Shown here: positions 1-64,000 of the stretch, piece after piece | Position numbering within the stretch: the stretch's first letter is position 1 | Layout: each line of letters opens with the position of its first letter | Origin: an uncultured Halobacteriales archaeon | GTDB lineage: Archaea > Thermoplasmatota > E2 > JACPAO01 > JAHFTW01 | Length of the DNA stretch: 64,000 nt | NCBI GenBank assembly: GCA_964643795.1 | Contig: CAZXUC010000010.1 | Coordinates: 13,748 to 77,747, forward strand | Direction: 5' to 3' | Made by a program: the position numbers and the translations under genes | Notes under the pieces: model-generated | What the model was told of the DNA's origin: nothing | Databases searched by the model: none | Seen by the model: only the letters and a program-made list of their open reading frames with translations

Positions 1-174
1 TGGGATTGCACAGATTCACACAGATTTTGGGCCTCAGGGGGTTCGCCCCTTCACGCGGAGGTCGCGGAGCCCCGCGGAATCGTTTCCGCGATTTCCGCGT
101 TCTCCGCGTGAAGTGTAGTGCGTTGCGCGCAGGAACACAATCTGTGGAGGTGTGTGAAATCCCAGGCCTCCCAC
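1..174. repeat. Family A inverted-repeat element (MITE/REP-like), left end cut by the window edge; contains a nested family D palindrome (49-113)
   Basis: TGGGATTGCACAGATTCACACAGATT...AATCTGTG...GTGAAATCCCAGGCCTCCCAC; ends and interior match the copy at 13023-13203. Confidence 0.85.
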
Positions 175-207
175 CGCCCAGCGCCATTGTAGCCGTCCGG
201 GCTTGCC

Positions 208-1008
208 TCACACGACCGTCAACGTACCGGTCATGCCTGCGTGGTATTCGCATTCGAACGTGTACTCGCCCGCCTTCTCTGGCGTGAAATCGACGGTGTA
301 CACGCCGCCCCATTGCGACTTGCCCGCCGTCCTTACGTCAAGGTCGGATACCGCCCAGTTGTGCTGGTCGTTCTCGACGCCGTAGTGGGGATCGTAGTCA
401 AACAAAGTGATGCGCGCCGGCTCGCCCGCCTTGATGGTCAGTTCGGCGGGGTAAAACTCGTGTTCGACGCGCGTCTGCTCGGGCGCCGAGATGTTGACGA
501 TGAGGCCCGGCGTATAGCCTTCCGGGAAGGTTGACGCGACTAGGCCGATTTTCCACGAGCCCTGCGCCACGACGCGGCCGACCCATTCGCCGGCGGCTGG
601 CTGCTCGACGCGCTGCACGACCTTGCGCCACGTCGTGATGGCTCCTGAGTCGTAGACGAGCTGGCCTGCCGGGTCTTCGATCTTGAACGTGACGTCGCCT
701 TCTGGTTTGCCTTGGTCGGCCGGGTCGCCGAAGTCGATTGCCAGCTGCATCCAGCCGGTGTTTTCCGGGACGACGAACCGCATGGCGTTCGTCTCCTTCT
801 CCGTCAATTCGTCGATGAGTTCCGTCGCCGGATTCGAGCCGGCCGCAGTCGGGACGAGCGTTTGTCGCGCGGAGTTCGGCAGGGACGTGCTGAGCGGGGC
901 GGTCGGCACGACGAAGTCATCGTCGGTGGAATCTGACGCTGGCCCCGCGCAACCGGCGGCCAAGAGTGACAAGGCTACAACGACGGGGAAACGCATGAAG
1001 CGATTCAT
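208..1008 (-). CDS. Lipoprotein with C-terminal cupredoxin-like domain
   Basis: Lipobox LAAGC; C-terminus YTFECEYHAGMTGTLTV (C-x2-H-x2-M copper-site pattern); ATG overlaps the upstream stop (TGATG). Confidence 0.8.
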   Translation of the reverse strand: MNRFMRFPVVVALSLLAAGCAGPASDSTDDDFVVPTAPLSTSLPNSARQTLVPTAAGSNPATELIDELTEKETNAMRFVVPENTGWMQLAIDFGDPADQGKPEGDVTFKIEDPAGQLVYDSGAITTWRKVVQRVEQPAAGEWVGRVVAQGSWKIGLVASTFPEGYTPGLIVNISAPEQTRVEHEFYPAELTIKAGEPARITLFDYDPHYGVENDQHNWAVSDLDVRTAGKSQWGGVYTVDFTPEKAGEYTFECEYHAGMTGTLTVV

Positions 1009-2057
1009 CACGCCGCATCCTTGTGCACGGTGGCGACGATTGTGTAGTCGACGAAGATGATGCCATCCTCCATCGGCTCCTCGATGAAGGGGGCGAACTC
1101 CCATTGGCTCTGCTTAGCGTAGGGGCCATCGCCGGCGTCGCCCACCGCGACGGTGTAGGTGTGCTGCGCCGCGGTATCGGGCGCTGCGGGTGGCGCCGTG
1201 TAGTCTCGCGAGTCGGCTCCGTGCAGTTTGAGGCCGAGTCGGAAGGGCGGGCCGTTGGTTTGGGTTAGGATGACGACGACGTGGTCCGCGTCGTACGGGA
1301 CGACCACACCATCATCGGGGACGTGTATACTCGGGCAGCCGCGGTAGCACCGCAAGTTCTCGGATGTCGGGTCGCCATCGTACAGCAGCGAGCCTTCGGC
1401 CTCGAAGAGCTGGAACTCTGTTCGGCCCTGCCAGACGTCAGGATGTCCGGCGAACAAGGTGATGTTGCGCGTGTGGTCGGCTACGACGGTGAAGTGGACC
1501 GTGCCCGTGAACTGCAGCCAGCGCCCGTAAATCGGGCTTGGAGTCCCCGTGAGGTACAGGTCGAACTGCCACGCCGATAAGACCTGGTGCGGTAGGTCCG
1601 CCATCGAGTCATTGACGGGCATCGCCACCGTAGTCGGAGATTCGGTCAGGTTGGCACGCAGGATGAGTGCATTGTCGGCGGCCGATTTGACCCACAGCTG
1701 CGGCGACTCGTAACGGTTGGGTGGCAGCGAGCTGCTGTCCGCCGTCCAAGATACTGTGACGTTCACCCATCCAGTTCCTTGGGGCACGACGTTGCCCGCC
1801 TCGGGGCGCAGTGTTGCCACCGACAACGCATCAGGCGAGAACCACGTCCTACCCGCGTCGACGTCGGCATCCGCGATGGTGAGGGTTTTTTGCCGGTTCC
1901 AATAATCGTGCAGGTGGAGCCCCTGGTCTGTAGAAGTGCGGTTGAGTGTGGGATCCGTGATGACGGTGTACCCTTGCTCGGTCTCGTCCGCACCGTCGCC
2001 GCTGGCGCAGCCGGAAAGGGTGAGGGCCAGCAGCAAGAGTCCGACCAAGAAGCGCAT
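1008..2057 (-). CDS. Secreted lipoprotein of unknown function (paralog of 9128-10321)
   Basis: MRFLVGLLLLALTLSGC lipobox; shared motifs HDYW, GTGWVN, DLPH, HPDVWQG, DGPYAKQSQW. Confidence 0.8.
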   Translation of the reverse strand: MRFLVGLLLLALTLSGCASGDGADETEQGYTVITDPTLNRTSTDQGLHLHDYWNRQKTLTIADADVDAGRTWFSPDALSVATLRPEAGNVVPQGTGWVNVTVSWTADSSSLPPNRYESPQLWVKSAADNALILRANLTESPTTVAMPVNDSMADLPHQVLSAWQFDLYLTGTPSPIYGRWLQFTGTVHFTVVADHTRNITLFAGHPDVWQGRTEFQLFEAEGSLLYDGDPTSENLRCYRGCPSIHVPDDGVVVPYDADHVVVILTQTNGPPFRLGLKLHGADSRDYTAPPAAPDTAAQHTYTVAVGDAGDGPYAKQSQWEFAPFIEEPMEDGIIFVDYTIVATVHKDAA

Positions 2058-2162
2058 GGGTCGGTCGAGAATGAGCTGCCATAAACCCATTGTGGCGCAC
2101 TCCTCTGGACGCCGACAAGCCACCACCATGGTTTTTAGGGGGGCCCAATCGTGGGAGCCTCC

Positions 2163-2813
2163 ATGGCCGTCGATGGTGGAGATGGAGTGGCTGCCGGAAC
2201 CCCGGGCGAATCGGCCCCCGTGCAGGGAGAAACCGGCGCCCCCGTCGTCACACCGCGCCGCAAGTTCCCCAAGTTCGAGAAGCTCTTCGACCCCATCCGC
2301 CGCTTCATGGCAGGTGACGAATCCGACGCCGTCCGTCCGGCGGGCACCGTGAACCGCGTCCGCCACCGCCAGCCCCGCGTCTTCTTCATCTGCACCGGGA
2401 ACGCGACACGCAGCCAAATGGCGGAGGCTTGGGCGCTCAAGGAGGACCTGTACGCGGAATCCGGGGGCACCTTTCCAGCCGCAGTCATCCCGACGGAGTG
2501 CATCGAAGTCATGCAAGAGAAGGGCATCGACATCTCGCAATGCCGCCCGAAACTCCTCGACCCGAGCCGCCTCGGCTCCTTCGACCGCGTCGTCGTCATG
2601 GGCGCCCAACTCCCCGACGCCTGGCGCGAAGGGGTCCGCAGTGAGGAATGGGAAGCGTTGGACCCCAGGGACTTCCCCCTCGACGGGTACCGGCTCGTCC
2701 GCGACGACCTGGAAAAGCGCGTAGCCCGCCTCGCGAAGGTCCTCAAGGGCAGCGCCGCCGCCAAAGCCGCGAAGGCAGCGAAGGCCGCCAACCAGCCCCC
2801 CATCGCTCGCTGA
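2163..2813 (+). CDS. LMW-PTP / arsenate reductase-like protein with N-terminal extension
   Basis: P-loop CTGNATRSQMAE, ESGGT, DP motif; start uncertain. Confidence 0.75.
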   Translation: MAVDGGDGVAAGTPGESAPVQGETGAPVVTPRRKFPKFEKLFDPIRRFMAGDESDAVRPAGTVNRVRHRQPRVFFICTGNATRSQMAEAWALKEDLYAESGGTFPAAVIPTECIEVMQEKGIDISQCRPKLLDPSRLGSFDRVVVMGAQLPDAWREGVRSEEWEALDPRDFPLDGYRLVRDDLEKRVARLAKVLKGSAAAKAAKAAKAANQPPIAR

Positions 2814-2900
2814 GCCTTCGCACGAGACTCGCTCGCCCATCCATTCAGGCTATAGTGGTCAGACTCAAGTAGCGCATTCCGCAACCGACAGTGGTGACCC

Positions 2901-3593
2901 GTGACTCGATTTGACCTGCGCGCCGAAGCCGCTGAAGCCATCGGGGCATTCCTCATCGTCCTCCTCGGCTGCGGCGCCATCTTGTCAGGCAGCCTTGACG
3001 GGCTCGCCATCAGCTTCGCCTTCGGCGCGACTGTCTGCCTTCTCGTCTACGCCTTCGGTCACGTTTCGGGCGCTCACTTCAATCCGGCCGTCACGCTCGC
3101 CTTCGCTGCCATAGGCCGTTTCCCGTGGACCCGCGTCGCGAACTACATCGCCGCCCAAACTATTGGAGCGATTGCGGCAGCCCTTGTCCTAGCAGTCATC
3201 TTCTCCGAGGTGACAGATGCGACGACCGTCCCGTCGCTGGCCTTGCCGCAAGCCATTCTCGTCGAGGTGGCAATCACGTTCACCCTCATGCTCACGATTG
3301 TAGCCTTCGCCACCGACAAGCGCGTCGCCCCAGGCTTCGCCGGCCTCGCCATCGGAGCTGCCATCTTCGTGGGAGCCCTAGTTGCTGACCCACTCACCGG
3401 AGGTTCGATGAATCCGGCACGCAGCCTCGGCCCCGCCCTGGCGTCCAGCGTCTGGGATTCCATCTGGCTCTACCTCATCGCACCGCCCATCGGCGCACTC
3501 CTCGGCGCCTTCGCCTATGAATCCGTGCGCGGCGGCCTCAAGCCGAAGCCTAACGAAGCGCAGACAGTGGCGCACTACGAGGCCACGGCATGA
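2901..3593 (+). CDS. MIP-family aquaporin/aquaglyceroporin
   Basis: SGAHFNPAVT and GGSMNPARSLGP (two NPA boxes), six hydrophobic segments. Confidence 0.95.
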   Translation: MTRFDLRAEAAEAIGAFLIVLLGCGAILSGSLDGLAISFAFGATVCLLVYAFGHVSGAHFNPAVTLAFAAIGRFPWTRVANYIAAQTIGAIAAALVLAVIFSEVTDATTVPSLALPQAILVEVAITFTLMLTIVAFATDKRVAPGFAGLAIGAAIFVGALVADPLTGGSMNPARSLGPALASSVWDSIWLYLIAPPIGALLGAFAYESVRGGLKPKPNEAQTVAHYEATA

Positions 3594-4012
3594 GCCAAAC
3601 GCCCCAAGCCGCCGCCAGGCCTCGCGGAGCCACGCCTCGCGTTCTCTTCGTCTGCGTCGGTAATTCGTGCCGCTCACAGATGGCTGAAGGATTCGCCAAA
3701 AAGCTTGGGCTGCACGCAGAATCCGCGGGCACAGTCCCAGCGACGCGCGTGAATCCGACGGCGGTTGCTGTGATGGCAGAGAAGGGCGTCGACCTCGCGG
3801 CGCACACGCCCAAGACCCTGGATTGGGACGCGCTCAAGAACTTTGATCGCGTCGTCACGATGGGATGCGGTGTCGAGGAATCCTGTCCGAGCCTGAAGAC
3901 CGACGAAGATTGGGGCCTCGACGATCCCGTTGGCCAACCGGTCGAAGAGTTCCGGCGCATTCGCGACGACATCGAACGCCGCGTCGCTGAGCTCGCAGCG
4001 CGCCTCGACTGA
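3590..4012 (+). CDS. arsC: Arsenate reductase, LMW-PTP (thioredoxin-coupled) family
   Basis: CVGNSCRSQMAEG, TMGCGVEESCP, WGLDDP; ATGA overlap with the MIP gene. Confidence 0.9.
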   Translation: MSQTPQAAARPRGATPRVLFVCVGNSCRSQMAEGFAKKLGLHAESAGTVPATRVNPTAVAVMAEKGVDLAAHTPKTLDWDALKNFDRVVTMGCGVEESCPSLKTDEDWGLDDPVGQPVEEFRRIRDDIERRVAELAARLD

Positions 4013-4014
4013 CC

Positions 4015-4088
4015 CTTCACGCGGAACGCGCGGAAGGCGCGGAACTGACTCCGTCAGGCGTTTCCGTGGGTTCCGCGTCCTCCGCGTG
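4015..4088. repeat. Family D 9-nt-period palindrome
   Basis: CTTCACGCGGAACGCGCGGAAGGCGCGGAA...TTCCGTGGGTTCCGCGTCCTCCGCGTG. Confidence 0.85.
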
Positions 4089-4144
4089 TAGGCGGCGCGC
4101 GTCGACGCCGACCACGAAGCAGGAAATGCGCGGAGCTGACTTCG

Positions 4145-5039
4145 TCAGCCGCCGGTACTGCACGTCCCCATCGCGCCGTTGTGCGTAGTTGCCGTCGCGT
4201 TGCCCGTCGCGCGGTCGAGCGTGCGCTCGAACATGAGGCCGCCGTCACCGTTGAAGAGCCGCCCAGTGAGACGCTCGCCGTGGATCTCGAACCAGGCGTA
4301 ACCGAGCGTGTCCCCGCAGGCAAAGTGCGCGTCGTTCGGAGTGTCAGTGATAGGGCGGGTCTTGGCGCCGGCTCCGCTCACGACGAACTCCGTGGTCCCA
4401 TAGGTGTCCGGCTTGGCCACCAGCCACTGTAGGTCGTGGTCGTGTCCGTTGAGGACAAGGTCCACGTGTCCAGATTCGCACACTGATGCCTGCAACCACG
4501 CGCCGAGGGGCTGGCTTGCACGGGATGCGTCGCCATGGTCGCCGTTGGAGTACAGCGGGTGGTGCCCGTAGAGGATGGTCCAGGTGCCGTTCGCGCGAGG
4601 TCCGGCAAGCTCCCCCTTGATCCAAGCCATCTGAGCCACGCCGTCGGGGTCGCGGGAGAGGGCTTGAGCGGACGCCGAGGTTGTCGTGGTTGCCTAGACT
4701 CATGTGGAAGGGAATGTCGAAGGCGGCGTACGGCAACTCGAACTTCGTCAGGAACTGCGGGTCGTATGGGCTCGTTACACCCGCCTCGTAGATGTTGTCC
4801 CCGAGGCCGATGACGAAGTCGCAGCCGGCGTCGTCGCACGTTTTTCGCATCGCGGCTGCGACGCTTGCTTGGTTCTCGTCGCCCGTGCCCATGTCGCCCA
4901 ATGCTATGAAGCGGACCGGCCCGGCGTCGCCCGGCCCGAACGTGTCCGTCCCCGTGGGAGGGGTAGTCTTGGAGGAGTCAGAGCCGGCGGACAGGCAACC
5001 GGCCAGGGTCAGCGTCAGGAGCACCGCGATGCCGCGCAC
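4145..5039 (-). pseudogene. Lipoprotein metallophosphoesterase (purple acid phosphatase-like), frameshifted with an internal deletion near 4680
   Basis: Frame 1: lipobox LAGC, GDMG, GDNIY, GNHD. Frame 2: GHHPLYS, GHDH, VSGAG. The usual intervening segment is missing. Confidence 0.8.
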
Positions 5040-5089
5040 AGCGCTGTCGAGGGCATGCCCGTTTAAGGGTGCTTGCCGGCCCGCCCCCG

Positions 5090-5207
5090 GTCGCAGAAAA
5101 CACGTGCAGCACACGCCCAGTCGCAGAACTCGCAGAAATCGCCGAACCAACGGCTTCTGCGGGTTCTGCGTATTCTGTGACTCGGTCAGTTTGCTGCATT
5201 CTGCGAC
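5090..5207. repeat. Family E 9-nt-period palindrome (doubly nested)
   Basis: GTCGCAGAA...GTCGCAGAACTCGCAGAA...TTCTGCGGGTTCTGCGTATTCTGTGAC...TTCTGCGAC. Confidence 0.8.
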
Positions 5208-5232
5208 TCGGTCGGTTCGCTTGCGCACGGCC

Positions 5233-7323
5233 CTAACGTTCGTGGCCCAGCAACCCAGCTAGCGCCTGCGCGTCGTGCACCGGCGCATGGCATGCGTGCC
5301 CTTGGCATAGGTAAGCCGTCGCCTTTCCGCCGAGGGCTTTGTGCTCCGCGGTCCACGCGGCGACCTGCGCCAATCCTTCGCTTTGATGCAGTCGTACGAG
5401 GCCCGGATGGAATCCAGCGCCCGCGACATCCAGCATCTCCAGCGCGGGCTTGCCTGCGCCGGCGACGACGAGTTCTTGCGTCGGGCCAAGCGCGAAGTCG
5501 AGCGCGACGCACATCATGCCGTACGCGTAGGGATGGCTCGCGACAGTCGCCGAAAACACATGCAGCACGGCATCAGCTTGATCCCGGACTTTCGTGTCCC
5601 CTGTCAAGTGCGAGAGCCGTAGTAGACACCACGCCGCAACTGAATTCCCGGATGGTAAGGCTCCGTCGTACGCTTCCTTGCGCCGTACCCCCAGTTGTTC
5701 GCCGTCGTCTGGTGCTTGGAAGTAGCCGCCCGGGCGGTCCTCGAAATGCCGTTCCAGATCCGTTGCGATGCGCAGGGCCCATTCAAGGTGACGCACGTCG
5801 AAGGTCGCATCGTAGAGCTCCAGGAGGCCCCAGAGCAGGAAGGCGTGGTCGTCCAGGAACGCAATGTCGTCCTTCGCCGGCGCCGCCGGACTCGTTCCCC
5901 CGTGGAATCTGTGGCGCAATCGTCCTCGGGGTGTTAGCATTTCGCGGAACAGGAACTCCGTCGCCTCCTGCGCGGCTATCATGTACTTCGGTTCAGCGAG
6001 CGCCGTTGCAGCCTTCGCGAATGCCGCGATGGCCAGTCCGTTCCAATCGGTAAGGACCTTATCGTCCAGTAAGGGACGCTCACGGCGGACGCGGACAGCC
6101 AATAACTTTGTGCGGGACGCTGCAAGACCTGCTTTGAGTGCTGCTTGCGGGATGGCTCGGCGCTTTGCCAGCGCTTCCAACGGCGTCGCCAGATGCAAGA
6201 TGTTTGCGCCAGTGCGCTGATGCGTCGCTTCGTCGTGGAAGTTTCCTTCCTCCGTCACGCCGTACGCCTCGCAGAAAATGTCCCCCTCCGCTTTCCCCAG
6301 GATTGTCAAGACCTCGTGTCGAGTCCAGAGATAGAACCGGCCCTCCTCGCCTTCCGAGTCCGCGTCCTCGGCGCAACGGAACCCTCCGGCGGGGTCCCGC
6401 AGGTCGCGCAGGATGTAGTCGAGGATGTCCCGTGTGACCGTCGCGAAGCGGGCCTCTCCTGTGACTTGGAACGCTTCGGTGTACGCCATTGCGAGCATGG
6501 CCTGGTCGTACAGCATCTTCTCAAAATGCGGGAGCAGCCAATGCGGATCCGTTGCGTAGCGGTGGAAGCCGCCGCCGAGGTGGTCGTGGATGCCGCCATC
6601 GGCCATCGCGTGCAGCGTCTTGGTGACCATTGCGAGTGCCTGCTCGTCGCCGGTGCGGTGGTGTCGTCGCAGAAGGAACAAGAGGTTATGCGGCGAGGGG
6701 AATTTGGGCGCGCCACCGAAGCCGCCGTGCGTAGCGTCGAAGCGTTCGCGCAACCGGAGCGTACACATTTGCAAGGTCTCGGGGCCGAGCGGCTTGGTGT
6801 CGGCGTCAACGCGCCCCGATGTGGCCGTCTGCCCGACTTCCTGTAGGACGTGTTCGGCTTGGTGGAGTAGTTCCTTGCGTTTGTCCGTCCAAGCCTCCTG
6901 GATCTTCGGGATGAGCTCCATCATGCCGATGCGCCCGTGGCGGGTGAGCTTGGGGAAATACGTGCCCGCGAGGAACGGTTTCTTGTCCGGCGTCAGTAAG
7001 ACCGTGAGGGGCCAGCCGCCGGAACCGGTCATGCCCTGGCAGACGGCCATGTAGACGTCGTCGATGTCGGGGCGCTCCTCGCGATCGACCTTGACGTTTA
7101 CGAACGCTTCGTTCATGAGCAACGCGACGCCGGCGTCCTCGAATGATTCGTGAGCCATGACGTGGCACCAGTGGCACGTAGCGTAGCCGATGGAGAGGAA
7201 GACGGGAACGTCGCGCCGCTGCGCTTCCGCGAAGGCCTCGTCGCTCCATGGCCACCAATCGACGGGGTTGTCCGCGTGTTGCCGCAGGTAGGGGCTCGGT
7301 TCCGCGGCGAGGCGGTTGGACAC
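5233..7323 (-). CDS. yyaL: Thioredoxin-domain protein, YyaL/SSP411 family
   Basis: [50 protein letters not shown]. Confidence 0.95.
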
Positions 7324-7408
7324 GGGGTCGCGAAGGCACTCCTGCATTTGGGGGTTGGTGCCTACCTGGACCGAACCGTTGAAGAGCAACCCCCCGGTGG
7401 CATGGCCC

Positions 7409-7699
7409 ATGAGCCACGTCTCGGTCAAGGAAGTCACGCACGAGTCGGGCGAGACCGGCGTCTTCGGCGAGGTCTTCATCGGCCTCGGTCTGCTGATTGG
7501 CCTCGTCGGCCTCACGTTCTGGGTCCTCTCCATGGTCGGCTTCTACGACGACTCGCCCGTCGGCGCGACGGCGGCCCGCGGCGACTGGATTGCCCTCGGC
7601 TTCCTGTTCTTCATCGAGGGCCTCGGCTTCACGCTCTTCGGCATCATGGCGCTCGTGGCTGGCTGGGACCGCCACCACCACCCCGACGCGGTGCATTAG
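7409..7699 (+). CDS. Small two-TM membrane protein
   Basis: Two hydrophobic helices, GC3-rich codons. Confidence 0.7.
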
Positions 7700-7718
7700 C
7701 CGCGGCCGCCCATCGCCG

Positions 7719-7787
7719 AACCACGAATTTCACGAAGTCCCACGAAACGGACCGAGTCCGTTCGTGCGTTTCGTGAAATTCGTGGTT
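7719..7787. repeat. Family G 9-nt-period palindrome between convergent genes
   Basis: AACCACGAATTTCACGAAGTCCCACGAA...TTCGTGCGTTTCGTGAAATTCGTGGTT; second copy at 51314-51382. Confidence 0.85.
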
Positions 7788-7799
7788 AGGAGGGCAGCA

Positions 7800-9062
7800 C
7801 TACAACTTGTATCGCAGCAACGCCACGATGCCGCCGAACGTCCCCGTCAGTTGGCCACCCTCTTCGCTGGCACCCGATACGATGTGGACGTCGGCTTTCG
7901 ATGCCTCGGCAAATTCTGACAACTCTTCGACGAGATCGCGTTTCTCCATCTCGGTCTGGTTGCCGCCCCACAGTTTCGCCTGCGCATCGTAGGCCTCTTG
8001 GACCTTCAGTTCGGGCACGGTCTTGTAAACGACTTCGCCGGTTTGGCGGTGCTTGAACGTGAGCCGTGACTTGCGCAGGTCCTCGGACAAGAGCAGATGT
8101 TCTACTGCTCCGGCATGGAGGGCTTGGCGGACGTCTGCTTCGCCATACGTTCCTACGCCGTGGTCGGGTTTGACTAGTTCGAGGAAGAAGCGCTGCATGA
8201 GTTTGCGGTCCTGCATGCGGCCGATCTCCGCGATGGCGGCGCCGGCGTTCATGACCATTTCCTTGAGGCCTTGATCGTCGTCGGTGTACCCGGTGTCGAA
8301 GTATTGCGGGTAGAGTTTCTTGCCGAGTTCGTGGTGCAGGTACCCTTCGCGGGCGAAGAATTCCTTCGTGGGGCCCGGGCCACCGAGGAGGAGCGCCTTC
8401 AGGTCGGCGTTGAGGAAGATGTCCGTCGCCTTCTGAGCGCACTGCGTGAACCATTCGTGGGCGGCGATCTCGATGAGGCGTTCGAAACGTTGAGCCGATT
8501 GTCCGCCGCGTCCGTGTTTGGACGGCACGAGTGAGCCGCGGTTGTAGACGGGGACGATGGTCTTGCCGCGTAGGAAGCCCATGGAGCATTCCTTGCGGTC
8601 GAGGATGATGAGGCCGTACGTGTTCTCGACTTGTCCGAGTGCTTGTAGGGGCTCGATGTTGAACGTGGACTCGCAACGGTACTGGTACGTGTTGATTGGC
8701 ATCGGCGGTTCGATGATGTGCGCCACGAATTGCGTCTTGTTCGCCCCGACGTTGACGTCGCCGACGAAGATGGCCATGCCATTTGGGGGGGTTGACTTGT
8801 AATTCTTCAGGCGAGCCAGGATGCTTGTGAGTGCACCCGATACCGCGTCCTGCGTTGACTTCGACTTGATGTTGGATGCTTGCCCGACCTCGTCGCGCAC
8901 CATCGCCGCCACATCGGACAGTTGGCGGGTTGGTGGGACGTACAAGGTAACCAGCGTCGTGCCCACGCCGCGATAGGCTGCAAGCTCCTCCAACGTCCGC
9001 TTGAAGACGTACTTTTGCCGCTCGGTCCACTCCACTTTGGGGGGGACATGCGGTTGAGCCAC
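7800..9062 (-). CDS. prf1: Peptide chain release factor aRF1
   Basis: ASNIKSK, YRCESTF, HGRGGQSAQRFER, C-terminal FGGIVALLRY. Confidence 0.97.
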   Translation of the reverse strand: MAQPHVPPKVEWTERQKYVFKRTLEELAAYRGVGTTLVTLYVPPTRQLSDVAAMVRDEVGQASNIKSKSTQDAVSGALTSILARLKNYKSTPPNGMAIFVGDVNVGANKTQFVAHIIEPPMPINTYQYRCESTFNIEPLQALGQVENTYGLIILDRKECSMGFLRGKTIVPVYNRGSLVPSKHGRGGQSAQRFERLIEIAAHEWFTQCAQKATDIFLNADLKALLLGGPGPTKEFFAREGYLHHELGKKLYPQYFDTGYTDDDQGLKEMVMNAGAAIAEIGRMQDRKLMQRFFLELVKPDHGVGTYGEADVRQALHAGAVEHLLLSEDLRKSRLTFKHRQTGEVVYKTVPELKVQEAYDAQAKLWGGNQTEMEKRDLVEELSEFAEASKADVHIVSGASEEGGQLTGTFGGIVALLRYKL

Positions 9063-9127
9063 GGCGCGGCCAGGAAAGGGGCGTATTTGAAGGACAAGGA
9101 GGCGCCGACGCTGCCACCGCAAACGCC

Positions 9128-10321
9128 ATGAGCCCGTCGTTCGCCTGGACCCTTGTGGTTGCCAAGCCAGTCCTAGTCACCCTTGTCAGTGCCTTGCTTT
9201 CAGGGTGCGCAGCCCCGAGTGGCGACGGCGGCGGCACCACGAATGACGACGCAGTCGTGATTACTGACCCCAACGACACGGCGTACCTTCTGAACGCGTC
9301 GGATGATCGAAAGCACATCCACGACTATTGGGCGGGTGCGACCGAGATTATTTTGCTCGATGAGGACCAGGACACGGGGACGGGGAGTGGTGCGGAGTGG
9401 GGCGGCAGCGTCAACATGCCCGACGGGAAGACCATCATTCCCGGCACCGGCTGGGTCAACACGACTCTGACGTGGAACGACCCGGAGATCCACATGCGCC
9501 TTGAGTACACGGCGGCCGACGGGACTACGGGCGCGTTCCCAGTTGTCTCCGGTGCATTGCTTTCCATCATCAGCAACGAGACGATGAACGACCCGCCGCA
9601 CATCCAAGTCTCGCATTGGAGTTTCATGCTACGAATGAACTCTGACAATCCCTTGGGCGACATGGATGGAACGGCCATGCATGTCCTCATGGTCGCCGTC
9701 CGAGCCCCGGGAGACATTCCCTTCGCGCCATCCCATCCCGACCTGTGGCAAGGACAGACGCAACTCGTGCGAGCGGACGAATCGGCGGACATGACGGCCG
9801 CCTATGTTCCCGTCACGGGAACGGGCAACACGCCGCGTATCGCAGACCTAAAGCCGATTCCCGCGGGGACGACCCGGCTCTTGCTCCAGCTTCACTACAA
9901 CAGTTCGACGCCGGAACCAATCCAAGCCACGTACACTTTGTCCTGGCGAGGCGCTGACCACAGCGAATACGAGGCGCGAGGTGTCCAACCGAACCGGACG
10001 ACGGCCAACGGCGGCCACACTTTCTTGGAGTGGGAACTGGACGTGGAGGCGCGCATGTGCGATTCCCCGTACGCGACTGAATCGTATTGGGAACTCAGCA
10101 TCTCACCCTTTGAACGGCCGGTCTTCGCGATGCAAGGCGACTACCACATCACGGTCACCGCGTTCCGGGGTACCTATTCCCCCCGCAGCGCTCAAAGCCC
10201 CCCCTCCCGTGCAGCCTCGCATGGAACGCGTCTCAATCGTCATCGGCGGCAGCATCCTCGCCCCGCCGGAACCCGACACGGGGTACTTGGCGAAGGTCGC
10301 GGAGACGCTCATGGCGCTTAG
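9128..10321 (+). CDS. Secreted lipoprotein of unknown function (paralog of 1008-2057); the 3' end overlaps pyrH
   Basis: LLSGC lipobox; VITDP, HIHDYW, PGTGWVN, DPPH, HPDLWQG, DSPYATESYW. Confidence 0.75.
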   Translation: MSPSFAWTLVVAKPVLVTLVSALLSGCAAPSGDGGGTTNDDAVVITDPNDTAYLLNASDDRKHIHDYWAGATEIILLDEDQDTGTGSGAEWGGSVNMPDGKTIIPGTGWVNTTLTWNDPEIHMRLEYTAADGTTGAFPVVSGALLSIISNETMNDPPHIQVSHWSFMLRMNSDNPLGDMDGTAMHVLMVAVRAPGDIPFAPSHPDLWQGQTQLVRADESADMTAAYVPVTGTGNTPRIADLKPIPAGTTRLLLQLHYNSSTPEPIQATYTLSWRGADHSEYEARGVQPNRTTANGGHTFLEWELDVEARMCDSPYATESYWELSISPFERPVFAMQGDYHITVTAFRGTYSPRSAQSPPSRAASHGTRLNRHRRQHPRPAGTRHGVLGEGRGDAHGA

Positions 10322-10943
10322 CAAGGACCGTCAACTCTTCGTCGTCGTGGGCGGCGGGCACCCCGCTCGCAGGGCCATAACGGCAGCCAGGATTCTCGGT
10401 GTTGGCGAAGAGGCGCTTGACCGCATCGGCATCGCAGCAACCCGCCTTAACGCGCAAACACTTGCCTGCATCCTGAAGCAATACAAGGCCGACGTTAACC
10501 TCGAGATTCCCCACTCCGTCCATCAAGCGCTGCGGTTCGCTGAACAGCACGCCATCGTCCTCATGGGGGGAACACAGCCGGGCCACTCCACCGACTACGT
10601 GGGCGTCGAACTCGCCGTCGAAGGAAAATGCGCCCGCTTCGTCAACGCGACGAACGTCGACGGCGTCTACACGCGCGACCCAGCCAAGCACAAGGACGCC
10701 AAGCACCTCCCGAACCTCTCGTTCGAGGAGATGCTGCAGATAATCGAGGAACGCGAATGGACCGCCGCCGGCGCCCCCGGCGTAATCGACGGGCCAAGCA
10801 CCATCCTCATAGCGACGAAAGGCATCGCCACCAACGTGTGCGACGGACGCGACCTTGCCAACTTCGCGAAGGCGGTAAAAGGCGAGGCGTTCAAGGGAAC
10901 GAAGGTCAGCGGTAAGCCCGTCCTCATCGCGGGAGGCCGCTGA
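10221..10943 (+). CDS. pyrH: Archaeal UMP kinase
   Basis: IGGSIL, VVVGGG, DRIGIAATRLNA, GGTQPGHSTD, TNVDGVYTRDP. Confidence 0.95.
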   Translation: MERVSIVIGGSILAPPEPDTGYLAKVAETLMALSKDRQLFVVVGGGHPARRAITAARILGVGEEALDRIGIAATRLNAQTLACILKQYKADVNLEIPHSVHQALRFAEQHAIVLMGGTQPGHSTDYVGVELAVEGKCARFVNATNVDGVYTRDPAKHKDAKHLPNLSFEEMLQIIEEREWTAAGAPGVIDGPSTILIATKGIATNVCDGRDLANFAKAVKGEAFKGTKVSGKPVLIAGGR

Positions 10944-11141
10944 ATGTCCGCCCCCGGAGTCTTGGAGCACAAGCACTGCGAAGTGTGCGGCAAACCCGTT
11001 CCCGTTGACGTCCGCGTCTGCGACGAGGCCTGCCAGAAGGGACTCGATGCGTCGATTCGCGCGAAGAAACGCGGTATGTACATGTTCGTCGGCCTGATTT
11101 TCTTGCTCCTCATCATCACGCAACTCGACAATTTCCGGTAG
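10944..11141 (+). CDS. DUF2116-type Zn-ribbon membrane protein
   Basis: HKHCEVCGKPVP...CDEAC plus a C-terminal TM helix; typical neighbour of archaeal pyrH. Confidence 0.85.
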   Translation: MSAPGVLEHKHCEVCGKPVPVDVRVCDEACQKGLDASIRAKKRGMYMFVGLIFLLLIITQLDNFR

Positions 11142-11226
11142 CCAGCGCCCGCTGCGGTGCTGCCTCGGCCGGGCGCACCACGTTTCCGCAGATTTCGCCG
11201 ATTGCGCAGAACGACGCCCGACTACC

Positions 11227-11316
11227 TACCGAGGATTCCGGGAATTACGGGGAACGGACTGTGCCCCTGTGTCCCCGAAATCTCCGTAATCCCCGGTCGG
11301 TTGATCGCTGAATTCG
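11227..11316 (+). repeat. Family C palindromic repeat (inverted copy at 26758-26847)
   Basis: TACCGAGGATTCCGGGAATTACGGGGAAC-loop-GTGTCCCCGAAATCTCCGTAATCCCCGGTCGGTTG. Confidence 0.9.
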
Positions 11317-11345
11317 CGTAGTCACGCGTGTTCCAGGCCCCCGGC

Positions 11346-11402
11346 CACATGACTTACCGCAGTCCGCCGACGGCGGCGGGGCCGGGCACGGGTTGAGGTT
11401 GA
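11346..11402 (+). repeat. Family B non-palindromic dispersed motif
   Basis: CACATGACTTACCGCAGTCCGCCGACGGCG...CACGGGTTGAGGTTGA; also at 15463, 26730 (-) and 33534. Confidence 0.85.
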
Positions 11403-11464
11403 ACCATGCACCTGGAGGTCACGCCGACGACGCCCTTTTGATGGGGGTCCTGGTGGAGCATCCG

Positions 11465-12985
11465 ATGGAGCCGACCCTATCGCTCGCCGAGCGCCGCCTC
11501 GTGCAGGCGCTCCCACGCGACGGTTCCAACCTCGCCGTCACCGAGGTGGCGAAGAAGGCCGGATTTGCTAAGGATGTCGAGGCCCTCGTTGCGAGTTCGG
11601 GGCCGGAACGCCACGGCCTCATCGCAATCGACGAGACCGTCGAGGCGCGCTACGCCCTCACGGCGGAAGGCCAACGCATCCACGCCATCGGGCTTCCTGA
11701 GGTCCGCGCGCACCAAGTCCTCGAAGCTGCACCCGGCCCCCTCACCCTCGCGGAACTCGCAAAGCGGGCCCACCTGTCGGATTCGGAGTCCCGCGTCATC
11801 GTGGGCCTACTGAAGAAGAACGGTTGGGCGAGCGTCGATAAAGGCACGGCCGGCATGACCATCGTTGTCGTCCGCGTGCCACGCAACGGCTACGCGCCTG
11901 CAGCCGTGTTGGCGCAACTCGGAGCCGAAGCGCGTGCGGCGCCAGCGAGCGACGCGTTGCGGGCACTCATCGAGCGCGGCCTTGCCGCCGCCGTGACGGT
12001 GACGGCGCGCGCGATGCGACTCACGCCTGCGGGCCAGAAGTTCGTGGGCGGCATGGCGGCAACCGCCGTCGGCGCGGTGGAAGTCAACCAGATTACGCCC
12101 GAACTCATCGCGAAGTGGTCGACGCTGTCGCCAGCTGACCGAGCCAAGCACCAAATTCGTCCATTCGACTTCGGGGTTTCAGTGGCACCACAGTATCCGG
12201 GCAAGACCCATCCGCTCACTCACATGATCGAGGAGATTCGCGACATCTTCGTCGGCCTCGGCTTCAAGGAGATCGCGGGGGACTACGTCGAGTCGGCGTT
12301 CTGGAACATGGACACGCTGTTCATCCCGCAGGACCACCCGGCGAGGGACATGCAGGACACGTTCTACCTCGACGAGCCTGCGACGGCAAGCGTTCCGGTG
12401 GCATTGTGGCAGACGGTCCGCGACGCCCAAACGACCGGCGGTATGACGGGAAGCACCGGTTGGGGCGGAACCTTCACGGAAGCGGAGTCGAAGCGCGCCC
12501 TGCTGCGCACGCACACGACGGTGACGACCATCCGGCACCTCGCCGCGAATCCCCAGGCTCCCGCGAAAGTGTTCGGCATTGGCCGCGTCTTCCGCAACGA
12601 GGCCATGGACGCCACCCATCTTCCCGAGTTCCACCAGATCGAAGGCATCCTGATGGAGGAGGGCGCCGACTTCCGCATGCTCATCGGCATCCTGCGCGAA
12701 TTCTACGAACGCCTCGGGTTCCCGCAAATCAAGTTCAAGCCCAGCTACTACCCCTACACGGAGCCGAGCTTGGACGTCGCGGTCAAGTGGGGCGACAAGT
12801 GGTTGGAGTTAGGTGGAGCCGGCATCTTCAGACCAGAAGTCACGCAGCCGCTCGGCGTCAAGGTTCCGGTGCTGGCTTGGGGGTTGGGTTTGGAGAGGTT
12901 GGCGATGCTGCGCTTGGGCTTGAAGGATATTCGTGGCCTCTACGTGAGTGACGTGCAGTGGTTGAGAGAAAGTCCAGTGCGTTGA
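11465..12985 (+). CDS. pheS: Phenylalanine-tRNA ligase alpha subunit (archaeal long form)
   Basis: GKTHP, FWNMDTLFIPQDHPARDMQDTFY, FRNEAMDATHLPEFHQ, YPYTEPS, AWGLGLERL. Confidence 0.97.
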   Translation: MEPTLSLAERRLVQALPRDGSNLAVTEVAKKAGFAKDVEALVASSGPERHGLIAIDETVEARYALTAEGQRIHAIGLPEVRAHQVLEAAPGPLTLAELAKRAHLSDSESRVIVGLLKKNGWASVDKGTAGMTIVVVRVPRNGYAPAAVLAQLGAEARAAPASDALRALIERGLAAAVTVTARAMRLTPAGQKFVGGMAATAVGAVEVNQITPELIAKWSTLSPADRAKHQIRPFDFGVSVAPQYPGKTHPLTHMIEEIRDIFVGLGFKEIAGDYVESAFWNMDTLFIPQDHPARDMQDTFYLDEPATASVPVALWQTVRDAQTTGGMTGSTGWGGTFTEAESKRALLRTHTTVTTIRHLAANPQAPAKVFGIGRVFRNEAMDATHLPEFHQIEGILMEEGADFRMLIGILREFYERLGFPQIKFKPSYYPYTEPSLDVAVKWGDKWLELGGAGIFRPEVTQPLGVKVPVLAWGLGLERLAMLRLGLKDIRGLYVSDVQWLRESPVR

Positions 12986-13022
12986 TTCCGTCCACGTCAG
13001 CGGTGGGCGGGGGCGCCCGAGT

Positions 13023-13203
13023 GTGGGAGGCCTGGGATTGCACGGATTCACACAGATTTTGGTCCTCATTGGGTTCGCCACTTCACGCGAAGGTCGCGGA
13101 ACCCCGCAGAATCGCTTCCGCGCCTTCCGCGTTCTCCGCGTGAAGTGTAGTGCCTTGCGCGCAAAAACACAATCTGTGAATCTCTGTGCAATCCCAAGCC
13201 TCC
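13023..13203. repeat. Family A inverted-repeat element with nested family D palindrome (13081-13145)
   Basis: GTGGGAGGCCTGGGATTGCACGGATTCACACAGATT...AATCTGTGAATCTCTGTGCAATCCCAAGCCTCC. Confidence 0.9.
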
Positions 13204-13283
13204 AGTTCTGCTGTGACGCAACACCATTGCTTCAAGCCCCCGAAGCGAAAAACCAAATGACCACCCGGCCGCATGTCTGCCTC

Positions 13284-13736
13284 ATGCAAGCCAAGGAACT
13301 CGGCCACGTCGTCTTCTACGTGCGTGACCTGCAGGCCAGTCTTCGATTCTACCGCGACGTGCTGGGCTTCCATGTCGTCGGCGATGCTTTCGGCGGCAAG
13401 GCAGCGGCCCTCGTCGCTGGGAACCACCGCACACACCACGAGATGCTGCTCATCGAAGTCGGCAATGCACCCGGCAACCCACCCGGACGGCGGCGGGGAC
13501 TGTACCACATTGGAATCAAGGTCGGTGACTCGATGGATGAACTGCGCCAAGTGGTCGCAGATCTCAAGAAGGCAGGCGTCCGCATCGACGGCACGTCGGA
13601 TCACACCGTGAGTTGGAGCCTCTACTTGCACGATCCGGACGGGAACGAACTCGAATTGTACTGCGACAACCCCGCGATCGATTGGCGAAGCGACCCGAAG
13701 GCAGTGATGGCGCCGATTAGGCCGCTTCAGCTGTGA
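13284..13736 (+). CDS. VOC/glyoxalase family protein
   Basis: LGHVVFYVRDL..SLRFYRDVLGF, GLYHIG, SLYLHDPDGNELELY. Confidence 0.92.
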   Translation: MQAKELGHVVFYVRDLQASLRFYRDVLGFHVVGDAFGGKAAALVAGNHRTHHEMLLIEVGNAPGNPPGRRRGLYHIGIKVGDSMDELRQVVADLKKAGVRIDGTSDHTVSWSLYLHDPDGNELELYCDNPAIDWRSDPKAVMAPIRPLQL

Positions 13737-13941
13737 AGTCGACGCCGTCCACGAGGTAGTAGGCCATCAGGATTCCCTTACCTAGTTCGGCGACAGGCTC
13801 CAATGGGCGCGCCGCTGCCTCGTCCGGGTACCCCTCGAGACGGACCAAGTCGCGCAGTTCCGCCTGTTCTGCAGCGGTGAGCGCCCGCTTTGGGTAGCTG
13901 AGCGCCAGCAGGCGACGAAGCTGCGGCAACGACAAGTTCAT
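13717..13941 (-). CDS. Hypothetical protein, 74 aa
   Basis: ATG-started helical-looking ORF; no family recognised. Confidence 0.5.
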   Translation of the reverse strand: MNLSLPQLRRLLALSYPKRALTAAEQAELRDLVRLEGYPDEAAARPLEPVAELGKGILMAYYLVDGVDFTAEAA

Positions 13942-14179
13942 GGACGCTCCTGGAAAGGCGGAGTGTTCTCTTGGAGTTTTTGGTCAGGTGGCGGGCGACC
14001 GGCCTCAGGATTCGATATTCGCCCTCGAGGTATCGCAGCCTCGCTTCAAGCTGCTTCACTTCGGACCAGAGGAATCGGAATACCCCGGCGAACGCCGCGA
14101 GGCCAGCCAACAAAAGTCCCGCAAGTCCCAGCAGGTCGGTCACTGCAGGTGCGAGCTGAAACCCCGTGAACAACGCCAT
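13778..14179 (-). CDS. Hypothetical membrane protein with short coiled coil
   Basis: TM helix LLGLAGLLLAGLAAFAGVF then EVKQLEARLRYLEGE; the 3' part overlaps the next ORF. Confidence 0.45.
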   Translation of the reverse strand: MALFTGFQLAPAVTDLLGLAGLLLAGLAAFAGVFRFLWSEVKQLEARLRYLEGEYRILRPVARHLTKNSKRTLRLSRSVHELVVAAASSPAGAQLPKAGAHRCRTGGTARLGPSRGVPGRGSGAPIGACRRTR

Positions 14180-14231
14180 GGCACAGGCCAAGGCCTGTTC
14201 AATGAAACCGCTGCGGCCTAAAGGCCTCAGC

Positions 14232-14636
14232 TCACGGCTTGGAGCGTTGATAGTCGTCGGCCAAGCGTTCAATGTCGTCTTCGCGGCATTCGCCCATCTG
14301 CAGTTCCACGATGACGAGCGGGTCCTTGCCCGTGTTCGCGATGCGATGCGTCGCCCCAATCTCCACGACGTGCGTGTGCCCGGGGACGAGCTTCGTGGGC
14401 GGCTCCGTGCCTTGGTCCTGCCCCTCGCCGGAGATGACGCGCCAGATTTCCTTGCGGTGGCCGTGCTTCTGCAGGCTCATGCGGGCGCCCGGTTTGACGA
14501 CCATGCACTTGAGGGTCGCCTCGGGCGTCCGGTACCAATCGACCCACAAGCCCCACGGCCGTTCCTCGACGGTGTCGGATTCGAAGAGGCCAAGTGCCTT
14601 GAGTGCCTGGCGTAGGTCATGCATCGGGCGGGCCAT
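14232..14636 (-). CDS. Cupin, mannose-6-phosphate isomerase type II C-terminal-like
   Basis: ERPWG, VKPGARMSLQKH..RKEIW, HRIAN, IVELQMG, EDDIERLADDY. Confidence 0.92.
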   Translation of the reverse strand: MARPMHDLRQALKALGLFESDTVEERPWGLWVDWYRTPEATLKCMVVKPGARMSLQKHGHRKEIWRVISGEGQDQGTEPPTKLVPGHTHVVEIGATHRIANTGKDPLVIVELQMGECREDDIERLADDYQRSKP

Positions 14637-14692
14637 TGGCTGGCGCTATTTGGTTCATTGTAACCGCGGCCTTGCAGCCCAGATTACCCGGC

Positions 14693-15136
14693 TTAGGTAA
14701 TCGTCAGGGTGTACGTGCGGGTCTGGCCGTTGTTGACTGCAATTTCTGCAGTAGTGGTGCCGGGGGCGATGGTGCCTGTCGCCGCGGCTGTGGGTTGCGC
14801 TCCGTTGAAGCCGATGCAGCCCGAGCCGCCCTGCGAAGGCTGGCCGCCCGTGAAGGTCAAGGCCCAGGTGCGGTTTGCGGCCTCGGGGGGGATGGCGATG
14901 TCGACCGAGCTGACACGGTCCTGGTTTTGCCCCGCGAGGGTGCAGTCCTGGACGCCGCTGACCGTGCCGGTCTTGACAATCGGCTCCAGCGTCATGTTCT
15001 CGGTGCCGTTGCCGTTTCCGCCCGGGCCGTTGGTGCCGGAGGGCGACGAGGAACCGTCAGAATCGCCTTTTCCGCCGAAGCAACCGGCGAAAAGGAGGGA
15101 GCAGACCAGGGCAAAGACGACTTTTAGCTTGTCCAT
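14693..15136 (-). CDS. Small lipoprotein
   Basis: Lipobox LFAGC, Ser/Gly linker, beta-rich C-terminus. Confidence 0.8.
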   Translation of the reverse strand: MDKLKVVFALVCSLLFAGCFGGKGDSDGSSSPSGTNGPGGNGNGTENMTLEPIVKTGTVSGVQDCTLAGQNQDRVSSVDIAIPPEAANRTWALTFTGGQPSQGGSGCIGFNGAQPTAAATGTIAPGTTTAEIAVNNGQTRTYTLTIT

Positions 15137-15289
15137 GCTCGCAGCTAGCTGGCATATCTCATAGGTTTTGCGGTGACAGTGTGGCAGTGTTTGCCGGTTT
15201 CCGGGCCGAAAAAAGAGCGGCAATCGCAGCCAAGCGAGGTTTGCCCTTTTCCGCAGATTTCGCAACTGTCCCCAATCACCTTGGCCCTG

Positions 15290-15403
15290 GTGTGGGAGGC
15301 CTGGGATTGCACGGATTGTCACAGAACGTGGTCTGCGCGTGCCTTGCCTCCACTGCGCGAAAAATCATCTTTGCATTTCTGTGAAATCCCAGGCCTCCCA
15401 CAC
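15290..15403. repeat. Family A inverted-repeat element (short interior)
   Basis: GTGTGGGAGGCCTGGGATTGCAC...GTGAAATCCCAGGCCTCCCACAC. Confidence 0.9.
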
Positions 15404-15462
15404 TGTGCCTGCCTCGTTCGGGCAGGCGTTACGCGACGGGCGCCGTCCTTCGAAGCCCCGTC

Positions 15463-15512
15463 CACATGGATTACCGCAGTCCGCCGGCGGCGTGGTCGTC
15501 CACGGTTTGAGG
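15463..15512 (+). repeat. Family B motif
   Basis: CACATGGATTACCGCAGTCCGCCGGCGGCG...CACGGTTTGAGG. Confidence 0.85.
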
Positions 15513-15640
15513 CTGCGGCCAGATGAGGCTCGCCGCATTGCTGGCACAGCCGGTTGTTTGGGATTCTGTAGAGTCGAGACGGCAAGCGAATCGGCGTCAA
15601 CTGTGAAATCTGCCGAAAACGTGGGCTCGCGTCGTCTGAC

Positions 15641-16396
15641 TCACAAATAAGGATGCCCGCGCTCGACCTTCATTTTGCGTAATTCCTGCTGAATCTTGCC
15701 GCGCACGTCGTCCGCGATGGCATGGACGCGTTCGACATCGTCGATGTCCTTCGCGGTGCACCCTTTGAAGGGCATTTGCGGCAGGAACTTGATGCGCCAC
15801 TTGACCGGCTTCGGCAGTAGATTGCGCGGGATTGGTAGCCCGCCCTTGATCTTGAGTAGGTCCTCGTACGACTCGATGCGCGTCCCGATGGGGTTGGATT
15901 CCTCGCCGCCGAGAACGCACACGGGAATGACTGGGACGTTGGTGGCCATCGCGACGCGCACGAATCCACGCGCGAAGGGCTCGAGGACGTAATCCGCGCT
16001 GGGCCGGAAGGCACCCTTTTCGCCTTCGGGGAATACCATGACGAGGTGTCCGCGCTCGACTTGCTCACGCATGGCATCCTTCGTAATCTCGTAGAGGCCG
16101 ACCTTGCGCGCAAACTTCGCCGTCGCGGGCGCCTTGAACCACGCCGCATGCGCCATACCGCGGGGTAGGCGCTCGATGCCGTCATAGACCGACAAGGCGG
16201 TGAGCGCGTAGTCGAGGCCGAGCCACCCCGTGTGGTTGGCCGCGAGAAGGGCCGGCCCCTTCGTCGGGATGTTGTCCAGGCCGGCCACCTGGAGGCGCGT
16301 GTAGCTGCGCAGCGTGCGCAGGAACGGTGCAAGCCTATCCACGAATTCGGGGTCCATGGTATCTGGGGCGGGTGCGGCCGTTCCCGGCTCGGGCAT
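15641..16396 (-). CDS. Lysophospholipid acyltransferase family (PlsC-like)
   Basis: ANHTGWLGLD, VFPEG, ARGFVRVA, VPVIPV. Confidence 0.9.
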   Translation of the reverse strand: MPEPGTAAPAPDTMDPEFVDRLAPFLRTLRSYTRLQVAGLDNIPTKGPALLAANHTGWLGLDYALTALSVYDGIERLPRGMAHAAWFKAPATAKFARKVGLYEITKDAMREQVERGHLVMVFPEGEKGAFRPSADYVLEPFARGFVRVAMATNVPVIPVCVLGGEESNPIGTRIESYEDLLKIKGGLPIPRNLLPKPVKWRIKFLPQMPFKGCTAKDIDDVERVHAIADDVRGKIQQELRKMKVERGHPYL

Positions 16397-16500
16397 ACGC
16401 AGCAAGATGCGCCGCTGGATTTGGTGTTGCCGCCGCGGCCCGAGGCTACGGCTTGCGCGAGTTCATCCGTTTTTCCGCAATCGCGTGGCCTTGGACGTTC

Positions 16501-16995
16501 CTAGGCGCCGCCGTTGCGCCGCAATGCCACGGCCACAGCGAGCAGGCCGAGCAGCAGCGCGGGGGCCGAGGTCGGAATGCCCTTCGCGTCATCGTGTTGG
16601 GCATCGACTTCGGCTTGCAGGATGGCGAGCTCGGCGGAGAGCCGGTTGATGTCGTCGCGCAGGTCAGCGTTCGTTGGCACGCCGGCTTCGGGGAAGGTGA
16701 TCGAGGAGCGGTCGAGGACGGCGCCGCCCGCAGTGATGGCCTGCGCATTCATCGTGGTGCCGTTGATGGCTCCAGTAAGGTCAAGCAGGTATTGGCCGGG
16801 TTGCGTGAGGACCAAGGGCTTGTCGAACGTGAAGCAGCCTGGCCATCCAAACTGCGTCTTGAGCGCCTGCGAGATGGTCTGGCCGTTGGGCGCCGTCAGT
16901 GTTGCCGTCAGGGCGCCAGGATTCACGGTCGTGAGCGCGGCGCGCGTGCCGGTCGCCGGGTTCTCGGTGAAGCACACGTCGAGGCATGTCGGGCC
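16501..16995 (-). pseudogene. 5'-truncated surface protein with CTERM-type anchor
   Basis: Has a C-terminal anchor (IPTSAPALLLGLLAVAVALRR) but no signal peptide; in-frame stop at 16996-16998; abuts the repeat array. Confidence 0.6.
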
Positions 16996-17020
16996 TCAGG
17001 CCTGAACGGCCGCCCGACGG

Positions 17021-17247
17021 AACCGCGGATTACGCGGTGTGCGGTGGAACCTTGTTCCGCACCGACCGCCGAACCGCGGATTTCGCGGATTGCGCGGAGT
17101 GCGGTAGAACTGCGTTCCGCGCACCGACTAAACCGCGGATTACGCGGATTACGCGGAGTGCGGTAGAACTGCGTTCCGCGCAATCCGCGAAATCCGCGGT
17201 TACGTCGTCGGAAGCGCGGTACAACTGCGTTCCGCGCAATCCGCGGT
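17021..17247. repeat. Family H array: about 3.5 tandem 50-60 bp modules built from 9-nt units, with an inverted end
   Basis: AACCGCGGATT starts at 17021, 17072 and 17131; GCGGTAGAACTGCGTTCCGCGCA recurs; inverted arm AATCCGCGAAATCCGCGGTT. Confidence 0.9.
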
Positions 17248-17271
17248 CAAGTGGGCCACGAGAGGCCGCTC

Positions 17272-18480
17272 CTACGCTTTGACGCCGGCGAACTTCAGAA
17301 TCAACTTGTACGTTTCGTCGATGGACTGGTGCGCCGTGTTGAGGACGACGCACTTTGCGCGGCGGGCCTCGTTGCGGAAGAAGTCCTCCTGCCGCTTGTG
17401 ATCCGGCGCAAGCAGGTACGGGTTGTACCAAGGCTCCGATGCGTAAGTTCCCCACTTCTCGCGTGGCCCCGCGCCCGGGCGGATGAGTGTGCGGCCCTCT
17501 TGCAGGAGCTTGACCAACTGGTCCTCATTCAGCTCGACGACGGACGGCTCCTTGTCGTCGCGGCGAAGCAGGACGATGAGGTCGATGGAGGTGCCGTCCT
17601 TGACGCGCTCGGGGCCCATCATCCACTCGCGCGCGAGCAGCGCGCGCGAGTTGCCAAAGCCCCAGTAGCAATAGGGGTACCCTTGGTTGAACATGCAGTT
17701 CCCCTTGAGGCACGACGGCGACTCGCACTTGCCTTGCTCACGCACGACGTTCTCGACCTTGCAGCGGTCGAAGATGGGAATCAGCCAAGGCTCGTTCTCC
17801 GCGTTCTCCGTCCTAACGTACAAGGCCACTTCCGGCTGGTAGACGTTGAGCCGCTCGCCCGGGGCGAGAGTCTCCGGGTGGTGGATATAGATCCAGTCGT
17901 CGCCGATGACCTTGCCCTTCGGGTGCTGCAGCAGGCGGTTGACTTGCGTCGTCTTGCCCGTCCCGGTGGGGGCGATGATGACGATGCCCTTGCCGTCGAC
18001 TTCAGCGGCGGCCCCGTGGATGGAGTGAGTGTCGAATTTCCGTTCCAGGACGACGGCGGCCAAACCGAGCGCCCAGGACTTGCATTGACCGTAGTAATCC
18101 GTGTTTACGAAGAGGGCCGTATCGAGGCTCGGGCAGTAGTAGGCGTGGACCTCGTGGTCGGGCACGCCGACGATGGAGTAGAGGTGCCCATGCGGCTTGA
18201 CGTGGTCCCCCACAGTATGCCAGTTCTCGGTCCAGAATTCGTATTGGTGACGGGAATTCGTGATGAGTTCCACGATGATGCCATCGATGTTGGCCTTGCG
18301 GCGAAAGGTCTCTTCGAACTTGAGGTGCGGCAGGACCGAGCCGAGCAAGGCGTGCATCTTGTCGGCGGAGAGGTCCTTCGTCGAATCGACGCGTCCGGCG
18401 GCGAGAGTGTGGTAGTTGTCCAGGGCCGGGTTTCCCTTGGCGCCGGCGGACTTGGGGGTCACGGTGACGGTCATGGACAT
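17272..18480 (-). CDS. PEPCK/HPr-kinase-superfamily P-loop protein of unknown function
   Basis: HSIHGAA, IAPTGTGKTT, IGDDW, YVRTE, NSRA; Cys cluster CESPSCLKGNC...YC. Confidence 0.8.
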   Translation of the reverse strand: MSMTVTVTPKSAGAKGNPALDNYHTLAAGRVDSTKDLSADKMHALLGSVLPHLKFEETFRRKANIDGIIVELITNSRHQYEFWTENWHTVGDHVKPHGHLYSIVGVPDHEVHAYYCPSLDTALFVNTDYYGQCKSWALGLAAVVLERKFDTHSIHGAAAEVDGKGIVIIAPTGTGKTTQVNRLLQHPKGKVIGDDWIYIHHPETLAPGERLNVYQPEVALYVRTENAENEPWLIPIFDRCKVENVVREQGKCESPSCLKGNCMFNQGYPYCYWGFGNSRALLAREWMMGPERVKDGTSIDLIVLLRRDDKEPSVVELNEDQLVKLLQEGRTLIRPGAGPREKWGTYASEPWYNPYLLAPDHKRQEDFFRNEARRAKCVVLNTAHQSIDETYKLILKFAGVKA

Positions 18481-18610
18481 GGGGACCACACTTCGCCACG
18501 GGCCGGCCCCTAAAACGGTTTGCTGGGCGGGAGGCTTCTATGTGTAGCCTACAAAAAGCAGGTGCCGACGCCGCATCGGCCTTTTTCTATCCCTTCACCC
18601 CTGTAGCGCC

Positions 18611-19633
18611 ATGGCTTCTTCGTGGGCTGGCTGTGTCGCCGTGTCGTTCCTAGTGCTGGCCGGCTGTTCTGCCAAGCCAAACGCCGATGCGGACGGCACC
18701 GCCTCCGGCAGCGACTCCGGCACAGGCGGCCCGGCCGCGAATGCGACTCTCCCGATGCCAGTTACGCTCGTGCGCACCTTGTACCTCACCCCGACGGGCT
18801 TGACGTGGGAGTTGCCCGCCGCGAACACTGCCCCAATCCGGGGCTCCTACTCGGATCTCGCGGCCGGCTTCGAAACCAACGAATTCAGCAGTGGTCCCGT
18901 CGCGAATGCCACCGTCGTCGAGAACGTCGACGTACGCGTGCAACTATGGATTGAGGCCACCACTGCGCCCGTCGTCCCTTCGCGCCAGCTCGATGTGGGG
19001 GCGTGGTTCGGGTCCTCGCGCTCGTCGCCGCTTAGTACGCTCGTTGCTTTGGCAGACCCCTTCATGCCCGGCGTGCCGACGCTCGTCGAGTTCGACATGC
19101 AGTTCAGCGGCAAACGCGGAATCTTCGTCCCGGTTGGCGAGGCCTTGCACTTCGAATTCCTGGCCGGCATGGGGCAGGACGACCGGGCCGGCATGCTGCG
19201 CTTGCACACGGGCGGGGACAAAGCCTCCAACCTCAACCTCACCGTGACGGACCTGCCGATCGACCCGACCGCCGCGTCCTCCATGTCCGCCAGCGAAGTG
19301 TTCACAGGTGAGGTCATGAACGTCTTCTCGCCCACCGATTGCAGCGAACCGCCAGCCACGGTAGGCGACCACGAAGTCACTGTCCCGCTCAATGCCACGA
19401 AGCTCGAAGCCACCCTGACGCGCTCGTCGCCGGCCACCGTGCAAACCGACCTGGACATCGACCTCCTCGACGGAGCAACCGGCCTAACCGGAGGCCACAC
19501 GCCGCGTTCGGAGGAGGGAATTCTGCTTGCCGGCCCGACGCTTGCTGGGCTGCAGGGACAAACGCTTACGATTCGCGTCACGGCCTGCTCAGGCGGGACC
19601 AGTCCGTACTCCGTAACGGTCGTCATGACGTAG
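18611..19633 (+). CDS. Secreted lipoprotein, beta-rich (PPC-like C-terminus)
   Basis: Lipobox LAGC; TDLDIDLLD...LTIRV...YSVTV. Confidence 0.8.
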   Translation: MASSWAGCVAVSFLVLAGCSAKPNADADGTASGSDSGTGGPAANATLPMPVTLVRTLYLTPTGLTWELPAANTAPIRGSYSDLAAGFETNEFSSGPVANATVVENVDVRVQLWIEATTAPVVPSRQLDVGAWFGSSRSSPLSTLVALADPFMPGVPTLVEFDMQFSGKRGIFVPVGEALHFEFLAGMGQDDRAGMLRLHTGGDKASNLNLTVTDLPIDPTAASSMSASEVFTGEVMNVFSPTDCSEPPATVGDHEVTVPLNATKLEATLTRSSPATVQTDLDIDLLDGATGLTGGHTPRSEEGILLAGPTLAGLQGQTLTIRVTACSGGTSPYSVTVVMT

Positions 19634-19715
19634 GGCGCGGTTCCCGATGCGAGGCGCCAAAGGGCACGGCCAAGGGCACCGCCGCCGTTTTGAGGGCGAC
19701 GCCCGTCGCCAGCGT

Positions 19716-20399
19716 GTGGACCGCGAGGCCTTGAAGCGACAAGCGGGCATTGCCGCGGCGGAATTGGTGCGCGACGGAATGATCGTCGGTCTGGGGACCG
19801 GCTCAACGGTCCGCTACACAATCGAGGCCATCGGCGCGCAAGTGGCGCGTGGCCTCCAAGTGACGGGAATCCCAACGAGCGAGGCGTCGGCTGCGTTGGC
19901 CCGCAGCCTGGGCATCCCTCTCACGACGTTGGACGTCGAGCCAGTCGTTGACCTCACCATAGACGGCGCCGACGAGTTCGACGGCGAGTTGCGGCTCATC
20001 AAGGGTGGCGGTGGGGCGCTCACTCGGGAGAAGATTGTGGCAAAGGCCAGCAGCCGCATGGTCGTCGTCGCCGACGCGGCCAAACGCGTCGAGCGCCTTG
20101 GCTCCAGTTTCGCGCTGCCCGTGGAGGTCATCGACCTAGGCAAGATGCCTGTGCGGCGCATGATTGAACGCTTGGGTGCCTCGGTCAAGCTGCGCGCGGC
20201 GCCGGACGGCAGCGCCTACCTCACGGACAACGGGAACCCGATCCTCGACGCCAAGTGGCCCGGCATCAAGGAACCCGAACGGCTGGAACTCGAACTCGAG
20301 ACGTTCCCAGGCGTCGTGTGCAGCGGCCTCTTCCTGGGCCTATGCGATACCGTGTTCGTCGCAGGCGCGAAGGGCGTGGAAATCCTGCGCAGGCCCTGA
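19716..20399 (+). CDS. rpiA: Ribose-5-phosphate isomerase A
   Basis: GLGTGST, DGADEFD, LIKGGGGALTREKIVA, TDNGN. Confidence 0.97.
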   Translation: MDREALKRQAGIAAAELVRDGMIVGLGTGSTVRYTIEAIGAQVARGLQVTGIPTSEASAALARSLGIPLTTLDVEPVVDLTIDGADEFDGELRLIKGGGGALTREKIVAKASSRMVVVADAAKRVERLGSSFALPVEVIDLGKMPVRRMIERLGASVKLRAAPDGSAYLTDNGNPILDAKWPGIKEPERLELELETFPGVVCSGLFLGLCDTVFVAGAKGVEILRRP

Positions 20400-20401
20400 G
20401 C

Positions 20402-20497
20402 GACGTTCCCGACTACGTTTACGATGACGTTCACGAGGACGTTCCCGACCACGTTCACGACGACGTTTACGACGACGCGTGCAACGACGTTCACGAC
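20402..20497. repeat. 12-bp tandem repeat, 8 units
   Basis: Consensus GACGTTCACGAC; fills the gap between convergent genes. Confidence 0.85.
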
Positions 20498-20853
20498 AGC
20501 TTTCGTCGCACGACTTGCATGGCTTGGTTGAAGGCGTCAATCGTGCGTTTGCCTTCATTCTCGTAGTGCTTTCGAATCGTCGTGGCGTCGGCCACGAGCT
20601 TGTAACGATGCATCGGGCGGCCCTTGCCGGCGCGCGGAATGGCTTCGGCCTGCACCCAGGACCGGTCGCGCAAGACTTGCATGCCCACGGAGACTTCCGG
20701 TTGCCGCAACCCTGTGCCCTCCACTAGGTCGCGCGTCCCGAGCGGGCCCTGCTCGACCAAGGACGAAACCAAGGTGGCTTCGACGCGTTTGGCGCCGAGG
20801 CGCTGCAAGGCATCCTGAAGTTCTGAATCCGCACGTTCCCGTTGCCTCGCCAT
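20491..20853 (-). CDS. Winged-helix transcriptional regulator (archaeal)
   Basis: TRDLVEGTGLRQPEVSVGMQ...GKGRPMHRY. Confidence 0.85.
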   Translation of the reverse strand: MARQRERADSELQDALQRLGAKRVEATLVSSLVEQGPLGTRDLVEGTGLRQPEVSVGMQVLRDRSWVQAEAIPRAGKGRPMHRYKLVADATTIRKHYENEGKRTIDAFNQAMQVVRRKLS

Positions 20854-21004
20854 GTCCTCTTACGTGGGCCTTGTTACTATTTGGGGCTTTTCTTAAACCA
20901 AGAAAATTGGATATAAGCTGCGCTGGCCGCGGCCATAGGCCAGTGCAGGCGAGGGGGAAGGCCGACCTTGCACGCTTTTCAACGGGAGCCTCGTCGGCCA
21001 CGCC

Positions 21005-21571
21005 ATGGCGAAGAACGAAATGGCGTCCCCCGGCACCCCGCTGGCCTTCAGCGAGGAGTTTCTGCCGGGCCATGGTACGTACGACGACGGCACGCAAATC
21101 CGCGCGGCCGTCTTTGGCATGCAGCACGTCGACCCCGAGACCATGACCCTCAGCGTCGTACCGGCCGGAAAGAAGGTCGCAACCATCGAGAAGGGCGACA
21201 TCGTCGTCGGCCAAATCACGTTCATCAAGCCCGAGGCCCTTGCGTCCGTCAAGATTCAGGGCGTTCGCGGCAAGGAAGGCCGCAGCATTCACCTCTCCGT
21301 CGACGCGACCCTGCACGTGTCAAAGATTGACAATCGCTACATCCAGGACGTCACGTCCGAGTATCACCGCGGCGACATCATCCGCGCCAAAGTCCTCGGC
21401 TTGAAGGGCGGGCCGCAACTTGCGACCGACCGGCCAGAACTGGGCTGCATCAAGGCCTGGAGCACCGACGGCAACGAGTTGGTGCTCGACGGCAACCGGC
21501 TGCGCGACCCCGAGACGGGGCGCGTCGAGAACCGCAAGCTCGCAAGCGACTACGGCTCCGGCCAAGTCTAA
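21005..21571 (+). CDS. csl4: Exosome RNA-binding subunit Csl4
   Basis: SPGTPLAFSEEFLPGHGTY, S1 domain GDIIRAKV, LGCIKA, ENRKLASDY. Confidence 0.92.
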   Translation: MAKNEMASPGTPLAFSEEFLPGHGTYDDGTQIRAAVFGMQHVDPETMTLSVVPAGKKVATIEKGDIVVGQITFIKPEALASVKIQGVRGKEGRSIHLSVDATLHVSKIDNRYIQDVTSEYHRGDIIRAKVLGLKGGPQLATDRPELGCIKAWSTDGNELVLDGNRLRDPETGRVENRKLASDYGSGQV

Positions 21572-21596
21572 TCAAGCGCGAAACGAGTATAGCGCC

Positions 21597-21990
21597 ATGG
21601 CCGGCCTCATCGGACTCGCCGGCGCCGACATGGAACTCCAAGATGCCTTGCGCGCCAAGAAATGGGAGCACGTAGGTGCGTGATTCCGCACCCCGTGTGC
21701 GACTGACGACCACGTTGCCCATCGCCATCGAGAAGGCCGACGGCCGTGCCATCGTGACCACCACGCCGAACAGCTTCTTCGGTCGGTTCCACGACCGCCA
21801 AGTCTGCTCCGTGACCCCGCAGGAGGCGGACCAATGGATGACCGCGACGCGCAAGGAAGACGCCGTCGCATTGCTGCACCCCGCCGCCGAGGACGAGTGG
21901 GAGGCTGTGCCGGTCGATGATAGGATCTTCAAACCGGGACGAAGGGAAATGGAAGACCTCGTGCCGATTGGGAAGCCCATTCGGGGATGA
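21597..21990 (+). pseudogene. C-terminal remnant of an SOS-response-associated peptidase (SRAP/YedK-like)
   Basis: AIVTTTPNSFFGRFHDRQVC...ADQWM matches the SRAP ILTT-x-N...HDRMP...W segment; the N-terminal MCGR half is absent. Confidence 0.6.
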
Positions 21991-22030
21991 AGCAACCGGG
22001 ATGCGTTCCACGACGCGCACGCCGTCGCCT

Positions 22031-23079
22031 TCAGTCGTCGAGTTGGGTGCGGTTTGCGTTGGTCTTGCCTTGCACGTTCTCACCGCTCAATTCCGCTTCC
22101 AGTTCCTCCACTGTCGGGAGGATTCCGGTGAGGTTCTTTGGGAGCTTCTCGACCAGCGTCGTCTCCCAACCGGCGACACCGATGGGGCGCCTCAAGTGAC
22201 GCAACGCGTACTCGACGACGACCTTGTTCTTCTCGCGGCACAAAAGGAGGCCGATGGTCGGTTTGTCGTCCGGATGCCGCAACAGATCGTCCGCCGCAGA
22301 GAGGTACAGGTTCAACTGGCCCACGAACGCCGGGTCGAATGGCGCCGCTTTCAACTCGACGACGACGTACGCGCGCAGCTTCAGGTGGTAGAACAACAGG
22401 TCAACGAAGAAGTCCTGGTCGCCCACTTCAAGCCGCACCTGGCGCCCCACGAAGGCGAAGGCACGACCAAGTTCCAGAAGGAACCGTTGGACATGCTCGA
22501 CAAGAGCCTGCTCGACCTCGCGCTCCCGGCGCGGGTCGGCCGTTCCAAGAAAATCGAAAAGGTACGGGTCCTTGAACGCCTGCGCGGCCAGGTCCGAATC
22601 CGTGGGCGGCAGCGTGGCGTTGAAGTTCGTGATTGCCTTGCCATGGCGTTGGTGGGCACGTCGTTCAATCTGGAGCGCAAGGATGTTGCGCGACCAGCCA
22701 TGCTCGCGGGCCTGCCGGGCGTACCAGAGCCGTTCCGCTGCATTGTTCAGTTTCTCGATAAGGGCGATGTGGTGATACCATGGGATTTGTGCAAGCGTCT
22801 CTTGCACAATTGCCTCGTTGGGCCAAGCGGCCGCGAAGGCGCGCATGTACTTCAGGTTCCACGTCGAGAAGCCACGCATGTCGGGGAATCCATCGCGGAG
22901 GTCGGTGGAGAGACGGTCGATGACCTTAGCACCCCAGCCAGAACGACGCGCAGTCGGTCCCGCTGGATGCGCTCCCTAATAGTGCTCAAGGTCTCGGCGT
23001 AGTCGGCTGGAAGTTGGGCCCGCGCCGGGGGCGTCGGGAACGCGGAGGCAGGGCCAGGCCCGGCGGCGGTTTTGCTCAT
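22031..23079 (-). pseudogene. DUF1016 / YhcG-like PD-(D/E)xK nuclease, frameshifted by an internal deletion
   Basis: Frame 1 DYAETLSTIRERIQ..RVVLA; frame 2 GWGAKVIDRLS..MRGFS, KDPYLFDFL, DLLFYH, VVELK; junction at about 22938. Confidence 0.85.
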
Positions 23080-23296
23080 GCCTCAGGAACCGCCTGCGCA
23101 AACAGGAACGTTCGCCAAAGGTGGGTAAAAGTACGTCCTCCAACCCTGTTGGTTTTGGCCCCGCGACCATAGTGCGCAATTGCGCAACATTGCCCCCGCC
23201 GCTCTTCAATCCCCCGAACCACGGACGGCCGACCATCTTGCTGAGACCGACAAAATGGTCCTGGCGAGCGAAACGCACCCGCCCACCCCCAACCGC

Positions 23297-23304
23297 TTAA
23301 ATAA
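23297..23304 (+). promoter_or_regulatory. TATA box upstream of rpoL (probably leaderless)
   Basis: TTAAATAA about 25 nt before the GTG start, in GC-rich context. Confidence 0.6.
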
Positions 23305-23325
23305 CAGGCCCAAGTCGCCGCATCC

Positions 23326-23613
23326 GTGAAGCTGACCATCCTCTCCAAGACCGACAATGAGCTGGAGATCCAGATTCAGGGCGAGAACGAGACGTTGCTC
23401 AACCCCATCAAGCAGGCCCTGCTCGGCGACAAGGACGTCGAATTCGCCGAATACATCATCGAGCACCCTAGTCTCTCCATCCCCAAGATCTTCCTGCGCA
23501 CCAAGGGCAAGGTCAAGCCCGACCTCGTCCTCAAGCGCACCATCAAGAACCTCGTCGCCGAATTCGACGAGTTCGAGACGCAGTTCGCGAGCCTTCTCAA
23601 GAAGCGGAACTAG
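23326..23613 (+). CDS. rpoL: RNA polymerase subunit Rpo11 (L)
   Basis: GENETLLNPI, VEFAEYIIEHP. Confidence 0.92.
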   Translation: MKLTILSKTDNELEIQIQGENETLLNPIKQALLGDKDVEFAEYIIEHPSLSIPKIFLRTKGKVKPDLVLKRTIKNLVAEFDEFETQFASLLKKRN

Positions 23614-23681
23614 AGTAATCGCCCGGGACTTGTACGCCCCGGTCGGCGCCGGCGGTTTTGTAGCAGGGCGCGCTCGGCCGC

Positions 23682-24971
23682 TTGTTGACTCGCCCTATCC
23701 CTCCCGCCGCCGAGGTGGCACTTGGACTCACGTCCTACATGACGGAGACTCCCGGCATCGGCGGCCGCCTACGCACTGAGCCTGAGGATTTCGTTGTCGT
23801 GGAACTTGGGGAAGGCCCACCACGCGTCGACGATGGCGCACACGCCGCCGCTCGCGTCCGGCTGCGCAATTGGGAGACCAACCGCTTCGCGATGCAGGCT
23901 GCACAAAGGCTTGGCATCCATCGCGACCAAGTGGGATTCGCGGGCATGAAGGACAAACGGGCGGTGACGATGCAATGGTTCACTTTCAAGTGTCCAGTGC
24001 CCCGGTTGACGGAACTCAATGGGCTGCTCGACGTCGAAGTCGTGGAGTCGTACGCGACGCGCAAGTCACATTTTCCTGGCGCTCACACGGGGAATCGATT
24101 CGAGTTGCGGGTGCGCGAGTCGACCCATGACGAACCCTCGGTGGCGGCCACGACCGAAGCCATCCGGACAGAAGGCGGAGTGCCGAATTTCTTTGGCCCG
24201 CAAAGGTTTGGTGGACATTTTCGCCCCGTGACGCACCTAGTCGGTCGCGCCATCGTGGAAGGCGACCTAGAGGAAGCCGTGCGCCTCTACGTGGGAAATC
24301 CGATGCCCGGGGAGCAAGAGCAGGCGCAGAAGGCCCGCCGCATCTATGACGAGACGCGCGACCCGACGGCGGCGCTCGCCGAGTATCCGGAGAAGCTCGA
24401 CCCTGAGCGAGGCATCCTGTGGCGGCTGCAGAAGCGCCCCGGCGAGTGGCGGTACGCAATCCAGGCGTTGCCGTCGAACCTTCTGCAACTCTTCGTGCAC
24501 GCCCACCAGTCGTGGCTCTACAACATCATCCTCTCGGCGCGCGTCGATGCTGGACTCGGCCTGCGCACGGTGCATGTGGGCGACCTGGCGATGGGCGTCG
24601 ACGAGGATGGACTTCACCCCCACAAGGTGACATCGTTCAACGTCGAGAAGGTCCAGCGTGAGGTCGATACGGGGCGCGCGACACTTACCGCCCCCCTCGT
24701 CGGCACAGCGTGCCCATTGGCCGAAGGCGAACCGGGGGAGATTGAGCAACGGGTCCTCGATGAACATGACGTGTCGCCCATGGACTTTCGTTGCCAAGAG
24801 CTGCCGGAGCAGGCTTCCGACGGACGCCGGCGAGGAATCTTGCAGCCGGTACGTGGCCTTGAGGTGCGCTGGGTCGATGAGGACCCGGTCTTTGACTTCG
24901 CCCTGGGCAAGGGGTCGTACGCAACGGTGGTCCTGCGGGAATTCATGAAGGCTGAACTCTCGGAATACTGA
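23682..24971 (+). CDS. truD: tRNA pseudouridine(13) synthase
   Basis: PEDFVVVE, FAGMKDKRAVT, GNRF, PNFFGPQRFG, KGSYATVVLRE. Confidence 0.96.
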   Translation: MLTRPIPPAAEVALGLTSYMTETPGIGGRLRTEPEDFVVVELGEGPPRVDDGAHAAARVRLRNWETNRFAMQAAQRLGIHRDQVGFAGMKDKRAVTMQWFTFKCPVPRLTELNGLLDVEVVESYATRKSHFPGAHTGNRFELRVRESTHDEPSVAATTEAIRTEGGVPNFFGPQRFGGHFRPVTHLVGRAIVEGDLEEAVRLYVGNPMPGEQEQAQKARRIYDETRDPTAALAEYPEKLDPERGILWRLQKRPGEWRYAIQALPSNLLQLFVHAHQSWLYNIILSARVDAGLGLRTVHVGDLAMGVDEDGLHPHKVTSFNVEKVQREVDTGRATLTAPLVGTACPLAEGEPGEIEQRVLDEHDVSPMDFRCQELPEQASDGRRRGILQPVRGLEVRWVDEDPVFDFALGKGSYATVVLREFMKAELSEY

Positions 24972-25013
24972 GTGCAATACTGATAGGAATCCTGACGGGA
25001 ATCCTGACGGGAA
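24963..25013. repeat. 12-bp tandem repeat, about 4 units, starting in the truD 3' end
   Basis: GAATACTGAGTG CAATACTGATAG GAATCCTGACGG GAATCCTGACGG. Confidence 0.7.
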
Positions 25014-25088
25014 CCGCACCGCATCGTCCACCGACGGCCTAAGTCGCCTGGGGTGAAGCCCTTAATCTGGGCCCGCCTCCGTTGCCCC

Positions 25089-26300
25089 ATGGCCTCCGGA
25101 GCAAACCCCGCCTTCTACCGCAAGCTCGCCGGCATCCTCGCAATCGGCATCGTCGTCGCCATCGTGCTTGGCCTCGTCGACATCACTGGCCCCGGCCTGC
25201 TGGACCTCGAATCCTCCATCGTGTCGCTCTTCCTTGCGACCTTCGTCATAGTCGGCATCCTGCTCTTCTTCCTGCTGCGCGTCGGGGACATCTTCTCGAT
25301 TGAACGAAAAGTGCAGGACCTGCTTGCCGCCGAGGGCGCAAAGTGGGGCGAATCCCTGCAGGCCGAGGAAGCCAAGGCCGACGCGCTGCGCGTCCAACTG
25401 AAAGCCGACGCTGACAAGGCGAAGAACGGCCTATTGCAGGAACAGGCCTCGCAACGTATGGCCGTCCAAGACGCCTTGACGGCCGCCAACCGGGCCGCTG
25501 CCGAGGCCCGTCAAGCCCAGGCCCGCATCGAGGAACTCGCACGCCGCCCGGAGACCTCCACGGAGGTCGGGGCGCTGCGCGGCAAGGTCGAGACGCTTGA
25601 GAAGGAACTCGCCGAAATGCGCCGCCGCGACACGGGCAACGTCCCGCTCCTCAAGCAACTGCAAGAGGACCTCGCGGCACTCCGCGCAGGCCAGACGAAG
25701 CTCGGCCACCGCGTCGATTCGGCGGTCGAAGCCGTCGAGCGCCGCGAAATGGAAGCGTCGGCCGCCCGCACGGAGCTCGACCATGAGGTCGCCGACTTGC
25801 GCAAGCGCGAGCAACTCCTCGTCCTGCGCAGCCGCGACCTGGAATCCGCAAACGAGGAATTGCAGGCCCGCGCCCGCAAGCCGGCCGTCTCGATCCGGCC
25901 CGGCGATGAGAAGCACCACGTCCTCGCCATCGAAGGCATCGGGCCGAAGTACGCAAGCCGCCTCAACGCAGTGGGCATCATCACGATTCCGCAGTTGGCG
26001 CAGGCCGACCCAGATGAGGTCGCGAACCAGCTCGACGTCATGCCCGACCTCGTGCGTGAGTGGCAAGCCATGGCGGACCTCATCCGCGTCAAGGGCGTCG
26101 GCCCGCAGTCCGCAGAAGTCCTCGTACGCGCGGGAGTCAAGTCAGTCGCGCAACTGGCGACCCTCAGTCCCGAAGAAGTCAGCCAGAAAGTCAAGGAGAC
26201 TGAGGCCGGCCGAAAGGTGCGCATCCAGGGCCAAGATGTCTCGCCAGGCGTCGCGAAACGTTGGGTCGAGGCGGCGCGCAAGGGCGAGATGGACGAGTAG
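25089..26300 (+). CDS. Membrane-anchored coiled-coil protein with C-terminal DUF4332/HhH domains
   Basis: Two TM helices, long heptad-rich region, IEGIGPKYA and VKGVGPQSA HhH motifs. Confidence 0.85.
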   Translation: MASGANPAFYRKLAGILAIGIVVAIVLGLVDITGPGLLDLESSIVSLFLATFVIVGILLFFLLRVGDIFSIERKVQDLLAAEGAKWGESLQAEEAKADALRVQLKADADKAKNGLLQEQASQRMAVQDALTAANRAAAEARQAQARIEELARRPETSTEVGALRGKVETLEKELAEMRRRDTGNVPLLKQLQEDLAALRAGQTKLGHRVDSAVEAVERREMEASAARTELDHEVADLRKREQLLVLRSRDLESANEELQARARKPAVSIRPGDEKHHVLAIEGIGPKYASRLNAVGIITIPQLAQADPDEVANQLDVMPDLVREWQAMADLIRVKGVGPQSAEVLVRAGVKSVAQLATLSPEEVSQKVKETEAGRKVRIQGQDVSPGVAKRWVEAARKGEMDE

Positions 26301-26323
26301 GCGCCCTGCTCATTTCCGCTCCT

Positions 26324-26433
26324 TTCCGCAGATGTAACTTCACCGCCCTTTTCCGCAGATGCCACAGATTTCGCAGAATTGACGGGCCGGCGGGATGCCG
26401 CGCTATCTGCGGCATCGGCGAAATCTGCGGAAA
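26324..26433. repeat. Family F 9-nt-period palindrome
   Basis: TTCCGCAGATGCCACAGATTTCGCAGAA...ATCTGCGGCATCGGCGAAATCTGCGGAAA. Confidence 0.85.
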
Positions 26434-26700
26434 CGCGGCCTTGGCCTTTCGAGGTCACCAGCAATGCACGGCTGTGCCGGCCCAACGAGTTTCGGCGCAC
26501 CTCATGTGCTGAATCGCGAGGTCCCCAATGCGGAGTAGAAATCTGTTGGTCCAGGGGCGCACAACTGTGCTGGCAATCTATGACGGGACCCGCCAAACGC
26601 CGGCGACGTCGACGGGCACGCGAGGGAACCTCGCCTGAAAGAAACGGGCGGCGCCGTGCGCCGCTCTTCGAAAGTTACTGAAGCGGCGGCTCGGGGACGA

Positions 26701-26847
26701 CGCCGTCGGCGGACTGCGGTAAGCCATGTGACCGGGGGATTCGAACGGGTAATCTTGCGAATCAAGCGACCAACCGACCGGGGATTACGGAGATTTCGGG
26801 GACACTAGGTTACACCCAGTTCCCCGTAATTCCCGGAATCCTCGGTA
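26701..26847 (-). repeat. Composite C+B element (inverted copy of 11227-11375)
   Basis: Reverse complement reproduces the C arms and then the B motif with similar spacing. Confidence 0.9.
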
Positions 26848-26890
26848 AGCGTCGGGCACCGTCGTTGCGCATTGGCGGCGTATCGTGAGA

Positions 26891-26944
26891 TTGCGCGGGA
26901 ACAGCGGACCCAATCGGTCCGCGCAATCCGCGTAATCCGCGGTT
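26891..26944. repeat. Family H partial copy
   Basis: TTGCGCGG...TCCGCGCAATCCGCGTAATCCGCGGTT. Confidence 0.75.
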
Positions 26945-26990
26945 AGGTCAGCGGTGGAGGCCAGGCATCGCTAGCGCTTGGCCGCTCGTC

Positions 26991-27965
26991 TTACCGCTTC
27001 TTGCCGCCATCATGCCCACCCGCCAGCACGAAGTGCGCGAGCAGGCACTCAATCTGGATGCGCTCGTTCGCGCCTTCGACCATGCGGAACTCGATTTCTC
27101 CGACTTTGTCGACGAGGCGGACCTTCTCCGCATCGCCGATTGTGAGGTCGAAGACGCTGCGGTGAATCTGCCGGATGACGTCCTCACCACTGAGGCCATA
27201 CTCGATGAGGAGGTTGTCGAGGATGTTGCGGGCCGCCATGAAGTCGCCACCTAAGGCGGTCTCGAGGAGTTTCTTGACTTCCTCCGGTCGGGCCGTGCTC
27301 GTGGTCTTGTAGATTGAATCCGCGTCAACCGCTCCGCCGAGGGCCGCCGCAACTTGCAGCGTGTTGACGGTGCGGCGTAGGTCGCCCTTCGCGACGAAGA
27401 GCAACGCATCGACGCCGTCTTGGGTGATCTCGACCTTCTCTTCCTTCGCGATCTTGCGCACGTATTTCTTGACTTGGTCCTGATGGAGCGGCCGGAAACG
27501 GAAGACCGCGCACCGGCTCTGGATGGGGTCGATAATCTTGCTGGAGTAGTTGCAGCTGAGGACGAACCGCGTCGTGGCCGTGTACTTCTCCATGGTCCTG
27601 CGCAATGCCGACTGCGCGTCGTGGGTGAGGGCATCGGCCTCGTCGAGGAAGACAATCTTGAAGCCGTCGGCGTCGGCCGTCCCCACGCGGGCGAACTCCT
27701 TGATCTTGCCGCGCACGACGCCGATGCCACGCTCATCCGAAGCGTTCAATTCAAGGAAGCGGCCGCGCCAGCCGTCCTCGCCGTAGAGGTCCTTCGCGAG
27801 CGCGATGGCACAGGTCGTCTTCCCCGTTCCCGGTGGGCCCGCGAACATGAGGTGGGGAATGTTGTTGGCGGCGACGTAAGCCTTGAGGCGCTCGACGGTG
27901 TCCTCCTGGCCCACTACGTCGCCCAAGGTCTTGGGACGGTACTTCTCCACCCAGACGTCCTTCAT
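26991..27965 (-). CDS. rfcS: Replication factor C small subunit (no intein)
   Basis: WVEKYRP, GPPGTGKTT, LELNASDERG, LDEAD, IQSRC. Confidence 0.97.
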   Translation of the reverse strand: MKDVWVEKYRPKTLGDVVGQEDTVERLKAYVAANNIPHLMFAGPPGTGKTTCAIALAKDLYGEDGWRGRFLELNASDERGIGVVRGKIKEFARVGTADADGFKIVFLDEADALTHDAQSALRRTMEKYTATTRFVLSCNYSSKIIDPIQSRCAVFRFRPLHQDQVKKYVRKIAKEEKVEITQDGVDALLFVAKGDLRRTVNTLQVAAALGGAVDADSIYKTTSTARPEEVKKLLETALGGDFMAARNILDNLLIEYGLSGEDVIRQIHRSVFDLTIGDAEKVRLVDKVGEIEFRMVEGANERIQIECLLAHFVLAGGHDGGKKR

Positions 27966-28253
27966 CGTTCAGGCGACCATTGGGGAGTTGAAGAAGGGTT
28001 TCATGGGGCAAGCGGGCCGGCCTCAAGGCGCACGCCGTGGCCCGCCACCAGATTGTAGTCGAAATAGAAGCTCTCGGGGCTGCGGAACGGCTCGATTTGT
28101 GCGCCGTCGCCTTCGACTGTCATGCTCACGCCGCTGAGGCCCCATTCGGCTCCTTCGATTGTCATGTTGATGGCGTGCTTGACGATTTCGCCAGCCACGG
28201 CATAGGCACGCATCGCGGCGTCCGGCGTGCCGCCTTGGTTCGGGACGCGGTCC

Positions 28254-28901
28254 TCACGCGGAGCCCGCGCTGCCGAGCTTTGCGAGGATGCCGCCAAACC
28301 GCGTCGCGGGGACGACCGCGAGCAGCCGTTGGTGGCCGTGGGCGAGGTCACGAATGCGTTGCGCCATGTGGGCCTCCCGCTCGGCCTCGACGCGCGCGAA
28401 TCCCTTCGGCTTGTTCCACGCCGCATCCCACGCCAGCGCGAACGCGTAGGCGTCCGGGGAATCGGCGAAGTCCTTGCTGAGCAATTTTTTGCGGATGCTT
28501 GCGGCCTGGACGAGGTGGCGCAGCTTGACGTTGCTCGTGTAGAGTTGGGTGTGGGCTGCGTCGTCCAGGTCGATGGCTTCAATTGGGAGCTTTGCGCGCG
28601 TGGCTTCGTCGTGGGCCGCTTCGAGATCCGGGCTCGGCACTCGCGTCGCTCCGTAGCGGCCTAGAATCGTGAGGATGTGGTGGTCGACTTCGTCGGTCTC
28701 AGGAAGTTCTGGCTTGTCGGGGCTGGCGAGGCGAGCCAACGCATCAAGGTCCTCGGCGGGAACGGCCAGGGCGAGCAAGTCCGGGTGGAACGCCTGGAAC
28801 GCCTGCCGCACTCGCTCGCCGTCCGGGACGAAACCCAGGAGGGTGCCGACGACGAGGATGTCGCAGGAGCCGATGCGGATTCGCGCCTGCGGGGTCTGCA
28901 C
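28254..28901 (-). CDS. Hypothetical protein (archaeal; possibly TraB-like fold)
   Basis: Coherent ORF: VGTLLGFVPDGERV, VPSPDL, IDLDD, EREAHMA. Confidence 0.7.
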   Translation of the reverse strand: MQTPQARIRIGSCDILVVGTLLGFVPDGERVRQAFQAFHPDLLALAVPAEDLDALARLASPDKPELPETDEVDHHILTILGRYGATRVPSPDLEAAHDEATRAKLPIEAIDLDDAAHTQLYTSNVKLRHLVQAASIRKKLLSKDFADSPDAYAFALAWDAAWNKPKGFARVEAEREAHMAQRIRDLAHGHQRLLAVVPATRFGGILAKLGSAGSA

Positions 28902-29027
28902 GCCGCGACCACAGGGGGCCGCGCCAAGGAGGTTGCGTTTGCCGCCGAAAACAGGCCGAACCGGACGCCTTGCCCCTCTGCGTTTATACGGAGCCACAGA
29001 TAGGCACCCCGTCGCACAGGTGGCCAC

Positions 29028-29426
29028 ATGAAGATCGACATCGGCGCGGAAGGCAAGATCCTCGGCACGAAGAAGGTCAGCCCGAACGGGCAGGTCTCCG
29101 GCCTCTCCGAGTACGCTGGCGAGGAGGTCCTCATCATCTACCCTGGTCCGCGTGAGCCGCGCATCCGCATGGACGCAAAGGACTACGTGCACGAAGTCGA
29201 GAAGGCCGTGCACAACCAGATGAAGTCGGCCTTCCAGCAATACAAGGCGCTCAAGTCGCGCTACAAGGACGAAGCCGCCGCGACTTCGGAGTTCATCAAG
29301 ACGAAGAGCCCGCAGACGTTCCAGGGGCTCATCGAGAACGTCGACTCTTGGGTCAAGACCCAGGTCGGCAAGGCGGAGAAGAAGGTCGCCGCCCGGCTTG
29401 GCGAAGACGACGAGCCTGAGGCCTAG
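29028..29426 (+). CDS. Hypothetical protein with AbrB/DUF2080-like N-terminus and helical C-terminus
   Basis: KKVSPNGQVSGLSEYAGEEVLII; TTTATA upstream; strong GC3. Confidence 0.75.
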   Translation: MKIDIGAEGKILGTKKVSPNGQVSGLSEYAGEEVLIIYPGPREPRIRMDAKDYVHEVEKAVHNQMKSAFQQYKALKSRYKDEAAATSEFIKTKSPQTFQGLIENVDSWVKTQVGKAEKKVAARLGEDDEPEA

Positions 29427-29476
29427 GGCCCGGCTTCATCCCTCCAATTTATCACGCCGGCCGAAATCGGCTGGGC

Positions 29477-30556
29477 ATGGACATTGCCGGCAGCATGCTC
29501 GATCTCGTGGGCAACACGCCGATGGTGTACTTGGACCGCCTGCACCATCCGAAGGGTGCCCGCGTCGCAGCAAAAATGGAGATGTTCAACCCCGGCGCCT
29601 CCGTCAAGGACCGCATCGCCCTCCCAATGATTCGCGCCGGCGAGAAGGCGGGCCTCCTCAAGCCAGGGGGGACAATCGTTGAGCCCACGAGCGGGAACAC
29701 CGGACTCGGCCTCGCGATGGCAGCGTCTCTGCTGGGGTACAAGATGATCTGCACGGCCGCGGACAAGATTACGACGGAGAAGGTCCGCCTCTTGCAGGCC
29801 TTCGGCGCCGAGGTCATCACGTGCCCCACGAACGTGGACGCCGACGACCCGCGCTCGTACTACAAGGTCGCCGAGCGCATCCGTGACGAGCAAGGCGCTT
29901 ACCTGCCGTACCAATACTACAACAAGGCCAACCCTGAGGCTCACCTCGCCACGACGGGACCGGAAATCTGGGACCAGACGGACGGGGCAATCACCCACTT
30001 CGTCGCTGGAATGGGTACGGGCGGAACAATTTCTGGCACTGGGCGCTATCTCCATCAGGCGGCGAAAAAGGCCAAGAGCAAACTCACCGTCGTCGGCGTT
30101 GACACCGTCGGCTCCGTCTACACGCATTACCACAAGCACCGAAAGTTCCCCAAGGACATCCACCAGTACCTCATCGACGGCATCGGCGAGGACTTCATGC
30201 CGACGACGGTGTGGTGGGACGAGATTGACGAGGTCATGCAAGTCACGGATGAGGATGCGTACCTGATGCAGGCGCGCATGGCGAGAGAGGAATCAATCCT
30301 GTCGGGCTCGTCGGCGGGGGCCGCCGTGCATGCCGCCGTTGAACTCGCTGCGACGCTGCCGAAGTCGGCGTTGGTCGTGACCCTCCTGCCGGACACAGGC
30401 GAACGTTACCTTTCGAAGTTCAACGTCGAATGGATGGAGTCCAAGGGCTTGACGAAGGCGCCGGCATATCTGCGCAAAGCCCAGAAAACGTCTCGACGGA
30501 TGGAAGCGCCCCGTACCGCTGCATCGTCGCCCAAACGTAGTTCCCGGGGGCGTTAG
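29477..30556 (+). CDS. PLP-dependent cystathionine beta-synthase/cysteine synthase
   Basis: NPGASVKDRIA, EPTSGNTG, GMGTGGT, DGIG, PDTGERYLSK. Confidence 0.93.
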   Translation: MDIAGSMLDLVGNTPMVYLDRLHHPKGARVAAKMEMFNPGASVKDRIALPMIRAGEKAGLLKPGGTIVEPTSGNTGLGLAMAASLLGYKMICTAADKITTEKVRLLQAFGAEVITCPTNVDADDPRSYYKVAERIRDEQGAYLPYQYYNKANPEAHLATTGPEIWDQTDGAITHFVAGMGTGGTISGTGRYLHQAAKKAKSKLTVVGVDTVGSVYTHYHKHRKFPKDIHQYLIDGIGEDFMPTTVWWDEIDEVMQVTDEDAYLMQARMAREESILSGSSAGAAVHAAVELAATLPKSALVVTLLPDTGERYLSKFNVEWMESKGLTKAPAYLRKAQKTSRRMEAPRTAASSPKRSSRGR

Positions 30557-31723
30557 ATGGCCAAGCTGCATGCCAAGGATGGCCTTGGCACGAAGTGCGT
30601 CCATGCGGGCGTCCATCCCGACCCAATCCACGGCGCCGTCAATCCGGCCATCCAACTCTCCACCACGTTTGTCCAACCCGCGCCCGCACAACCGCTAACC
30701 TTCGACTATTCACGCGCCGGCAACCCAACGCGCGAAGCCCTCGAAGAAGCCATCGCGGTCCTCGAACATGGCGCGACCGGACATGCGTTTGCCTCCGGAC
30801 TATCGGCGCTCGATGCGCTGCTGCGGACTCTCAGCGCCGGCGACCATGTCGTGGCCGCGGAGGATGCCTACGGCGGCTCCATCCGCCTGCTCAACCAGGT
30901 GTGCGCGCGTCAAGGCATCACGACGACATTCACCGACACGCAGGACCCCGCCAAGACGGCGGCCGCCATGACGAAGAAGACCAAGATGGTCCTGCTCGAA
31001 ACGCCGACCAATCCCTTGCTCCGCATCTCGGACATCAAGGTGAATGCGCAGGTCGCCCACGACGGCAAAGCCATGCTCGTCGTGGACAACACGTTCATGT
31101 CGCCCATCTTGCAGAACCCACTCGACCTCGGAGCCGACGCCGTGTTCCACTCCGCCACGAAATACATCGGGGGCCACTCGGACGTCTTGGCGGGACTCGT
31201 GGTGTGTAAGACGAAGGCCCTCGGTGAACGCATCAAGTTCCTGCAATTGGCCGTCGGCGCCGTCTGTCCGCCCTTCGATTCGTACCTACTGCTCCGCGGA
31301 CTCAAGACGATGCATCTTCGCGTCGAGCGTGCAAGCGAAACGGCAGCAACACTGGCCGCACACCTCTCGAAGCACAAGTCCGTCGGGAAGGTCTACTATC
31401 CCGGCCTAGCCAAGCACCCGAACCACAAGGTCCACGCCAAGCAGGCTCGCAGCGGCGGCGCAATGCTGAGTTTCACGTTGGGCTCGCTGGCCGAGGCACG
31501 CGCATGCGTCACGGGGACCCGACTCTGGCAGTTGGCTGAATCCCTCGGCGCCGTGGAGTCTCTCATCCAGCTTCCGGCCTTGATGACCCATGCTTCTGTC
31601 CCTGCCGCGATGCGCAAACGTACCGGGCTGCAGGATGGCCTCATCCGCATCAGCGTCGGCGTCGAAGACGCCGGCGATTTATGGCAAGATCTTCGGCAGG
31701 CAATGGAGACGGCAGCGAAATAG
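30557..31723 (+). CDS. Cystathionine gamma-lyase/synthase
   Basis: YSRAGNPT, ETPTNP, VDNTF, HSATKYIGGHSD, AESLG. Confidence 0.93.
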   Translation: MAKLHAKDGLGTKCVHAGVHPDPIHGAVNPAIQLSTTFVQPAPAQPLTFDYSRAGNPTREALEEAIAVLEHGATGHAFASGLSALDALLRTLSAGDHVVAAEDAYGGSIRLLNQVCARQGITTTFTDTQDPAKTAAAMTKKTKMVLLETPTNPLLRISDIKVNAQVAHDGKAMLVVDNTFMSPILQNPLDLGADAVFHSATKYIGGHSDVLAGLVVCKTKALGERIKFLQLAVGAVCPPFDSYLLLRGLKTMHLRVERASETAATLAAHLSKHKSVGKVYYPGLAKHPNHKVHAKQARSGGAMLSFTLGSLAEARACVTGTRLWQLAESLGAVESLIQLPALMTHASVPAAMRKRTGLQDGLIRISVGVEDAGDLWQDLRQAMETAAK

Positions 31724-32228
31724 CGCGCCGGTGGACGGCGCTGGTGGACGCCGCGAACGCGTACACAATTTCTCGCGGCTTGGATGTGTGCGCCACGAGC
31801 TTCAAGAGGTCGTGCCGTGAGACGACGCCGACCGGCTTGTCCTTCTCCAGCACGACGAGGTGCAACACGTCATGACGGAGCATGAGGTCGATGGCGCGTT
31901 CGACCTGGTCGTTTGGTCTCAAGTTCGCCGGCAGGAGACGCATCGCTGCGCTCGCTGGCATGGCCCGGCTCTCCTGGTACAGGGCAGCGAGGTCGTTGCG
32001 CAGGATGGACTTGCCGAAGACGCGCGGTGACCGGTCCGGGTCGAAGGGGTTCCCGGGAAGCCGGGGCGTGAAGTCACGCTCCGTCACGATGCCGGCGGCC
32101 TTGCCGCGCCGGTCCACGACGACCACGCACCCGATCTTTTCGGCGAGCAGGGTACGGGCGACGTTCTCCATGCAAGTATCGAGGTCCACGACGACGACGG
32201 GCCTACTCATGATCTCTTTGACGAGCAT
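31650..32228 (-). CDS. CBS-pair domain protein
   Basis: VKEIMSRPVV, GIVTERD, VGVVSRHDLL. Confidence 0.85.
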   Translation of the reverse strand: MLVKEIMSRPVVVVDLDTCMENVARTLLAEKIGCVVVVDRRGKAAGIVTERDFTPRLPGNPFDPDRSPRVFGKSILRNDLAALYQESRAMPASAAMRLLPANLRPNDQVERAIDLMLRHDVLHLVVLEKDKPVGVVSRHDLLKLVAHTSKPREIVYAFAASTSAVHRRAISLPSPLPAEDLAINRRRLRRRR

Positions 32229-32294
32229 GGGATTCAGTCCCGTCACGCGCACCGAACCTGGAATACACTGTGGTTGGGGCAAACGGGCCCGCGC

Positions 32295-33461
32295 CTACCG
32301 CGTTTGCAGGGCAAGGCAAGCCTGCCACGCCGCGCCTTTGATGTCCACGCGCCGGACGCGGACCTTGCCGGTCGCCGGGTCGCGCAGGTCGTCGAAGCGC
32401 AGCGGCTCGATGCGTCCGTCCCGCATGCTGATGACGGCATTGCCGGAACCGCTTGCCAGGAACTCGACGGCCCCCGCCCCGAGAGTTCTCGTGTACTGTA
32501 CATCGAAGGCGACCGGGTCGGCGCAGCGCAGTTCGTACCCGATGATCTTCGTGATGAAGCCAACCTCGAGGTTCCGCTTCTTCAATTGCGGTGCAAGCGC
32601 GTCACGCACAATGCGGCCGAGGTCGATCTCGGACATGCGCGGGTTCCCGTGCTCATCTAGTTCGAGTGCCCCAACGGCGCTCTTGAGTTCTGCGGCATCG
32701 AGCCGGTCGAGGAGGCCCTCCGCCAGGACGGCGAGGCCCCAGTCATGGCCAGCCTCGCGGCGCTTGACGATCGCGGCCTCGACGATGCGGGCGATGTCGG
32801 AGAGCCTGACGGGGCCCGCCGGGAATTCTTCCGCGATGATGCAAAGCTCTGCACCAGAACCCACAGCGAGGCCGACCGAGAGGTGGCCGGCGCTGCGGCC
32901 CATGGCCGTCACGAGGTACCAACGTCCCGTCGTCTGCGCGTCGACGCGAAGATTGCGGCACAACTGCGCGCCGAGTTCCTTAGCGGTCTCGAATCCGAAC
33001 GTCGGCGCTTCGCCGGGCAGCGGGAGGTCGTTGTCGATGGTCTTGGGGACGTGGGCGACGCGCACAGCGCCACCCATGGCAGCGGCAGCTTTCATCGCGG
33101 AGGTGGCGGTGTCGTCGCCGCCGACGGAGACCAGGTCCGTGATGCCGAGTTTGCGCAGCGTCTCCGCCACCCGGGCGAGGTCTTCAGGCTTCTTCGTGGG
33201 ATTGGCGCGACTGGTGAGAAGGATGGATCCGCCGCGACCTTCGATGCCAACCACGTCGGCTTCCGTCAGGTCTCGGCACTTGGAGACGTCGCCCTTCATG
33301 AGCTGCGAGTAGCCCTTGGGAATGCCGACGACCCGCCAACCGCGGCGCCGCGCGGCGATGGTGACGGAATTGATGACGCCATTCAAGCCGGGGGCTGGGC
33401 CGCCGCCGTTCAGGATGCCGACGACCCGCGTCGGAGTGCCGCTTGCCCAACCGGAGGACAT
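32295..33461 (-). CDS. pfp: Pyrophosphate-dependent 6-phosphofructokinase (PfkA family)
   Basis: GGGPAPGLN, GGDD(T), PKTIDND, MGR, LAEG, IGYELR; GGDD plus PKTIDND is the PPi-type signature. Confidence 0.88.
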   Translation of the reverse strand: MSSGWASGTPTRVVGILNGGGPAPGLNGVINSVTIAARRRGWRVVGIPKGYSQLMKGDVSKCRDLTEADVVGIEGRGGSILLTSRANPTKKPEDLARVAETLRKLGITDLVSVGGDDTATSAMKAAAAMGGAVRVAHVPKTIDNDLPLPGEAPTFGFETAKELGAQLCRNLRVDAQTTGRWYLVTAMGRSAGHLSVGLAVGSGAELCIIAEEFPAGPVRLSDIARIVEAAIVKRREAGHDWGLAVLAEGLLDRLDAAELKSAVGALELDEHGNPRMSEIDLGRIVRDALAPQLKKRNLEVGFITKIIGYELRCADPVAFDVQYTRTLGAGAVEFLASGSGNAVISMRDGRIEPLRFDDLRDPATGKVRVRRVDIKGAAWQACLALQTR

Positions 33462-33533
33462 GGTGACGGCCAGCAGGGCGATGGGGAAAGCCGTTTCGAG
33501 GGGGAACTGGCGCGGCAAGCTCGAAGCCTCTGT

Positions 33534-34160
33534 CACATGGCTTACCGCAGTTCGCCGGCGGCGTCGTCCACGGGTTTCAGGTTGACACTGCGGCCGTGGT
33601 GTGGGAGGCCTGGGATTGCACGGATTTCCACAGAATCTTGACTTCGATCTGGCATGAGGACCATTTCGTATCCCTGGTGTCTGTGAAATCACCCTGCTCC
33701 CTTTCTTCACGCGGAACGCGCGGAAAACGCGGAAACGTGGTGCCGCGAGTATTCGCGACCTCCGCGTGAAGCGATGCACGGCGCCGCCATCATCGCCAAC
33801 ACGATTGAGCCTCTCGCGGCCGCCTACGCCCTGTCGCAGAACGCGCAGAAACCGCAGAACCCCGGTTCTGTGTGTTCTGCGATTTCTGCGACCGGTCGGG
33901 CAGGTTCTGCGACCGGTCGGTGCGCGAATCCTCCGCGGCCTCCGACGTCGCAAGCGGAAGTCGGGTCCCGTCGCAGACTGATTCGAGCCCGGCGCGCGCT
34001 TGGACTACCGCATTGCTGGTGCGCGTGGAAGGGCACCGCGCCGTTTCCACAGATTTCGCAGATGCCACAGATCCTGAGCCCTCGCTTCGATTCAACTTCT
34101 GCGAAATCTGTGTCATCTGCGGAAAAGGTAGCGCGCGTAATCTGCGGCATCTGTGGAAAA
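33534..34160. repeat. Mosaic of repeat families B (33534), A (33599-33690), D (33705-33771), E (33833-33913) and F (34044-34160)
   Basis: Each module matches copies elsewhere in the window. Confidence 0.88.
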
Positions 34161-34169
34161 GTGGAAAGC

Positions 34170-34526
34170 TCAAGCGCCGGGGACCTTGCCCGCCTTCTTC
34201 GCAAGCTCCTGAATCTTCTTGCTGCGCGCCTTTGTGTCGTAGCCCGTCACGGCTTCAAGGAATTCGTTCCAGCGGCGTTGCGTGTCCATAGCAACCTGCA
34301 GGGCGGCCTTGTCGCCAGCCGCGACTTTTTGCGCGAATGACTTGTCCGTGACGGTATCGACGATGAGCTCCTTCTTGCCTTGGAATTTCGCCTTGATCGT
34401 CGGCATGGAACCGAAGCTGCCACTCGTCCATTCGCCGTCGGTCTTGTGCGCGTCGAAGCAAGCGTCGAAGACCATGCCGAAGTCGACCTTCGCGGCGTGG
34501 CCGGGCTTGACCGGGTAGGTCTGCAT
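34170..34526 (-). CDS. DUF5611-like archaeal protein
   Basis: MQTYPVKPGH...RRWNEFLEAVTGYDTKARSKK. Confidence 0.8.
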   Translation of the reverse strand: MQTYPVKPGHAAKVDFGMVFDACFDAHKTDGEWTSGSFGSMPTIKAKFQGKKELIVDTVTDKSFAQKVAAGDKAALQVAMDTQRRWNEFLEAVTGYDTKARSKKIQELAKKAGKVPGA

Positions 34527-34551
34527 CGGGTGGGTCAAGGGCCGGGCTGGT

Positions 34552-35301
34552 TTAGCCGTTGTGCGCCGCGGAGTCGCGCCGAGGCGGGCCCAAATGCTCG
34601 ACGAGACCCGCCGGGTTGGCCACGCTGATGTCCGCATCCACGCTCGCGCCGCCCCCGTGCGTGACCCACGCGGTCCGCATGCCGAGGGCCTTCGCGGGGG
34701 TGATGTCGAAATCGAGGGAATCCCCCACCATAAGGGCCTCCTCGGGAGCGACCCCCAAACGCTTCAGCACTTCGTGGAACGCCTCGGCATCAGGCTTCCA
34801 GTGCCCAAGTTCTCCTGAGATTCCCACGAAGTCGACCTCGCCAACCAATCCAAAGGTCTCCACCTTCGGCCTCTGCACGTGGGCGGGGCCATTCGTGAGC
34901 AGGGCCGTGCGTCGGCCAGCGCGAGCCGCGCGCAGGGCGGCGAGGGCGCCGGGGAGGAGCGCCAAGCGTTTGGCTGACTCCAGTTTGAAGGCGCCAGCCA
35001 GGACTTCGACCGGGAGTCGGTCGGCGAGCCCGACGCGTTCGATCAAGAGGCGCAGGCGGTCGTGGATGTACCACCACTGCCGATTGACGCGGAACGCGCG
35101 GAAGTTCTCCTCCATGATTTCGGCGTATGTCGCCTCGGCCATCGGCGCGGCGCAGTCGAGCGGGACCAGGTGTGCTTGCACGATTGCGCGCATCGCGCCG
35201 GCCTCGGCCTGCCGCCAATTGATGAGCGTGTCATCGAGGTCGAAAATGACGGCGCGCACAGCCGCGACATCAGCAAGTCCGCGCGCCATGGTTCGAACCA
35301 T
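34552..35301 (-). CDS. HAD-superfamily hydrolase
   Basis: FDLDDTL, LLTNG, KPD, MVGDSLDFDI. Confidence 0.92.
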   Translation of the reverse strand: MVRTMARGLADVAAVRAVIFDLDDTLINWRQAEAGAMRAIVQAHLVPLDCAAPMAEATYAEIMEENFRAFRVNRQWWYIHDRLRLLIERVGLADRLPVEVLAGAFKLESAKRLALLPGALAALRAARAGRRTALLTNGPAHVQRPKVETFGLVGEVDFVGISGELGHWKPDAEAFHEVLKRLGVAPEEALMVGDSLDFDITPAKALGMRTAWVTHGGGASVDADISVANPAGLVEHLGPPRRDSAAHNG

Positions 35302-35328
35302 GCACCAAGCTCCCTAAATAGCGCGACG

Positions 35329-35538
35329 ATGCGAGTCCTTCTCATGGTCTTCCTGCTTCGCGTCGCCTCGGCGCTGGTATTCGCCTCCGGCCTTGGCGCC
35401 TTGCGCGTTTCTGTGCACCTGCAATCCTACGCGCTTCTTGCCTTCGGCCTGCTCGCCGCGACCGCCGGCCTCGCTTGGTTGGTCCTCGGCGGCGGGATGC
35501 GGCTGCGGCCCGGGCTGAAGTCGCCCACGGTCCCTTAA
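35329..35538 (+). CDS. Small membrane protein
   Basis: Two hydrophobic helices; TAAATA upstream. Confidence 0.5.
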   Translation: MRVLLMVFLLRVASALVFASGLGALRVSVHLQSYALLAFGLLAATAGLAWLVLGGGMRLRPGLKSPTVP

Positions 35539-36947
35539 GCGATGAACGGCCGCGGCACGAAGCACAACGCGAACACGATGAGCACGACTGCCGCCATGAC
35601 CTTGCGCCTGGTGCCGAGCCCCGTCCGGTCGTTGAGCGGCGGCGGATGTTGGATTCCGAGCAGGAGGACGAAGAAGAGCAACAGCATCCAACCCTCGAAC
35701 CTGAGGGCGGAGTACACCATGACGCCGAGTGCTGCGTAGGCGACGTACCGCATCTTGTCGCCGAAGACGGCGCGGGCAACGTGGCCCCCGTCGAGTTGGC
35801 CGATGGGAAGCAAGTTGATGGCCGTGACCAGCAGGCCGACCCAGCCCGCGAAGAAGGTCGGGTGGGCAAGGAACTCGTCACCCTTGAACATCGGGACCTG
35901 GTGTAAGGCCTTCACGAGCAGGGGGTCGCCGAAACTCACGAGCGAATCCTCCCACGTGACGACGAGGCGGACCTTTTCGGCGTCGTCCGGAATCGCGATG
36001 GTCCTGCGTTCAGATTCTCCACCCGCGAGCGACGATGTGAATGAGTCGCGTCGTTCGGTGCCGTTTGCCAGCGTGATGCGGGCCGATGCCTCGTAGGACC
36101 ACTTGCCTTTTCCTTCGAAGTCCAGTGGCGCCGTGACTGCGAAGCTTGTGATGCCCGCAGACGCGTCCTGCACGAGCAGTACCGCCTTTCCCGGCGTGCC
36201 TTCGTCGAGCATGAACGCCCGGTCGGCCTCCAGCAGCGGTCGGTCAAGATCCGGTATCGGGTGCGCCACGGTGACGGTGAGCCAGGCGCCAAGCAGGATG
36301 ACTGGGAGGGCTACCAGGAAGCCTGCGATCGGCCCGGACGCGCCAACGTCGAAGAGCGCCTTGCGGTCGGGCAACGGGTCCTTCATGCTGATGAACGCAC
36401 CCAACGTCCCGATTGGCGGCGAAAGAATCGGCGGGAACGGCAAGAAGAACGGCAGCGTCGCGCGCAGGCCGTGGCGACGTGCGGCCAAGTAGTGGGCGGT
36501 CTCGTGAATCCCCAGGATGAGCAGCAGGGGCAGCGCGAACGCGACGAAGCCCCAAAAGAGATGCGTGGGTGACCAGAAGATGGACCAATCCCACGACTTC
36601 TCGGCGTCCTGGTAGCCATGCCAGTGCAGCGCGCCAGTCGTCACAGTGGTGGCGAGCGTCAGCACCAGGAGGACAAGGTGCAACCGCGCGCGCCTCGGCG
36701 TCGCGGGCGGCCGTCGCGCGACGTACAGCACGTCCTCGCCGCCATCGCGGCGCACGAAGGCAATCGACTCCGGATCGACCGTGCGTAGGTCGCGGCGCAG
36801 CGCCTCGAACCGAGCATCGAACTCGCCCGGCGCGAACATGAGGTAGAACAGCCGGGCGGCAACCTCGCCGCGCACGCGCTCCTCGCGAGCATCATAGACG
36901 CGGAAATGCCGCGCGACGAGGCGACGCATCTCCGCAAGGTCCTGCAC
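35535..36947 (-). CDS. Site-2 protease (M50 family)
   Basis: HETAH, GTLGAFI, DVGASGP, NLLPIGQLDGGH. Confidence 0.93.
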   Translation of the reverse strand: MQDLAEMRRLVARHFRVYDAREERVRGEVAARLFYLMFAPGEFDARFEALRRDLRTVDPESIAFVRRDGGEDVLYVARRPPATPRRARLHLVLLVLTLATTVTTGALHWHGYQDAEKSWDWSIFWSPTHLFWGFVAFALPLLLILGIHETAHYLAARRHGLRATLPFFLPFPPILSPPIGTLGAFISMKDPLPDRKALFDVGASGPIAGFLVALPVILLGAWLTVTVAHPIPDLDRPLLEADRAFMLDEGTPGKAVLLVQDASAGITSFAVTAPLDFEGKGKWSYEASARITLANGTERRDSFTSSLAGGESERRTIAIPDDAEKVRLVVTWEDSLVSFGDPLLVKALHQVPMFKGDEFLAHPTFFAGWVGLLVTAINLLPIGQLDGGHVARAVFGDKMRYVAYAALGVMVYSALRFEGWMLLLFFVLLLGIQHPPPLNDRTGLGTRRKVMAAVVLIVFALCFVPRPFIA

Positions 36948-36968
36948 GCAGCAAGGCAGCGAGCGGAC

Positions 36969-38159
36969 CTACTTTAGCGCGGTGGCCGGGGCCTCGCCAA
37001 GGATGCGCTGCGCCGCCGCGGCGACGCGGTCGCGGTCCGCCTTCGGCGCGAAGACCCACCAACGCCAATGGTCCATGCGCGCATCGCCCAGCACCCGCAC
37101 CAACCGGCTAGCATCGGCAAGCGGATGCAAGGTCCCGTCCGAGGTCTTGACTTGTGCCCCCGCTTCGCGGAAGCGGGGTGGATGCGGCACGTCGACGAGG
37201 ACGTGATGGATTGGTACGTCGGCCGCCTGTGCGACCTCAGTGGCGAAGGTCGCCCGCGCCTTCGGGTCCTTGCGCAGGCGGCGCAAGACGTCGGAGTCCG
37301 AGTCACGGCCCTCGTAGGCCCGCTTGTACAGGCGACGCTCGTCAAGCCGTTGCGCGAAGTCGGCTGCGACGCCGCCTTCGCGCCTGATGCGCCCCATGAG
37401 TCCATCGTCGGTCTCGCGTTCAAGGTCCTTCAGTTCGGCGTGACCGTCCGCGACGTGGGCCCGGATGGCCGCGAGGAGCATTGCTTCGCTGGCGCGCACG
37501 GTGTGGTGGAGATAGACGGCAGGATACATCAGGAACCGCATGGTGAGGAAGGCCTCCGCCGCGAGGATTCCGGACTCCTGGATGACGAGGCCGTGCTCGG
37601 CGTCGTAGTCAAGCACCTGGGTGAGCCGATCGACATCGACGCTCGAGCGGACTCCCGTGTAGTGGGCATCACGCAAGAGGTAGTCCATGCGGTCCGCATC
37701 GATGGCGCCGGAGACCAGTGGCGCCACCGGCCCGCGACCTAGCACTGCCTCCCCAATCGCGACCGGGTCGAGGCCGCCTTGGCGCAGCAGGTCCGCAAGC
37801 GGACCCCAACGCACGAGGTCGACCGTGGTCTCCTCGTGGCGGCGACCTTGCTCCTTGAGCAGTTCTTCGAAGGCGTGACTGAAGGGTCCATGGCCCACGT
37901 CGTGCAGCAGGGCGGCGGCCCGCACGGTGCGCGCCGCGTCGGCGTCGAGCTTCAAGGTCTGTGCGAGGCACCCCGCGAGGTGGTGGGCGCCGAGGCTATG
38001 CTCGAAGCGCTTGTGGTGGGCGCCGGGGTAGACGAGGTGCGCGGTGCCGAGTTGCTGGACTCGCCGTAGGCGCTGGAACACCGGCGCCTCGACGAGTGGG
38101 ACCGCCCAAGGATCGATGGTAATCGTGCCGTGGATCGGGTCGCGGATGGCCGCTAACAC
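36969..38159 (-). CDS. HD-domain phosphohydrolase (dNTPase-like)
   Basis: IRDPIHG, FQRLRRVQQLG, RFEHSLG, LHDVGHGPFSH, DADRMDYL. Confidence 0.93.
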   Translation of the reverse strand: MLAAIRDPIHGTITIDPWAVPLVEAPVFQRLRRVQQLGTAHLVYPGAHHKRFEHSLGAHHLAGCLAQTLKLDADAARTVRAAALLHDVGHGPFSHAFEELLKEQGRRHEETTVDLVRWGPLADLLRQGGLDPVAIGEAVLGRGPVAPLVSGAIDADRMDYLLRDAHYTGVRSSVDVDRLTQVLDYDAEHGLVIQESGILAAEAFLTMRFLMYPAVYLHHTVRASEAMLLAAIRAHVADGHAELKDLERETDDGLMGRIRREGGVAADFAQRLDERRLYKRAYEGRDSDSDVLRRLRKDPKARATFATEVAQAADVPIHHVLVDVPHPPRFREAGAQVKTSDGTLHPLADASRLVRVLGDARMDHWRWWVFAPKADRDRVAAAAQRILGEAPATALK

Positions 38160-39877
38160 GCGGGTGCAAGAGCGCCGGCGCCCTTAGTGTTGCTGGGCGA
38201 CTCACCCGGCGGCGCGACCTTGCTGCGCACCTTTGCCGTGAAGGGGCGTCGACGCCTGGGCCCGAACCAATCGGGGCGGTGCAGCCGGCACAGCATCACG
38301 GACGCAGCGACGGCGAACAGCGTGGCCATGATGTGCATCGTGGCTTGGATGGGGTCGCTTTGCGACGAGACGATGGAGCCGACGGCGATGGCGTCCCCGT
38401 TCGTGTGGTTGATGAGCCACGCCGAGAGCGGCATTTCCAGCAGCGCCACGCCCGCCATCGCGAGGGCCGCACCGAGGCTCAAGGGCACCGCCACCTGCGG
38501 CGGTTCGCTGGCACTGGCCCCGCGCAAGAGTCGGTATGCCGCCAGGGCGCCGAGTGCGGCAGCCAGGGCTCGCCAGAGGCCGAGCAGGCCAGGGGCGTCG
38601 CGAAACGACAGTGCCGAGGCTTGCGTGCCATTGTAGGAGGCGACGATGGTGTTGCCGACGGCCCAGCATGCGTAGGCGCAAAGCAGGAGCACGGGTGCGG
38701 TCGATTCGCCATCGCCCGTGCCGAGCAGCAGCAAGGCCATCGGGATGCACGCAAGGATCCACGCCCACAACGCGCCGGGGAAGGCCCAGGTGGCGAGAGC
38801 GGCAAACAAGCAGGTGGCGGTGACCGCGGCGAGGCAGGCGATGGCCCACGGGTGGGCGCCCGCCGGCTCAAGGGTGGCGGCATGACGGGGCGGTTCGTCG
38901 AGCGCCGTTAGCACGGTGCGGTGCAGGGCGCGCAGCGGTGCAAGCGGGATGAGGAGGAAGATGAGGAATTGCGTGTGGCCGCGCAATGTCACTACGAACG
39001 TGCGGCCCATCTGGAGGCCTTCGAGGTCGGCCCGCGGCAGGAAGGATGCGAGGACAGCGATGCCGGCCAACGCCGCCATGATGCCGAGTTCGATGCGACC
39101 CAGGCCGACCCAGGATTCGCGGGTCGCTCCCGCCAGTCGGCTGTTGAGCAGGTAGGATCCGAGCCGCCACGTCTTGAGGACCATGACGGCGACGAGTCCA
39201 AGGCAAAGCAGCGCGGCGAGCGGCAGCGCCGCGAGGTAGGGGCCAAGGCCCGGCTCTCCGCTGGGAACGCCTACGAGCAGGCGCAGGTTGCCCCACGCGG
39301 CGACCGCGAGGAATGGCACAGCGAGCCCGATGGCAGCGACCTGGAACCTGAGCAAGGCCGGCAGGGGCGCATCGCGTCGTGATTTGCCAGCCAGCGCCCG
39401 CCACGCGACGCCGGCGCCGAGGATGCCTGCGGCGACGATTGCCATGATAGGCAAGAGCAGGGAGGGGACCGCGGGCTGGTTGGCCGCAATCAGCGTGTTC
39501 GAGAGGTAGGCGCTACGCGCATCGAGGTTGACGTCGTAGTTGGGCCATGCCGTCTGCACGAAGAGGGCGAGCACGTAGGTCGACAGGAAAAGGCCGGCGG
39601 CTGGCGCGAACCGGCGTGCGACCGGCAAGGGGGAGAGGAGGGCGCCCACCCAGGCTGCGCCGAGTGCACAAAGCAGGGAGGTGAGCGTGACGACGTTCCC
39701 TGCGGCGCTTGCCCGATAGGAATCAGCCGACTCATAATCGGGTTCGAGGAAGACCTCGCGCTGCGACTCCGCGCCGAGCCCCAAGCCCCACATCATGAGA
39801 CCAGCGAGGCAGGCCACGACGATGACGCGTGGAGAGACCGCCATCCCGGTTCCATTACCGGTCCGACTCATAACCAT
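38153..39877 (-). CDS. Polytopic membrane protein of unknown function
   Basis: More than 10 hydrophobic segments; overlaps the HD gene start. Confidence 0.75.
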   Translation of the reverse strand: MVMSRTGNGTGMAVSPRVIVVACLAGLMMWGLGLGAESQREVFLEPDYESADSYRASAAGNVVTLTSLLCALGAAWVGALLSPLPVARRFAPAAGLFLSTYVLALFVQTAWPNYDVNLDARSAYLSNTLIAANQPAVPSLLLPIMAIVAAGILGAGVAWRALAGKSRRDAPLPALLRFQVAAIGLAVPFLAVAAWGNLRLLVGVPSGEPGLGPYLAALPLAALLCLGLVAVMVLKTWRLGSYLLNSRLAGATRESWVGLGRIELGIMAALAGIAVLASFLPRADLEGLQMGRTFVVTLRGHTQFLIFLLIPLAPLRALHRTVLTALDEPPRHAATLEPAGAHPWAIACLAAVTATCLFAALATWAFPGALWAWILACIPMALLLLGTGDGESTAPVLLLCAYACWAVGNTIVASYNGTQASALSFRDAPGLLGLWRALAAALGALAAYRLLRGASASEPPQVAVPLSLGAALAMAGVALLEMPLSAWLINHTNGDAIAVGSIVSSQSDPIQATMHIMATLFAVAASVMLCRLHRPDWFGPRRRRPFTAKVRSKVAPPGESPSNTKGAGALAPAC

Positions 39878-39915
39878 TCACCAGGGGGCGTCGGCGCGTA
39901 CGCGTGGTTGCCTGC

Positions 39916-40063
39916 CTTCACGCGAAACGCGCGGAACCCGCGGAACGACGCCGCGAGCCGCCGACGCCGAGTCGCAGAACGTACAGTAGACGCAGAAACG
40001 GCTTCTGTGGTTTCTGCGCGTTCTGCGACCGGTCGTTCCGCGAACCTCCGCGTCCTCCGCGTG
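39916..40063. repeat. Family D palindrome with family E nested in its loop (39971-40029)
   Basis: CTTCACGCGAAACGCGCGGAACCCGCGGAA [GTCGCAGAA...TTCTGCGAC] TTCCGCGAACCTCCGCGTCCTCCGCGTG. Confidence 0.88.
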
Positions 40064-40115
40064 TGGGCCGGATTCGAAGCGCCCTCCCCGCGTAGCCGGA
40101 CCCGACGCGGTGCAC

Positions 40116-40964
40116 TTACTGTATTGCTGTCGGCGGGACGCGTTCCTGTTCCAGGTTCTGCATCTGGAAATCGGAGCCCATCGTGACGCGCAGCCCGTCT
40201 CGGGCCGCTACCGTCGGGACGCCGGTCCTCTCCGTGATGCGGTGCGCCCACGTGCCGGGGTCGCCTTCCTTGAGCGACTTGTACCCAAAATGCGTGAGCA
40301 GCAGGAGGCGCGGTCGGATTTGGTCGGCGAGGCGTTCGACGTCGTCCGTGCACATGTGGTGCGGGATGCGGTCGGAGCCTCCCCGGGTCATTTGGCAAAT
40401 GACGAGCCGGGACCCGTGGTGGAGATCGGCGAGGCCGTCGAAATAGACGCCGTCTGGGATGTAGGACACTTGGCCGTGCGTGAGGCGCATGCGGAAACCC
40501 ACGGTGTCCGGGTCGGAATGCTCCTGCCGAGTCGCCGTCACGTGGTACATTCCCTCCAGCGTGACTTCGCTTCCGGCCTGGACTTCGTGCAGGTGGGCCA
40601 TCATGTCCTGGTGGTATCGCGGCAGGACAGGGCCAATGGTGCCGCCGTCGGGAAGTGGTGCGCCGCGCAGCACGGAACGTGGGGCGACGAGGGCGCCCTT
40701 GCGGTCGAGGCCGCCCCTCGTGATGCCCTCCAGCAGGATCGCAGCATCCGTCCAGTGGTCGGGATGCGCGTGCGACACCAGGACCGCGTTCGTAAGCGTC
40801 GGGTCCAGGCCGTATCGGTGCATGTGCACGAGGGCACCCGGGCCGGGGTCAATGTTGGCGTTGAGGCCTTGGTCTCGCAGGTAGATTCCGCCGGTCTGGC
40901 GGAGCTGGCTGATGGTGGTGAACCGGCCTCCGCCGGTCCCCAAGAATGTCAGCTCGGTCAACAC
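40116..40964 (-). CDS. MBL-fold metallo-hydrolase (archaeal)
   Basis: FLGTGGGR, IDPGPG, SHAHPDH, THFG. Confidence 0.92.
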   Translation of the reverse strand: MLTELTFLGTGGGRFTTISQLRQTGGIYLRDQGLNANIDPGPGALVHMHRYGLDPTLTNAVLVSHAHPDHWTDAAILLEGITRGGLDRKGALVAPRSVLRGAPLPDGGTIGPVLPRYHQDMMAHLHEVQAGSEVTLEGMYHVTATRQEHSDPDTVGFRMRLTHGQVSYIPDGVYFDGLADLHHGSRLVICQMTRGGSDRIPHHMCTDDVERLADQIRPRLLLLTHFGYKSLKEGDPGTWAHRITERTGVPTVAARDGLRVTMGSDFQMQNLEQERVPPTAIQ

Positions 40965-41055
40965 GCTTCACGCGTCTTGCAGCAAGGTCGGGCTATTTCA
41001 AAGGAGGGCCTAGCGCGCCTGATGTTTCCAGCCCCGCGACGTCTCGGCCCCCCCT

Positions 41056-41085
41056 TTTCCGCAGATTTCGCAGATGCCGCAGAAT
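41056..41085. repeat. Family F half-site
   Basis: TTTCCGCAGATTTCGCAGATGCCGCAGAAT. Confidence 0.7.
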
Positions 41086-41477
41086 CTTGTGGACCTCCCG
41101 TGCGCTTGCAATCTGTGATTGGTCCCGACCACGCTAGCAATCCGGCGAGCCAAGGGCGCGCCATGTTCGTATCCATCTGCGACGGGACCCGAATCCCTCC
41201 GACGACGTGGGCGGGCACGTGCAGCAGAAACATGATAGCGAAGAGGGCGGCGGGGCGCGCCGCAGCGGTTACGGCTTGGGGATACGGCTTCGTATGGACG
41301 GACAGGCCGATCGAACCCGTCATGCAAGGCGAATACCGCTTCTGGAGCGAAGCCATCAAACAGACTTGACAGTGGCGCAGCTGCGGCAGTAAAGGGCGAC
41401 CTGGGTTGCATTGCGGGGTGCCCAAGCATCCTGGTCGATTCGCAACGGTCAAGCATCCGTCGCCGCATGGAGGTCAC

Positions 41478-42167
41478 GTGGATGCCAACGACCTCCTCTA
41501 CGCCATGGCGGGCTTCGTGGTTGGCGCCACGGTGGTCGCGATCTTGTTCGAGGCCATGGCGCGCGGTCGTTCCAAGCCCGGCGAGACCGTGAAACTGACG
41601 GCGGGTTGGCGCCTCTCGGAACTCCAGGACCCAATCATCGTCGCGCGGGATCTGCTCGATGTGGAGGTCCCGCAAGGAGCCCGCATCGTCTCGTCCGGTC
41701 TCGTAGGCGCCGCCGCATTCGGCCGCGGGCAAGTCCGCCAAGTGCCTGCCGTGCCGGCCGAATTCGCGTTGGACGCAAAGCGCGGCAAGGCACTCTTGTT
41801 CTTGGGCGGCATCGAGAGTGGATCGTTGGCGCTATTGAGCGTAGATCCGGCTCTGCTTGCCCGCCTCAACGCTGAGGCGACAGGGTTGTGGGAACGTGGC
41901 GACCCGTACGTGGAGCGCCGCTCCATTGCCGAATTGGCGGGCCGTTCCGGCATCGTCGTTGAAACCCAAGGCACGGTCCAGGACGTTCTGCCCTACCAGG
42001 GCCGCTTCCTTCTCCGGTTGGAGGATGCGGGCCACGTCGTCGGCGTCCAGGTCGATAAGGATCCTGCCGACCTGCGCAGCGAGCGCGTGCTCGTGCGCGG
42101 AAAACTGGTCAAGGACCGGACGGGCTACCCGTTGCTCGAAGCCTTCGACCTGCGCCGCATCAGCTAG
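41478..42167 (+). CDS. Membrane-anchored protein with C-terminal OB-fold-like domain
   Basis: GGAGGT RBS before GTG; N-terminal TM helix; VETQGTVQDV...LRLEDAG...VLVRGKL. Confidence 0.75.
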   Translation: MDANDLLYAMAGFVVGATVVAILFEAMARGRSKPGETVKLTAGWRLSELQDPIIVARDLLDVEVPQGARIVSSGLVGAAAFGRGQVRQVPAVPAEFALDAKRGKALLFLGGIESGSLALLSVDPALLARLNAEATGLWERGDPYVERRSIAELAGRSGIVVETQGTVQDVLPYQGRFLLRLEDAGHVVGVQVDKDPADLRSERVLVRGKLVKDRTGYPLLEAFDLRRIS

Positions 42168-42669
42168 GGGGCACGCTGGCGCCGCCCGGCGCGTCGGTGG
42201 CGCGCGGCGTGACGGGAGGGACTTTTCGGACCATTTTTGGACGGACGCCCTTGGCGGGTCGACGTTGCGCCGCGGCCTGCGCGACGATTGCGAGGAGGCG
42301 GGTGCTCAGGGTATCCCCGTCAATGTTCTTGTCGATGAACGCGGTTGCGCCAAGTCGGAGGGCTTCTGGTTCGGCTTCGGCGCGCGGGCGCATGGAAAGC
42401 ACGACGACGGCGGCGTCGGGGGCGGCCTTTAGGATTCGCGGCAGCGCCGTGAGCCCATCCATCACGGGCATGTTCAGGTCCAAGAGCACGATGTGCAGGC
42501 CCGATTTGCAGTGCTTTACCTGCTTGATGCCTTCGGCGCCGTTGGCCGCTTGGCCTACGACCTGGAATTTTCCCGTGCTTTCCAGCTCGCTTTTCACGAG
42601 GAAACGCAGCGCAGGGTCATCTTCGACGAGTACGACTTGAATCACGAGGGAACCTATCCGTGTAGCCAC
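42160..42669 (-). CDS. Stand-alone response-regulator receiver domain
   Basis: VLVEDD, LLDLNMPVMDG, VVLS, FIDK. Confidence 0.88.
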   Translation of the reverse strand: MATRIGSLVIQVVLVEDDPALRFLVKSELESTGKFQVVGQAANGAEGIKQVKHCKSGLHIVLLDLNMPVMDGLTALPRILKAAPDAAVVVLSMRPRAEAEPEALRLGATAFIDKNIDGDTLSTRLLAIVAQAAAQRRPAKGVRPKMVRKVPPVTPRATDAPGGASVPPS

Positions 42670-42688
42670 CTCAGTGCCCCTGCCTTAT

Positions 42689-42744
42689 GTCGTAGGGCTT
42701 TGCCTGAGGTGTCTGGGTCGTAGGGCTTTGCCTGAGGTGGCTGG
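42689..42744. repeat. 28-bp direct tandem repeat (2 copies) in a divergent intergenic region
   Basis: GTCGTAGGGCTTTGCCTGAGGTG(T/G)CTGG twice. Confidence 0.85.
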
Positions 42745-42864
42745 CCGTGGGGGCCCGATATGCCGACCTCTTGACCCTAGCCCAAGGCACGCGCCCAATC
42801 GCCGCGCCGCAAGAAACGCGCCAACAGCACAACGGCTTTATGCCGCCGGGCGGCATTTTCGCGC

Positions 42865-43638
42865 GTGGGACGCGCCAAGCCGATTCTCGTCGTAGCCGCC
42901 TTGTTGGTGATGGGAAACGCCGCGGCCACCGAGCCATCGCAGGCCGGACCGTCCTCACCATCCTCACCAGCCTCCCAGCCGCGCGACTGTTCGCCCCCTT
43001 GCGGCTACATCGACCCCACCTTGTCGATTGCCATGCTCGAGAAACCTCTCTGCCTGCGCCAAGTCGGCCAAGCCGTCGACCGGACGCTATGTATCCCGCT
43101 GCCCGCCGTGGGGGATTCGGTCTCGTTCGAGGGCACGGTGACGTGGTCGTGGGACATCACCCGCGATGGACTCTATCCGTCGGATCCGTCCGTTCCCATC
43201 GTCATTTCGTTTGGCGGGACCGACAACAACCCGACTTGGATGGAGCTGAATGTGGAACCCGCCACGTTCACGCTCGACGCAGCCACCCTCGCTGCACCCG
43301 AGAACCAGAAGTTGGTCCTTGGCGACCCAATGCAGCCGCAACTGTGGTTCTGGTATGAACGTCCCATCCAGGTGACGTTGACGCGCACGGCCGAGCCCAC
43401 TCAGGAGGAGGTGGAGCAGGTCGCCGACCTGGACCACATCGTCAAGGTCCACCTCAAGGGTCGCAGCAACGCCTCGGGAGTGTACTTCCGGGAGGCCTTC
43501 AACGTCGAAGCCTTCCGCTTCGACGCGCTCGGGCGCATCCCATCGACTCCGCCGGGCAACGACGCGCCTGGAGTTGGGTTCGTCGCCCTTGGCCTGGCAC
43601 TCGTCGTGGCCGTCGCCACGGTGCGGCGGCGCCGCTAG
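42865..43638 (+). CDS. Secreted protein with PGF-CTERM-like anchor
   Basis: Signal peptide; C-terminal APGVGFVALGLALVVAVATVRRRR. Confidence 0.8.
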   Translation: MGRAKPILVVAALLVMGNAAATEPSQAGPSSPSSPASQPRDCSPPCGYIDPTLSIAMLEKPLCLRQVGQAVDRTLCIPLPAVGDSVSFEGTVTWSWDITRDGLYPSDPSVPIVISFGGTDNNPTWMELNVEPATFTLDAATLAAPENQKLVLGDPMQPQLWFWYERPIQVTLTRTAEPTQEEVEQVADLDHIVKVHLKGRSNASGVYFREAFNVEAFRFDALGRIPSTPPGNDAPGVGFVALGLALVVAVATVRRRR

Positions 43639-44495
43639 TCACTGGATGGCGCAACATCATCGGCCCGCTCAAGTTCACGCCCAACAAGGTCGCTGGCCTT
43701 CAACGCAATTATGGCTCCGCCTACGGCCAACCGATCGCTTCGCCGCGCTTCGCGGTAGAGCAGGTGGTTCCCCTTGGCGCCCAGCCACTTTCCAGCGTGC
43801 GTGCCTGCGGACTTGACGCGTCGGGGCACGCCGCCGATGGGCTGCTCGACCGGGTGGTCCGTGATCCTGTGCAGCGTCGGCACGACGGGGAACCCTGCGG
43901 CTAAGCGTCTTGCCCAGTCCCCGGCGCGGGCTGCCATAGTATCCCATGGCACGGGGCGCGCCAACTGCGGTAGCGACTCGCGGTGGCTACGGTACTCCGG
44001 CAGGCCATGTAGGAAGCTGACTTGGCGTTCGAGGCGGCGGGCCGCGCCGCGGTCGGCGGTCGTGCCGACGAGGAACCACGCGTCCGCTCCTTGCTCGCGC
44101 AGGCGTTCTGCCACGCGGCGCTGCAACGTCATCCCGACCTTTGGCAATGTGCCGTGGAACGCGACGTACACCACGTGCGGCTCCGGGCCGAACGTGCATC
44201 GGCATGCCAACGCTTCGTCCTGGCAGCGCGGCTCGAACACGCATTCCACGTCCTCGAGGCCGCTGCAGGCTTGGCATCGGGCGTGCACCGAGACGGGTTC
44301 CCGCGTCGGGCAGGGCACGTGACGACCCGCGTCGTAGTTCCCCACGCAGCGCCGCACGCGCGACAAGGTCCAATGAAAATCGCCGACCAGACTGAGCACG
44401 CTGACCGCGCTGCGGGCGTCACACATCCATGCCTTGGGCGTCGGCCCACGGGTGCTCACGGCAAGGAGGTGGCGCACGGCCGTCAACGCTGCCAT
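43635..44495 (-). CDS. DUF2797-like Zn-binding protein
   Basis: RRCVG...PCP...RCQAC, PHVVYVAF, KVGMT, RLREQGA. Confidence 0.8.
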   Translation of the reverse strand: MAALTAVRHLLAVSTRGPTPKAWMCDARSAVSVLSLVGDFHWTLSRVRRCVGNYDAGRHVPCPTREPVSVHARCQACSGLEDVECVFEPRCQDEALACRCTFGPEPHVVYVAFHGTLPKVGMTLQRRVAERLREQGADAWFLVGTTADRGAARRLERQVSFLHGLPEYRSHRESLPQLARPVPWDTMAARAGDWARRLAAGFPVVPTLHRITDHPVEQPIGGVPRRVKSAGTHAGKWLGAKGNHLLYREARRSDRLAVGGAIIALKASDLVGRELERADDVAPSSD

Positions 44496-45844
44496 GGTTC
44501 GCGGCCGAGCACGACGTCGGCGACGCGCGGTTGCCACGCAGGGGGTGCTAAGGCGGGGTCGCGCAGCAGTTCGTGGTCGGGTAGCGCATCGGTTACGTGC
44601 CGGCCAAGCGCGTCAGGTCGTGCAAGTCGGGCGGCAAGCCAATCGCCCACCGTGCGGTGCCGCACGTGCAACGTAACTTCGGTGCGCCCATCGAGGCCGC
44701 GCGTGACGGGCCCGACCGCATCCGGGTGGTCGCGCCATTTCTCGCGGAAGCGCTTCGCGTTGGGGCGACTGTCGTCGGGGGGTCCACGATGCAGCCGAGT
44801 CGGCGCAAGGGTCACGTCCGCGGCGGTGAACTGCAACAGGACTTCCGCCCCGTCGGGGGACGACGCGAAGTCGGTGCGGTGGACCGCGAAGCCAGCCTCT
44901 TCCAGCCCGGCCTGCAAGGTGCGTCCAGCGCGCTGGAACTGCGGCATGACGATGTCGAGCCGGTCGGTGCGCGGCCGCAGCCGCACGGCGACCCACGCTT
45001 GTTTCTGTGCGCCAAGTGCCGCGTGGAGCTCGGCCGCGGGTTCGGCGCGGGGCGGTTTCGGGAAGAAGAATGCACGAGTCGGCGCCGCGCTGTACGCGAG
45101 GGCGGCGCGCGTTGCTCGTTCAAGCGTCTCCGACGTGACTGCGGCCGAACAGTTTCGCGCCGGGTCGACGGGGTCGACGACGACTAGTGGCGCGACTTCG
45201 TCCGTCACCAGGTCCTCCCCCAGCGCGATGCGCCGAGGGTTGGCCGCGCCGGCGAGCCAACCTACCAGCGCTGGAAATGATCCGAATCTCGTGACGAGAA
45301 TCTCGACGAGGTAACCCGAGAAGCCTCCGATTGCGGTCTCCGCTCCGTAAACGCCGACGCCCTTCATCCAACGCTTGGCGAGGCGGACTTGTCCCCGCAT
45401 GGCTTCGTCGAGGCTGCCGCGCACCCATGCCGTGTGGAACGGCGTGCGGTCGACTGCGGACATTTTGGCATGCGCCGATTGCACCGCGTAAGCCGGGACG
45501 AGGTCGACTGCCGTGCCGTCGAAGGTGCCCTTGACGTAGGGGTGCTGGGCATATTTTTTCTGCACTGCGCTCAGCACCGCGCTGCCAACGGCAAGGGCGG
45601 CTCCCTCCAATTCCTGCTTCGGCACGCCGGGGTCGAGGAGGAGGAACAAGTCGATGTCCGTGGCGCCCCTCAGCCAGGTTCCCTTCGCAACGGAGCCCTC
45701 GACTTCCGCGCGGCCTGCCAAATGGAGCTTGGCGAGTTCCTTGTCGCATGCCGCCGTGAGGCGCTCGGCTTTTGCCTGCATTGCGGCCGTTTCGGTGGCT
45801 TGCGGGGTGATGTCGCGCAGGACCTCGGCTTCCACGGGATTCAA
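44483..45844 (-). CDS. cca: CCA-adding enzyme, archaeal class I
   Basis: GSVAKGTWL..TDIDLF, YAQHPY, DLVP, AVDRTPFH, GFSGYLVE, DPVDPARN. Confidence 0.95.
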   Translation of the reverse strand: MNPVEAEVLRDITPQATETAAMQAKAERLTAACDKELAKLHLAGRAEVEGSVAKGTWLRGATDIDLFLLLDPGVPKQELEGAALAVGSAVLSAVQKKYAQHPYVKGTFDGTAVDLVPAYAVQSAHAKMSAVDRTPFHTAWVRGSLDEAMRGQVRLAKRWMKGVGVYGAETAIGGFSGYLVEILVTRFGSFPALVGWLAGAANPRRIALGEDLVTDEVAPLVVVDPVDPARNCSAAVTSETLERATRAALAYSAAPTRAFFFPKPPRAEPAAELHAALGAQKQAWVAVRLRPRTDRLDIVMPQFQRAGRTLQAGLEEAGFAVHRTDFASSPDGAEVLLQFTAADVTLAPTRLHRGPPDDSRPNAKRFREKWRDHPDAVGPVTRGLDGRTEVTLHVRHRTVGDWLAARLARPDALGRHVTDALPDHELLRDPALAPPAWQPRVADVVLGREPWQR

Positions 45845-46536
45845 GGTTGTCCCCCGACCAGTTCGGCCAGGCTGCGCTGGGCGGCCTCGCGTTCCGCCAC
45901 AAGGCTCTCCGCACCAGTCAATTTCGTCAAGAGGCGGCGGATGGCCTCCGCGACGAACGGGCTTGCGAGCAGGGGGTCCTGTGCGGGGAGCGCGTAGAGC
46001 GGGTCGCGTAGCGGTACGTCGATGCGCGGGCCGCCCTTGCGTTCGAAGAGCTTGCGGTAAGCCTTGCGTTGCTCGTCGAAGCCCGTGATGCGTTCGATTC
46101 CCTCCGGAATGCGCGCGGCACCAGCATGCACAAGTTCAGCGGCAAAGATTGGGCGGGCGAGGAGGGTTTGCAGGATCGCAATGAGCAGACGCACGCGGTC
46201 CTCCTCACTGCGCGGCAGGTCCACCACGTGGCGCCAGACGCGCTGGTGCAAGGTCCAATGCATGTCGGGGTTCTGCATCTGGTATTCCTTGTTGGGCGGC
46301 CGGGCAATCTCCTTCAGGAGGCCCGAGTCAGTCATTGCCTGTAGATAGCCGGCCACGGTGAGGCGGTGGGCCGGCGCCTCGCCACCGCGCGTGAGGGCCC
46401 GGGCGATGCCGCTAATCGAATCGTGGCCGACGCGGCGCAGATGATCGACGATGCGGTCGCGCAGCGTATCGCGCGGACCGAGAGCGACAGGGCTGCCCGC
46501 TGCGGTTGGCGTGGGCGCTGCAGGCATCTCCTCCAC
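45841..46536 (-). CDS. Hypothetical protein with N-terminal HTH
   Basis: SISGIARAL...HRLTVAGYLQAM. Confidence 0.75.
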   Translation of the reverse strand: MEEMPAAPTPTAAGSPVALGPRDTLRDRIVDHLRRVGHDSISGIARALTRGGEAPAHRLTVAGYLQAMTDSGLLKEIARPPNKEYQMQNPDMHWTLHQRVWRHVVDLPRSEEDRVRLLIAILQTLLARPIFAAELVHAGAARIPEGIERITGFDEQRKAYRKLFERKGGPRIDVPLRDPLYALPAQDPLLASPFVAEAIRRLLTKLTGAESLVAEREAAQRSLAELVGGQP

Positions 46537-46609
46537 ACGCTGTTCACAGACCTGGTATCAATAAAGGCGCCGGGGGGAGTCTGGGGTGGAACGACTGGGT
46601 CTGTTGCGC

Positions 46610-47536
46610 TCAGCCGCGAGGCCTGCCCGGCCAGTGGCCGGGGGCGTGGGTCCAGCTACGTAGCCGCAGCCAAAGAGGGCGCAGCGCGCCCTGCGCGCTG
46701 CGCTCGATGCGAGAGAAGAACCGGAAGAAATCGTCGCGGAACTCGTCCGCGATTGCGGCGCCCAGCAGTCCCACGGCCATGCCGCCTGGGATGTCCGTGA
46801 TCCAGTGGATGCCGAGGTACAGGATGCTGAAGCAGAACACGGCGGTGTTCGCGATGACGAACCACAGGTAGCCGCGATGTTCCCAGTCACGCAACGTGTA
46901 TCCGCGTCGGCGCATCGTCCACCACATGACGAGGATCAAACCGAACGGAATCGCCATGTGCAGGCTCGGGAACGCGTTGTCAAGCGGATCGTGCGCGGTG
47001 AAGAACGAATAGAAACCCGGGCCAGAGTGGTACAATAGCGCCTTCATGCCGGGAATGTAGTCGCTCGTGATTTGGACGTTGAAGAAGATGTAGAACGGGA
47101 TGGCGAGGATGTAGATGATGGAATAGTTGAGGGCCGCCAGATTGGCAAGCTCGCGGTCGTCGCGGTAGGCCCACAAGATGACCGTGAAGTAGTTCAGGAA
47201 GACGTAGCCCCACAGGTAATGGACGTTGAGAAACGCCGTGAGAAGGTCGTTTTCAAGGGCCCGTTGCAAGCCGTAGGTCGTCCCGCCTTCGATGTGGTAC
47301 AGCAGCCACGTCTTGTCACCAAAGACGCCGCGCAGAGGATCGTTGAGGGAATCAACCCAATTCTTCTCGATGAGAATGGCGAAGAAGAGGGCCCAATGCC
47401 AGCGGTAGTCTTGCGCCACGCGCCGCAGGTTATGCCAGAAGCCTCCACCCCAGTGGCGGGCGGCGAAGACCCACAGGGCCAGTGGCGTGCTTGCGATCAC
47501 CGACCAGAATATGATGCGGCCGACCTGCAGCGCCAC
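46610..47536 (-). CDS. PAP2 / inositolphosphoceramide-synthase-like membrane protein
   Basis: NAFPSLH, SILYLGIHWITD. Confidence 0.88.
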   Translation of the reverse strand: MALQVGRIIFWSVIASTPLALWVFAARHWGGGFWHNLRRVAQDYRWHWALFFAILIEKNWVDSLNDPLRGVFGDKTWLLYHIEGGTTYGLQRALENDLLTAFLNVHYLWGYVFLNYFTVILWAYRDDRELANLAALNYSIIYILAIPFYIFFNVQITSDYIPGMKALLYHSGPGFYSFFTAHDPLDNAFPSLHMAIPFGLILVMWWTMRRRGYTLRDWEHRGYLWFVIANTAVFCFSILYLGIHWITDIPGGMAVGLLGAAIADEFRDDFFRFFSRIERSAQGALRPLWLRLRSWTHAPGHWPGRPRG

Positions 47537-47616
47537 GTTGCGGCGAAAAGGTCATAGATAAAGGAATTTGTGCGTAGATAAGGCGCTTATATGGCCCTTT
47601 TCCGGACGCGCCGGCC

Positions 47617-47624
47617 TTTAAATA
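47617..47624 (+). promoter_or_regulatory. TATA box upstream of tbp
   Basis: TTTAAATA in an AT-rich divergent intergenic region. Confidence 0.55.
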
Positions 47625-47671
47625 CCACTTTTGGCTTGGACCGGACGCCCGCAAACCGGGGTTGGTCAACC

Positions 47672-48220
47672 ATGGCCGTCATACACATCCAGAACGTCGT
47701 CGCGAGCACCTCCATCGGCGAGGAACTCGACCTAAACGCCATCAGTGCCACCTTCTCCAACGCCGAGTACGAACCCGAACAATTCCCGGGCCTCGTATTC
47801 CGCGTCCCCGAACCGAAGACGGCTGCCCTCATCTTCCGCAGCGGCAAGGTCGTGTGCACGGGCGCTAAGTCCATCGAGGAAGTCCACACGGCGGTCGGCA
47901 TCGTGTGCGCCCAACTGCGCGCCCACGGCTTCGAGACCATCGATGACCCGGAGATCACCATCCAAAACATCGTCGCCACGAGCGACCTCGGCGCCGAACT
48001 GAACCTCAACGCCATCGCCATCGGGCTCGGCTTGGAGAACGTCGAATACGAACCCGAACAGTTCCCCGGCCTCGTCTACCGCCTCACCGACCCCAAGGTC
48101 GTCGTGCTGATCTTCGGCTCCGGCAAGCTCGTCTGCACGGGCGCCCGCAAGAAGGAAGACGCCGAAGAGGCCGTCGACAAGATTACGGCTGAACTCAGCT
48201 CGCTCGGACTGCTCTTCTGA
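47672..48220 (+). CDS. tbp: TATA-box-binding protein
   Basis: Two repeats of IQN(V/I)VA...[10 protein letters not shown]...LIF.SGK.VCTGA. Confidence 0.98.
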
Positions 48221-48227
48221 GGCCCTC

Positions 48228-48743
48228 ATGGGCTTCTTCGGCACCCTGTTCCGGCGCAACCCGAAGCGCCGCCACTGCCCCGTCGACTGGGCGGACCTCA
48301 AACCCCACAAGGTCACCGCTTTCGGCCCCGATGTCAAGGCAGAGCGCTGCCCGAAGTGTGGCGGAATCTACCTCGACAACGGCGAGGTCGTCCGCCTGAC
48401 CGGCAACGTCTCCCTCAACAACCTCCTCACAAAAGACCTCGGCCTCGACTCCGACTCGCCACACGTCTGCCCCGGATGCGGCGGCGTCATGGACGAGGAG
48501 CACGCCGGCCAGACCCGCGTCGACGTCTGCCTGACGTGCAAGGGCGTCTGGGTGGACCACGGCGAGCTGTCAGCCCTCCGCACCCTTTCCGGCAAGGAGG
48601 CCCGCCAGCGCTCGCCCGAGAAGGTCGAGGAGCTGGCGCGCGCCAAGAAGGCACGCACCGCCAACCGCAAGGCGAACCGGACGGCGCAGCTGAAGGCCGA
48701 CGCTGAGAAGCTCAAGGGCGCCGTCGGCCGCAAGAAGCGCTAG
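48228..48743 (+). CDS. Double zf-TFIIB-type zinc-ribbon protein
   Basis: CPVD..RCPKCGGIYLDNGE and CPGC..DVCLTCKGVWVDHGEL. Confidence 0.82.
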   Translation: MGFFGTLFRRNPKRRHCPVDWADLKPHKVTAFGPDVKAERCPKCGGIYLDNGEVVRLTGNVSLNNLLTKDLGLDSDSPHVCPGCGGVMDEEHAGQTRVDVCLTCKGVWVDHGELSALRTLSGKEARQRSPEKVEELARAKKARTANRKANRTAQLKADAEKLKGAVGRKKR

Positions 48744-48867
48744 GCTTCATCTCGCCGCGGCTTCGGGGCAGCATGCCGATGCCCCGCAAGCGCAAGGACG
48801 AGGCGCGGGACGCCCGGGTCTAGTCCGACCACCGCCCAAGAGAGGCGCGGTCGGGTTCACTCGATGA

Positions 48868-48962
48868 AGGGGACGGGGAGACTTGAACTCCCGCCTGGGC
48901 ATGATGAGTGCCCCGCGACCTGCAAACAGGTCGATCATTTGCGTCGTGGGGCCTACGGCCCC
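48868..48962 (-). ncRNA. tRNA-like sequence (CAT anticodon arm, intact T-arm, enlarged D region) or pseudo-tRNA
   Basis: GGGGCCG TA...GGGCA CTCATCA TGCCC AGGC GGGAG TTCAAGT CTCCC CGTCCCC T. Confidence 0.55.
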
Positions 48963-48990
48963 ACATAGCGAACCACGACTTCCCTGCGAA

Positions 48991-49064
48991 TGGGGAAGAT
49001 GGGAGTTGAACCCACGACCTGGGCATTATGAGTGCCCCGCCCTAACCAGCTAGGCCACTTCCCC
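48991..49064 (-). tRNA. tRNA with CAT anticodon (elongator Met or Ile2; not initiator)
   Basis: GGGGAAG...GGGCA CT CAT AA TGCCC...GTGGG TTCAACT CCCAT CTTCCCC A. Confidence 0.93.
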
Positions 49065-49208
49065 GCGTTGACTTCGCGTAGCGATGTCAATGCGCCCGAG
49101 CGCAGCGAGGGGGACCCTGAGGCCGCGGTCACGCGGCCTTAGGGGCGGACGCGCCGCCCCGCAGGGCGGTGCGGCATCGGTGCGCGGGGCAAGGACGTCG
49201 TGCGCGAG

Positions 49209-49281
49209 TGGAGCGGAGGGGATTCGAACCCCTGGCCTCGTCCATGCCAAGGACGCGATCTTCCAACTGATCTACCGCCCC
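49209..49281 (-). tRNA. tRNA-Ala(GGC)
   Basis: Cloverleaf, anticodon GGC, G3-U70 pair, A73. Confidence 0.96.
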
Positions 49282-49507
49282 GTTTTCGGGTCCTGACATC
49301 CAAGGCGTGGGATGCAGGCGAGCGGCCCAAAGTGGCGCGGTATATGAGTGCGCCGGGGGCCGTACAGAGGGCGCGTGCGAGCCGTGGCCGGTCGGGCGGC
49401 GGCAGCCTCGCGCGCGGACAATTCCGACGTGCGCGCCGGCGCGCGGGCCTGTGCCGGGAAGCTACTCCACCTTTTTCCTCCCGAGCCTTCCCGAATACTC
49501 GCCGAGC

Positions 49508-49993
49508 CTATTTCTCCGCTGTGCTGGCGGCCTTGGCCCATTGCGCTGCACCTTCGCTTTCCTTCTGCGCGGCGCTCACGGCGGCGCGGACGGCGGGCAC
49601 GACTTGCCACTTCGTTCCGTAGTAGATTACGCCCGACTCGCCGTCGGCACCGAGGCGACGGAATACGGCTTGCACGACTGTTCCCTCGCGCAGTGCCGCG
49701 ACGTCAGAGTCCACGATCTGCCCCGTCACGAGCGGCCCTTCTTCAGTCTGCACGAGGGCGACGATGTACGGCACCTGCATCTCATAGCCGGGCGCCGGTT
49801 TGTGGACGCGCGTGAATTCCAGGATGCGACCCCGACCGGAGAGGACTGTTGGCCGCATGCGGCCGATGGAGGCGCGGCGGCACTTGGGGCAAACGACGCG
49901 TGGCGGGAAGTACGTCGATTGGCACACGCCGCACTTGACGCCCTGCAGGTTGTACCGCTGCGGGATTTCGCGCCAAAACCGCGGGACGCTCAC
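49508..49993 (-). CDS. DUF35 Zn-ribbon/OB-fold scaffold protein
   Basis: SVPRFWRE, CGVC..YFPPRVVCPKC, PYIVALV, VFRR..YG. Confidence 0.92.
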   Translation of the reverse strand: MSVPRFWREIPQRYNLQGVKCGVCQSTYFPPRVVCPKCRRASIGRMRPTVLSGRGRILEFTRVHKPAPGYEMQVPYIVALVQTEEGPLVTGQIVDSDVAALREGTVVQAVFRRLGADGESGVIYYGTKWQVVPAVRAAVSAAQKESEGAAQWAKAASTAEK

Positions 49994-50093
49994 GTCGGCA
50001 CCGCCGGGTGCCCGACGGAGCGTTCCGCGGCCGAAGCGGCAGCGAGGAATGCCTGCGGCCGGCGCGTCGCCGGCCGGAGGCTGCGCGGGACGC

Positions 50094-51296
50094 TCATTGT
50101 GGCCCCTCCAGGACGTGGACGACTGCGGTCGCGCCTGTGCCGCCGGTGTTGTGGGTGAGGCCGATGCGTGCGTCCTTGACTTGTCTGCCTTCGGCTTTGC
50201 CGCGCAGTTGCCAGACGACTTCGCAGACTTGCGCGATGCCCGTGGCGCCGGCGGGATGACCTCGCGCCTTGAGGCCGCCGGAGGGATTGATGACGCAAGG
50301 CCCTCCGAACGTGGTGCGCCCCTCTTCCGTCGCCTTCCCGCCATCGCCCTTGTTGACGAAGCCTAGGTCCTCGATCGCAAGAATCTCCCCGATCGTGTAG
50401 CCGTCACTGACTTCGGCGAGTTGCAAGTCGGCCGTGCTGATGCCGGCTTCCTGGTAGGCGCGCTTGGCCGCATGCTCCGTGGAACGCCAAGCGGTCAAGC
50501 TAGAGCGCGAGTGCAGGGCCAGGGTGTCGGAGGCTTGACCGGACCCGGCGACGCGGACGGCGTCCTTGCGATAATTCGCCACGACCTTGTCGCTTGCCAA
50601 GACGACGCAGGCCGCACCATCGCACAGCGGGGCGCAATCGAAGACGGTCAGCGGATCCGCGACCATGGGCGCCCGCAAGACCTTCTCGATGTCGATGGAG
50701 TTGCGGAACTGGGCCAGGGGGTTCTTGGCGCCGTGCGCGTGGTTCTTCACTGCGACCTGCGCGAGTTGGGCGCGCGTCGTGCCGTAGCGGGCCATGTGGC
50801 GCTTAGCAACCAGCGCATAGAGCGCAGCGTCGGTCGCGCCAAAGAAATGCTCCCATTCCTGGTCGATGCCGGAAGCCGAAATGGCCTGTCCATCCGCATC
50901 CGACACGTCCGTCATCTTCTCGACGCCGCCTACCACGACGATGTCGGCGGAACCGGACCGGATGAGATGCACTGCTTGACGGAATGCCAACCCTCCGGAT
51001 GCGCCAGCGGCCTCGACGCGAGTGGCAGGCAGGTGGCGGTCGGCGAGCCCGGCACCGTCCAGCAAGAGCGGGGCGGTGTGCTCTTGGCCGAGGAGTTTCC
51101 CGGTGCTCATCGTGCCGACGAAGACAGCGTCGATCTCGTCGCCCTGGATTCCAGCGTCCTGAATCGCGGCCAACCCGGCGTCGGTCATGAGGTCGCGGAA
51201 GGATTTCTCCCACATCTCTCCGAAGCGCGTGTGGGCGGCGCCGATGACGAAAGCCTCCGGCCGCTGGAGTTTTTTCGGAACAGGTTTGCGGCTCAT
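50094..51296 (-). CDS. Thiolase (acetoacetyl-CoA thiolase of the HMGS/DUF35 cluster)
   Basis: VGGVEKM, VKNH, DGAACVV, NPSGGLKARGHPAGATG, HNTGG; the usual EAAC reads EAAG here. Confidence 0.9.
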   Translation of the reverse strand: MSRKPVPKKLQRPEAFVIGAAHTRFGEMWEKSFRDLMTDAGLAAIQDAGIQGDEIDAVFVGTMSTGKLLGQEHTAPLLLDGAGLADRHLPATRVEAAGASGGLAFRQAVHLIRSGSADIVVVGGVEKMTDVSDADGQAISASGIDQEWEHFFGATDAALYALVAKRHMARYGTTRAQLAQVAVKNHAHGAKNPLAQFRNSIDIEKVLRAPMVADPLTVFDCAPLCDGAACVVLASDKVVANYRKDAVRVAGSGQASDTLALHSRSSLTAWRSTEHAAKRAYQEAGISTADLQLAEVSDGYTIGEILAIEDLGFVNKGDGGKATEEGRTTFGGPCVINPSGGLKARGHPAGATGIAQVCEVVWQLRGKAEGRQVKDARIGLTHNTGGTGATAVVHVLEGPQ

Positions 51297-51313
51297 GGGC
51301 TCGCGCCCTCCAA

Positions 51314-51382
51314 AACCACGAATTGCACGAATTTCACGAACGCCACAGGGTGCGTTTCGTGCAATTCGTGAAATTCGTGGTT
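51314..51382. repeat. Family G palindrome inside the HMGS-thiolase operon
   Basis: AACCACGAATTGCACGAATTTCACGAA...TTCGTGCAATTCGTGAAATTCGTGGTT. Confidence 0.88.
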
Positions 51383-51396
51383 CGGCGGCACGGCGC

Positions 51397-52458
51397 TCAT
51401 TCTTCGCCCCCCGCCATCACGAGTTTGCCGCGGTACTTGGCGTACGTCGCATAGTCGACTTCGGACGTGTCGGCAAGTTGAGTCTCCAACCGTTCCTTGT
51501 CGCTGCGGTCGTAGGATTCGATGTTCTTCGTGACCGTGATGTCGAACGCGTCGGCGCCCGCCCCGGAGCCGTAGCCGCACATGAAGATGCGATCGCCTGG
51601 CTTGGCTGAATCGAGGATGTTGCACAGGCCCAGCAGTACGGCGCCAGAGTACGTATTTCCGATGCGTGGGGCAAGCAGGCCAAGCGCATACTGTTCCTCC
51701 GTGAACCCCAATTTCTGTGCCGCAGCGGCGGGGAACTTGCCATTCGGTTGATGGAAGACGGCGTACGTGTAGTCTTTCGGTTTGCTGCGCGCCACCTCGA
51801 ACAAGCGCTCGGAAGCCATGCGGACGTGACGGAAGTACGCCGGCTCGCCGGTGAACCTCTCCCCATGGCTAGGATACTTCTGGCCTTCGCGGCGCCAGAA
51901 ATCCGGCGTGTCCGTCGTGAATGACACGGTCTCGTTGAGCTCGGCCAGGACGTGGCGCTTGTCGGCGCCGATGAGCAGGGCCGCGCCGCCCGCTGACGCA
52001 GAGTATTCGAGGGGGTTGCGCGGCGCCCCCTGGCTGGTGTCCGAGCCGATTGCCAAGACTGACTTGCACATTCCCGACTTCACGAGGCCCATGCCTGACT
52101 GGATGGCGGCCGTGCCGGCCTTGCACGCGAACTCGTAGTCCGCCATCGTCAGGTACGGACCCGCGCCGAGGGCAGCCTGCACGATTGTGCCCGTTGGTTT
52201 GACCGCGTAGGGATGCGATTCGGAACCGACGTAGATGGCTCCGATGTCTCCGACCGGCGTGGGTGCCCGTCGCATCGCCTGCCGGGCTGCCATGACGGAA
52301 ATCGTTGCGACGTCCTCGTCGGGGCCGGGCACGGATTTTTGGTGGACGTGGAGCGCCTTGCCGACGTTCGCGTCGTCGCCCCAGACGCGGGCGATTTCAG
52401 AGGCCTTGATTCTGTAGCGCGGGACGTACGCGCCGTAACTGGTGATGCCGACTGGCAT
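51397..52458 (-). CDS. hmgS: Hydroxymethylglutaryl-CoA synthase (archaeal)
   Basis: [39 protein letters not shown]. Confidence 0.96.
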
Positions 52459-52624
52459 GGAGAACGATTTTCCACCCAGGAGGGCCATTAAAAGCGTGGC
52501 GAAGCCATTGTCGGCGATTGCCGAATGGATTCTGGTTGCGGCGGCTAATTGGCGGTTGGGCCGGCCTACGGACAGCGCCGAGCGCGCCGGTGGGAGGGGC
52601 GAGCCTCGGTCACCGCAATCCAGT

Positions 52625-53401
52625 CTAAGTCACACGGACTGAGCCGGTCGCGAACGTCTTGACCACGGATTCGAGCGAACCGAGGGAGCCAAGGGAGCCA
52701 AGGGAACCGAGGGAAGCGACCTTGACACGCAAGTGGCCTTCGTCGTCGATTCCATCCGCGAGGCCCGCAACGATTTCAGACCCGTCATTCACTTCGACCG
52801 TCTTGCCCAAGAGCCCGTCGCGGGCCCGGAAGGCTGCCAAGATCTCCGCGTTGCCACCGGCGCGCACGAGACGGAGCCATTTCTCAAGGCCCTGCAGCAG
52901 CAATGTCTCGAGGTCCGGGATGCACGTGTCACACCCGAGTTCGGCCTCTATGGTGGTCGCTTCGTTGCGCAACTCAGCAGGGAACTCTGCAGGATTGCCG
53001 TTCGCGTTGATGCCGATGCCTGCCACGAGAAAATCGAAACGATCGCCAGTCGCCTCGCCTTCGACGAGGATGCCGGCGACCTTCTTCCCGTTTACCCACA
53101 CGTCGTTGACCCACTTGAGTTGCGGCTCCACGCCGGCCACTTCGAGGACCTCCGCGACCGCGTTGCCGAGGGCGAGCGCCAGAAGGTGCGGGTCTTGCAT
53201 TTCGCGTAGCACCAGGGAAAGGTAAAGGCCTCCCGCCGGGGCATGCCACGGCCGGCCATGGGTTCCACGACCCTTGCTCATGCTCTCCGCAATGATGACT
53301 GTGCCGTCGGGGGCGCCGGCGCGGGCGCGTGTGCGTGCAAGGTCCATCGTCGAGGAGACGTCGCCGTGGCGCTCGAGCGTCCAGGTCGAGACTTGGGTCA
53401 C
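52625..53401 (-). CDS. birA: Biotin-protein ligase
   Basis: [34 protein letters not shown]; no HTH; SLG repeats near the C-terminus. Confidence 0.92.
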
Positions 53402-53841
53402 GGTTTTCCACCATGCGACCCGGCACCCTGCTTGGGCAATTCGCACAACTCAATGAGCACGCCTCCGGTCTCCTTCGGGTGGATGAAGGCGATGCGCTTG
53501 CCCTCCGCGCCCATGCGGGGCTTCTCGTCGATGAGCTTCACGCCGAGATTCTTCAGGCGCGCCAACTCCTGCTCTAGGTCGTCGACGCGGAATGCGATGT
53601 GGTGGACGCCGGGGCCGCGTTTCTCCATGAACTTCCCCACCGGCGTGTCCGGACCCAAGGCCAGCAGGGCCTCGACCGTGGAGATTCCGCCCGGAACAGG
53701 GAAGAACCGCGTCTTGACGCCTTGCTCCGCGACGGTCTCGTCGTGGCTCGCCTTGAGGCCGAGGATCTTTTCGTAGATGCGCGTCGCGTCGTCGAGGTCG
53801 CGGACCGCAACGGAGACCTGGTCGACGCCGAGGATGGCCAT
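53398..53841 (-). CDS. mce: Methylmalonyl-CoA epimerase
   Basis: GPGVHHIAFRV, IAFIHPKETGGVLIEL. Confidence 0.92.
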   Translation of the reverse strand: MAILGVDQVSVAVRDLDDATRIYEKILGLKASHDETVAEQGVKTRFFPVPGGISTVEALLALGPDTPVGKFMEKRGPGVHHIAFRVDDLEQELARLKNLGVKLIDEKPRMGAEGKRIAFIHPKETGGVLIELCELPKQGAGSHGGKP

Positions 53842-53913
53842 GATGCGGCCAGGGCGTCCAGGGTGATGACCCCTTCTCTTGCCAAGCACTGGACCTACCG
53901 TTGGTGGCGGCGC

Positions 53914-54180
53914 CTAAACGAAATGCGGATGCATCTCGAGGGCTTGCTTCACGCCGGGGAGGATTTGCTCCCAATCCGCTTCCGGTTTCTTGGATACAGT
54001 GACGAAGTCGTTGAGGAAAAACAATGATGTGACTCCCGGCACGGCGAGGAGAGCCTTGGACACGGGCGTCAACGCCTGCTCCGGTTTGGAAATAATCTTG
54101 GATCCATTGCAAAACGGCGTGGGGACCGTCACCTTGAACGCGTTGGGGTTGGGCGTGGGGTCGAAGCGCAGGCGGGCCAT
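53914..54180 (-). CDS. NifU N-terminal (Nfu_N) domain protein
   Basis: PTPNPNAFK, GVTSLFFLNDFVTVSK...W. Confidence 0.88.
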   Translation of the reverse strand: MARLRFDPTPNPNAFKVTVPTPFCNGSKIISKPEQALTPVSKALLAVPGVTSLFFLNDFVTVSKKPEADWEQILPGVKQALEMHPHFV

Positions 54181-54336
54181 GCCGGGGGACAGCAGGACGG
54201 GCTTATCGGACTGCCGCCGGCGTCGGCCGGGCCGAGTGGCTGACCAACGGGTCGACCCTGGTGCACTGCGGATAGGCCAACGACTGTCCGATTCAACCAA
54301 CCCCCACAAACATCCTTATCTGGTAAACTTCTGTAC

Positions 54337-54615
54337 ATGGGTATGCAGATGGCTCAAGCCCTCGACGTGAACCTGCAGACGGTGCGCAACGTCGAGGCCG
54401 TCCTACGCACAGCATCCGTCCCGGTCACCCGGTATTACATCCTCCAGAAGCTGAAAGAAAAAGGGACCTCGACGAACGGCCCTCGACTGGAGTTGGCGCT
54501 CGAGTACCTGTCGGATCACCACATGATATTCGAAGGTAGCCGCGGAGTGCAATGGACGGCGGCAGATACCGACAAGCTTCGGCGCGCCCTGGCGTTGAGC
54601 AAACGCGTCGGGTGA
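54337..54615 (+). CDS. Small hypothetical (winged-helix-like) protein
   Basis: NLQTVRNVEAVL...LALEYL..HHMIFEG..GVQW. Confidence 0.7.
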   Translation: MGMQMAQALDVNLQTVRNVEAVLRTASVPVTRYYILQKLKEKGTSTNGPRLELALEYLSDHHMIFEGSRGVQWTAADTDKLRRALALSKRVG

Positions 54616-54803
54616 GAGGGGGCTCCCATGCCACCGTCATTCCCGGCGACGAGCGTCAGCGCGCACAAGTGGTTCCCGAACCGCGGCAAATAGCGCCGTA
54701 GGGGCTATGGGTCGGCCGTTGTCGGCGAAGGGTACCTTGGCGCCCCGGGCCGCCGGGCCTCCCGCGACGCAGGCTTGAAGCCTGGGGCCCCGTTGGCGCG
54801 GCC

Positions 54804-55211
54804 ATGTCTTCGCCCGTAAGTGCGCTGCACCTTGCCCGGTGGCAGGACGTACAAGCCGAACTCCGCAACCTCGCATTGCAGCGCGGCCTGCGCTTCATCG
54901 CGGTTGCCGTGCTCGTCCCGTTTGGCGTGAGCGTCGTGTCGAAAGAACGCGCTGGCCCCGACCTGTCGGCCCTTGTTTTCGGAGTGGCGCTGATTTTCCT
55001 CGCCATCGCTGAACTTGCGTCGATGGTGCAGGCCGGTTTGCGCATGGCGCAACGACGCGACTTAGAGAAAGCTGACCCCGCCTTGGCGACCTCCGGCACG
55101 CCCGGCCGTTTGGCCCTGGCACTCGCGTTTGCATCGGGGCCAGGTTCGTCGGCGGCACTGTACGCGATTCTAGGCGCGGCGTTCTTCGTGGGCGGAGCGT
55201 TGCCGGGCTAA
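54804..55211 (+). CDS. Hypothetical membrane protein
   Basis: Three to four hydrophobic segments. Confidence 0.6.
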   Translation: MSSPVSALHLARWQDVQAELRNLALQRGLRFIAVAVLVPFGVSVVSKERAGPDLSALVFGVALIFLAIAELASMVQAGLRMAQRRDLEKADPALATSGTPGRLALALAFASGPGSSAALYAILGAAFFVGGALPG

Positions 55212-55237
55212 ATTGCCGACGTTCGACTCGTGATGGG

Positions 55238-56896
55238 CTAGACTTCCGCCCGCGGGACGTAGTCGCCCCACTCGTTACGCAACACGCCGCACACTTCGCC
55301 GAGCGTCGCGTACGACCGCACGGCGTCCAGGATGAACGGCAACAGGTTTTCCTTGCCCTTCGCGGCCTTCGCAAGGGCGTCTAGTTTCGTCGTCACGGCC
55401 GTACCATCGCGCTCCGCTTTCACCTTCTTGATTTTGGCAAGTTGCAGCCGCTCCGGGCCGTCGTCGATCTTCATGAGTTCCGGCGGCTTCTCGTTTTCCA
55501 GCTCGAAATCGTTGACGCCGACGACGGTGCGCTCTCCTTTCTCGACCTCGCGCTGAAACTTGTAGGCGGCTTCCTGGATTTGCGCCTGGACCCAACCTTT
55601 CTCGATGGCGCGAAGCATGCCGCCCAACTTGTCCACTTTGTCGATGAGGCCGAGGGCTTCGGTTTCAAGTTCATTGGTAAGCGCTTCAATGGCGTAGGAC
55701 CCCGCGACCGGGTCGACGGTGTTCACCACTCCGGATTCGTGGGCGATTATCTGCTGGGTCCGCAGCGCGATGCGGGCTGCCTTCTCGGTCGGCAGGCCGA
55801 GGGCTTCGTCCATGGAATTGGTGTGCAGGCTCTGCGTCCCGCCGAGGACGGCTGCCAGGGCTTGGAGCGCGACCCGGACGACGTTGTTCTCCGGCTGCTG
55901 CGCCGTAAGCGTGGACCCGGCGGTCTGCGTGTGGAAGCGCAGCATGGCGGAGCGCGGGTCTTTGGCGTGGAAGCGTTCCGTCATGATCTTGTGCCACATG
56001 CGGCGGGCAGCGCGGAACTTGGCGACCTCCTCGAGGAAGTCGTTGTGGCCATTGAAGAAGAACGCGACGCGGGGCGCAAACTCGTCGACCTTGAGTCCCG
56101 CGTCCACGGCCGCCTGGACGTATGCGATGCCGTCTGCGAGGGTGAAGGCAAGTTCTTGTGCGGCGGTGCTGCCGGCTTCGCGGATGTGGTAGCCACTGAT
56201 GCTGATGGTGTTCCACTCGGGGACGTTCTTGGCGCAGAAGGCGAACGTGTCCGTGATGAGCCGCAGCGATGGGCCGGGCGGGAAGATGTACGTGCCGCGG
56301 GCAATGTATTCCTTGAGGATGTCGTTCTGAATCGTCCCGGACACTTTGCGCAAGTCGGCGCCTTGCTTCTCCGCCACGGCGAGGTACATGGCGAGCAGGA
56401 CGGCGGCGGGCGCGTTGATTGTCATCGACGTCGTGACCTTGTCGAGCGGGATGCCGTCGAAGAGTATCTCCATGTCGCGCAGCGAATCGATGGCGACGCC
56501 GACCTTCCCGACTTCTCCGAGGGCACGTTCATCGTCGGAATCCATGCCAATCTGGGTCGGCAAGTCGAACGCGACGCTCAGGCCTGTGCTGCCCGAGGCG
56601 AGGAGCATCTTGTAGCGCTGGTTTGACTCCTCGGGCGTCGAGAAGCCGGCGTATTGTCGCATCGTCCATAACCGGCCTCGGTGCATGGTCGGCTGGATGC
56701 CGCGGGTGAAGGGTGCTTGCCCCGGGTAACCCAGCGCAAAGTCAGCGTCGACGTCGGCGCCGGCGATGTCCTCAGCCGTGTAGAGGGGTGCGATGGGACG
56801 CCCGGAAAAGGCGGTGAACTCGCCTTTGCGTTCAGCGCCCTTCGCCTTCGCCTTGGCGTAGGTGGAGGATTCCCAGTCGGCCTTGCGGCGTGCCAC
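55238..56896 (-). CDS. Methylmalonyl-CoA mutase, substrate-binding (large) subunit; start uncertain
   Basis: [50 protein letters not shown]; no B12-binding domain. Confidence 0.95.
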
Positions 56897-56954
56897 GGCT
56901 AGGCCCAGCTGGCAAGGGTTCGAAAGAGTGCCGACGACGGCGCGCCCGGTTCGA

Positions 56955-57012
56955 GCCGCGGAATCAAGGAATCCAAGGAACCGGATTCCCAAGATTCCGT
57001 GGATTCTGCGGC
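56955..57012. repeat. Family J short-period palindrome
   Basis: GCCGCGGAATCAAGGAATCCAAGGAA...TTCCCAAGATTCCGTGGATTCTGCGGC. Confidence 0.7.
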
Positions 57013-57051
57013 CGGTCGTCGAGTGCCGGGGTAGGTCGGGGGCAGGTCTGC

Positions 57052-57333
57052 TCAGATGCGGCTAAACTCGGCGGATTTCCCGCCGGCCTCATAGCCGACT
57101 TCCTGGACCGCTTGCTTGCCGGCCTTCTTGGCCGCCTTGCCGACGTTCTTCAGTGAGTCGCCCACGTCGCGCGTGGCGCGGCGTAGCCCCAGCATTGCGC
57201 TCTCTTCGCTGGATTTCACTGCGCGGCTGTTGCGCAGGTAGCGGAGCGCGTAGTAGCCGACGCCGACCGACACAGCGGCGCCGACGCCGATGTAGACGAA
57301 GTTCATGGGCGAGAAGTTGGGAGCGCGTGCCAT
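57052..57333 (-). CDS. Small single-TM protein
   Basis: TM helix [19 protein letters not shown] plus an amphipathic tail. Confidence 0.65.
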
Positions 57334-57391
57334 GACCGTTCATGACGGCCGTACGGCTAGAGACTTGCGATGGAGGCAGGGCCCGTTCGGA

Positions 57392-57589
57392 CTACGGCGT
57401 CAACCGGTTCCTCGTATCGCGCACGAGTCGCTTGGTTGAGGTTGCCGCGTCCTGGACGACATCGTGGACCTTGTTCTTCGTGCCCTCATCAATGGCGTAA
57501 CGCCAGACCAAGTACCCAGCGCCCACGGCGACCAGGAGTCCGACGCCCATGTAGACGCCCGTCATGAAGGAATCATCATCGCTTGCCAT
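57392..57589 (-). CDS. Small single-TM protein (YtxH-like)
   Basis: SFMTGVYMGVGLLVAVGAGYL plus a helical tail. Confidence 0.65.
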   Translation of the reverse strand: MASDDDSFMTGVYMGVGLLVAVGAGYLVWRYAIDEGTKNKVHDVVQDAATSTKRLVRDTRNRLTP

Positions 57590-57680
57590 GACGGGTGCAT
57601 GGAAGCCCGTGACCTAAAAGGGTGGCGGCGGGGACCTTGCGTTTCAAATAGCGGGGCCTTGTCGCGCGAATCATCCTCCT

Positions 57681-57753
57681 GGGGTGATAACTCAGCTGGG
57701 AGAGTGCCAGACTGAAGATCTGGATGTCGCCGGTTCGATCCCGGCTCACCCCA
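57681..57753 (+). tRNA. tRNA-Phe(GAA)
   Basis: GGGGTGA...CCAGA CT GAA GA TCTGG...GCCGG TTCGATC CCGGC TCACCCC A. Confidence 0.96.
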
Positions 57754-57874
57754 CTGCCCGGCGCGCCGCGTTCCGCGGCCGCGCCGCAGTGTGGGGGGAG
57801 CCGGGATTGCCGAGCGGCGGCCTGGCTCGGCCAGCTGCCGCGACCGAAGGGTCGCGGGCCGCAGGCCCGTGACC

Positions 57875-57893
57875 TCGATTCCGGCTCACCCCA
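57875..57893 (+). repeat. Direct copy of the tRNA-Phe 3' end (18 of 19 nt)
   Basis: TCGATTCCGGCTCACCCCA versus TCGATCCCGGCTCACCCCA. Confidence 0.85.
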
Positions 57894-58780
57894 TGACAGC
57901 CCCGCCGCCTGCGACGGCAAATGGTCAAACCCGCGCACGGCTTGGCCACGTCGTGGAAGAACCGGTCCGGCGCACGCTTCTGCGCGACTTCTACGTCCCG
58001 CGGGCCGGCTACGCGCGCGTGGCCGCACTTGCCGACTGGGCGGGCGACCCCGAAATCGGGCGCTCGCTTGCGTACCGGTTCGGCAACCGCATCGTGCAAG
58101 CCAACAACGACATGCTCGGATCCCTCACTGGTCTGCCGGCGCAGTTCCGCGACAATTGGTCGATGCTATCCGACCCACGGCAACGCAACCTGCTTGCGCA
58201 CAGCCTCGTGGACGAGGCCCTCCTGACGCCGCGTCGTCGCAAGGCCGTCTTCAGCATGATGCTGTGGGGCAGTCTGTTCATCTGGATGATGGTCGGCCTC
58301 GTCGTCTTTGTCGTGAATCGAGAAGCCCTCGCCACTTACGAATCCGTGTATTCGCTCTTCTTCTATAGTCTCGCGACGAGCATCTTCCTGCCGACGCCTT
58401 TTGAGATTCTCCTAGGCAACGCCGTCGAGAACCTCGGCGTCGTGTGGACCGTGGCCATCGCTTCGCTGGCCAAGACGGCGGGTTCGTGGATTGTGTTGCT
58501 GATGGGCGACAAGGCCAACGAAGGCCTGTCCACGTTGCTCGAGAGGCGGCCCTTGCTGCGCCGAATGTTCAAAGCCCTGGAACGCTTCGCGCAACGCTTC
58601 GGCTACTTCGCCGTGTTCGTCCTCTTCGCCATTCCGTTAATGAGCGACACGGCGCCGCTGTTCATCCTGGCGGTCTTGAAGATGCGCAAGTCCGCGTTCC
58701 TTGCCGTGATGTGTCTCGCCATCATCGTGCGCAGCCTGCTCTACATCTACCTAGGCGACTTCTTCACGGGCTTGTTCTAA
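57893..58780 (+). CDS. Membrane protein with DedA/VTT-like C-terminal domain
   Basis: FLPTPFE, AKTAGS, RFGYFAVFVLFAIP, IIVRSL. Confidence 0.8.
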   Translation: MTAPPPATANGQTRARLGHVVEEPVRRTLLRDFYVPRAGYARVAALADWAGDPEIGRSLAYRFGNRIVQANNDMLGSLTGLPAQFRDNWSMLSDPRQRNLLAHSLVDEALLTPRRRKAVFSMMLWGSLFIWMMVGLVVFVVNREALATYESVYSLFFYSLATSIFLPTPFEILLGNAVENLGVVWTVAIASLAKTAGSWIVLLMGDKANEGLSTLLERRPLLRRMFKALERFAQRFGYFAVFVLFAIPLMSDTAPLFILAVLKMRKSAFLAVMCLAIIVRSLLYIYLGDFFTGLF

Positions 58781-58942
58781 GGGGCATAAGGCAGGCCCTA
58801 GGTGCTTGGCCTTACGTGCCTGGACCGCACTGCTCGACGACTAGGACGACGATGTCAAAGGCATCAAGATCACTTGTACCGGCATCGTGGTGCAGCACTT
58901 GGAAGGCCATTGCGAGCGCACTCCAATCGCTCCGCTCTGAGC

Positions 58943-60655
58943 CTATTGGTCATCAAATGCGACCGCGACTTGCATGGAGACCACATCCTCGAAGACCTGC
59001 GCCGATTGGATTAGGACCTCGAGACGCGCCGCCCCTGCAGTCGTCCACAATATGTCGTGCACCATCCAACCGCCGATGCCGTCGGGCATGGCCTGGCGGA
59101 CCTCGCCAGCCTCGGCTGCGGGGACGAAGACTGTCATCGTGATGCACGACCCAGTGGTCCTCCCGCATGTGTTGTTCGCGAGCGGCGGGCCGCCGTCGTG
59201 AGGCTTGATCGTGAACGAAGCCATGGAACTCGTGCCGACGCGTGGCGTTGGATGGAGCACGAGGATGACGTCATGATCCGTGCCGGTCGCCAGTATTACG
59301 GCGGACCCCGCCACGGGGTCCGCCGTCGGCGGCGCGACCGCAGTGAGCAAGCCTGCGACCAACAGGACGACGAGGCCAAGAGTGACCTCGACCCTGACGA
59401 TGCGACGGAAGGTGGGCACGTTGCCGCGCTCAGCCAAGCTGCCCCAACCGGCACGCCCTACGAAACGCTGCAGGAACCCCGCCAAACCAGAGGTGCGAGG
59501 CGCGTCGAGGAAGACGAAGCGGTTCACGGCGGCGGCGGCGACCATGACGGCAAGGAGCACGAGCTTCAAGGCCAGGAAGCGGCCCCACGGTCCAGCGAGG
59601 AGGACCGTCGGATTGAGGAGATTGTGTGCGCCGACCAAGATGAGCGCCGTCGTGAACCCGGTCGCCGCTAGGATGATGACGCAGCCGAGTGCCAGCGACC
59701 CGAACCGCCGGCCGACCCTCAGCGCTTCCACGGGGTCCGGCGCGGCGCGCGACAGCCACAGCAGGAGCACCGCGAGGCCGCCGACCCACGTCGCGGCTGC
59801 AAGCAGGTGCAGGGCATCGACGGCGATGGCGCCGACGCCGTGGGCGAACGAATGGCTAAGCATCGCCGCGGGGATGGCCGCGGCGGCGACCAAGATCCCT
59901 GCGAGCGGGGCGGCAAGTCGGCTTGGATTATTCGGGGACATTGCTAGCAAAGCCAGCACCAGGGCAGCTGCGCCGAGGATGAAGCGCCATGCGAACAGCC
60001 CTCCTGTCGAGGTTGCAAGGTACAGCGCGGGTGAAGCGAAGCCGCCCTCTTGGGCAGTATGCAGAAGGAGGGCCGCGACGCCTGAGGCATGCAGGAACGT
60101 GCCCATGGCAAGCATGGGAAGGGCAGGGGCCGCCGGGGTCGGGCGCAGCCAGGTCAAGAAGACGCACGCCCCCAACGTGAACGCGATGCCGGCGAACACG
60201 GCGAAGCGGGCAAGCGCCGCGAACAAGTCCACCGGCTCTGGGGCCGAAGCAGCCGGCGGGTCGTAGGGGCCGATGGCGAAGCCGAAGGTCTGCGTCCGGA
60301 GATGCGTGTCGCCCGAGAGGACGGTGTGCGTGACGAGGTAGGCGCCATCAGAAAGGTTCGCGATGAGGGCAACGCGCAGGACCGGATTCGCTGCACTGCC
60401 CATGACGGTCGTGCGGCCGACATCCACACGTAACCCGTCGGAACGCGTGACTTCGATGTGGGCGCTTGAGGGTTCAATCGGCTCGGAGAGTGTTACGAGG
60501 ATCTCCGTAGGTGCTACTTCGAGGCGGGCACCGGCGGCGGGCTCCGAGGTGAGACGGTCGGCGTGGCCCGCAATGGAGGGCAGCACCATGATGACCGCCA
60601 CAAGAAGGGATGCAACCAGCGCCAACCGAGGCAGCCGGAACACGAGCCGCGTCAA
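58943..60655 (-). CDS. CopC-CopD fusion copper-handling protein (YcnJ-like)
   Basis: Signal peptide then H(ADRLTSEP), SGDTH, SH..H, HLLAAATWVGGL, WGRFLALK. Confidence 0.9.
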   Translation of the reverse strand: MTRLVFRLPRLALVASLLVAVIMVLPSIAGHADRLTSEPAAGARLEVAPTEILVTLSEPIEPSSAHIEVTRSDGLRVDVGRTTVMGSAANPVLRVALIANLSDGAYLVTHTVLSGDTHLRTQTFGFAIGPYDPPAASAPEPVDLFAALARFAVFAGIAFTLGACVFLTWLRPTPAAPALPMLAMGTFLHASGVAALLLHTAQEGGFASPALYLATSTGGLFAWRFILGAAALVLALLAMSPNNPSRLAAPLAGILVAAAAIPAAMLSHSFAHGVGAIAVDALHLLAAATWVGGLAVLLLWLSRAAPDPVEALRVGRRFGSLALGCVIILAATGFTTALILVGAHNLLNPTVLLAGPWGRFLALKLVLLAVMVAAAAVNRFVFLDAPRTSGLAGFLQRFVGRAGWGSLAERGNVPTFRRIVRVEVTLGLVVLLVAGLLTAVAPPTADPVAGSAVILATGTDHDVILVLHPTPRVGTSSMASFTIKPHDGGPPLANNTCGRTTGSCITMTVFVPAAEAGEVRQAMPDGIGGWMVHDILWTTAGAARLEVLIQSAQVFEDVVSMQVAVAFDDQ

Positions 60656-60658
60656 GGG

Positions 60659-61405
60659 TCAGCGCCGCCGCAGTGCGAGGGCGACTAGGGCCAGGGCCAA
60701 TGCGACGGCACCAAGGGAGACACCTGGGGCGCCCGGGTCGTCACCTTGCGGGGTCGGTGAGGCCGAGGTTCCAGGCGCATGGCTACCGACCAACCGGTAA
60801 GAAGGCCGGGCTAATTCAGTGGGGGAGGCCATTTCGGCGCTCCCGACGGGGCCGCGTCCATCCTCGGTGGAGTACGTCCCAGGCATCACGTCTCCCGCGG
60901 TGGTGCCGTGGAACGCCTGGACCTGGAATTCCGAAATCACGTCGCCCGGAATTGCGCCTAGAGTTGATAGTCTGACCGTTCCCTCTACGGCGAAGCGGGC
61001 GCCGTCGCCAATCGGCCCTGTCGCGTTGACACGGTCGAACGTCCCGGTGAAGTGCAAGTTGTCGGTGGTGCGCAATTCAAACGACCGCACGCCTTGTCCG
61101 GTCCTGAATGTGAGTACGTCCACGAAGCCGTCGGCGGGCGCGCCGCCATTGAGGAGGAACCTGAACACCACGACCTGCGCTGCAAATGCCTCGTCCCACG
61201 CCTCACGCAAATCCATGGCGACCAGGTCGTGCGTCCCATTGCACTCCGCGGCGGCCGTGCCATCATCGCCGCTGCAATCGTCGTTCTGGTCAACGAGGAT
61301 CCGCACCTCGCCAGCGCGCGTCGCTGGTGGGCCATGCCCGGCGGCCAGCGGCAGCAACCACAGCCCCAACACGGCGATGGCGAGTTGGGCGTTGCGGCGC
61401 GGCAT
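60659..61405 (-). CDS. Secreted protein with PGF-CTERM-like anchor
   Basis: Signal peptide followed by His; HDLVAMDLRE; APGVSLGAVALALALVALALRRR. Confidence 0.78.
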   Translation of the reverse strand: MPRRNAQLAIAVLGLWLLPLAAGHGPPATRAGEVRILVDQNDDCSGDDGTAAAECNGTHDLVAMDLREAWDEAFAAQVVVFRFLLNGGAPADGFVDVLTFRTGQGVRSFELRTTDNLHFTGTFDRVNATGPIGDGARFAVEGTVRLSTLGAIPGDVISEFQVQAFHGTTAGDVMPGTYSTEDGRGPVGSAEMASPTELARPSYRLVGSHAPGTSASPTPQGDDPGAPGVSLGAVALALALVALALRRR

Positions 61406-61564
61406 GGCGAACTCGGGCCGCGCACGCCTCGCGCGCGTCAAAGCGGCGGCCCTCCCGCCGAGCCGGAGTCTTTTGTCACGGCTTGAACTGACCTGTTGCG
61501 TCCCATAAGCCTTGTCTTCGTGCGACGAGCGAGCACTCTTTGCTTGGCAATCATCTGTCCCGGC

Positions 61565-61870
61565 GTGGCTCATCCCAACTTGGCAACCGCCTCAGCCCTC
61601 ATCGCGGTCGTCGCATGCGTCAGCCTGATTCTGTTAGTCCTGGCCGCGGCGGCCTGGAGGCGCACCGGCAACAGCAAGCTGGGGTTCGTCACGGCTGCCT
61701 TTGCCTGCTTCTTCGTGAAGAGCGCAGTCACCGCCTACGCGATTGCGACCGAGGGCATCCACCATGAGGACCTGGAACTCCTCGGTACGGCGTTCGACTT
61801 GGCGATCGTCCTCCTGCTTGTCGCCCCCTTCATCCCCGTCACGCGCCGACTCGCACAGCGCCAACCATGA
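61565..61870 (+). CDS. Small three-TM membrane protein
   Basis: AWRRTGNSKLGFVTAAF...KS; ATGA overlap with the regulator gene. Confidence 0.78.
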   Translation: MAHPNLATASALIAVVACVSLILLVLAAAAWRRTGNSKLGFVTAAFACFFVKSAVTAYAIATEGIHHEDLELLGTAFDLAIVLLLVAPFIPVTRRLAQRQP

Positions 61871-62406
61871 CCGACCCCGTGCTTGGTCTCAAGATGCGCC
61901 GCCGCATCGTCGCGGTCGTCCAGGAATACCCCGGCCTGCATCTGCGCGAGGTGGCTCGACAGCTCGACACCTCCGTGGCGCTCGTGGAGTACCACGCCGC
62001 GATCCTGCTGCGCGCAGGCGTCTTGTCCGAACAAAGCGACGAGCGCTACAAACGCCTGTACCCTGCCCGACAATCTTCGTCGCGGGAGCAGAGCACGCCG
62101 TCGGCGCGGGACCGACCGCTCCTCGCCCTCTTGCGCGAACGTTGGCCGCTCGGCATCACGCTGCACTTGCTGGACAAGGGGCCCCAACCGCACAAGCAGA
62201 TGTGCGAAGACCTCGGCCTAGGCAAATCCAAACTCTCGTTCCACTTGCGCAAGCTCGAAGCGGCCGGCATCGTCGCCAAGTCCCATGATGGGCGCTTCAG
62301 GGTCCTTGACGAGGGCGTCGTCCATCGCATTCTCGTAGCGTACCCGCCGACGCGGGACTTGCGTGACGAGTTCGCAAACGTGTGGCTGACGCTCTACGGC
62401 GACTAG
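61867..62406 (+). CDS. Double winged-helix transcriptional regulator
   Basis: PGLHLREVARQL..VEYH; LGKSKLSFHLRKL. Confidence 0.88.
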   Translation: MTDPVLGLKMRRRIVAVVQEYPGLHLREVARQLDTSVALVEYHAAILLRAGVLSEQSDERYKRLYPARQSSSREQSTPSARDRPLLALLRERWPLGITLHLLDKGPQPHKQMCEDLGLGKSKLSFHLRKLEAAGIVAKSHDGRFRVLDEGVVHRILVAYPPTRDLRDEFANVWLTLYGD

Positions 62407-62434
62407 GGTTGGACGCCAAAGTCGCCGGACCGAT

Positions 62435-62493
62435 CCACTGAACCCACAGAACGCACTGAACGGCGGCTTCTGTGCCTTCAGTGCGTTCAGTGG
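62435..62493. repeat. Family I 9-nt-period palindrome between convergent genes
   Basis: CCACTGAACCCACAGAACGCACTGAA...TTCTGTGCCTTCAGTGCGTTCAGTGG. Confidence 0.82.
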
Positions 62494-62505
62494 CTGAGGC
62501 AGGCG

Positions 62506-62949
62506 TCAGCCAAAATCGATGCCGAGCATCTTGCCCATCTCATCGTAGGGATCGTCGGGGAACGCCAGCTTCTCGCCGCGCGGCAACCTGGCGAACCAGC
62601 GCTGTTCGACGATGGTCTCGTGTGGCGCCACTTCATCGACCTTCGTGCCAAGGCCTCCCGTGAATACGTAGCACGTCCCGTTCGGCTTGCGCAGCTTGAC
62701 GAGGAATTGCGGGCTGGAAAGTAAGTGACCGGTCTCCTCGCGAAACTCGCGTAATGCTCCGTGCACGGGGCCTTCATTGGATTCAATCTTGCCGCCGGGC
62801 AGTTCCCAGCCGCGCTCACGGTGGCGGACCATGAGGAACTCCCGCGCATCGGGTTGGCCTCGCACTGCCACGATTACGGTGTACTGCTGCGGCGCAGGTT
62901 CCGCGTCACTCGCCTTCGTCTTGGTCGCGGAGGTAGCTGCCAAGGTCAT
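62506..62949 (-). CDS. NUDIX hydrolase (start uncertain)
   Basis: WELPGGKIESNEGPVHGALREFREETG. Confidence 0.9.
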   Translation of the reverse strand: MTLAATSATKTKASDAEPAPQQYTVIVAVRGQPDAREFLMVRHRERGWELPGGKIESNEGPVHGALREFREETGHLLSSPQFLVKLRKPNGTCYVFTGGLGTKVDEVAPHETIVEQRWFARLPRGEKLAFPDDPYDEMGKMLGIDFG

Positions 62950-63433
62950 GGACGGGCTTGACAGCCTCGCGCGGGCCCTTGAAGCTGCCGACCACGACAC
63001 CGATGCCGACGGCTTCATGGCGTGGATTCGTCACGATGCAGGCGTCCCCGGGCGACAACGAAGCATCGAATGACATGACAGAATCCCCGAGGATGTTGCG
63101 GCTGTAGAGGAATAAGCGCGCCGCGTGTTCCGTGACACGCACGGCCTGTTTACGGGTGTGCGGCGCAGCTAGGACGGCGCCTTGCAGGTCGAGGTGGAAC
63201 GTGCCGTCCTCAATCGTGCCGATGGGAAGTCCCGCGGTCTCGGCGCCTTCCAGAAGTTCCGGGGGAAGTTCAAGGAGTTCCTGCGACACGAGGAGGGCGA
63301 ATGGGACGCCGTCGCGCTCGGCCACGGCGACGTAGCAGCCAGCGGCAATGCGGCCACCGAGGCCTTTCTCCAAGCCTTCGAAGAACCCGAAGACGATGTC
63401 CTCCTCGTCGGGCGTGGCGGCCCGGACGCTCAT
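62906..63433 (-). CDS. nip7: NIP7-like PUA-domain ribosome biogenesis protein
   Basis: AGLPIG, ARLFLYSRNI, AVGIG, DLGSYLR; coupled to the NOP2-family gene. Confidence 0.8.
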   Translation of the reverse strand: MSVRAATPDEEDIVFGFFEGLEKGLGGRIAAGCYVAVAERDGVPFALLVSQELLELPPELLEGAETAGLPIGTIEDGTFHLDLQGAVLAAPHTRKQAVRVTEHAARLFLYSRNILGDSVMSFDASLSPGDACIVTNPRHEAVGIGVVVGSFKGPREAVKPVHDLGSYLRDQDEGE

Positions 63434-64000
63434 GCTCTGCCTCCCTTGCGCAACCTCGCCACGAAGAAGCCCAAGGTAGGGTGGACGCCGGGCAGGAACC
63501 GCCGAGCCTTTGCAAGTTGGGCATCAAGCGTCAACCCGGGCCACTCCGTGACTCCATGTGCCAGAGGCCGGCCTGCGCAGCGGTCGAAGGGCAACGTTTC
63601 CATGCGGTAGCCGCGGTCGAGGAGCCGCTGCACCTGGCCCTCGTTTTCCTCTGGACCGAACGTGCATGTCGCATACACGAGCGTGCCACCCGGCTTGAGG
63701 ACGCGGTCGGCCGCGTCGACGAGTTCGGATTGCAGCGCACAGAAGCGAACCATGTCCTCGGGGCGCCCTTGGCGGCGATTGCGGTCCTTGGGAATCGTGC
63801 CCTCGCCGGTGCACGGCGCATCGAGCAAGACCTTGTCCGCCCAGGCCAGGCCCGGAAGTTCTTGGGCGTCGTGGCTGCGCAGGACCGCCGACGTGACGCC
63901 GCAGCGTTCCAGATTGAAGCGTAGCGCGCGCATCCGGTCGGCGTCGGGCTCGACGGCAACGATGGCCCCGCGCTGACCGGACGTCGGCCCAGGCAGGAGG
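63430..64000 (-). CDS. RsmB/NOP2-family RNA m5C methyltransferase (5' end outside the window)
   Basis: VLLDAPCTGEG, LKPGGTLVYATCT, EENE, GFFVARL. Confidence 0.93.
   Translation of the reverse strand, partial: LLPGPTSGQRGAIVAVEPDADRMRALRFNLERCGVTSAVLRSHDAQELPGLAWADKVLLDAPCTGEGTIPKDRNRRQGRPEDMVRFCALQSELVDAADRVLKPGGTLVYATCTFGPEENEGQVQRLLDRGYRMETLPFDRCAGRPLAHGVTEWPGLTLDAQLAKARRFLPGVHPTLGFFVARLRKGGRA

Follow-up and report, generated by a model that had tools for sequence, protein, structure and literature searches.

Dispersed palindromic repeats of nine-nucleotide period in a Thermoplasmata genome and a candidate partner among GxxExxY PD-(D/E)XK nucleases

The closest described counterparts of the repeats reported here are the bacterial REPIN-RAYT systems, in which short imperfect palindromes occur in high copy number in extragenic, mostly 3' space, several families and their mosaics share a genome, and the nuclease gene, itself single-copy, lies between repeats of the family that goes with it. 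RAYTs are described as single-copy entities, each RAYT within a genome being distinctive (PMC3116915), and an account of REP palindromes gives a GTAG or CGTC tetranucleotide as conserved at one end (PMC3733652). The archaeal genome analysed here resembles these systems in copy number, placement, family structure and bracketed gene, has a distinct repeat family for each paralogue (six genes, six families), and shows vertical co-inheritance of gene and repeats. It differs in its enzyme, a PD-(D/E)XK hydrolase (PF13366) rather than a Y1 HUH transposase, in its arms, which are arrays of 8-10-nt units whereas a REP is one 20-40-nt palindrome, in its archaeal host, and in its family end consensuses (aac|C.., atc|C.., aca|C.. 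and ngt|C..), where neither a GTAG nor a CGTC tag was seen.

Correia/NEMIS MITEs are small, non-coding, intergenic elements with inverted ends that are co-transcribed with their neighbours and occur as filled or empty sites between strains. The modules described here have all of those features but differ in that no target-site duplication and no DDE parent were seen and in that their ends are internally periodic. Cyanobacterial STRR heptamers and small dispersed repeats are very short intergenic tandem units, with several families per genome and insertion into the hairpins of others, as is the case here, and we know of no cognate gene described for them. Inverted ends built from short tandem units are also shared with the eukaryotic Foldback transposons, which often have a non-coding interior but are much longer than our modules and use an unrelated transposase.

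The window, which is the whole 64,000-nt stretch that was analysed, belongs to a 2.78-Mb Thermoplasmata MAG (a draft, 88% complete) in which TBP, RFC, exosome Rrp4 and TruD are present, confirming the archaeal host suggested by an earlier sequence-only reading. That reading had described more than 20 intergenic modules sharing one grammar, and every locus that it listed fits; the present tally, made by eye from the arm listing and sequence reads, is ~22 modules in 16 intergenic clusters (Table 1). Several of these loci are nested or composite (for example 1-174, 13023-13205, 39916-40062 and the mosaic at 33520-34140). Partial copies of the ~620-bp mosaic number 20-50 in the genome at 77-96% identity, and the longer gene-less CGCAGAT form has sister copies on contigs C38, C6 and C2. 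Seven additional 16-nt two-unit matches in the window, six within called genes and one intergenic (31942-31957), look like chance occurrences. Three tRNAs were the sole matches to Rfam models at gathering score in the window.

Table 1. Repeat loci in the window, with folding values for single-stranded DNA
Positions	Strand	Feature	Evidence
1..174	.	Composite locus truncated at the window start: a CGCGGA-type 3+3 module (~51-110) lies between outer arms of the GGGATTGCAC-R-GATT/CACAGA family (1-30 and ~136-170)	
4017..4089	.	CGCGGA-family 3+3 module past the end of a phosphatase gene	Fold -27.7 kcal/mol, z -5.25
5090..5228	.	CGCAGA-family module (5119-5181) flanked on both sides by extra single units	Fold z -7.1
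7719..7787	.	CACGAA-family module with ends AACC...GGTT	Fold z -7.95
11184..11297	.	CGCAGAT-type arm, then CGGGGAT-family module	
13023..13205	.	Nested: CGCGGA module (~13083-13141) within GGGATTGCAC-R-GATT-family arms	
15249..15400	.	Partial CGCAGAT arm, then GGGATTGCAC-R-GATT-family module with long loop	
17021..17250	.	CGCGGAT-family arm array, three forward and two reverse; higher-order period 59 nt	
26324..26943	.	Cluster: CGCAGAT module (26350-26429), ~330 nt of repeated spacer, then a CGGGGAT module (26779-26845) followed by a reverse arm of CGCGGAT type (26915-26943)	
33520..34160	.	~620-bp mosaic in which four modules represent four families (GGGATTGCAC-R-GATT, CGCGGA, CGCAGA, CGCAGAT/CACAGAT), beginning just upstream of a phosphofructokinase gene	
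39916..40062	.	Nested: CGCGGA module whose loop holds a CGCAGA module	
41056..41210	.	CGCAGAT left arm and conserved interior of the longer gene-less form (~250-300 nt) of the CGCAGAT family	
51314..51382	.	CACGAA-family module within an operon, where the HMG-CoA synthase and thiolase genes meet	Fold -28.3 kcal/mol, z -8.1
56955..57012	.	Degenerate module past a methylmalonyl-CoA mutase gene, built from 9-nt units of GGAAT type	
62432..62495	.	CACTGA/CACAGA module separating convergent genes	Fold z -5.85

Period-9 repeats exceed chance expectation in this genome. Tandem runs, defined as 18-nt windows with at least 15 self-matches at a 9-nt shift, numbered 312 genome-wide, in comparison to 6-15 for each of the control periods 5, 7, 8, 10, 11, 13 and 14 under the equal criterion, 58-76 for each of the periods divisible by three (6, 12 and 15) and 4 period-9 runs in block-shuffled sequence. 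Once period-3 runs were filtered out, 302 arms were left. The exact pattern CRCNGAW-NN x3 had 265 matches and its reversed control 0, and 162 modules composed of three units, a loop and three inverted units were counted. The window repeats are part of a genome-wide population of ~160-200 modules in at least eight families, and many contig ends fall in repeats.

Each unit consists of a 7-nt core, C-R-C-N-G-A-W, followed by two variable spacer bases, and two to four units in tandem are followed by a loop and the inverted units. Between the two arms, core positions of the outer two units agree in 77-100% of modules and those of the inner unit in 52-100%, whereas spacer positions 8 and 17 agree in only 22% and 14% of the 162 modules. 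With complementary cores separated by non-complementary spacers, one strand folds into 7-8-bp helices interrupted by a mismatch every 9 nt. Several sub-families exist, as first described, but they do not represent independent inventions; outer ends such as AACC...GGTT and ATCC...GGAT are common to them. A CGCAGAT-type arm paired with a CGGGGAT-family module was found repeatedly across the genome. The 9-nt period holds for this genus, and in other lineages the period is 8 or 10.

Comparison of related genomes showed that the repeats differ between sister species, and the dominant unit changes species by species. The CGCGGAA family was present in 7 of the 12 further genomes of the genus and in none of 28 from outside it; modules were likewise not found in these 28 genomes of sister genera and families, nor in 80 other loci totalling 1.24 Mb. 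At the HMGCS/thiolase junction six species had abutting genes and six had filled sites (three CACGAA, one CGCGAA, one CACTGA and one CGGGGA, the last in genome G002 with its units lying within CACGAA remnants), and a second operon junction was similarly filled or empty. Repeat copies within the genome were up to 100% identical, in comparison to only ~75-80% for the flanking genes of sister species. The sequence-only reading had proposed a REP-like system, to be given up if copies were few outside the window and always fixed at orthologous positions; both comparisons were carried out, and copies proved to be many beyond the window and polymorphic at orthologous sites, so the proposal stands. 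In behaviour the modules resemble REPINs or MITEs: they are small, imperfect palindromes without coding content, whose copies have multiplied and turned over within this Thermoplasmata genus.

A mobilising or reading factor encoded outside the window had also been predicted, and a candidate was identified, although its mobilising role is our interpretation. The genome contains six GxxExxY PD-(D/E)XK nuclease genes (TIGR04256/PF13366), all outside the window on contigs C13, C21, C23, C33 and C49, and all six loci are bracketed by inverted arms, each locus by those of a different repeat family. Of the repeat-flanked gene families listed as possibilities, GxxExxY was recovered, RAYT/HUH was not found, and no arms lie near the window's DUF1016 gene (22031-22879). 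The bracketed genes encode 125-150 aa and are partly overlapped by the arms, with the start codon and the C-terminal tail lying inside the arms at one locus. One bracketed gene scored 135.1 bits against TIGR04256 (cut-off 35) and 127.3 bits against PF13366 PDDEXK_3 (cut-off 22), and residues E21, Y24, D61, E71 and K73 (G-x-x-E-x-x-Y; D...E-x-K) were invariant in 28 sequences. Judged from these residues and a structure model with a restriction-endonuclease-like fold (pLDDT 96.8), the nuclease looks active. Fold and catalytic D...E-x-K are shared with archaeal Hjc, Cas4 and RecB-type nucleases, but the best structural matches (Cas4, Hjc and lambda exonuclease) were weak (best E 2e-4, TM 0.4-0.66) and no sequence match to solved structures was found. 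Hjc cleaves four-way junctions, the kind of structure expected from an extruded palindrome, and to our knowledge junction cutting is not an activity ascribed to the GxxExxY family. Many relatives are fusions of two domains in tandem.

We consider it reasonably probable that these components form a system of the REPIN/RAYT kind that relies on another class of enzyme. The repeats, with their families and placement, the polymorphism between species, the pairing of genes with arms across lineages and domains, and the conserved catalytic residues are observed here, and cutting, binding, mobilisation and any advantage to the host are inferred. Each family would have one master locus outside the window, where its arms bracket the GxxExxY gene, and the nuclease, probably dimeric, would read the cores that recur in its own arms and cut at them, with copying completed by host repair or replication functions. 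Gene-less modules would be internal-deletion derivatives moved in trans, and new copies would persist downstream of genes, at junctions within operons and inside loops of modules already in place. PD-(D/E)XK nucleases hydrolyse DNA and, as far as we know, do not join strands, so a further activity would be needed for mobilisation. The two largest families, CGCGGAA and CGCAGAA, had no dedicated bracketed gene in the 88%-complete assembly, and we assume that the genes bracketed by CGCGGAT and CGCAGAT arms act on these families as well.

The gene-repeat association extended through the phylum, as 40 of 49 Thermoplasmatota GxxExxY loci had flanking inverted arms of tandem C-R-C-N-G-A units (threshold, 95th percentile of 150 control genes) and 9 had no flanking repeat. 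GxxExxY protein clades tracked the arm core across species, paralogues within one genome differed in core, and all 12 repeat-rich genomes among the 301 surveyed (at least 13 matches of the 9- or 8-period pattern) fell among the 25 that carry the gene, a clade-core match and a co-occurrence count that overstate the number of independent events because kin share labels; by our count the independent families of the phylum number ~5. None of the 276 gene-free genomes had more than five pattern matches, and one carrier, G007, had only 1.

Alternatively, some other factor or host process may spread the modules, the GxxExxY gene being a selfish, homing-endonuclease-like passenger lodged in existing loops. 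Since modules nest in the loops of others (13023-13205 and 39916-40062, and the CGGGGA units within CACGAA remnants of G002), loops are favoured landing sites in which such a gene could settle; PD-(D/E)XK homing endonucleases exist, and a hydrolytic nuclease is by itself unable to transpose DNA. We nevertheless judge this unlikely, as each family has one gene per genome rather than many invaded modules, orthologous proteins retain their arm core across species while paralogues of one genome do not share theirs, the arms overlap the ends of the reading frames, and no repeat-rich genome lacked the gene. Nor was any other transposase-like long repeat (>1 kb) or any Y1 transposase found.

The search for transposases and insertion signatures returned no match to the RAYT/Y1 HUH transposase model (PF01797) in this genome (G000), G002 or G005, and accordingly no IS200/IS605 TnpA Y1 with subterminal hairpins in these three. 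Matches to PF01797 in G060 and G124 were rejected as cognate RAYTs, as they lay on AT-rich contigs with unrelated hairpins. Genome-wide, no long target-site duplication was detected (best flank direct-repeat score 6.25 in comparison to 5.89 for shuffled pairs), nor any of 2-5 nt at any of eight offsets, so that a transposon-like signature is missing. Self-comparison of the 88%-complete draft gave no dispersed repeats longer than ~620 bp. These results bear on a further explanation, that the modules are classical MITEs, deletion derivatives of a DDE or serine transposon absent from the draft, to which the GxxExxY link is secondary. Terminal inverted repeats, the many contig ends in repeats and the incompleteness of the genome would suit it, and MAGs often lose multi-copy insertion sequences. 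It is very improbable in our estimate, given that neither target-site duplications nor any repeat >1.2 kb were found in the draft and that the same arms bracket GxxExxY genes not only in at least 5 of the phylum's families but also in metagenomes and on a closed bacterial plasmid.

Among classifiable simple modules, 109 of 116 were intergenic, with 69 in tandem, 38 in convergent and 2 in divergent contexts in comparison to ~66, ~20 and ~23 expected from spacer length. Modules lay a median of 44 nt from the upstream stop and were found past gene ends and within operons. This 3'-end bias and operon placement, together with the stable hairpins indicated by the fold z-scores, could be interpreted as modules being mainly cis elements of the host kept by selection, for example hairpins at 3' ends that act in transcript stability or termination, or docking sites of a chromatin or repair protein, with the nuclease only maintaining or processing them. 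Purifying selection against promoter insertions can equally yield the placement bias, however, and no RNA-stability strand bias relative to transcription was found (32 versus 41). Orientation bias was also lacking in four of five families tested; the CGCAGA family showed 16 versus 4, counts that are not independent because many copies sit in the mosaic element. The filled and empty sites among sister species, an essential operon included, and the absence of modules from the sister genera, families and other loci surveyed argue further against a host function, which we regard as an improbable origin for the repeats.

Returning to the nuclease-run system, we propose more tentatively, and at somewhat under even confidence, that GxxExxY/PDDEXK_3 proteins, in Archaea and Bacteria alike, are nucleases dedicated to a hitherto unrecognised class of dispersed periodic palindromic repeats, in which each paralogue would read a 6-7-nt core placed every 8-10 nt in two inverted arrays and protein and code would co-diversify. 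Such a system would be a second, independently evolved counterpart of REPIN-RAYT, hydrolytic and probably acting on hairpin or cruciform DNA. If true, this very large orphan nuclease family, which comprises at least 17,648 clusters at 50% identity and which the table of a PD-(D/E)XK survey lists as 'Unknown' (PMC3424549), would gain both a role and a DNA target. The concept of a domesticated nuclease that has a repeat population of its own, known from bacteria with HUH enzymes, would then also cover archaea and another enzyme superfamily. The numerous naturally occurring protein-core pairs are a ready data set for deciphering a short modular DNA recognition code. In this uncultured permafrost and groundwater lineage, assemblies break at the repeats, which also reshape the junctions within operons. 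In metagenomes, the best flanking repeat contained at least two such cores at 49 of 67 GxxExxY loci, mostly with period 9 or 10. The idea can be tested at the bench in a cultured bacterium that has both gene and modules, Gemmatirosa kalamazoonensis KBS708, whose closed plasmid 1 carries a homologue followed directly by a CGCGGAT 3+3 module, with ~5 modules dispersed over the plasmid.

Scanning the source genome G000 (a draft of 2.78 Mb in 62 contigs, with approximately 64% G+C) with 18-nt windows that had at least 15 matches to themselves when shifted by a given period yielded 312 runs at period 9, in comparison to 6–15 runs each at control periods (5, 7, 8, 10, 11, 13 and 14), 58–76 at the coding-related periods 6, 12 and 15, and 4 at period 9 in shuffled sequence. 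Removal of period-3 runs left 302 arms, of which 247 fitted the core C-R-C-N-G-A. The most abundant families, named by core, were CGCGGAA (58 arms) and CGCAGAA (53), followed by CGCGGAT (28), CGCAGAT (24), CACCGAT (18), CACGAAT (14), CACAGAA (7) and CACTGAA (4). A strict search, in which a module had to have three cores on each side of a loop no longer than 150 nt, those on the far side being inverted, recovered 162 copies genome-wide. The palindromic 9-nt grammar that the sequence-only reading had described was present at every locus it named; the window, which occupies G000:C10:13748-77747, contains 16 non-genic clusters (14 found by pattern and two missed by pattern but read), which by our own tally hold approximately 22 modules. 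The host was identified as an archaeon because TBP, RFC, exosome Rrp4, TruD and the archaeal CCA-adding enzyme were matched in Pfam, and the nearest public relatives of the window HMG-CoA synthase come from MAGs titled Thermoplasmata or Thermoplasmatota. An Rfam scan of the window matched only three tRNAs.

Several families share outer ends (AACC...GGTT, ATCC...GGAT, ACA-CGCGGA... and GT-CGCAGA...). Cores agreed between the two arms in 77–100% of modules at the two outer units and in 52–100% at the inner unit, while the last spacer positions agreed in just 22% and 14% of modules, no more than expected by chance. Six window modules folded as single-stranded DNA gave −19.7 to −29.2 kcal/mol (z −5.3 to −8.1), with helices of 7–8 bp interrupted every 9 nt by 1x1 or 2x2 mismatches, and two of the six preferred a register slipped by one unit. 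Modules were nested in the loops of others at three window sites, and the largest mosaic, of approximately 620 bp, has 20–50 partial copies at 77–96% identity. Several G000 contigs end in the repeats. On contig C7 (about position 74830), a CGCGGA module is immediately preceded by a run of approximately 28 C residues.

Features of the window and arm-bracketed GxxExxY loci of G000 (C, contig)
Feature	Location	Strand	Remark
Nested modules	window 1-174		
Nested modules	window 13023-13205		
Nested modules	window 39916-40062		
Module mosaic	window 33520-34140		
12-nt-period array	window 20401-20497		8 copies; Tandem Repeats Finder; unrelated to 9-nt grammar
DUF1016/YhcG PD-(D/E)XK nuclease gene	window 22031-22879	-	without first ~60 positions of DUF1016_N model
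28-nt tandem duplication	window 42689-42752		Tandem Repeats Finder; unrelated to 9-nt grammar
tRNA gene	window 48991-49064	-	Rfam
tRNA gene	window 49209-49281	-	Rfam
HMG-CoA synthase, thiolase, DUF35 operon	window 49508-52488	-	
HMG-CoA synthase/thiolase junction	window 51297-51396		
tRNA gene	window 57681-57753	+	Rfam
GxxExxY locus	C13:1556		arms CGCAGAT
GxxExxY locus	C13:21103		arms CACCGAT
GxxExxY locus	C21:47422		arms GGGATTGCAC-R-GATT/CACAGA
GxxExxY locus	C23:23049		arms CGCGGAT, two per side
GxxExxY locus	C33:10096		arms CACGAAT
GxxExxY locus	C49:805		arms CGGGGAT; gene frameshifted

Gene calls from a simple codon-usage caller written for G000 (2275 genes, 85% coding) placed 69 of 125 simple modules between same-strand genes, 38 between convergent and two between divergent genes, in comparison to approximately 66, 20 and 23 expected from spacer lengths; seven others fell within called genes and nine at contig edges. 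Within same-strand spacers, median distances were 44 nt between the upstream stop and the module and 91 nt between the module and the next start. The more stable RNA strand showed no bias towards the sense strand (32 versus 41 modules), and strand-specific RNA selection on the modules was rejected on this count. An orientation bias was restricted to the CGCAGA family (16 versus 4), where the counts are not independent because many copies lie in the 620-bp mosaic. The interpretation of modules as primarily host cis-elements, on which both placement and orientation bear, is considered improbable.

Comparison of orthologous sites showed that modules are polymorphic, as filled and empty sites occurred at two operon junctions within the genus. 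At the HMG-CoA synthase/thiolase junction the genes abut or overlap in six species, while G000, G010 and G001 carry a CACGAA module, G009 a CGCGAA module, G011 a long-looped CACTGA module, and G002 has CGGGGA units within remnant outer CACGAA-like units. The site is empty in G012, yet this species grouped with the filled G000 and G009 in a two-protein tree; therefore several insertions or a clean loss are needed. No module lies at the thiolase/DUF35 junction in G000 and five others, among them G011, which has approximately 30 extra bases there; modules of different families fill the site in G010, G001, G009 and G002. Module-free species have overlapping stops and starts in these three genes (ATGA/TGATG), and at the two filled junctions inspected by eye a Shine-Dalgarno-to-start stretch was found on both sides of the module; this may be the one kind of insert compatible with both genes remaining functional, reflecting survival bias. 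Pairwise identity within module families had medians of 0.61–0.81 and maxima of 0.97–1.0 and flanking genes of sister species share about 75–80% identity, indicating that some copies are younger than the species. No target-site duplications or flanking direct repeats of modules were found genome-wide in G000, and we regard it as very unlikely that the modules are MITEs of an ordinary transposon lying in unassembled sequence.

Across the phylum, the CGCGGAA triple was found in 7 of 12 further members of the genus and in none of 28 genomes from outside it. A degenerate 9-period pattern occurred in 16 of 301 genomes, with 265 matches in G000, 1–78 in the other genus genomes sampled, and 22 and 13 in the distant, lower-G+C genomes G060 and G124, whose modules follow the G000 grammar with AACC...GGTT ends; reversed-pattern controls were near zero. 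A unit-agnostic scan of 80 other Thermoplasmatota loci (1.24 Mb) returned merely 12 coding-like runs. Separately, genome G190, in which no GxxExxY gene was found, holds a long tandem array of CACAGAAT-N units that all run in one direction and lack an inverted counterpart (L135, G190:C457:3496-3556).

A search for arms with a distant partner identified three homologous genes of approximately 150 aa, each within the arms of a different family, that matched NCBIfam TIGR04256 'GxxExxY protein' (135 bits) and Pfam PF13366 PDDEXK_3 (127 bits). tblastn raised this to six loci in G000, all bracketed by arms and all outside the window, which provides a candidate for the factor that the sequence-only reading had placed there. 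At C13:21103 the reading frame runs into both arms, with its start codon in unit one of the left arm and its last codons in the right arm. For the two largest families, CGCGGAA and CGCAGAA, this 88%-complete assembly yielded no gene between arms, and they are assumed to share the genes that have the same 6-nt core. Among the gene families proposed as partners in the earlier reading, GxxExxY was found within arms, while RAYT/HUH and DUF1016 were not supported: Y1 transposases were absent from G000, G002 and G005, whereby a RAYT/IS200 link was rejected, and the window DUF1016 gene was rejected as part of the repeat system because there are no 9-nt arms for about 4 kb around it. Y1 genes do occur in G060 (L009, contig C36) and G124 (L010, contig C285), on AT-rich contigs that differ in composition from the module-carrying contigs, within unrelated G+C-rich hairpin brackets.

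The GxxExxY family comprises at least 17,648 clusters at E <= 1e-10 in a library of 1.8 billion proteins. Residues E21, Y24, D61, E71, K73, Y89, N102, F103 and R112 were invariant in 28 aligned sequences. No solved structure was matched by sequence, and a confident AlphaFold model (pLDDT 96.8) gave only weak Foldseek matches (E 2e-4 to 1e-2), the best being Cas4 SSO0001, a restriction-endonuclease-like protein, Hjc, lambda exonuclease and AddAB nuclease domains. Among the top-scoring relatives (P0001–P0032 and others), many are proteins of 250–295 aa that carry a tandem pair of GxxExxY domains, a hint that the protein may work as a dimer. One listing within a survey of PD-(D/E)XK nucleases gives PDDEXK_3 as 'Unknown' (PMC3424549).

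Flanking inverted repeats scored above 12, the 95th percentile of 150 size-matched G000 control genes (median 9), in 40 of the 49 GxxExxY loci with enough flank from the genus and other Thermoplasmatota. The repeats consist of C-R-C-N-G-A units in tandem, spaced at period 9 in the genus and 8, 9 or 10 elsewhere. Paralogues within one genome have different arm cores, and the protein tree grouped orthologues by core: CACGAA (G000, G009, G010 and G001), CACCGA (G000 and G009, with G005 nearby), CGCAGA (pairs G012+G009 and G006+G000) and CGCGGA (G002+G000); as kin share labels, this match reflects co-inheritance, not many independent events. The gene is present in 25 of 301 genomes. A period-8 pattern search, run as a prediction test of the pairing, gave one match in G000 and otherwise matched only in G124, G179, G086, G081, G148, G128 and G097, all of which carry the gene, and in none of 276 gene-free genomes. 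All 12 genomes with at least 13 matches of either pattern, representing about five independent families of the phylum, carry the gene. The reversed period-8 control gave 3–16 matches in a few genomes (G046, G113, G081 and G108), all GxxExxY-positive, which suggests further unit families outside the patterns used. Alternatively, the GxxExxY gene may be a passenger that comes to lodge in the loops of modules, an interpretation that we consider unlikely.

We favour, as the probable though not secure interpretation, a model in which each GxxExxY nuclease recognises the periodic cores in the arms flanking its gene and is what makes modules spread and turn over; preferred targets would be the loops of modules already in place. 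This arrangement resembles REPIN-RAYT systems in having a single-copy nuclease gene per repeat family that is bracketed by that family, several distinct gene-repeat pairs in each genome, gene and repeats that are inherited together, and numerous gene-less copies downstream of genes. We class it as working like REPIN-RAYT without being a member, because the defining enzyme differs and the G000 repeats lack the REPIN-RAYT end tag. A literature search of limited reach found no description of the repeat-nuclease pairing, although the TIGR04256 curators' notes may already mention flanking repeats; GxxExxY appeared in incidental mentions, and nothing relevant was found on Thermoplasmata palindromic or intergenic repeats, or on this system under REP/RAYT in archaea.

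Outside the phylum, metagenomes were scanned with a single query protein, which reaches only one subfamily, and 80 loci at 48–61% identity were identified. The best flanking inverted repeat held at least two C-R-C-N-G-A-type cores in 49 of 67 loci with enough flank, predominantly C-R-CAGAT cores at period 9 or 10, and six more showed the same units in reverse orientation by eye. Only 23 of the 67 exceeded the 95th percentile (21) of a cross-locus control, a yardstick that runs too high since identical arms recur at different loci. Homologues were also found on seven plasmids in PLSDB. Plasmid 1 of Gemmatirosa kalamazoonensis KBS708 (1.1 Mb) has a CGCGGAT module of three plus three units directly after the homologue and 11 arm matches forming about five dispersed modules, in comparison to no control matches, and in Treponema saccharophilum pTS1 the gene is bracketed by a single inverted CACGGAT unit.

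Follow-up and report, generated by a model that had tools for sequence, protein, structure and literature searches.

A family of short modules behind tRNA genes of uncultured Thermoplasmatota that carry copies of the preceding gene's end

Behind the tRNA-Phe gene of an uncultured archaeon, the last bases of the tRNA occur twice more within about 140 nt, once inverted and once in the direct orientation, and the direct copy runs up to the start of a reading frame for a membrane protein of the DedA type. What is this arrangement, and whom does it serve: the tRNA, the membrane-protein gene or neither of them? The locus lies in a 64,000-nt stretch of DNA (the window) from a Thermoplasmatota MAG of 62 contigs, which is 87.8% complete. 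A first-pass annotation, made from the letters of this stretch, offered two answers: a two-state RNA switch that links tRNA processing to expression of the downstream gene, or a miniature tRNA-targeted element with att-like ends. Based on the comparison of this locus with other tRNA genes in the same genome and with the genomes of relatives, we report that the segment belongs to a family of non-coding modules of ~90-140 nt behind tRNA genes, which is previously undescribed (a literature search found no description of such modules), and that it is no switch made for the neighbouring membrane-protein gene.

The tRNA-Phe locus

The gene whose end is copied, tRNA-Phe(GAA), lies at 57681-57753 (positions are those of the window, on the forward strand unless noted), has no encoded CCA and was identified both by ARAGORN and by Rfam (RF00005, 67.3 bits), its 3' boundary being given as 57753/4 by the two programs. 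Its promoter has a TATA-like box, TTTCAAATAG (57642-57651), about 30 nt 5' of the tRNA. The promoter block, ACCYTGCGTTTCAAATA, which starts here at 57634, is also found 5' of tRNA-Phe in the relatives, all of which have a TATA-like box ~30 nt upstream, and we take it to be an archaeal TATA/BRE. The box in these relatives, like the ABCE1 gene seen in one of them, is as expected of an archaeon.

Downstream, the repeat search gives a direct repeat of 19 nt and 95% identity (57735-57753 / 57875-57893), running from T55 to the discriminator. The first copy, DR1, is the tRNA's own end from the T-loop to the discriminator, and the second, DR2, differs from it by one mismatch. DR1 is followed by a spacer with a GC hairpin (57754-57791; repeat search and predicted folds) and this by an inverted, antisense copy of the tRNA 3' end (57792-57807; repeat search, alignment with 13 other modules and consensus structure), the three together forming a long imperfect palindrome whose 28-nt arms (57738-57765 / 57780-57807) are 82% complementary. 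The antisense arm is common to two inverted pairs, given that it is also 88% complementary, over 16 nt, to 57878-57893. In this second pairing it is the 5' strand of a closing helix, P1, for which DR2 provides the 3' strand. Enclosed by P1 are a conserved junction (TGCCGAGCG...), the hairpin P2 (57809-57831) and a linker, which together occupy 57808-57849 (14-module alignment and fold), and then the hairpin P3 (57850-57874; 11 bp, loop GCA, from the fold of the trailer), which adjoins DR2. The region 57808-57849 is longer here than in most family members. Within the 121 nt between DR1 and DR2 there is no ORF of their own, no integrase and no cargo. At this locus and at eight other module loci, Rfam matched only RF00005, at the true tRNAs, and neither the Rfam tRNA model nor ARAGORN called a second tRNA-like structure at the module.

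What the first-pass annotation had read directly from the letters proved accurate throughout: the repeat search confirmed that 57792-57807 is complementary both to the tRNA 3' end and to its copy, the small hairpins that it listed are present in the sequence and in the predicted fold, and the last base of the copy (57893) is indeed the A of an ATG in frame with the VTT/DedA-domain membrane-protein ORF (57893-58780; ORF list, PF09335, E = 8.3e-13). In silico, the segment 57681-57900 has a minimum free energy of -143 kcal/mol (z = -7.1; none of 200 shuffles was as stable). The fold in which the tRNA 3' end is sequestered reaches -143.0 kcal/mol and that in which the cloverleaf is forced -134.5 kcal/mol, a gap of 8.5 kcal/mol between the two predicted states.

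Related modules in the genome and in its relatives

Of the 47 tRNAs of this genome, six (Gly-tcc, Phe, Lys-ctt, Val-gac, Ser-cga and Leu-cag) are followed within 500 nt by copies of their own last 16 nt (≤3 mismatches), in inverted and/or direct orientation, four of them at ≤1 mismatch. The linker sequences are homologous among the Phe, Leu, Val, Lys and Gly loci, and tRNA-Leu(cag) is followed by an array of three inverted and two direct copies. Searches with nhmmer and with a covariance model found matches in this genome only beside tRNAs and at one other place, the end of an acyl-CoA dehydrogenase gene (Pfam), where the module directly follows the stop codon. The module is present behind at least four to six of the 47 tRNAs, plus this one protein gene. 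A blastn search with the 141-nt element gave only weak matches in its own genome; the family emerged from the per-tRNA scans and the profiles.

At E ≤ 1e-3 the same model has matches in 14 of the family's 32 genomes, in 6 of 11 genera and with up to 10 copies per genome. Across the order, 13 of 38 genomes have a match at E ≤ 1e-4, and the six that lie outside the family have none. One of these six (G026) nevertheless has repeat arrays with a different interior. Of 17 new contexts examined, 15 have a tRNA no more than 330 nt upstream, on the same strand and with matching arms (Arg-tct, Arg-ccg, Leu-cag/gag, Lys-ctt, Val-gac, Gly-tcc, Ala-cgc/ggc, Gln-ttg and Pro-ggg), and modules occur behind at least 12 tRNA species overall. 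The closest homologue of the Phe module, in G004, has 76% identity.

Direct copies were seen behind tRNA-Phe in 6 of 19 relatives and behind tRNA-Leu at 14 of 28 loci, with a period of ~80-140 nt and always with the lineage's own acceptor sequence. This cognate character was compared with a control. The last 12 nt of the tRNA itself (≤1 mismatch) recur downstream as direct copies at 29 and as inverted copies at 7 of 114 distinct tRNA loci, a sample that is not random because loci were chosen for tRNA-Phe, tRNA-Leu or model matches, while 12-mers from non-cognate tRNAs gave means of 1.0 (direct) and 0.65 (inverted), with a maximum of 2 for each.

The architecture is shared. Every module lies between two copies of the last 19-30 nt of the preceding gene, a duplication that begins in the T-loop or in a T-loop-like motif, and every one has an antisense copy of that gene end and a conserved core. 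In the 14 aligned modules the parts follow each other in the order antisense acceptor and T-stem copy, junction GGATTYGCCGAGCG, small hairpin, CGCGAGGAAT, second hairpin, and TCGAAT with the direct copy.

Insertion, folding and the competing readings

Several loci can be compared with and without a module. Compared with G011, G005 and G008, G004 has a 108-nt insert with a 19-nt duplication, and the gene that follows can be aligned across the four genomes. Copy number ranges from 0 to 4 and differs between congeners, and units are found in tandem, some of them as near-identical copies. In relatives, the arrays are followed by housekeeping genes (ABCE1, CopCD, methylmalonyl-CoA mutase). The module behind the acyl-CoA dehydrogenase gene is bracketed by a ~30-nt duplication of the gene end with a T-loop-like motif. 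Among eight loci of the genus, this site is filled in two (G003 and the present genome, G000) and empty in six, and in each of the two the repeat as well as the antisense copy matches the gene end of the species in question. Additionally, the spacer motif between the first repeat and the antisense copy is conserved and reads one way at some loci and the opposite way at others, like a segment that has flipped between inverted repeats, and the antisense copy extends into trailer bases outside the tRNA. Judged from these aligned loci, the filled and empty sites, the tandem arrays and the two-orientation loop show insertion and rearrangement at the DNA level.

A tree of the core (55 columns, poorly resolved) is consistent with movement between genes, in that tRNA type is not clustered on it (17 changes vs 17.5 when shuffled), genome is weakly clustered (20 changes vs 25.0 when shuffled, minimum 21 in 300) and, within one genus, the modules of three different tRNAs form a group. 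The second proposal of the first-pass annotation, a miniature tRNA-targeted element with att-like ends, fits filled and empty sites, tandem arrays and the lack of cargo much better than a switch does. In the relatives the antisense segment is conserved, and the direct repeat does not mark a normal integrase island.

We prefer, at even chances, the reading that the ~140 nt behind tRNA-Phe are a copy of a cargo-less, target-copying insertion module moved by site-specific recombination. Such modules would be moved or laid down by recombination of the tyrosine-recombinase type with its crossover in the T-loop, which would regenerate the gene end in the manner of integrative elements. The substrate may be the folded single strand, and the arms would be kept matched to the neighbouring gene by copying, whether through gene conversion or template switching. 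It counts against this reading that ordinary integrase chemistry does not account for the matching of both arms to a new target.

Enzymes that could move the modules were looked for in the genome. Tyrosine recombinases gave 3-4 matches, two of them over the Pfam cut-off, and no recombinase was found beside any module. Tyrosine recombinase genes lie at C4:43578, C8:8073 and C8:32373. One candidate, a tyrosine recombinase on C8 beside tRNA-Arg(cct), was set aside, as it has only a possible 13-nt distal repeat and no adjoining module. Reverse transcriptase (RT), Cas1 and Y1 transposase were not found in this genome, which is 87.8% complete and so may yet encode them. Viral_Rep and Rep_1 had no match in it, but the controls matched nowhere either. 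Pattern scans of viral and metagenome contigs found no episomal or cargo-bearing parent. A 14-mer occurs in 119 stretches of the viral contigs, and none of the 80 inspected has a module context, these being chance matches in coding DNA, as are the three matches of the degenerate core pattern in viral contigs and the two of the degenerate core-type pattern in metagenome contigs. An origin from reverse-transcribed tRNA ends was dropped, with only 2 of 44 exact 9-nt copies being followed by CCA.

The main alternative to an insertion module, possible if doubtful, is that the segment is a structured RNA useful to the host at gene 3' ends, with the DNA duplications being only its origin. Read-through transcripts would fold into a mimic of the acceptor and T-stem with two hairpins, which would be cut by tRNA-processing enzymes or act as an element of 3'-end processing, stability or termination. 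Covariation in relatives, which had been suggested as a check, is indeed found, with compensatory changes maintaining a three-way junction. For the 14 modules, RNAalifold predicts this junction on the tRNA strand, its closing helix being formed by the antisense copy and the distal repeat, with double changes in 13 of 19 pairs. Run on the loci examined, the covariance model gave 48 matches (37 distinct), and in their alignment, which is fitted to the model, 95.7% of cells are paired vs 75.2% when shuffled (slid controls, at most 56.7%), double changes occur in 15 of 19 pairs and double-change cells number 116 vs 28.3 when shuffled, a value that none of 500 shuffles reached. Part of the covariation in the outer helix comes from its being a copy of the tRNA, whereas hairpin P3, which is not derived from the tRNA sequence, has compensatory changes in all five of its modelled pairs. 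On the tRNA strand, G.T mismatches exceed A.C by 49 to 12 (37 rows, two of them false matches), which points to one strand folding, with a possible contribution from a transcription-linked mutation bias. The compensation in P3 and the G.T excess together point to selection on one folded strand, which would suit a functional RNA no less than a folded DNA substrate.

Other details would suit an RNA. The discriminator base is the end of the closing helix, the conserved CCGA...CGAGG could by eye give tandem G.A pairs, and the dehydrogenase-gene modules of G000 and G003 keep their architecture at about the divergence of the gene itself. Set against it are the fitting of the alignment and the mutation bias just mentioned, the lack of any Rfam family match and the distribution, which even in a single genus is patchy (apart from G000, the module is present in 6 of 12 genomes of relatives) and variable in copy number. 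The module also stands behind a protein gene, where there is no evident need to mimic a tRNA; its antisense strand pairs with the discriminator and with trailer bases, like a copied palindrome and unlike a tRNA mimic; and a spacer conserved in either orientation is sensible for double-stranded DNA, not for RNA. Readings of the core as box C/D, H/ACA, K-turn or bulge-helix-bulge were unsupported by eye.

A bolder claim, which we hold to be rather unlikely, is that Thermoplasmatota have a new kind of target-copying element, whose helix is re-templated both ways from the gene behind which it has landed, or else a new class of gene-3'-end RNA. If true, an element of this kind would insert behind gene ends recognised through a T-loop-like motif, whether of tRNA or protein genes, and would represent an undescribed recombination or transposition mechanism with a folded, T-shaped single strand and a flip/flop loop.

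The preferred reading, an insertion module, can be set beside known systems. Integrative elements of tRNA genes insert within the gene, at the T-loop or the anticodon loop. The nearest published phenomenon is partial tRNA duplication by integrated elements of 9-23 kb, whose integration leaves partial tRNA copies that are sometimes later inverted (PMC9897764); as in the modules, a direct repeat from the tRNA loop to the 3' end regenerates the gene, and filled and empty sites, tandem arrays and subsequent inversions are found. Unlike those elements, the modules have no integrase or cargo and only ~70-120 nt between repeats, within them lie an antisense copy of the target and a folded core that is conserved, and one core serves many tRNAs and one protein gene.

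CIMEs and MITEs, which are non-autonomous derivatives of mobile elements, are short, non-coding and repeated, presumably moved in trans, and form genome-specific subfamilies. The modules resemble them in all these respects, movement in trans again being presumed. MITEs have ends that are identical in all copies and target duplications of 2-10 bp, whereas the terminal helix of the modules differs from site to site in keeping with the local target, and 19-30 nt are duplicated. Integron attC sites and the attP hairpin of CTX phage are folded single-strand recombination sites. Like these, the modules are imperfect palindromes of ~60-140 nt, with structure better conserved than sequence and a strand asymmetry, and they form arrays with a repeated core site per boundary and an inverted copy adjoining the junction; unlike them, they have no adjacent recombinase, no link to an integron integrase or Xer was seen, and their long stem (12-17 bp) reproduces the end of the neighbouring gene and surrounds two hairpins. 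Processing signals that resemble tRNA are minihelix substrates of RNase P or tRNase Z, e.g. in archaeal rRNA operons. The module helix likewise reproduces the acceptor and the 3' strand of the T-stem, ends at the discriminator and lies in a tRNA trailer. The 5' strand of the module, in contrast to such signals, is continuous, its T-loop is paired or altered (T54 replaced) and it also occurs behind a protein gene. Casposons, finally, have a Cas1-family integrase, terminal inverted repeats and a 14-15-bp duplication at the tRNA 3' end; no Cas1 match was obtained in the 87.8%-complete genome and the modules share no terminal repeats, so this candidate was rejected.

It is improbable that the modules are inert scars of ordinary integrase islands at tRNA genes, later deleted and with no shared origin or function. 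Such an origin would agree with tRNA 3' ends being the classical integration sites and with partial tRNA copies being common in archaea, as is known from published work (PMC9897764), with a 45-nt tRNA-Phe fragment found behind modules in G006, and with a single large island. In this last case, 29.5 kb separate a module of G007 from its cognate tRNA-Lys and the interval, the only large one bounded by a module, is a low-GC island bounded by the repeat, with ABC-3C, restriction-modification and transposase-like genes and no integrase recognisable with Pfam or PHROGs. By eye, the ORF adjoining the tRNA resembles a DDE transposase. A partial third repeat in G007 hints at insertion of the island ahead of an older module. 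Scars are disfavoured because the modules have a common core. A shared core of constant size with a covarying hairpin would not be expected of scars across at least 12 tRNA species and six genera, and neither would a cognate antisense copy.

The membrane-protein gene and the meaning of the modules

The gene order at tRNA-Phe differs between this genome and its relatives. In all nine relatives' loci that hold both genes, DedA lies 5' of tRNA-Phe on the opposite strand, and it is likewise divergent and upstream in six of eight named MAG loci (the other two have no tRNA in the available DNA, one being cut at the contig end; the nine-locus and eight-locus sets may share genomes). In G009, a small membrane gene that is upstream here sits downstream of tRNA-Phe, and in G002 a methylmalonyl-CoA mutase gene does. 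These orders indicate that the block of promoter, tRNA and module is inverted here relative to its neighbours. A perfect 10-nt inverted repeat, with no strand assigned, brackets tRNA and module (57624-57633 / 57900-57909, the right arm lying within the first codons of the long DedA frame) and could be the site of the inversion, though it is GC-only and may be due to chance. The Logan contigs of the likely source run, an independent assembly, are interrupted within tRNA-Phe (57697-57726) because several related organisms share that core. The gene order was seen on each Logan flank by itself, at similar depths (47.7 vs 44.1), and the join across the tRNA rests on this equal depth and on the MAG contig.

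The start of the DedA gene is affected by this history. Comparison of N-termini places the onset of DedA conservation near residue 20-30, and the relative L028 must start at a GTG equivalent to 57953. When the block is re-inverted on paper, an in-frame TGA precedes the DedA frame, by which GTG 57953 is suggested as the older start. The comparison suggests that GTG 57953 is an alternative and possibly ancestral start, and puts in question whether ATG 57893 is the true one. The distal repeat would touch the DedA/VTT gene only because the tRNA and module block was inverted, and any effect on that gene would be a by-product.

The first proposal of the first-pass annotation, in which the antisense segment forms a two-state RNA switch coupling tRNA-Phe maturation to DedA-like expression, thus stands in part: both pairings are predicted, and the antisense segment is a feature of the whole family, but the DedA coupling falls, as synteny is not conserved. 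The DedA-module link is local, because DedA is divergent in the relatives and the homologous G004 module precedes different genes. A switch is very improbable: the two predicted states, a tRNA-end copy that finishes at an in-frame ATG and a post-inversion gene that lies 3' of the tRNA promoter on the same strand, where read-through is possible, are outweighed by a gene order unique to this genome among those examined, by the same two-state geometry at other tRNAs and at the dehydrogenase gene, with downstream genes unrelated or convergent, and by a conserved DedA part that begins ~20-30 residues in, with GTG 57953, which would be preceded by an A/T-containing stretch of its own, as the possible true start.

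For the genomes of these organisms, the modules account for breaks between contigs and for spurious calls of partial tRNAs in MAGs of this kind, and they mark sites of local inversion, e.g. the one that put DedA behind tRNA-Phe here. If the reading as a target-copying insertion module holds, a structured module with copies of its host gene's end recurs in the tRNA trailers of a whole family of archaea, uncultured and living in soil and sediment. It would be a miniature, integrase-less addition to the mobile DNA that targets tRNA genes, and a natural case of a recombination site, or of an RNA, with a specificity helix that is rewritten from its target.

Surroundings of the tRNA genes in the window

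Compared with the gene order of relatives, the block formed by the promoter, tRNA-Phe and its module (the short non-coding unit behind the tRNA gene) is inverted in the window (region 57590-57910). On either side of this block lie the arms of a perfect 10-nt inverted repeat (57624-57633 and 57900-57909), and an 11-nt direct repeat, GCCCGTGACCT, is found at 57605-57615 and 57865-57875, corresponding to a part of the module hairpin P3 that is duplicated across tRNA-Phe, onto its far side. On the minus strand, tRNA-Ala(ggc) and tRNA-Met(cat) lie in tandem (region 48991-49281), with a CTCGCTGCGCTC-type family motif in their spacer; in the relative G011 (locus L220), the same pair is separated by a partial module.

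Trailers and islands in relatives

The trailer of tRNA-Gly-tcc in the relative G005 (contig C15, locus L218) contains, between two modules, a partial tRNA-Gly copy that extends from the D-arm to the 3' end and whose anticodon loop is split by an intron-like insert of ~57 nt. At tRNA-Lys(ttt) of another relative, we observed a low-GC island of 29.5 kb (G007:C19:17800-48200, loci L232 and L233), which carries ABC-3C genes (CTD7, DUF3732 and SMC-like), a C5 methylase with a MutH-like nuclease, RNase HII, an exonuclease and a DDE-transposase-like ORF, together with four ORFs of 433-457 aa for which a family match was absent.

Repeat arrays and a second unit type

Elsewhere in the window's own genome (G000), an array of three inverted and two direct copies follows tRNA-Leu(cag) (C22:23771-24220, locus L165), its later copies being closer to the acceptor of another tRNA-Leu than to that of the adjacent gene. 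Several contigs of this genome terminate within tRNA-Leu genes or their trailers (the starts of C19 and C24 and the ends of C35 and C18), with exact 18-nt overlaps at these termini, and the assembly breaks at tRNA-Leu seem to be due to repeat arrays.

A second unit type, found at three different tRNAs (loci L219 and L226, and the start of C24 in G000), has at its end 9-10 nt copied from the acceptor 3' strand, with a hairpin starting with CCAGGG immediately after them. A similar hairpin is located 3' of tRNA-Phe in relatives lacking the module. The junction between the acceptor copy and CCAGGG reads like an encoded CCA end.
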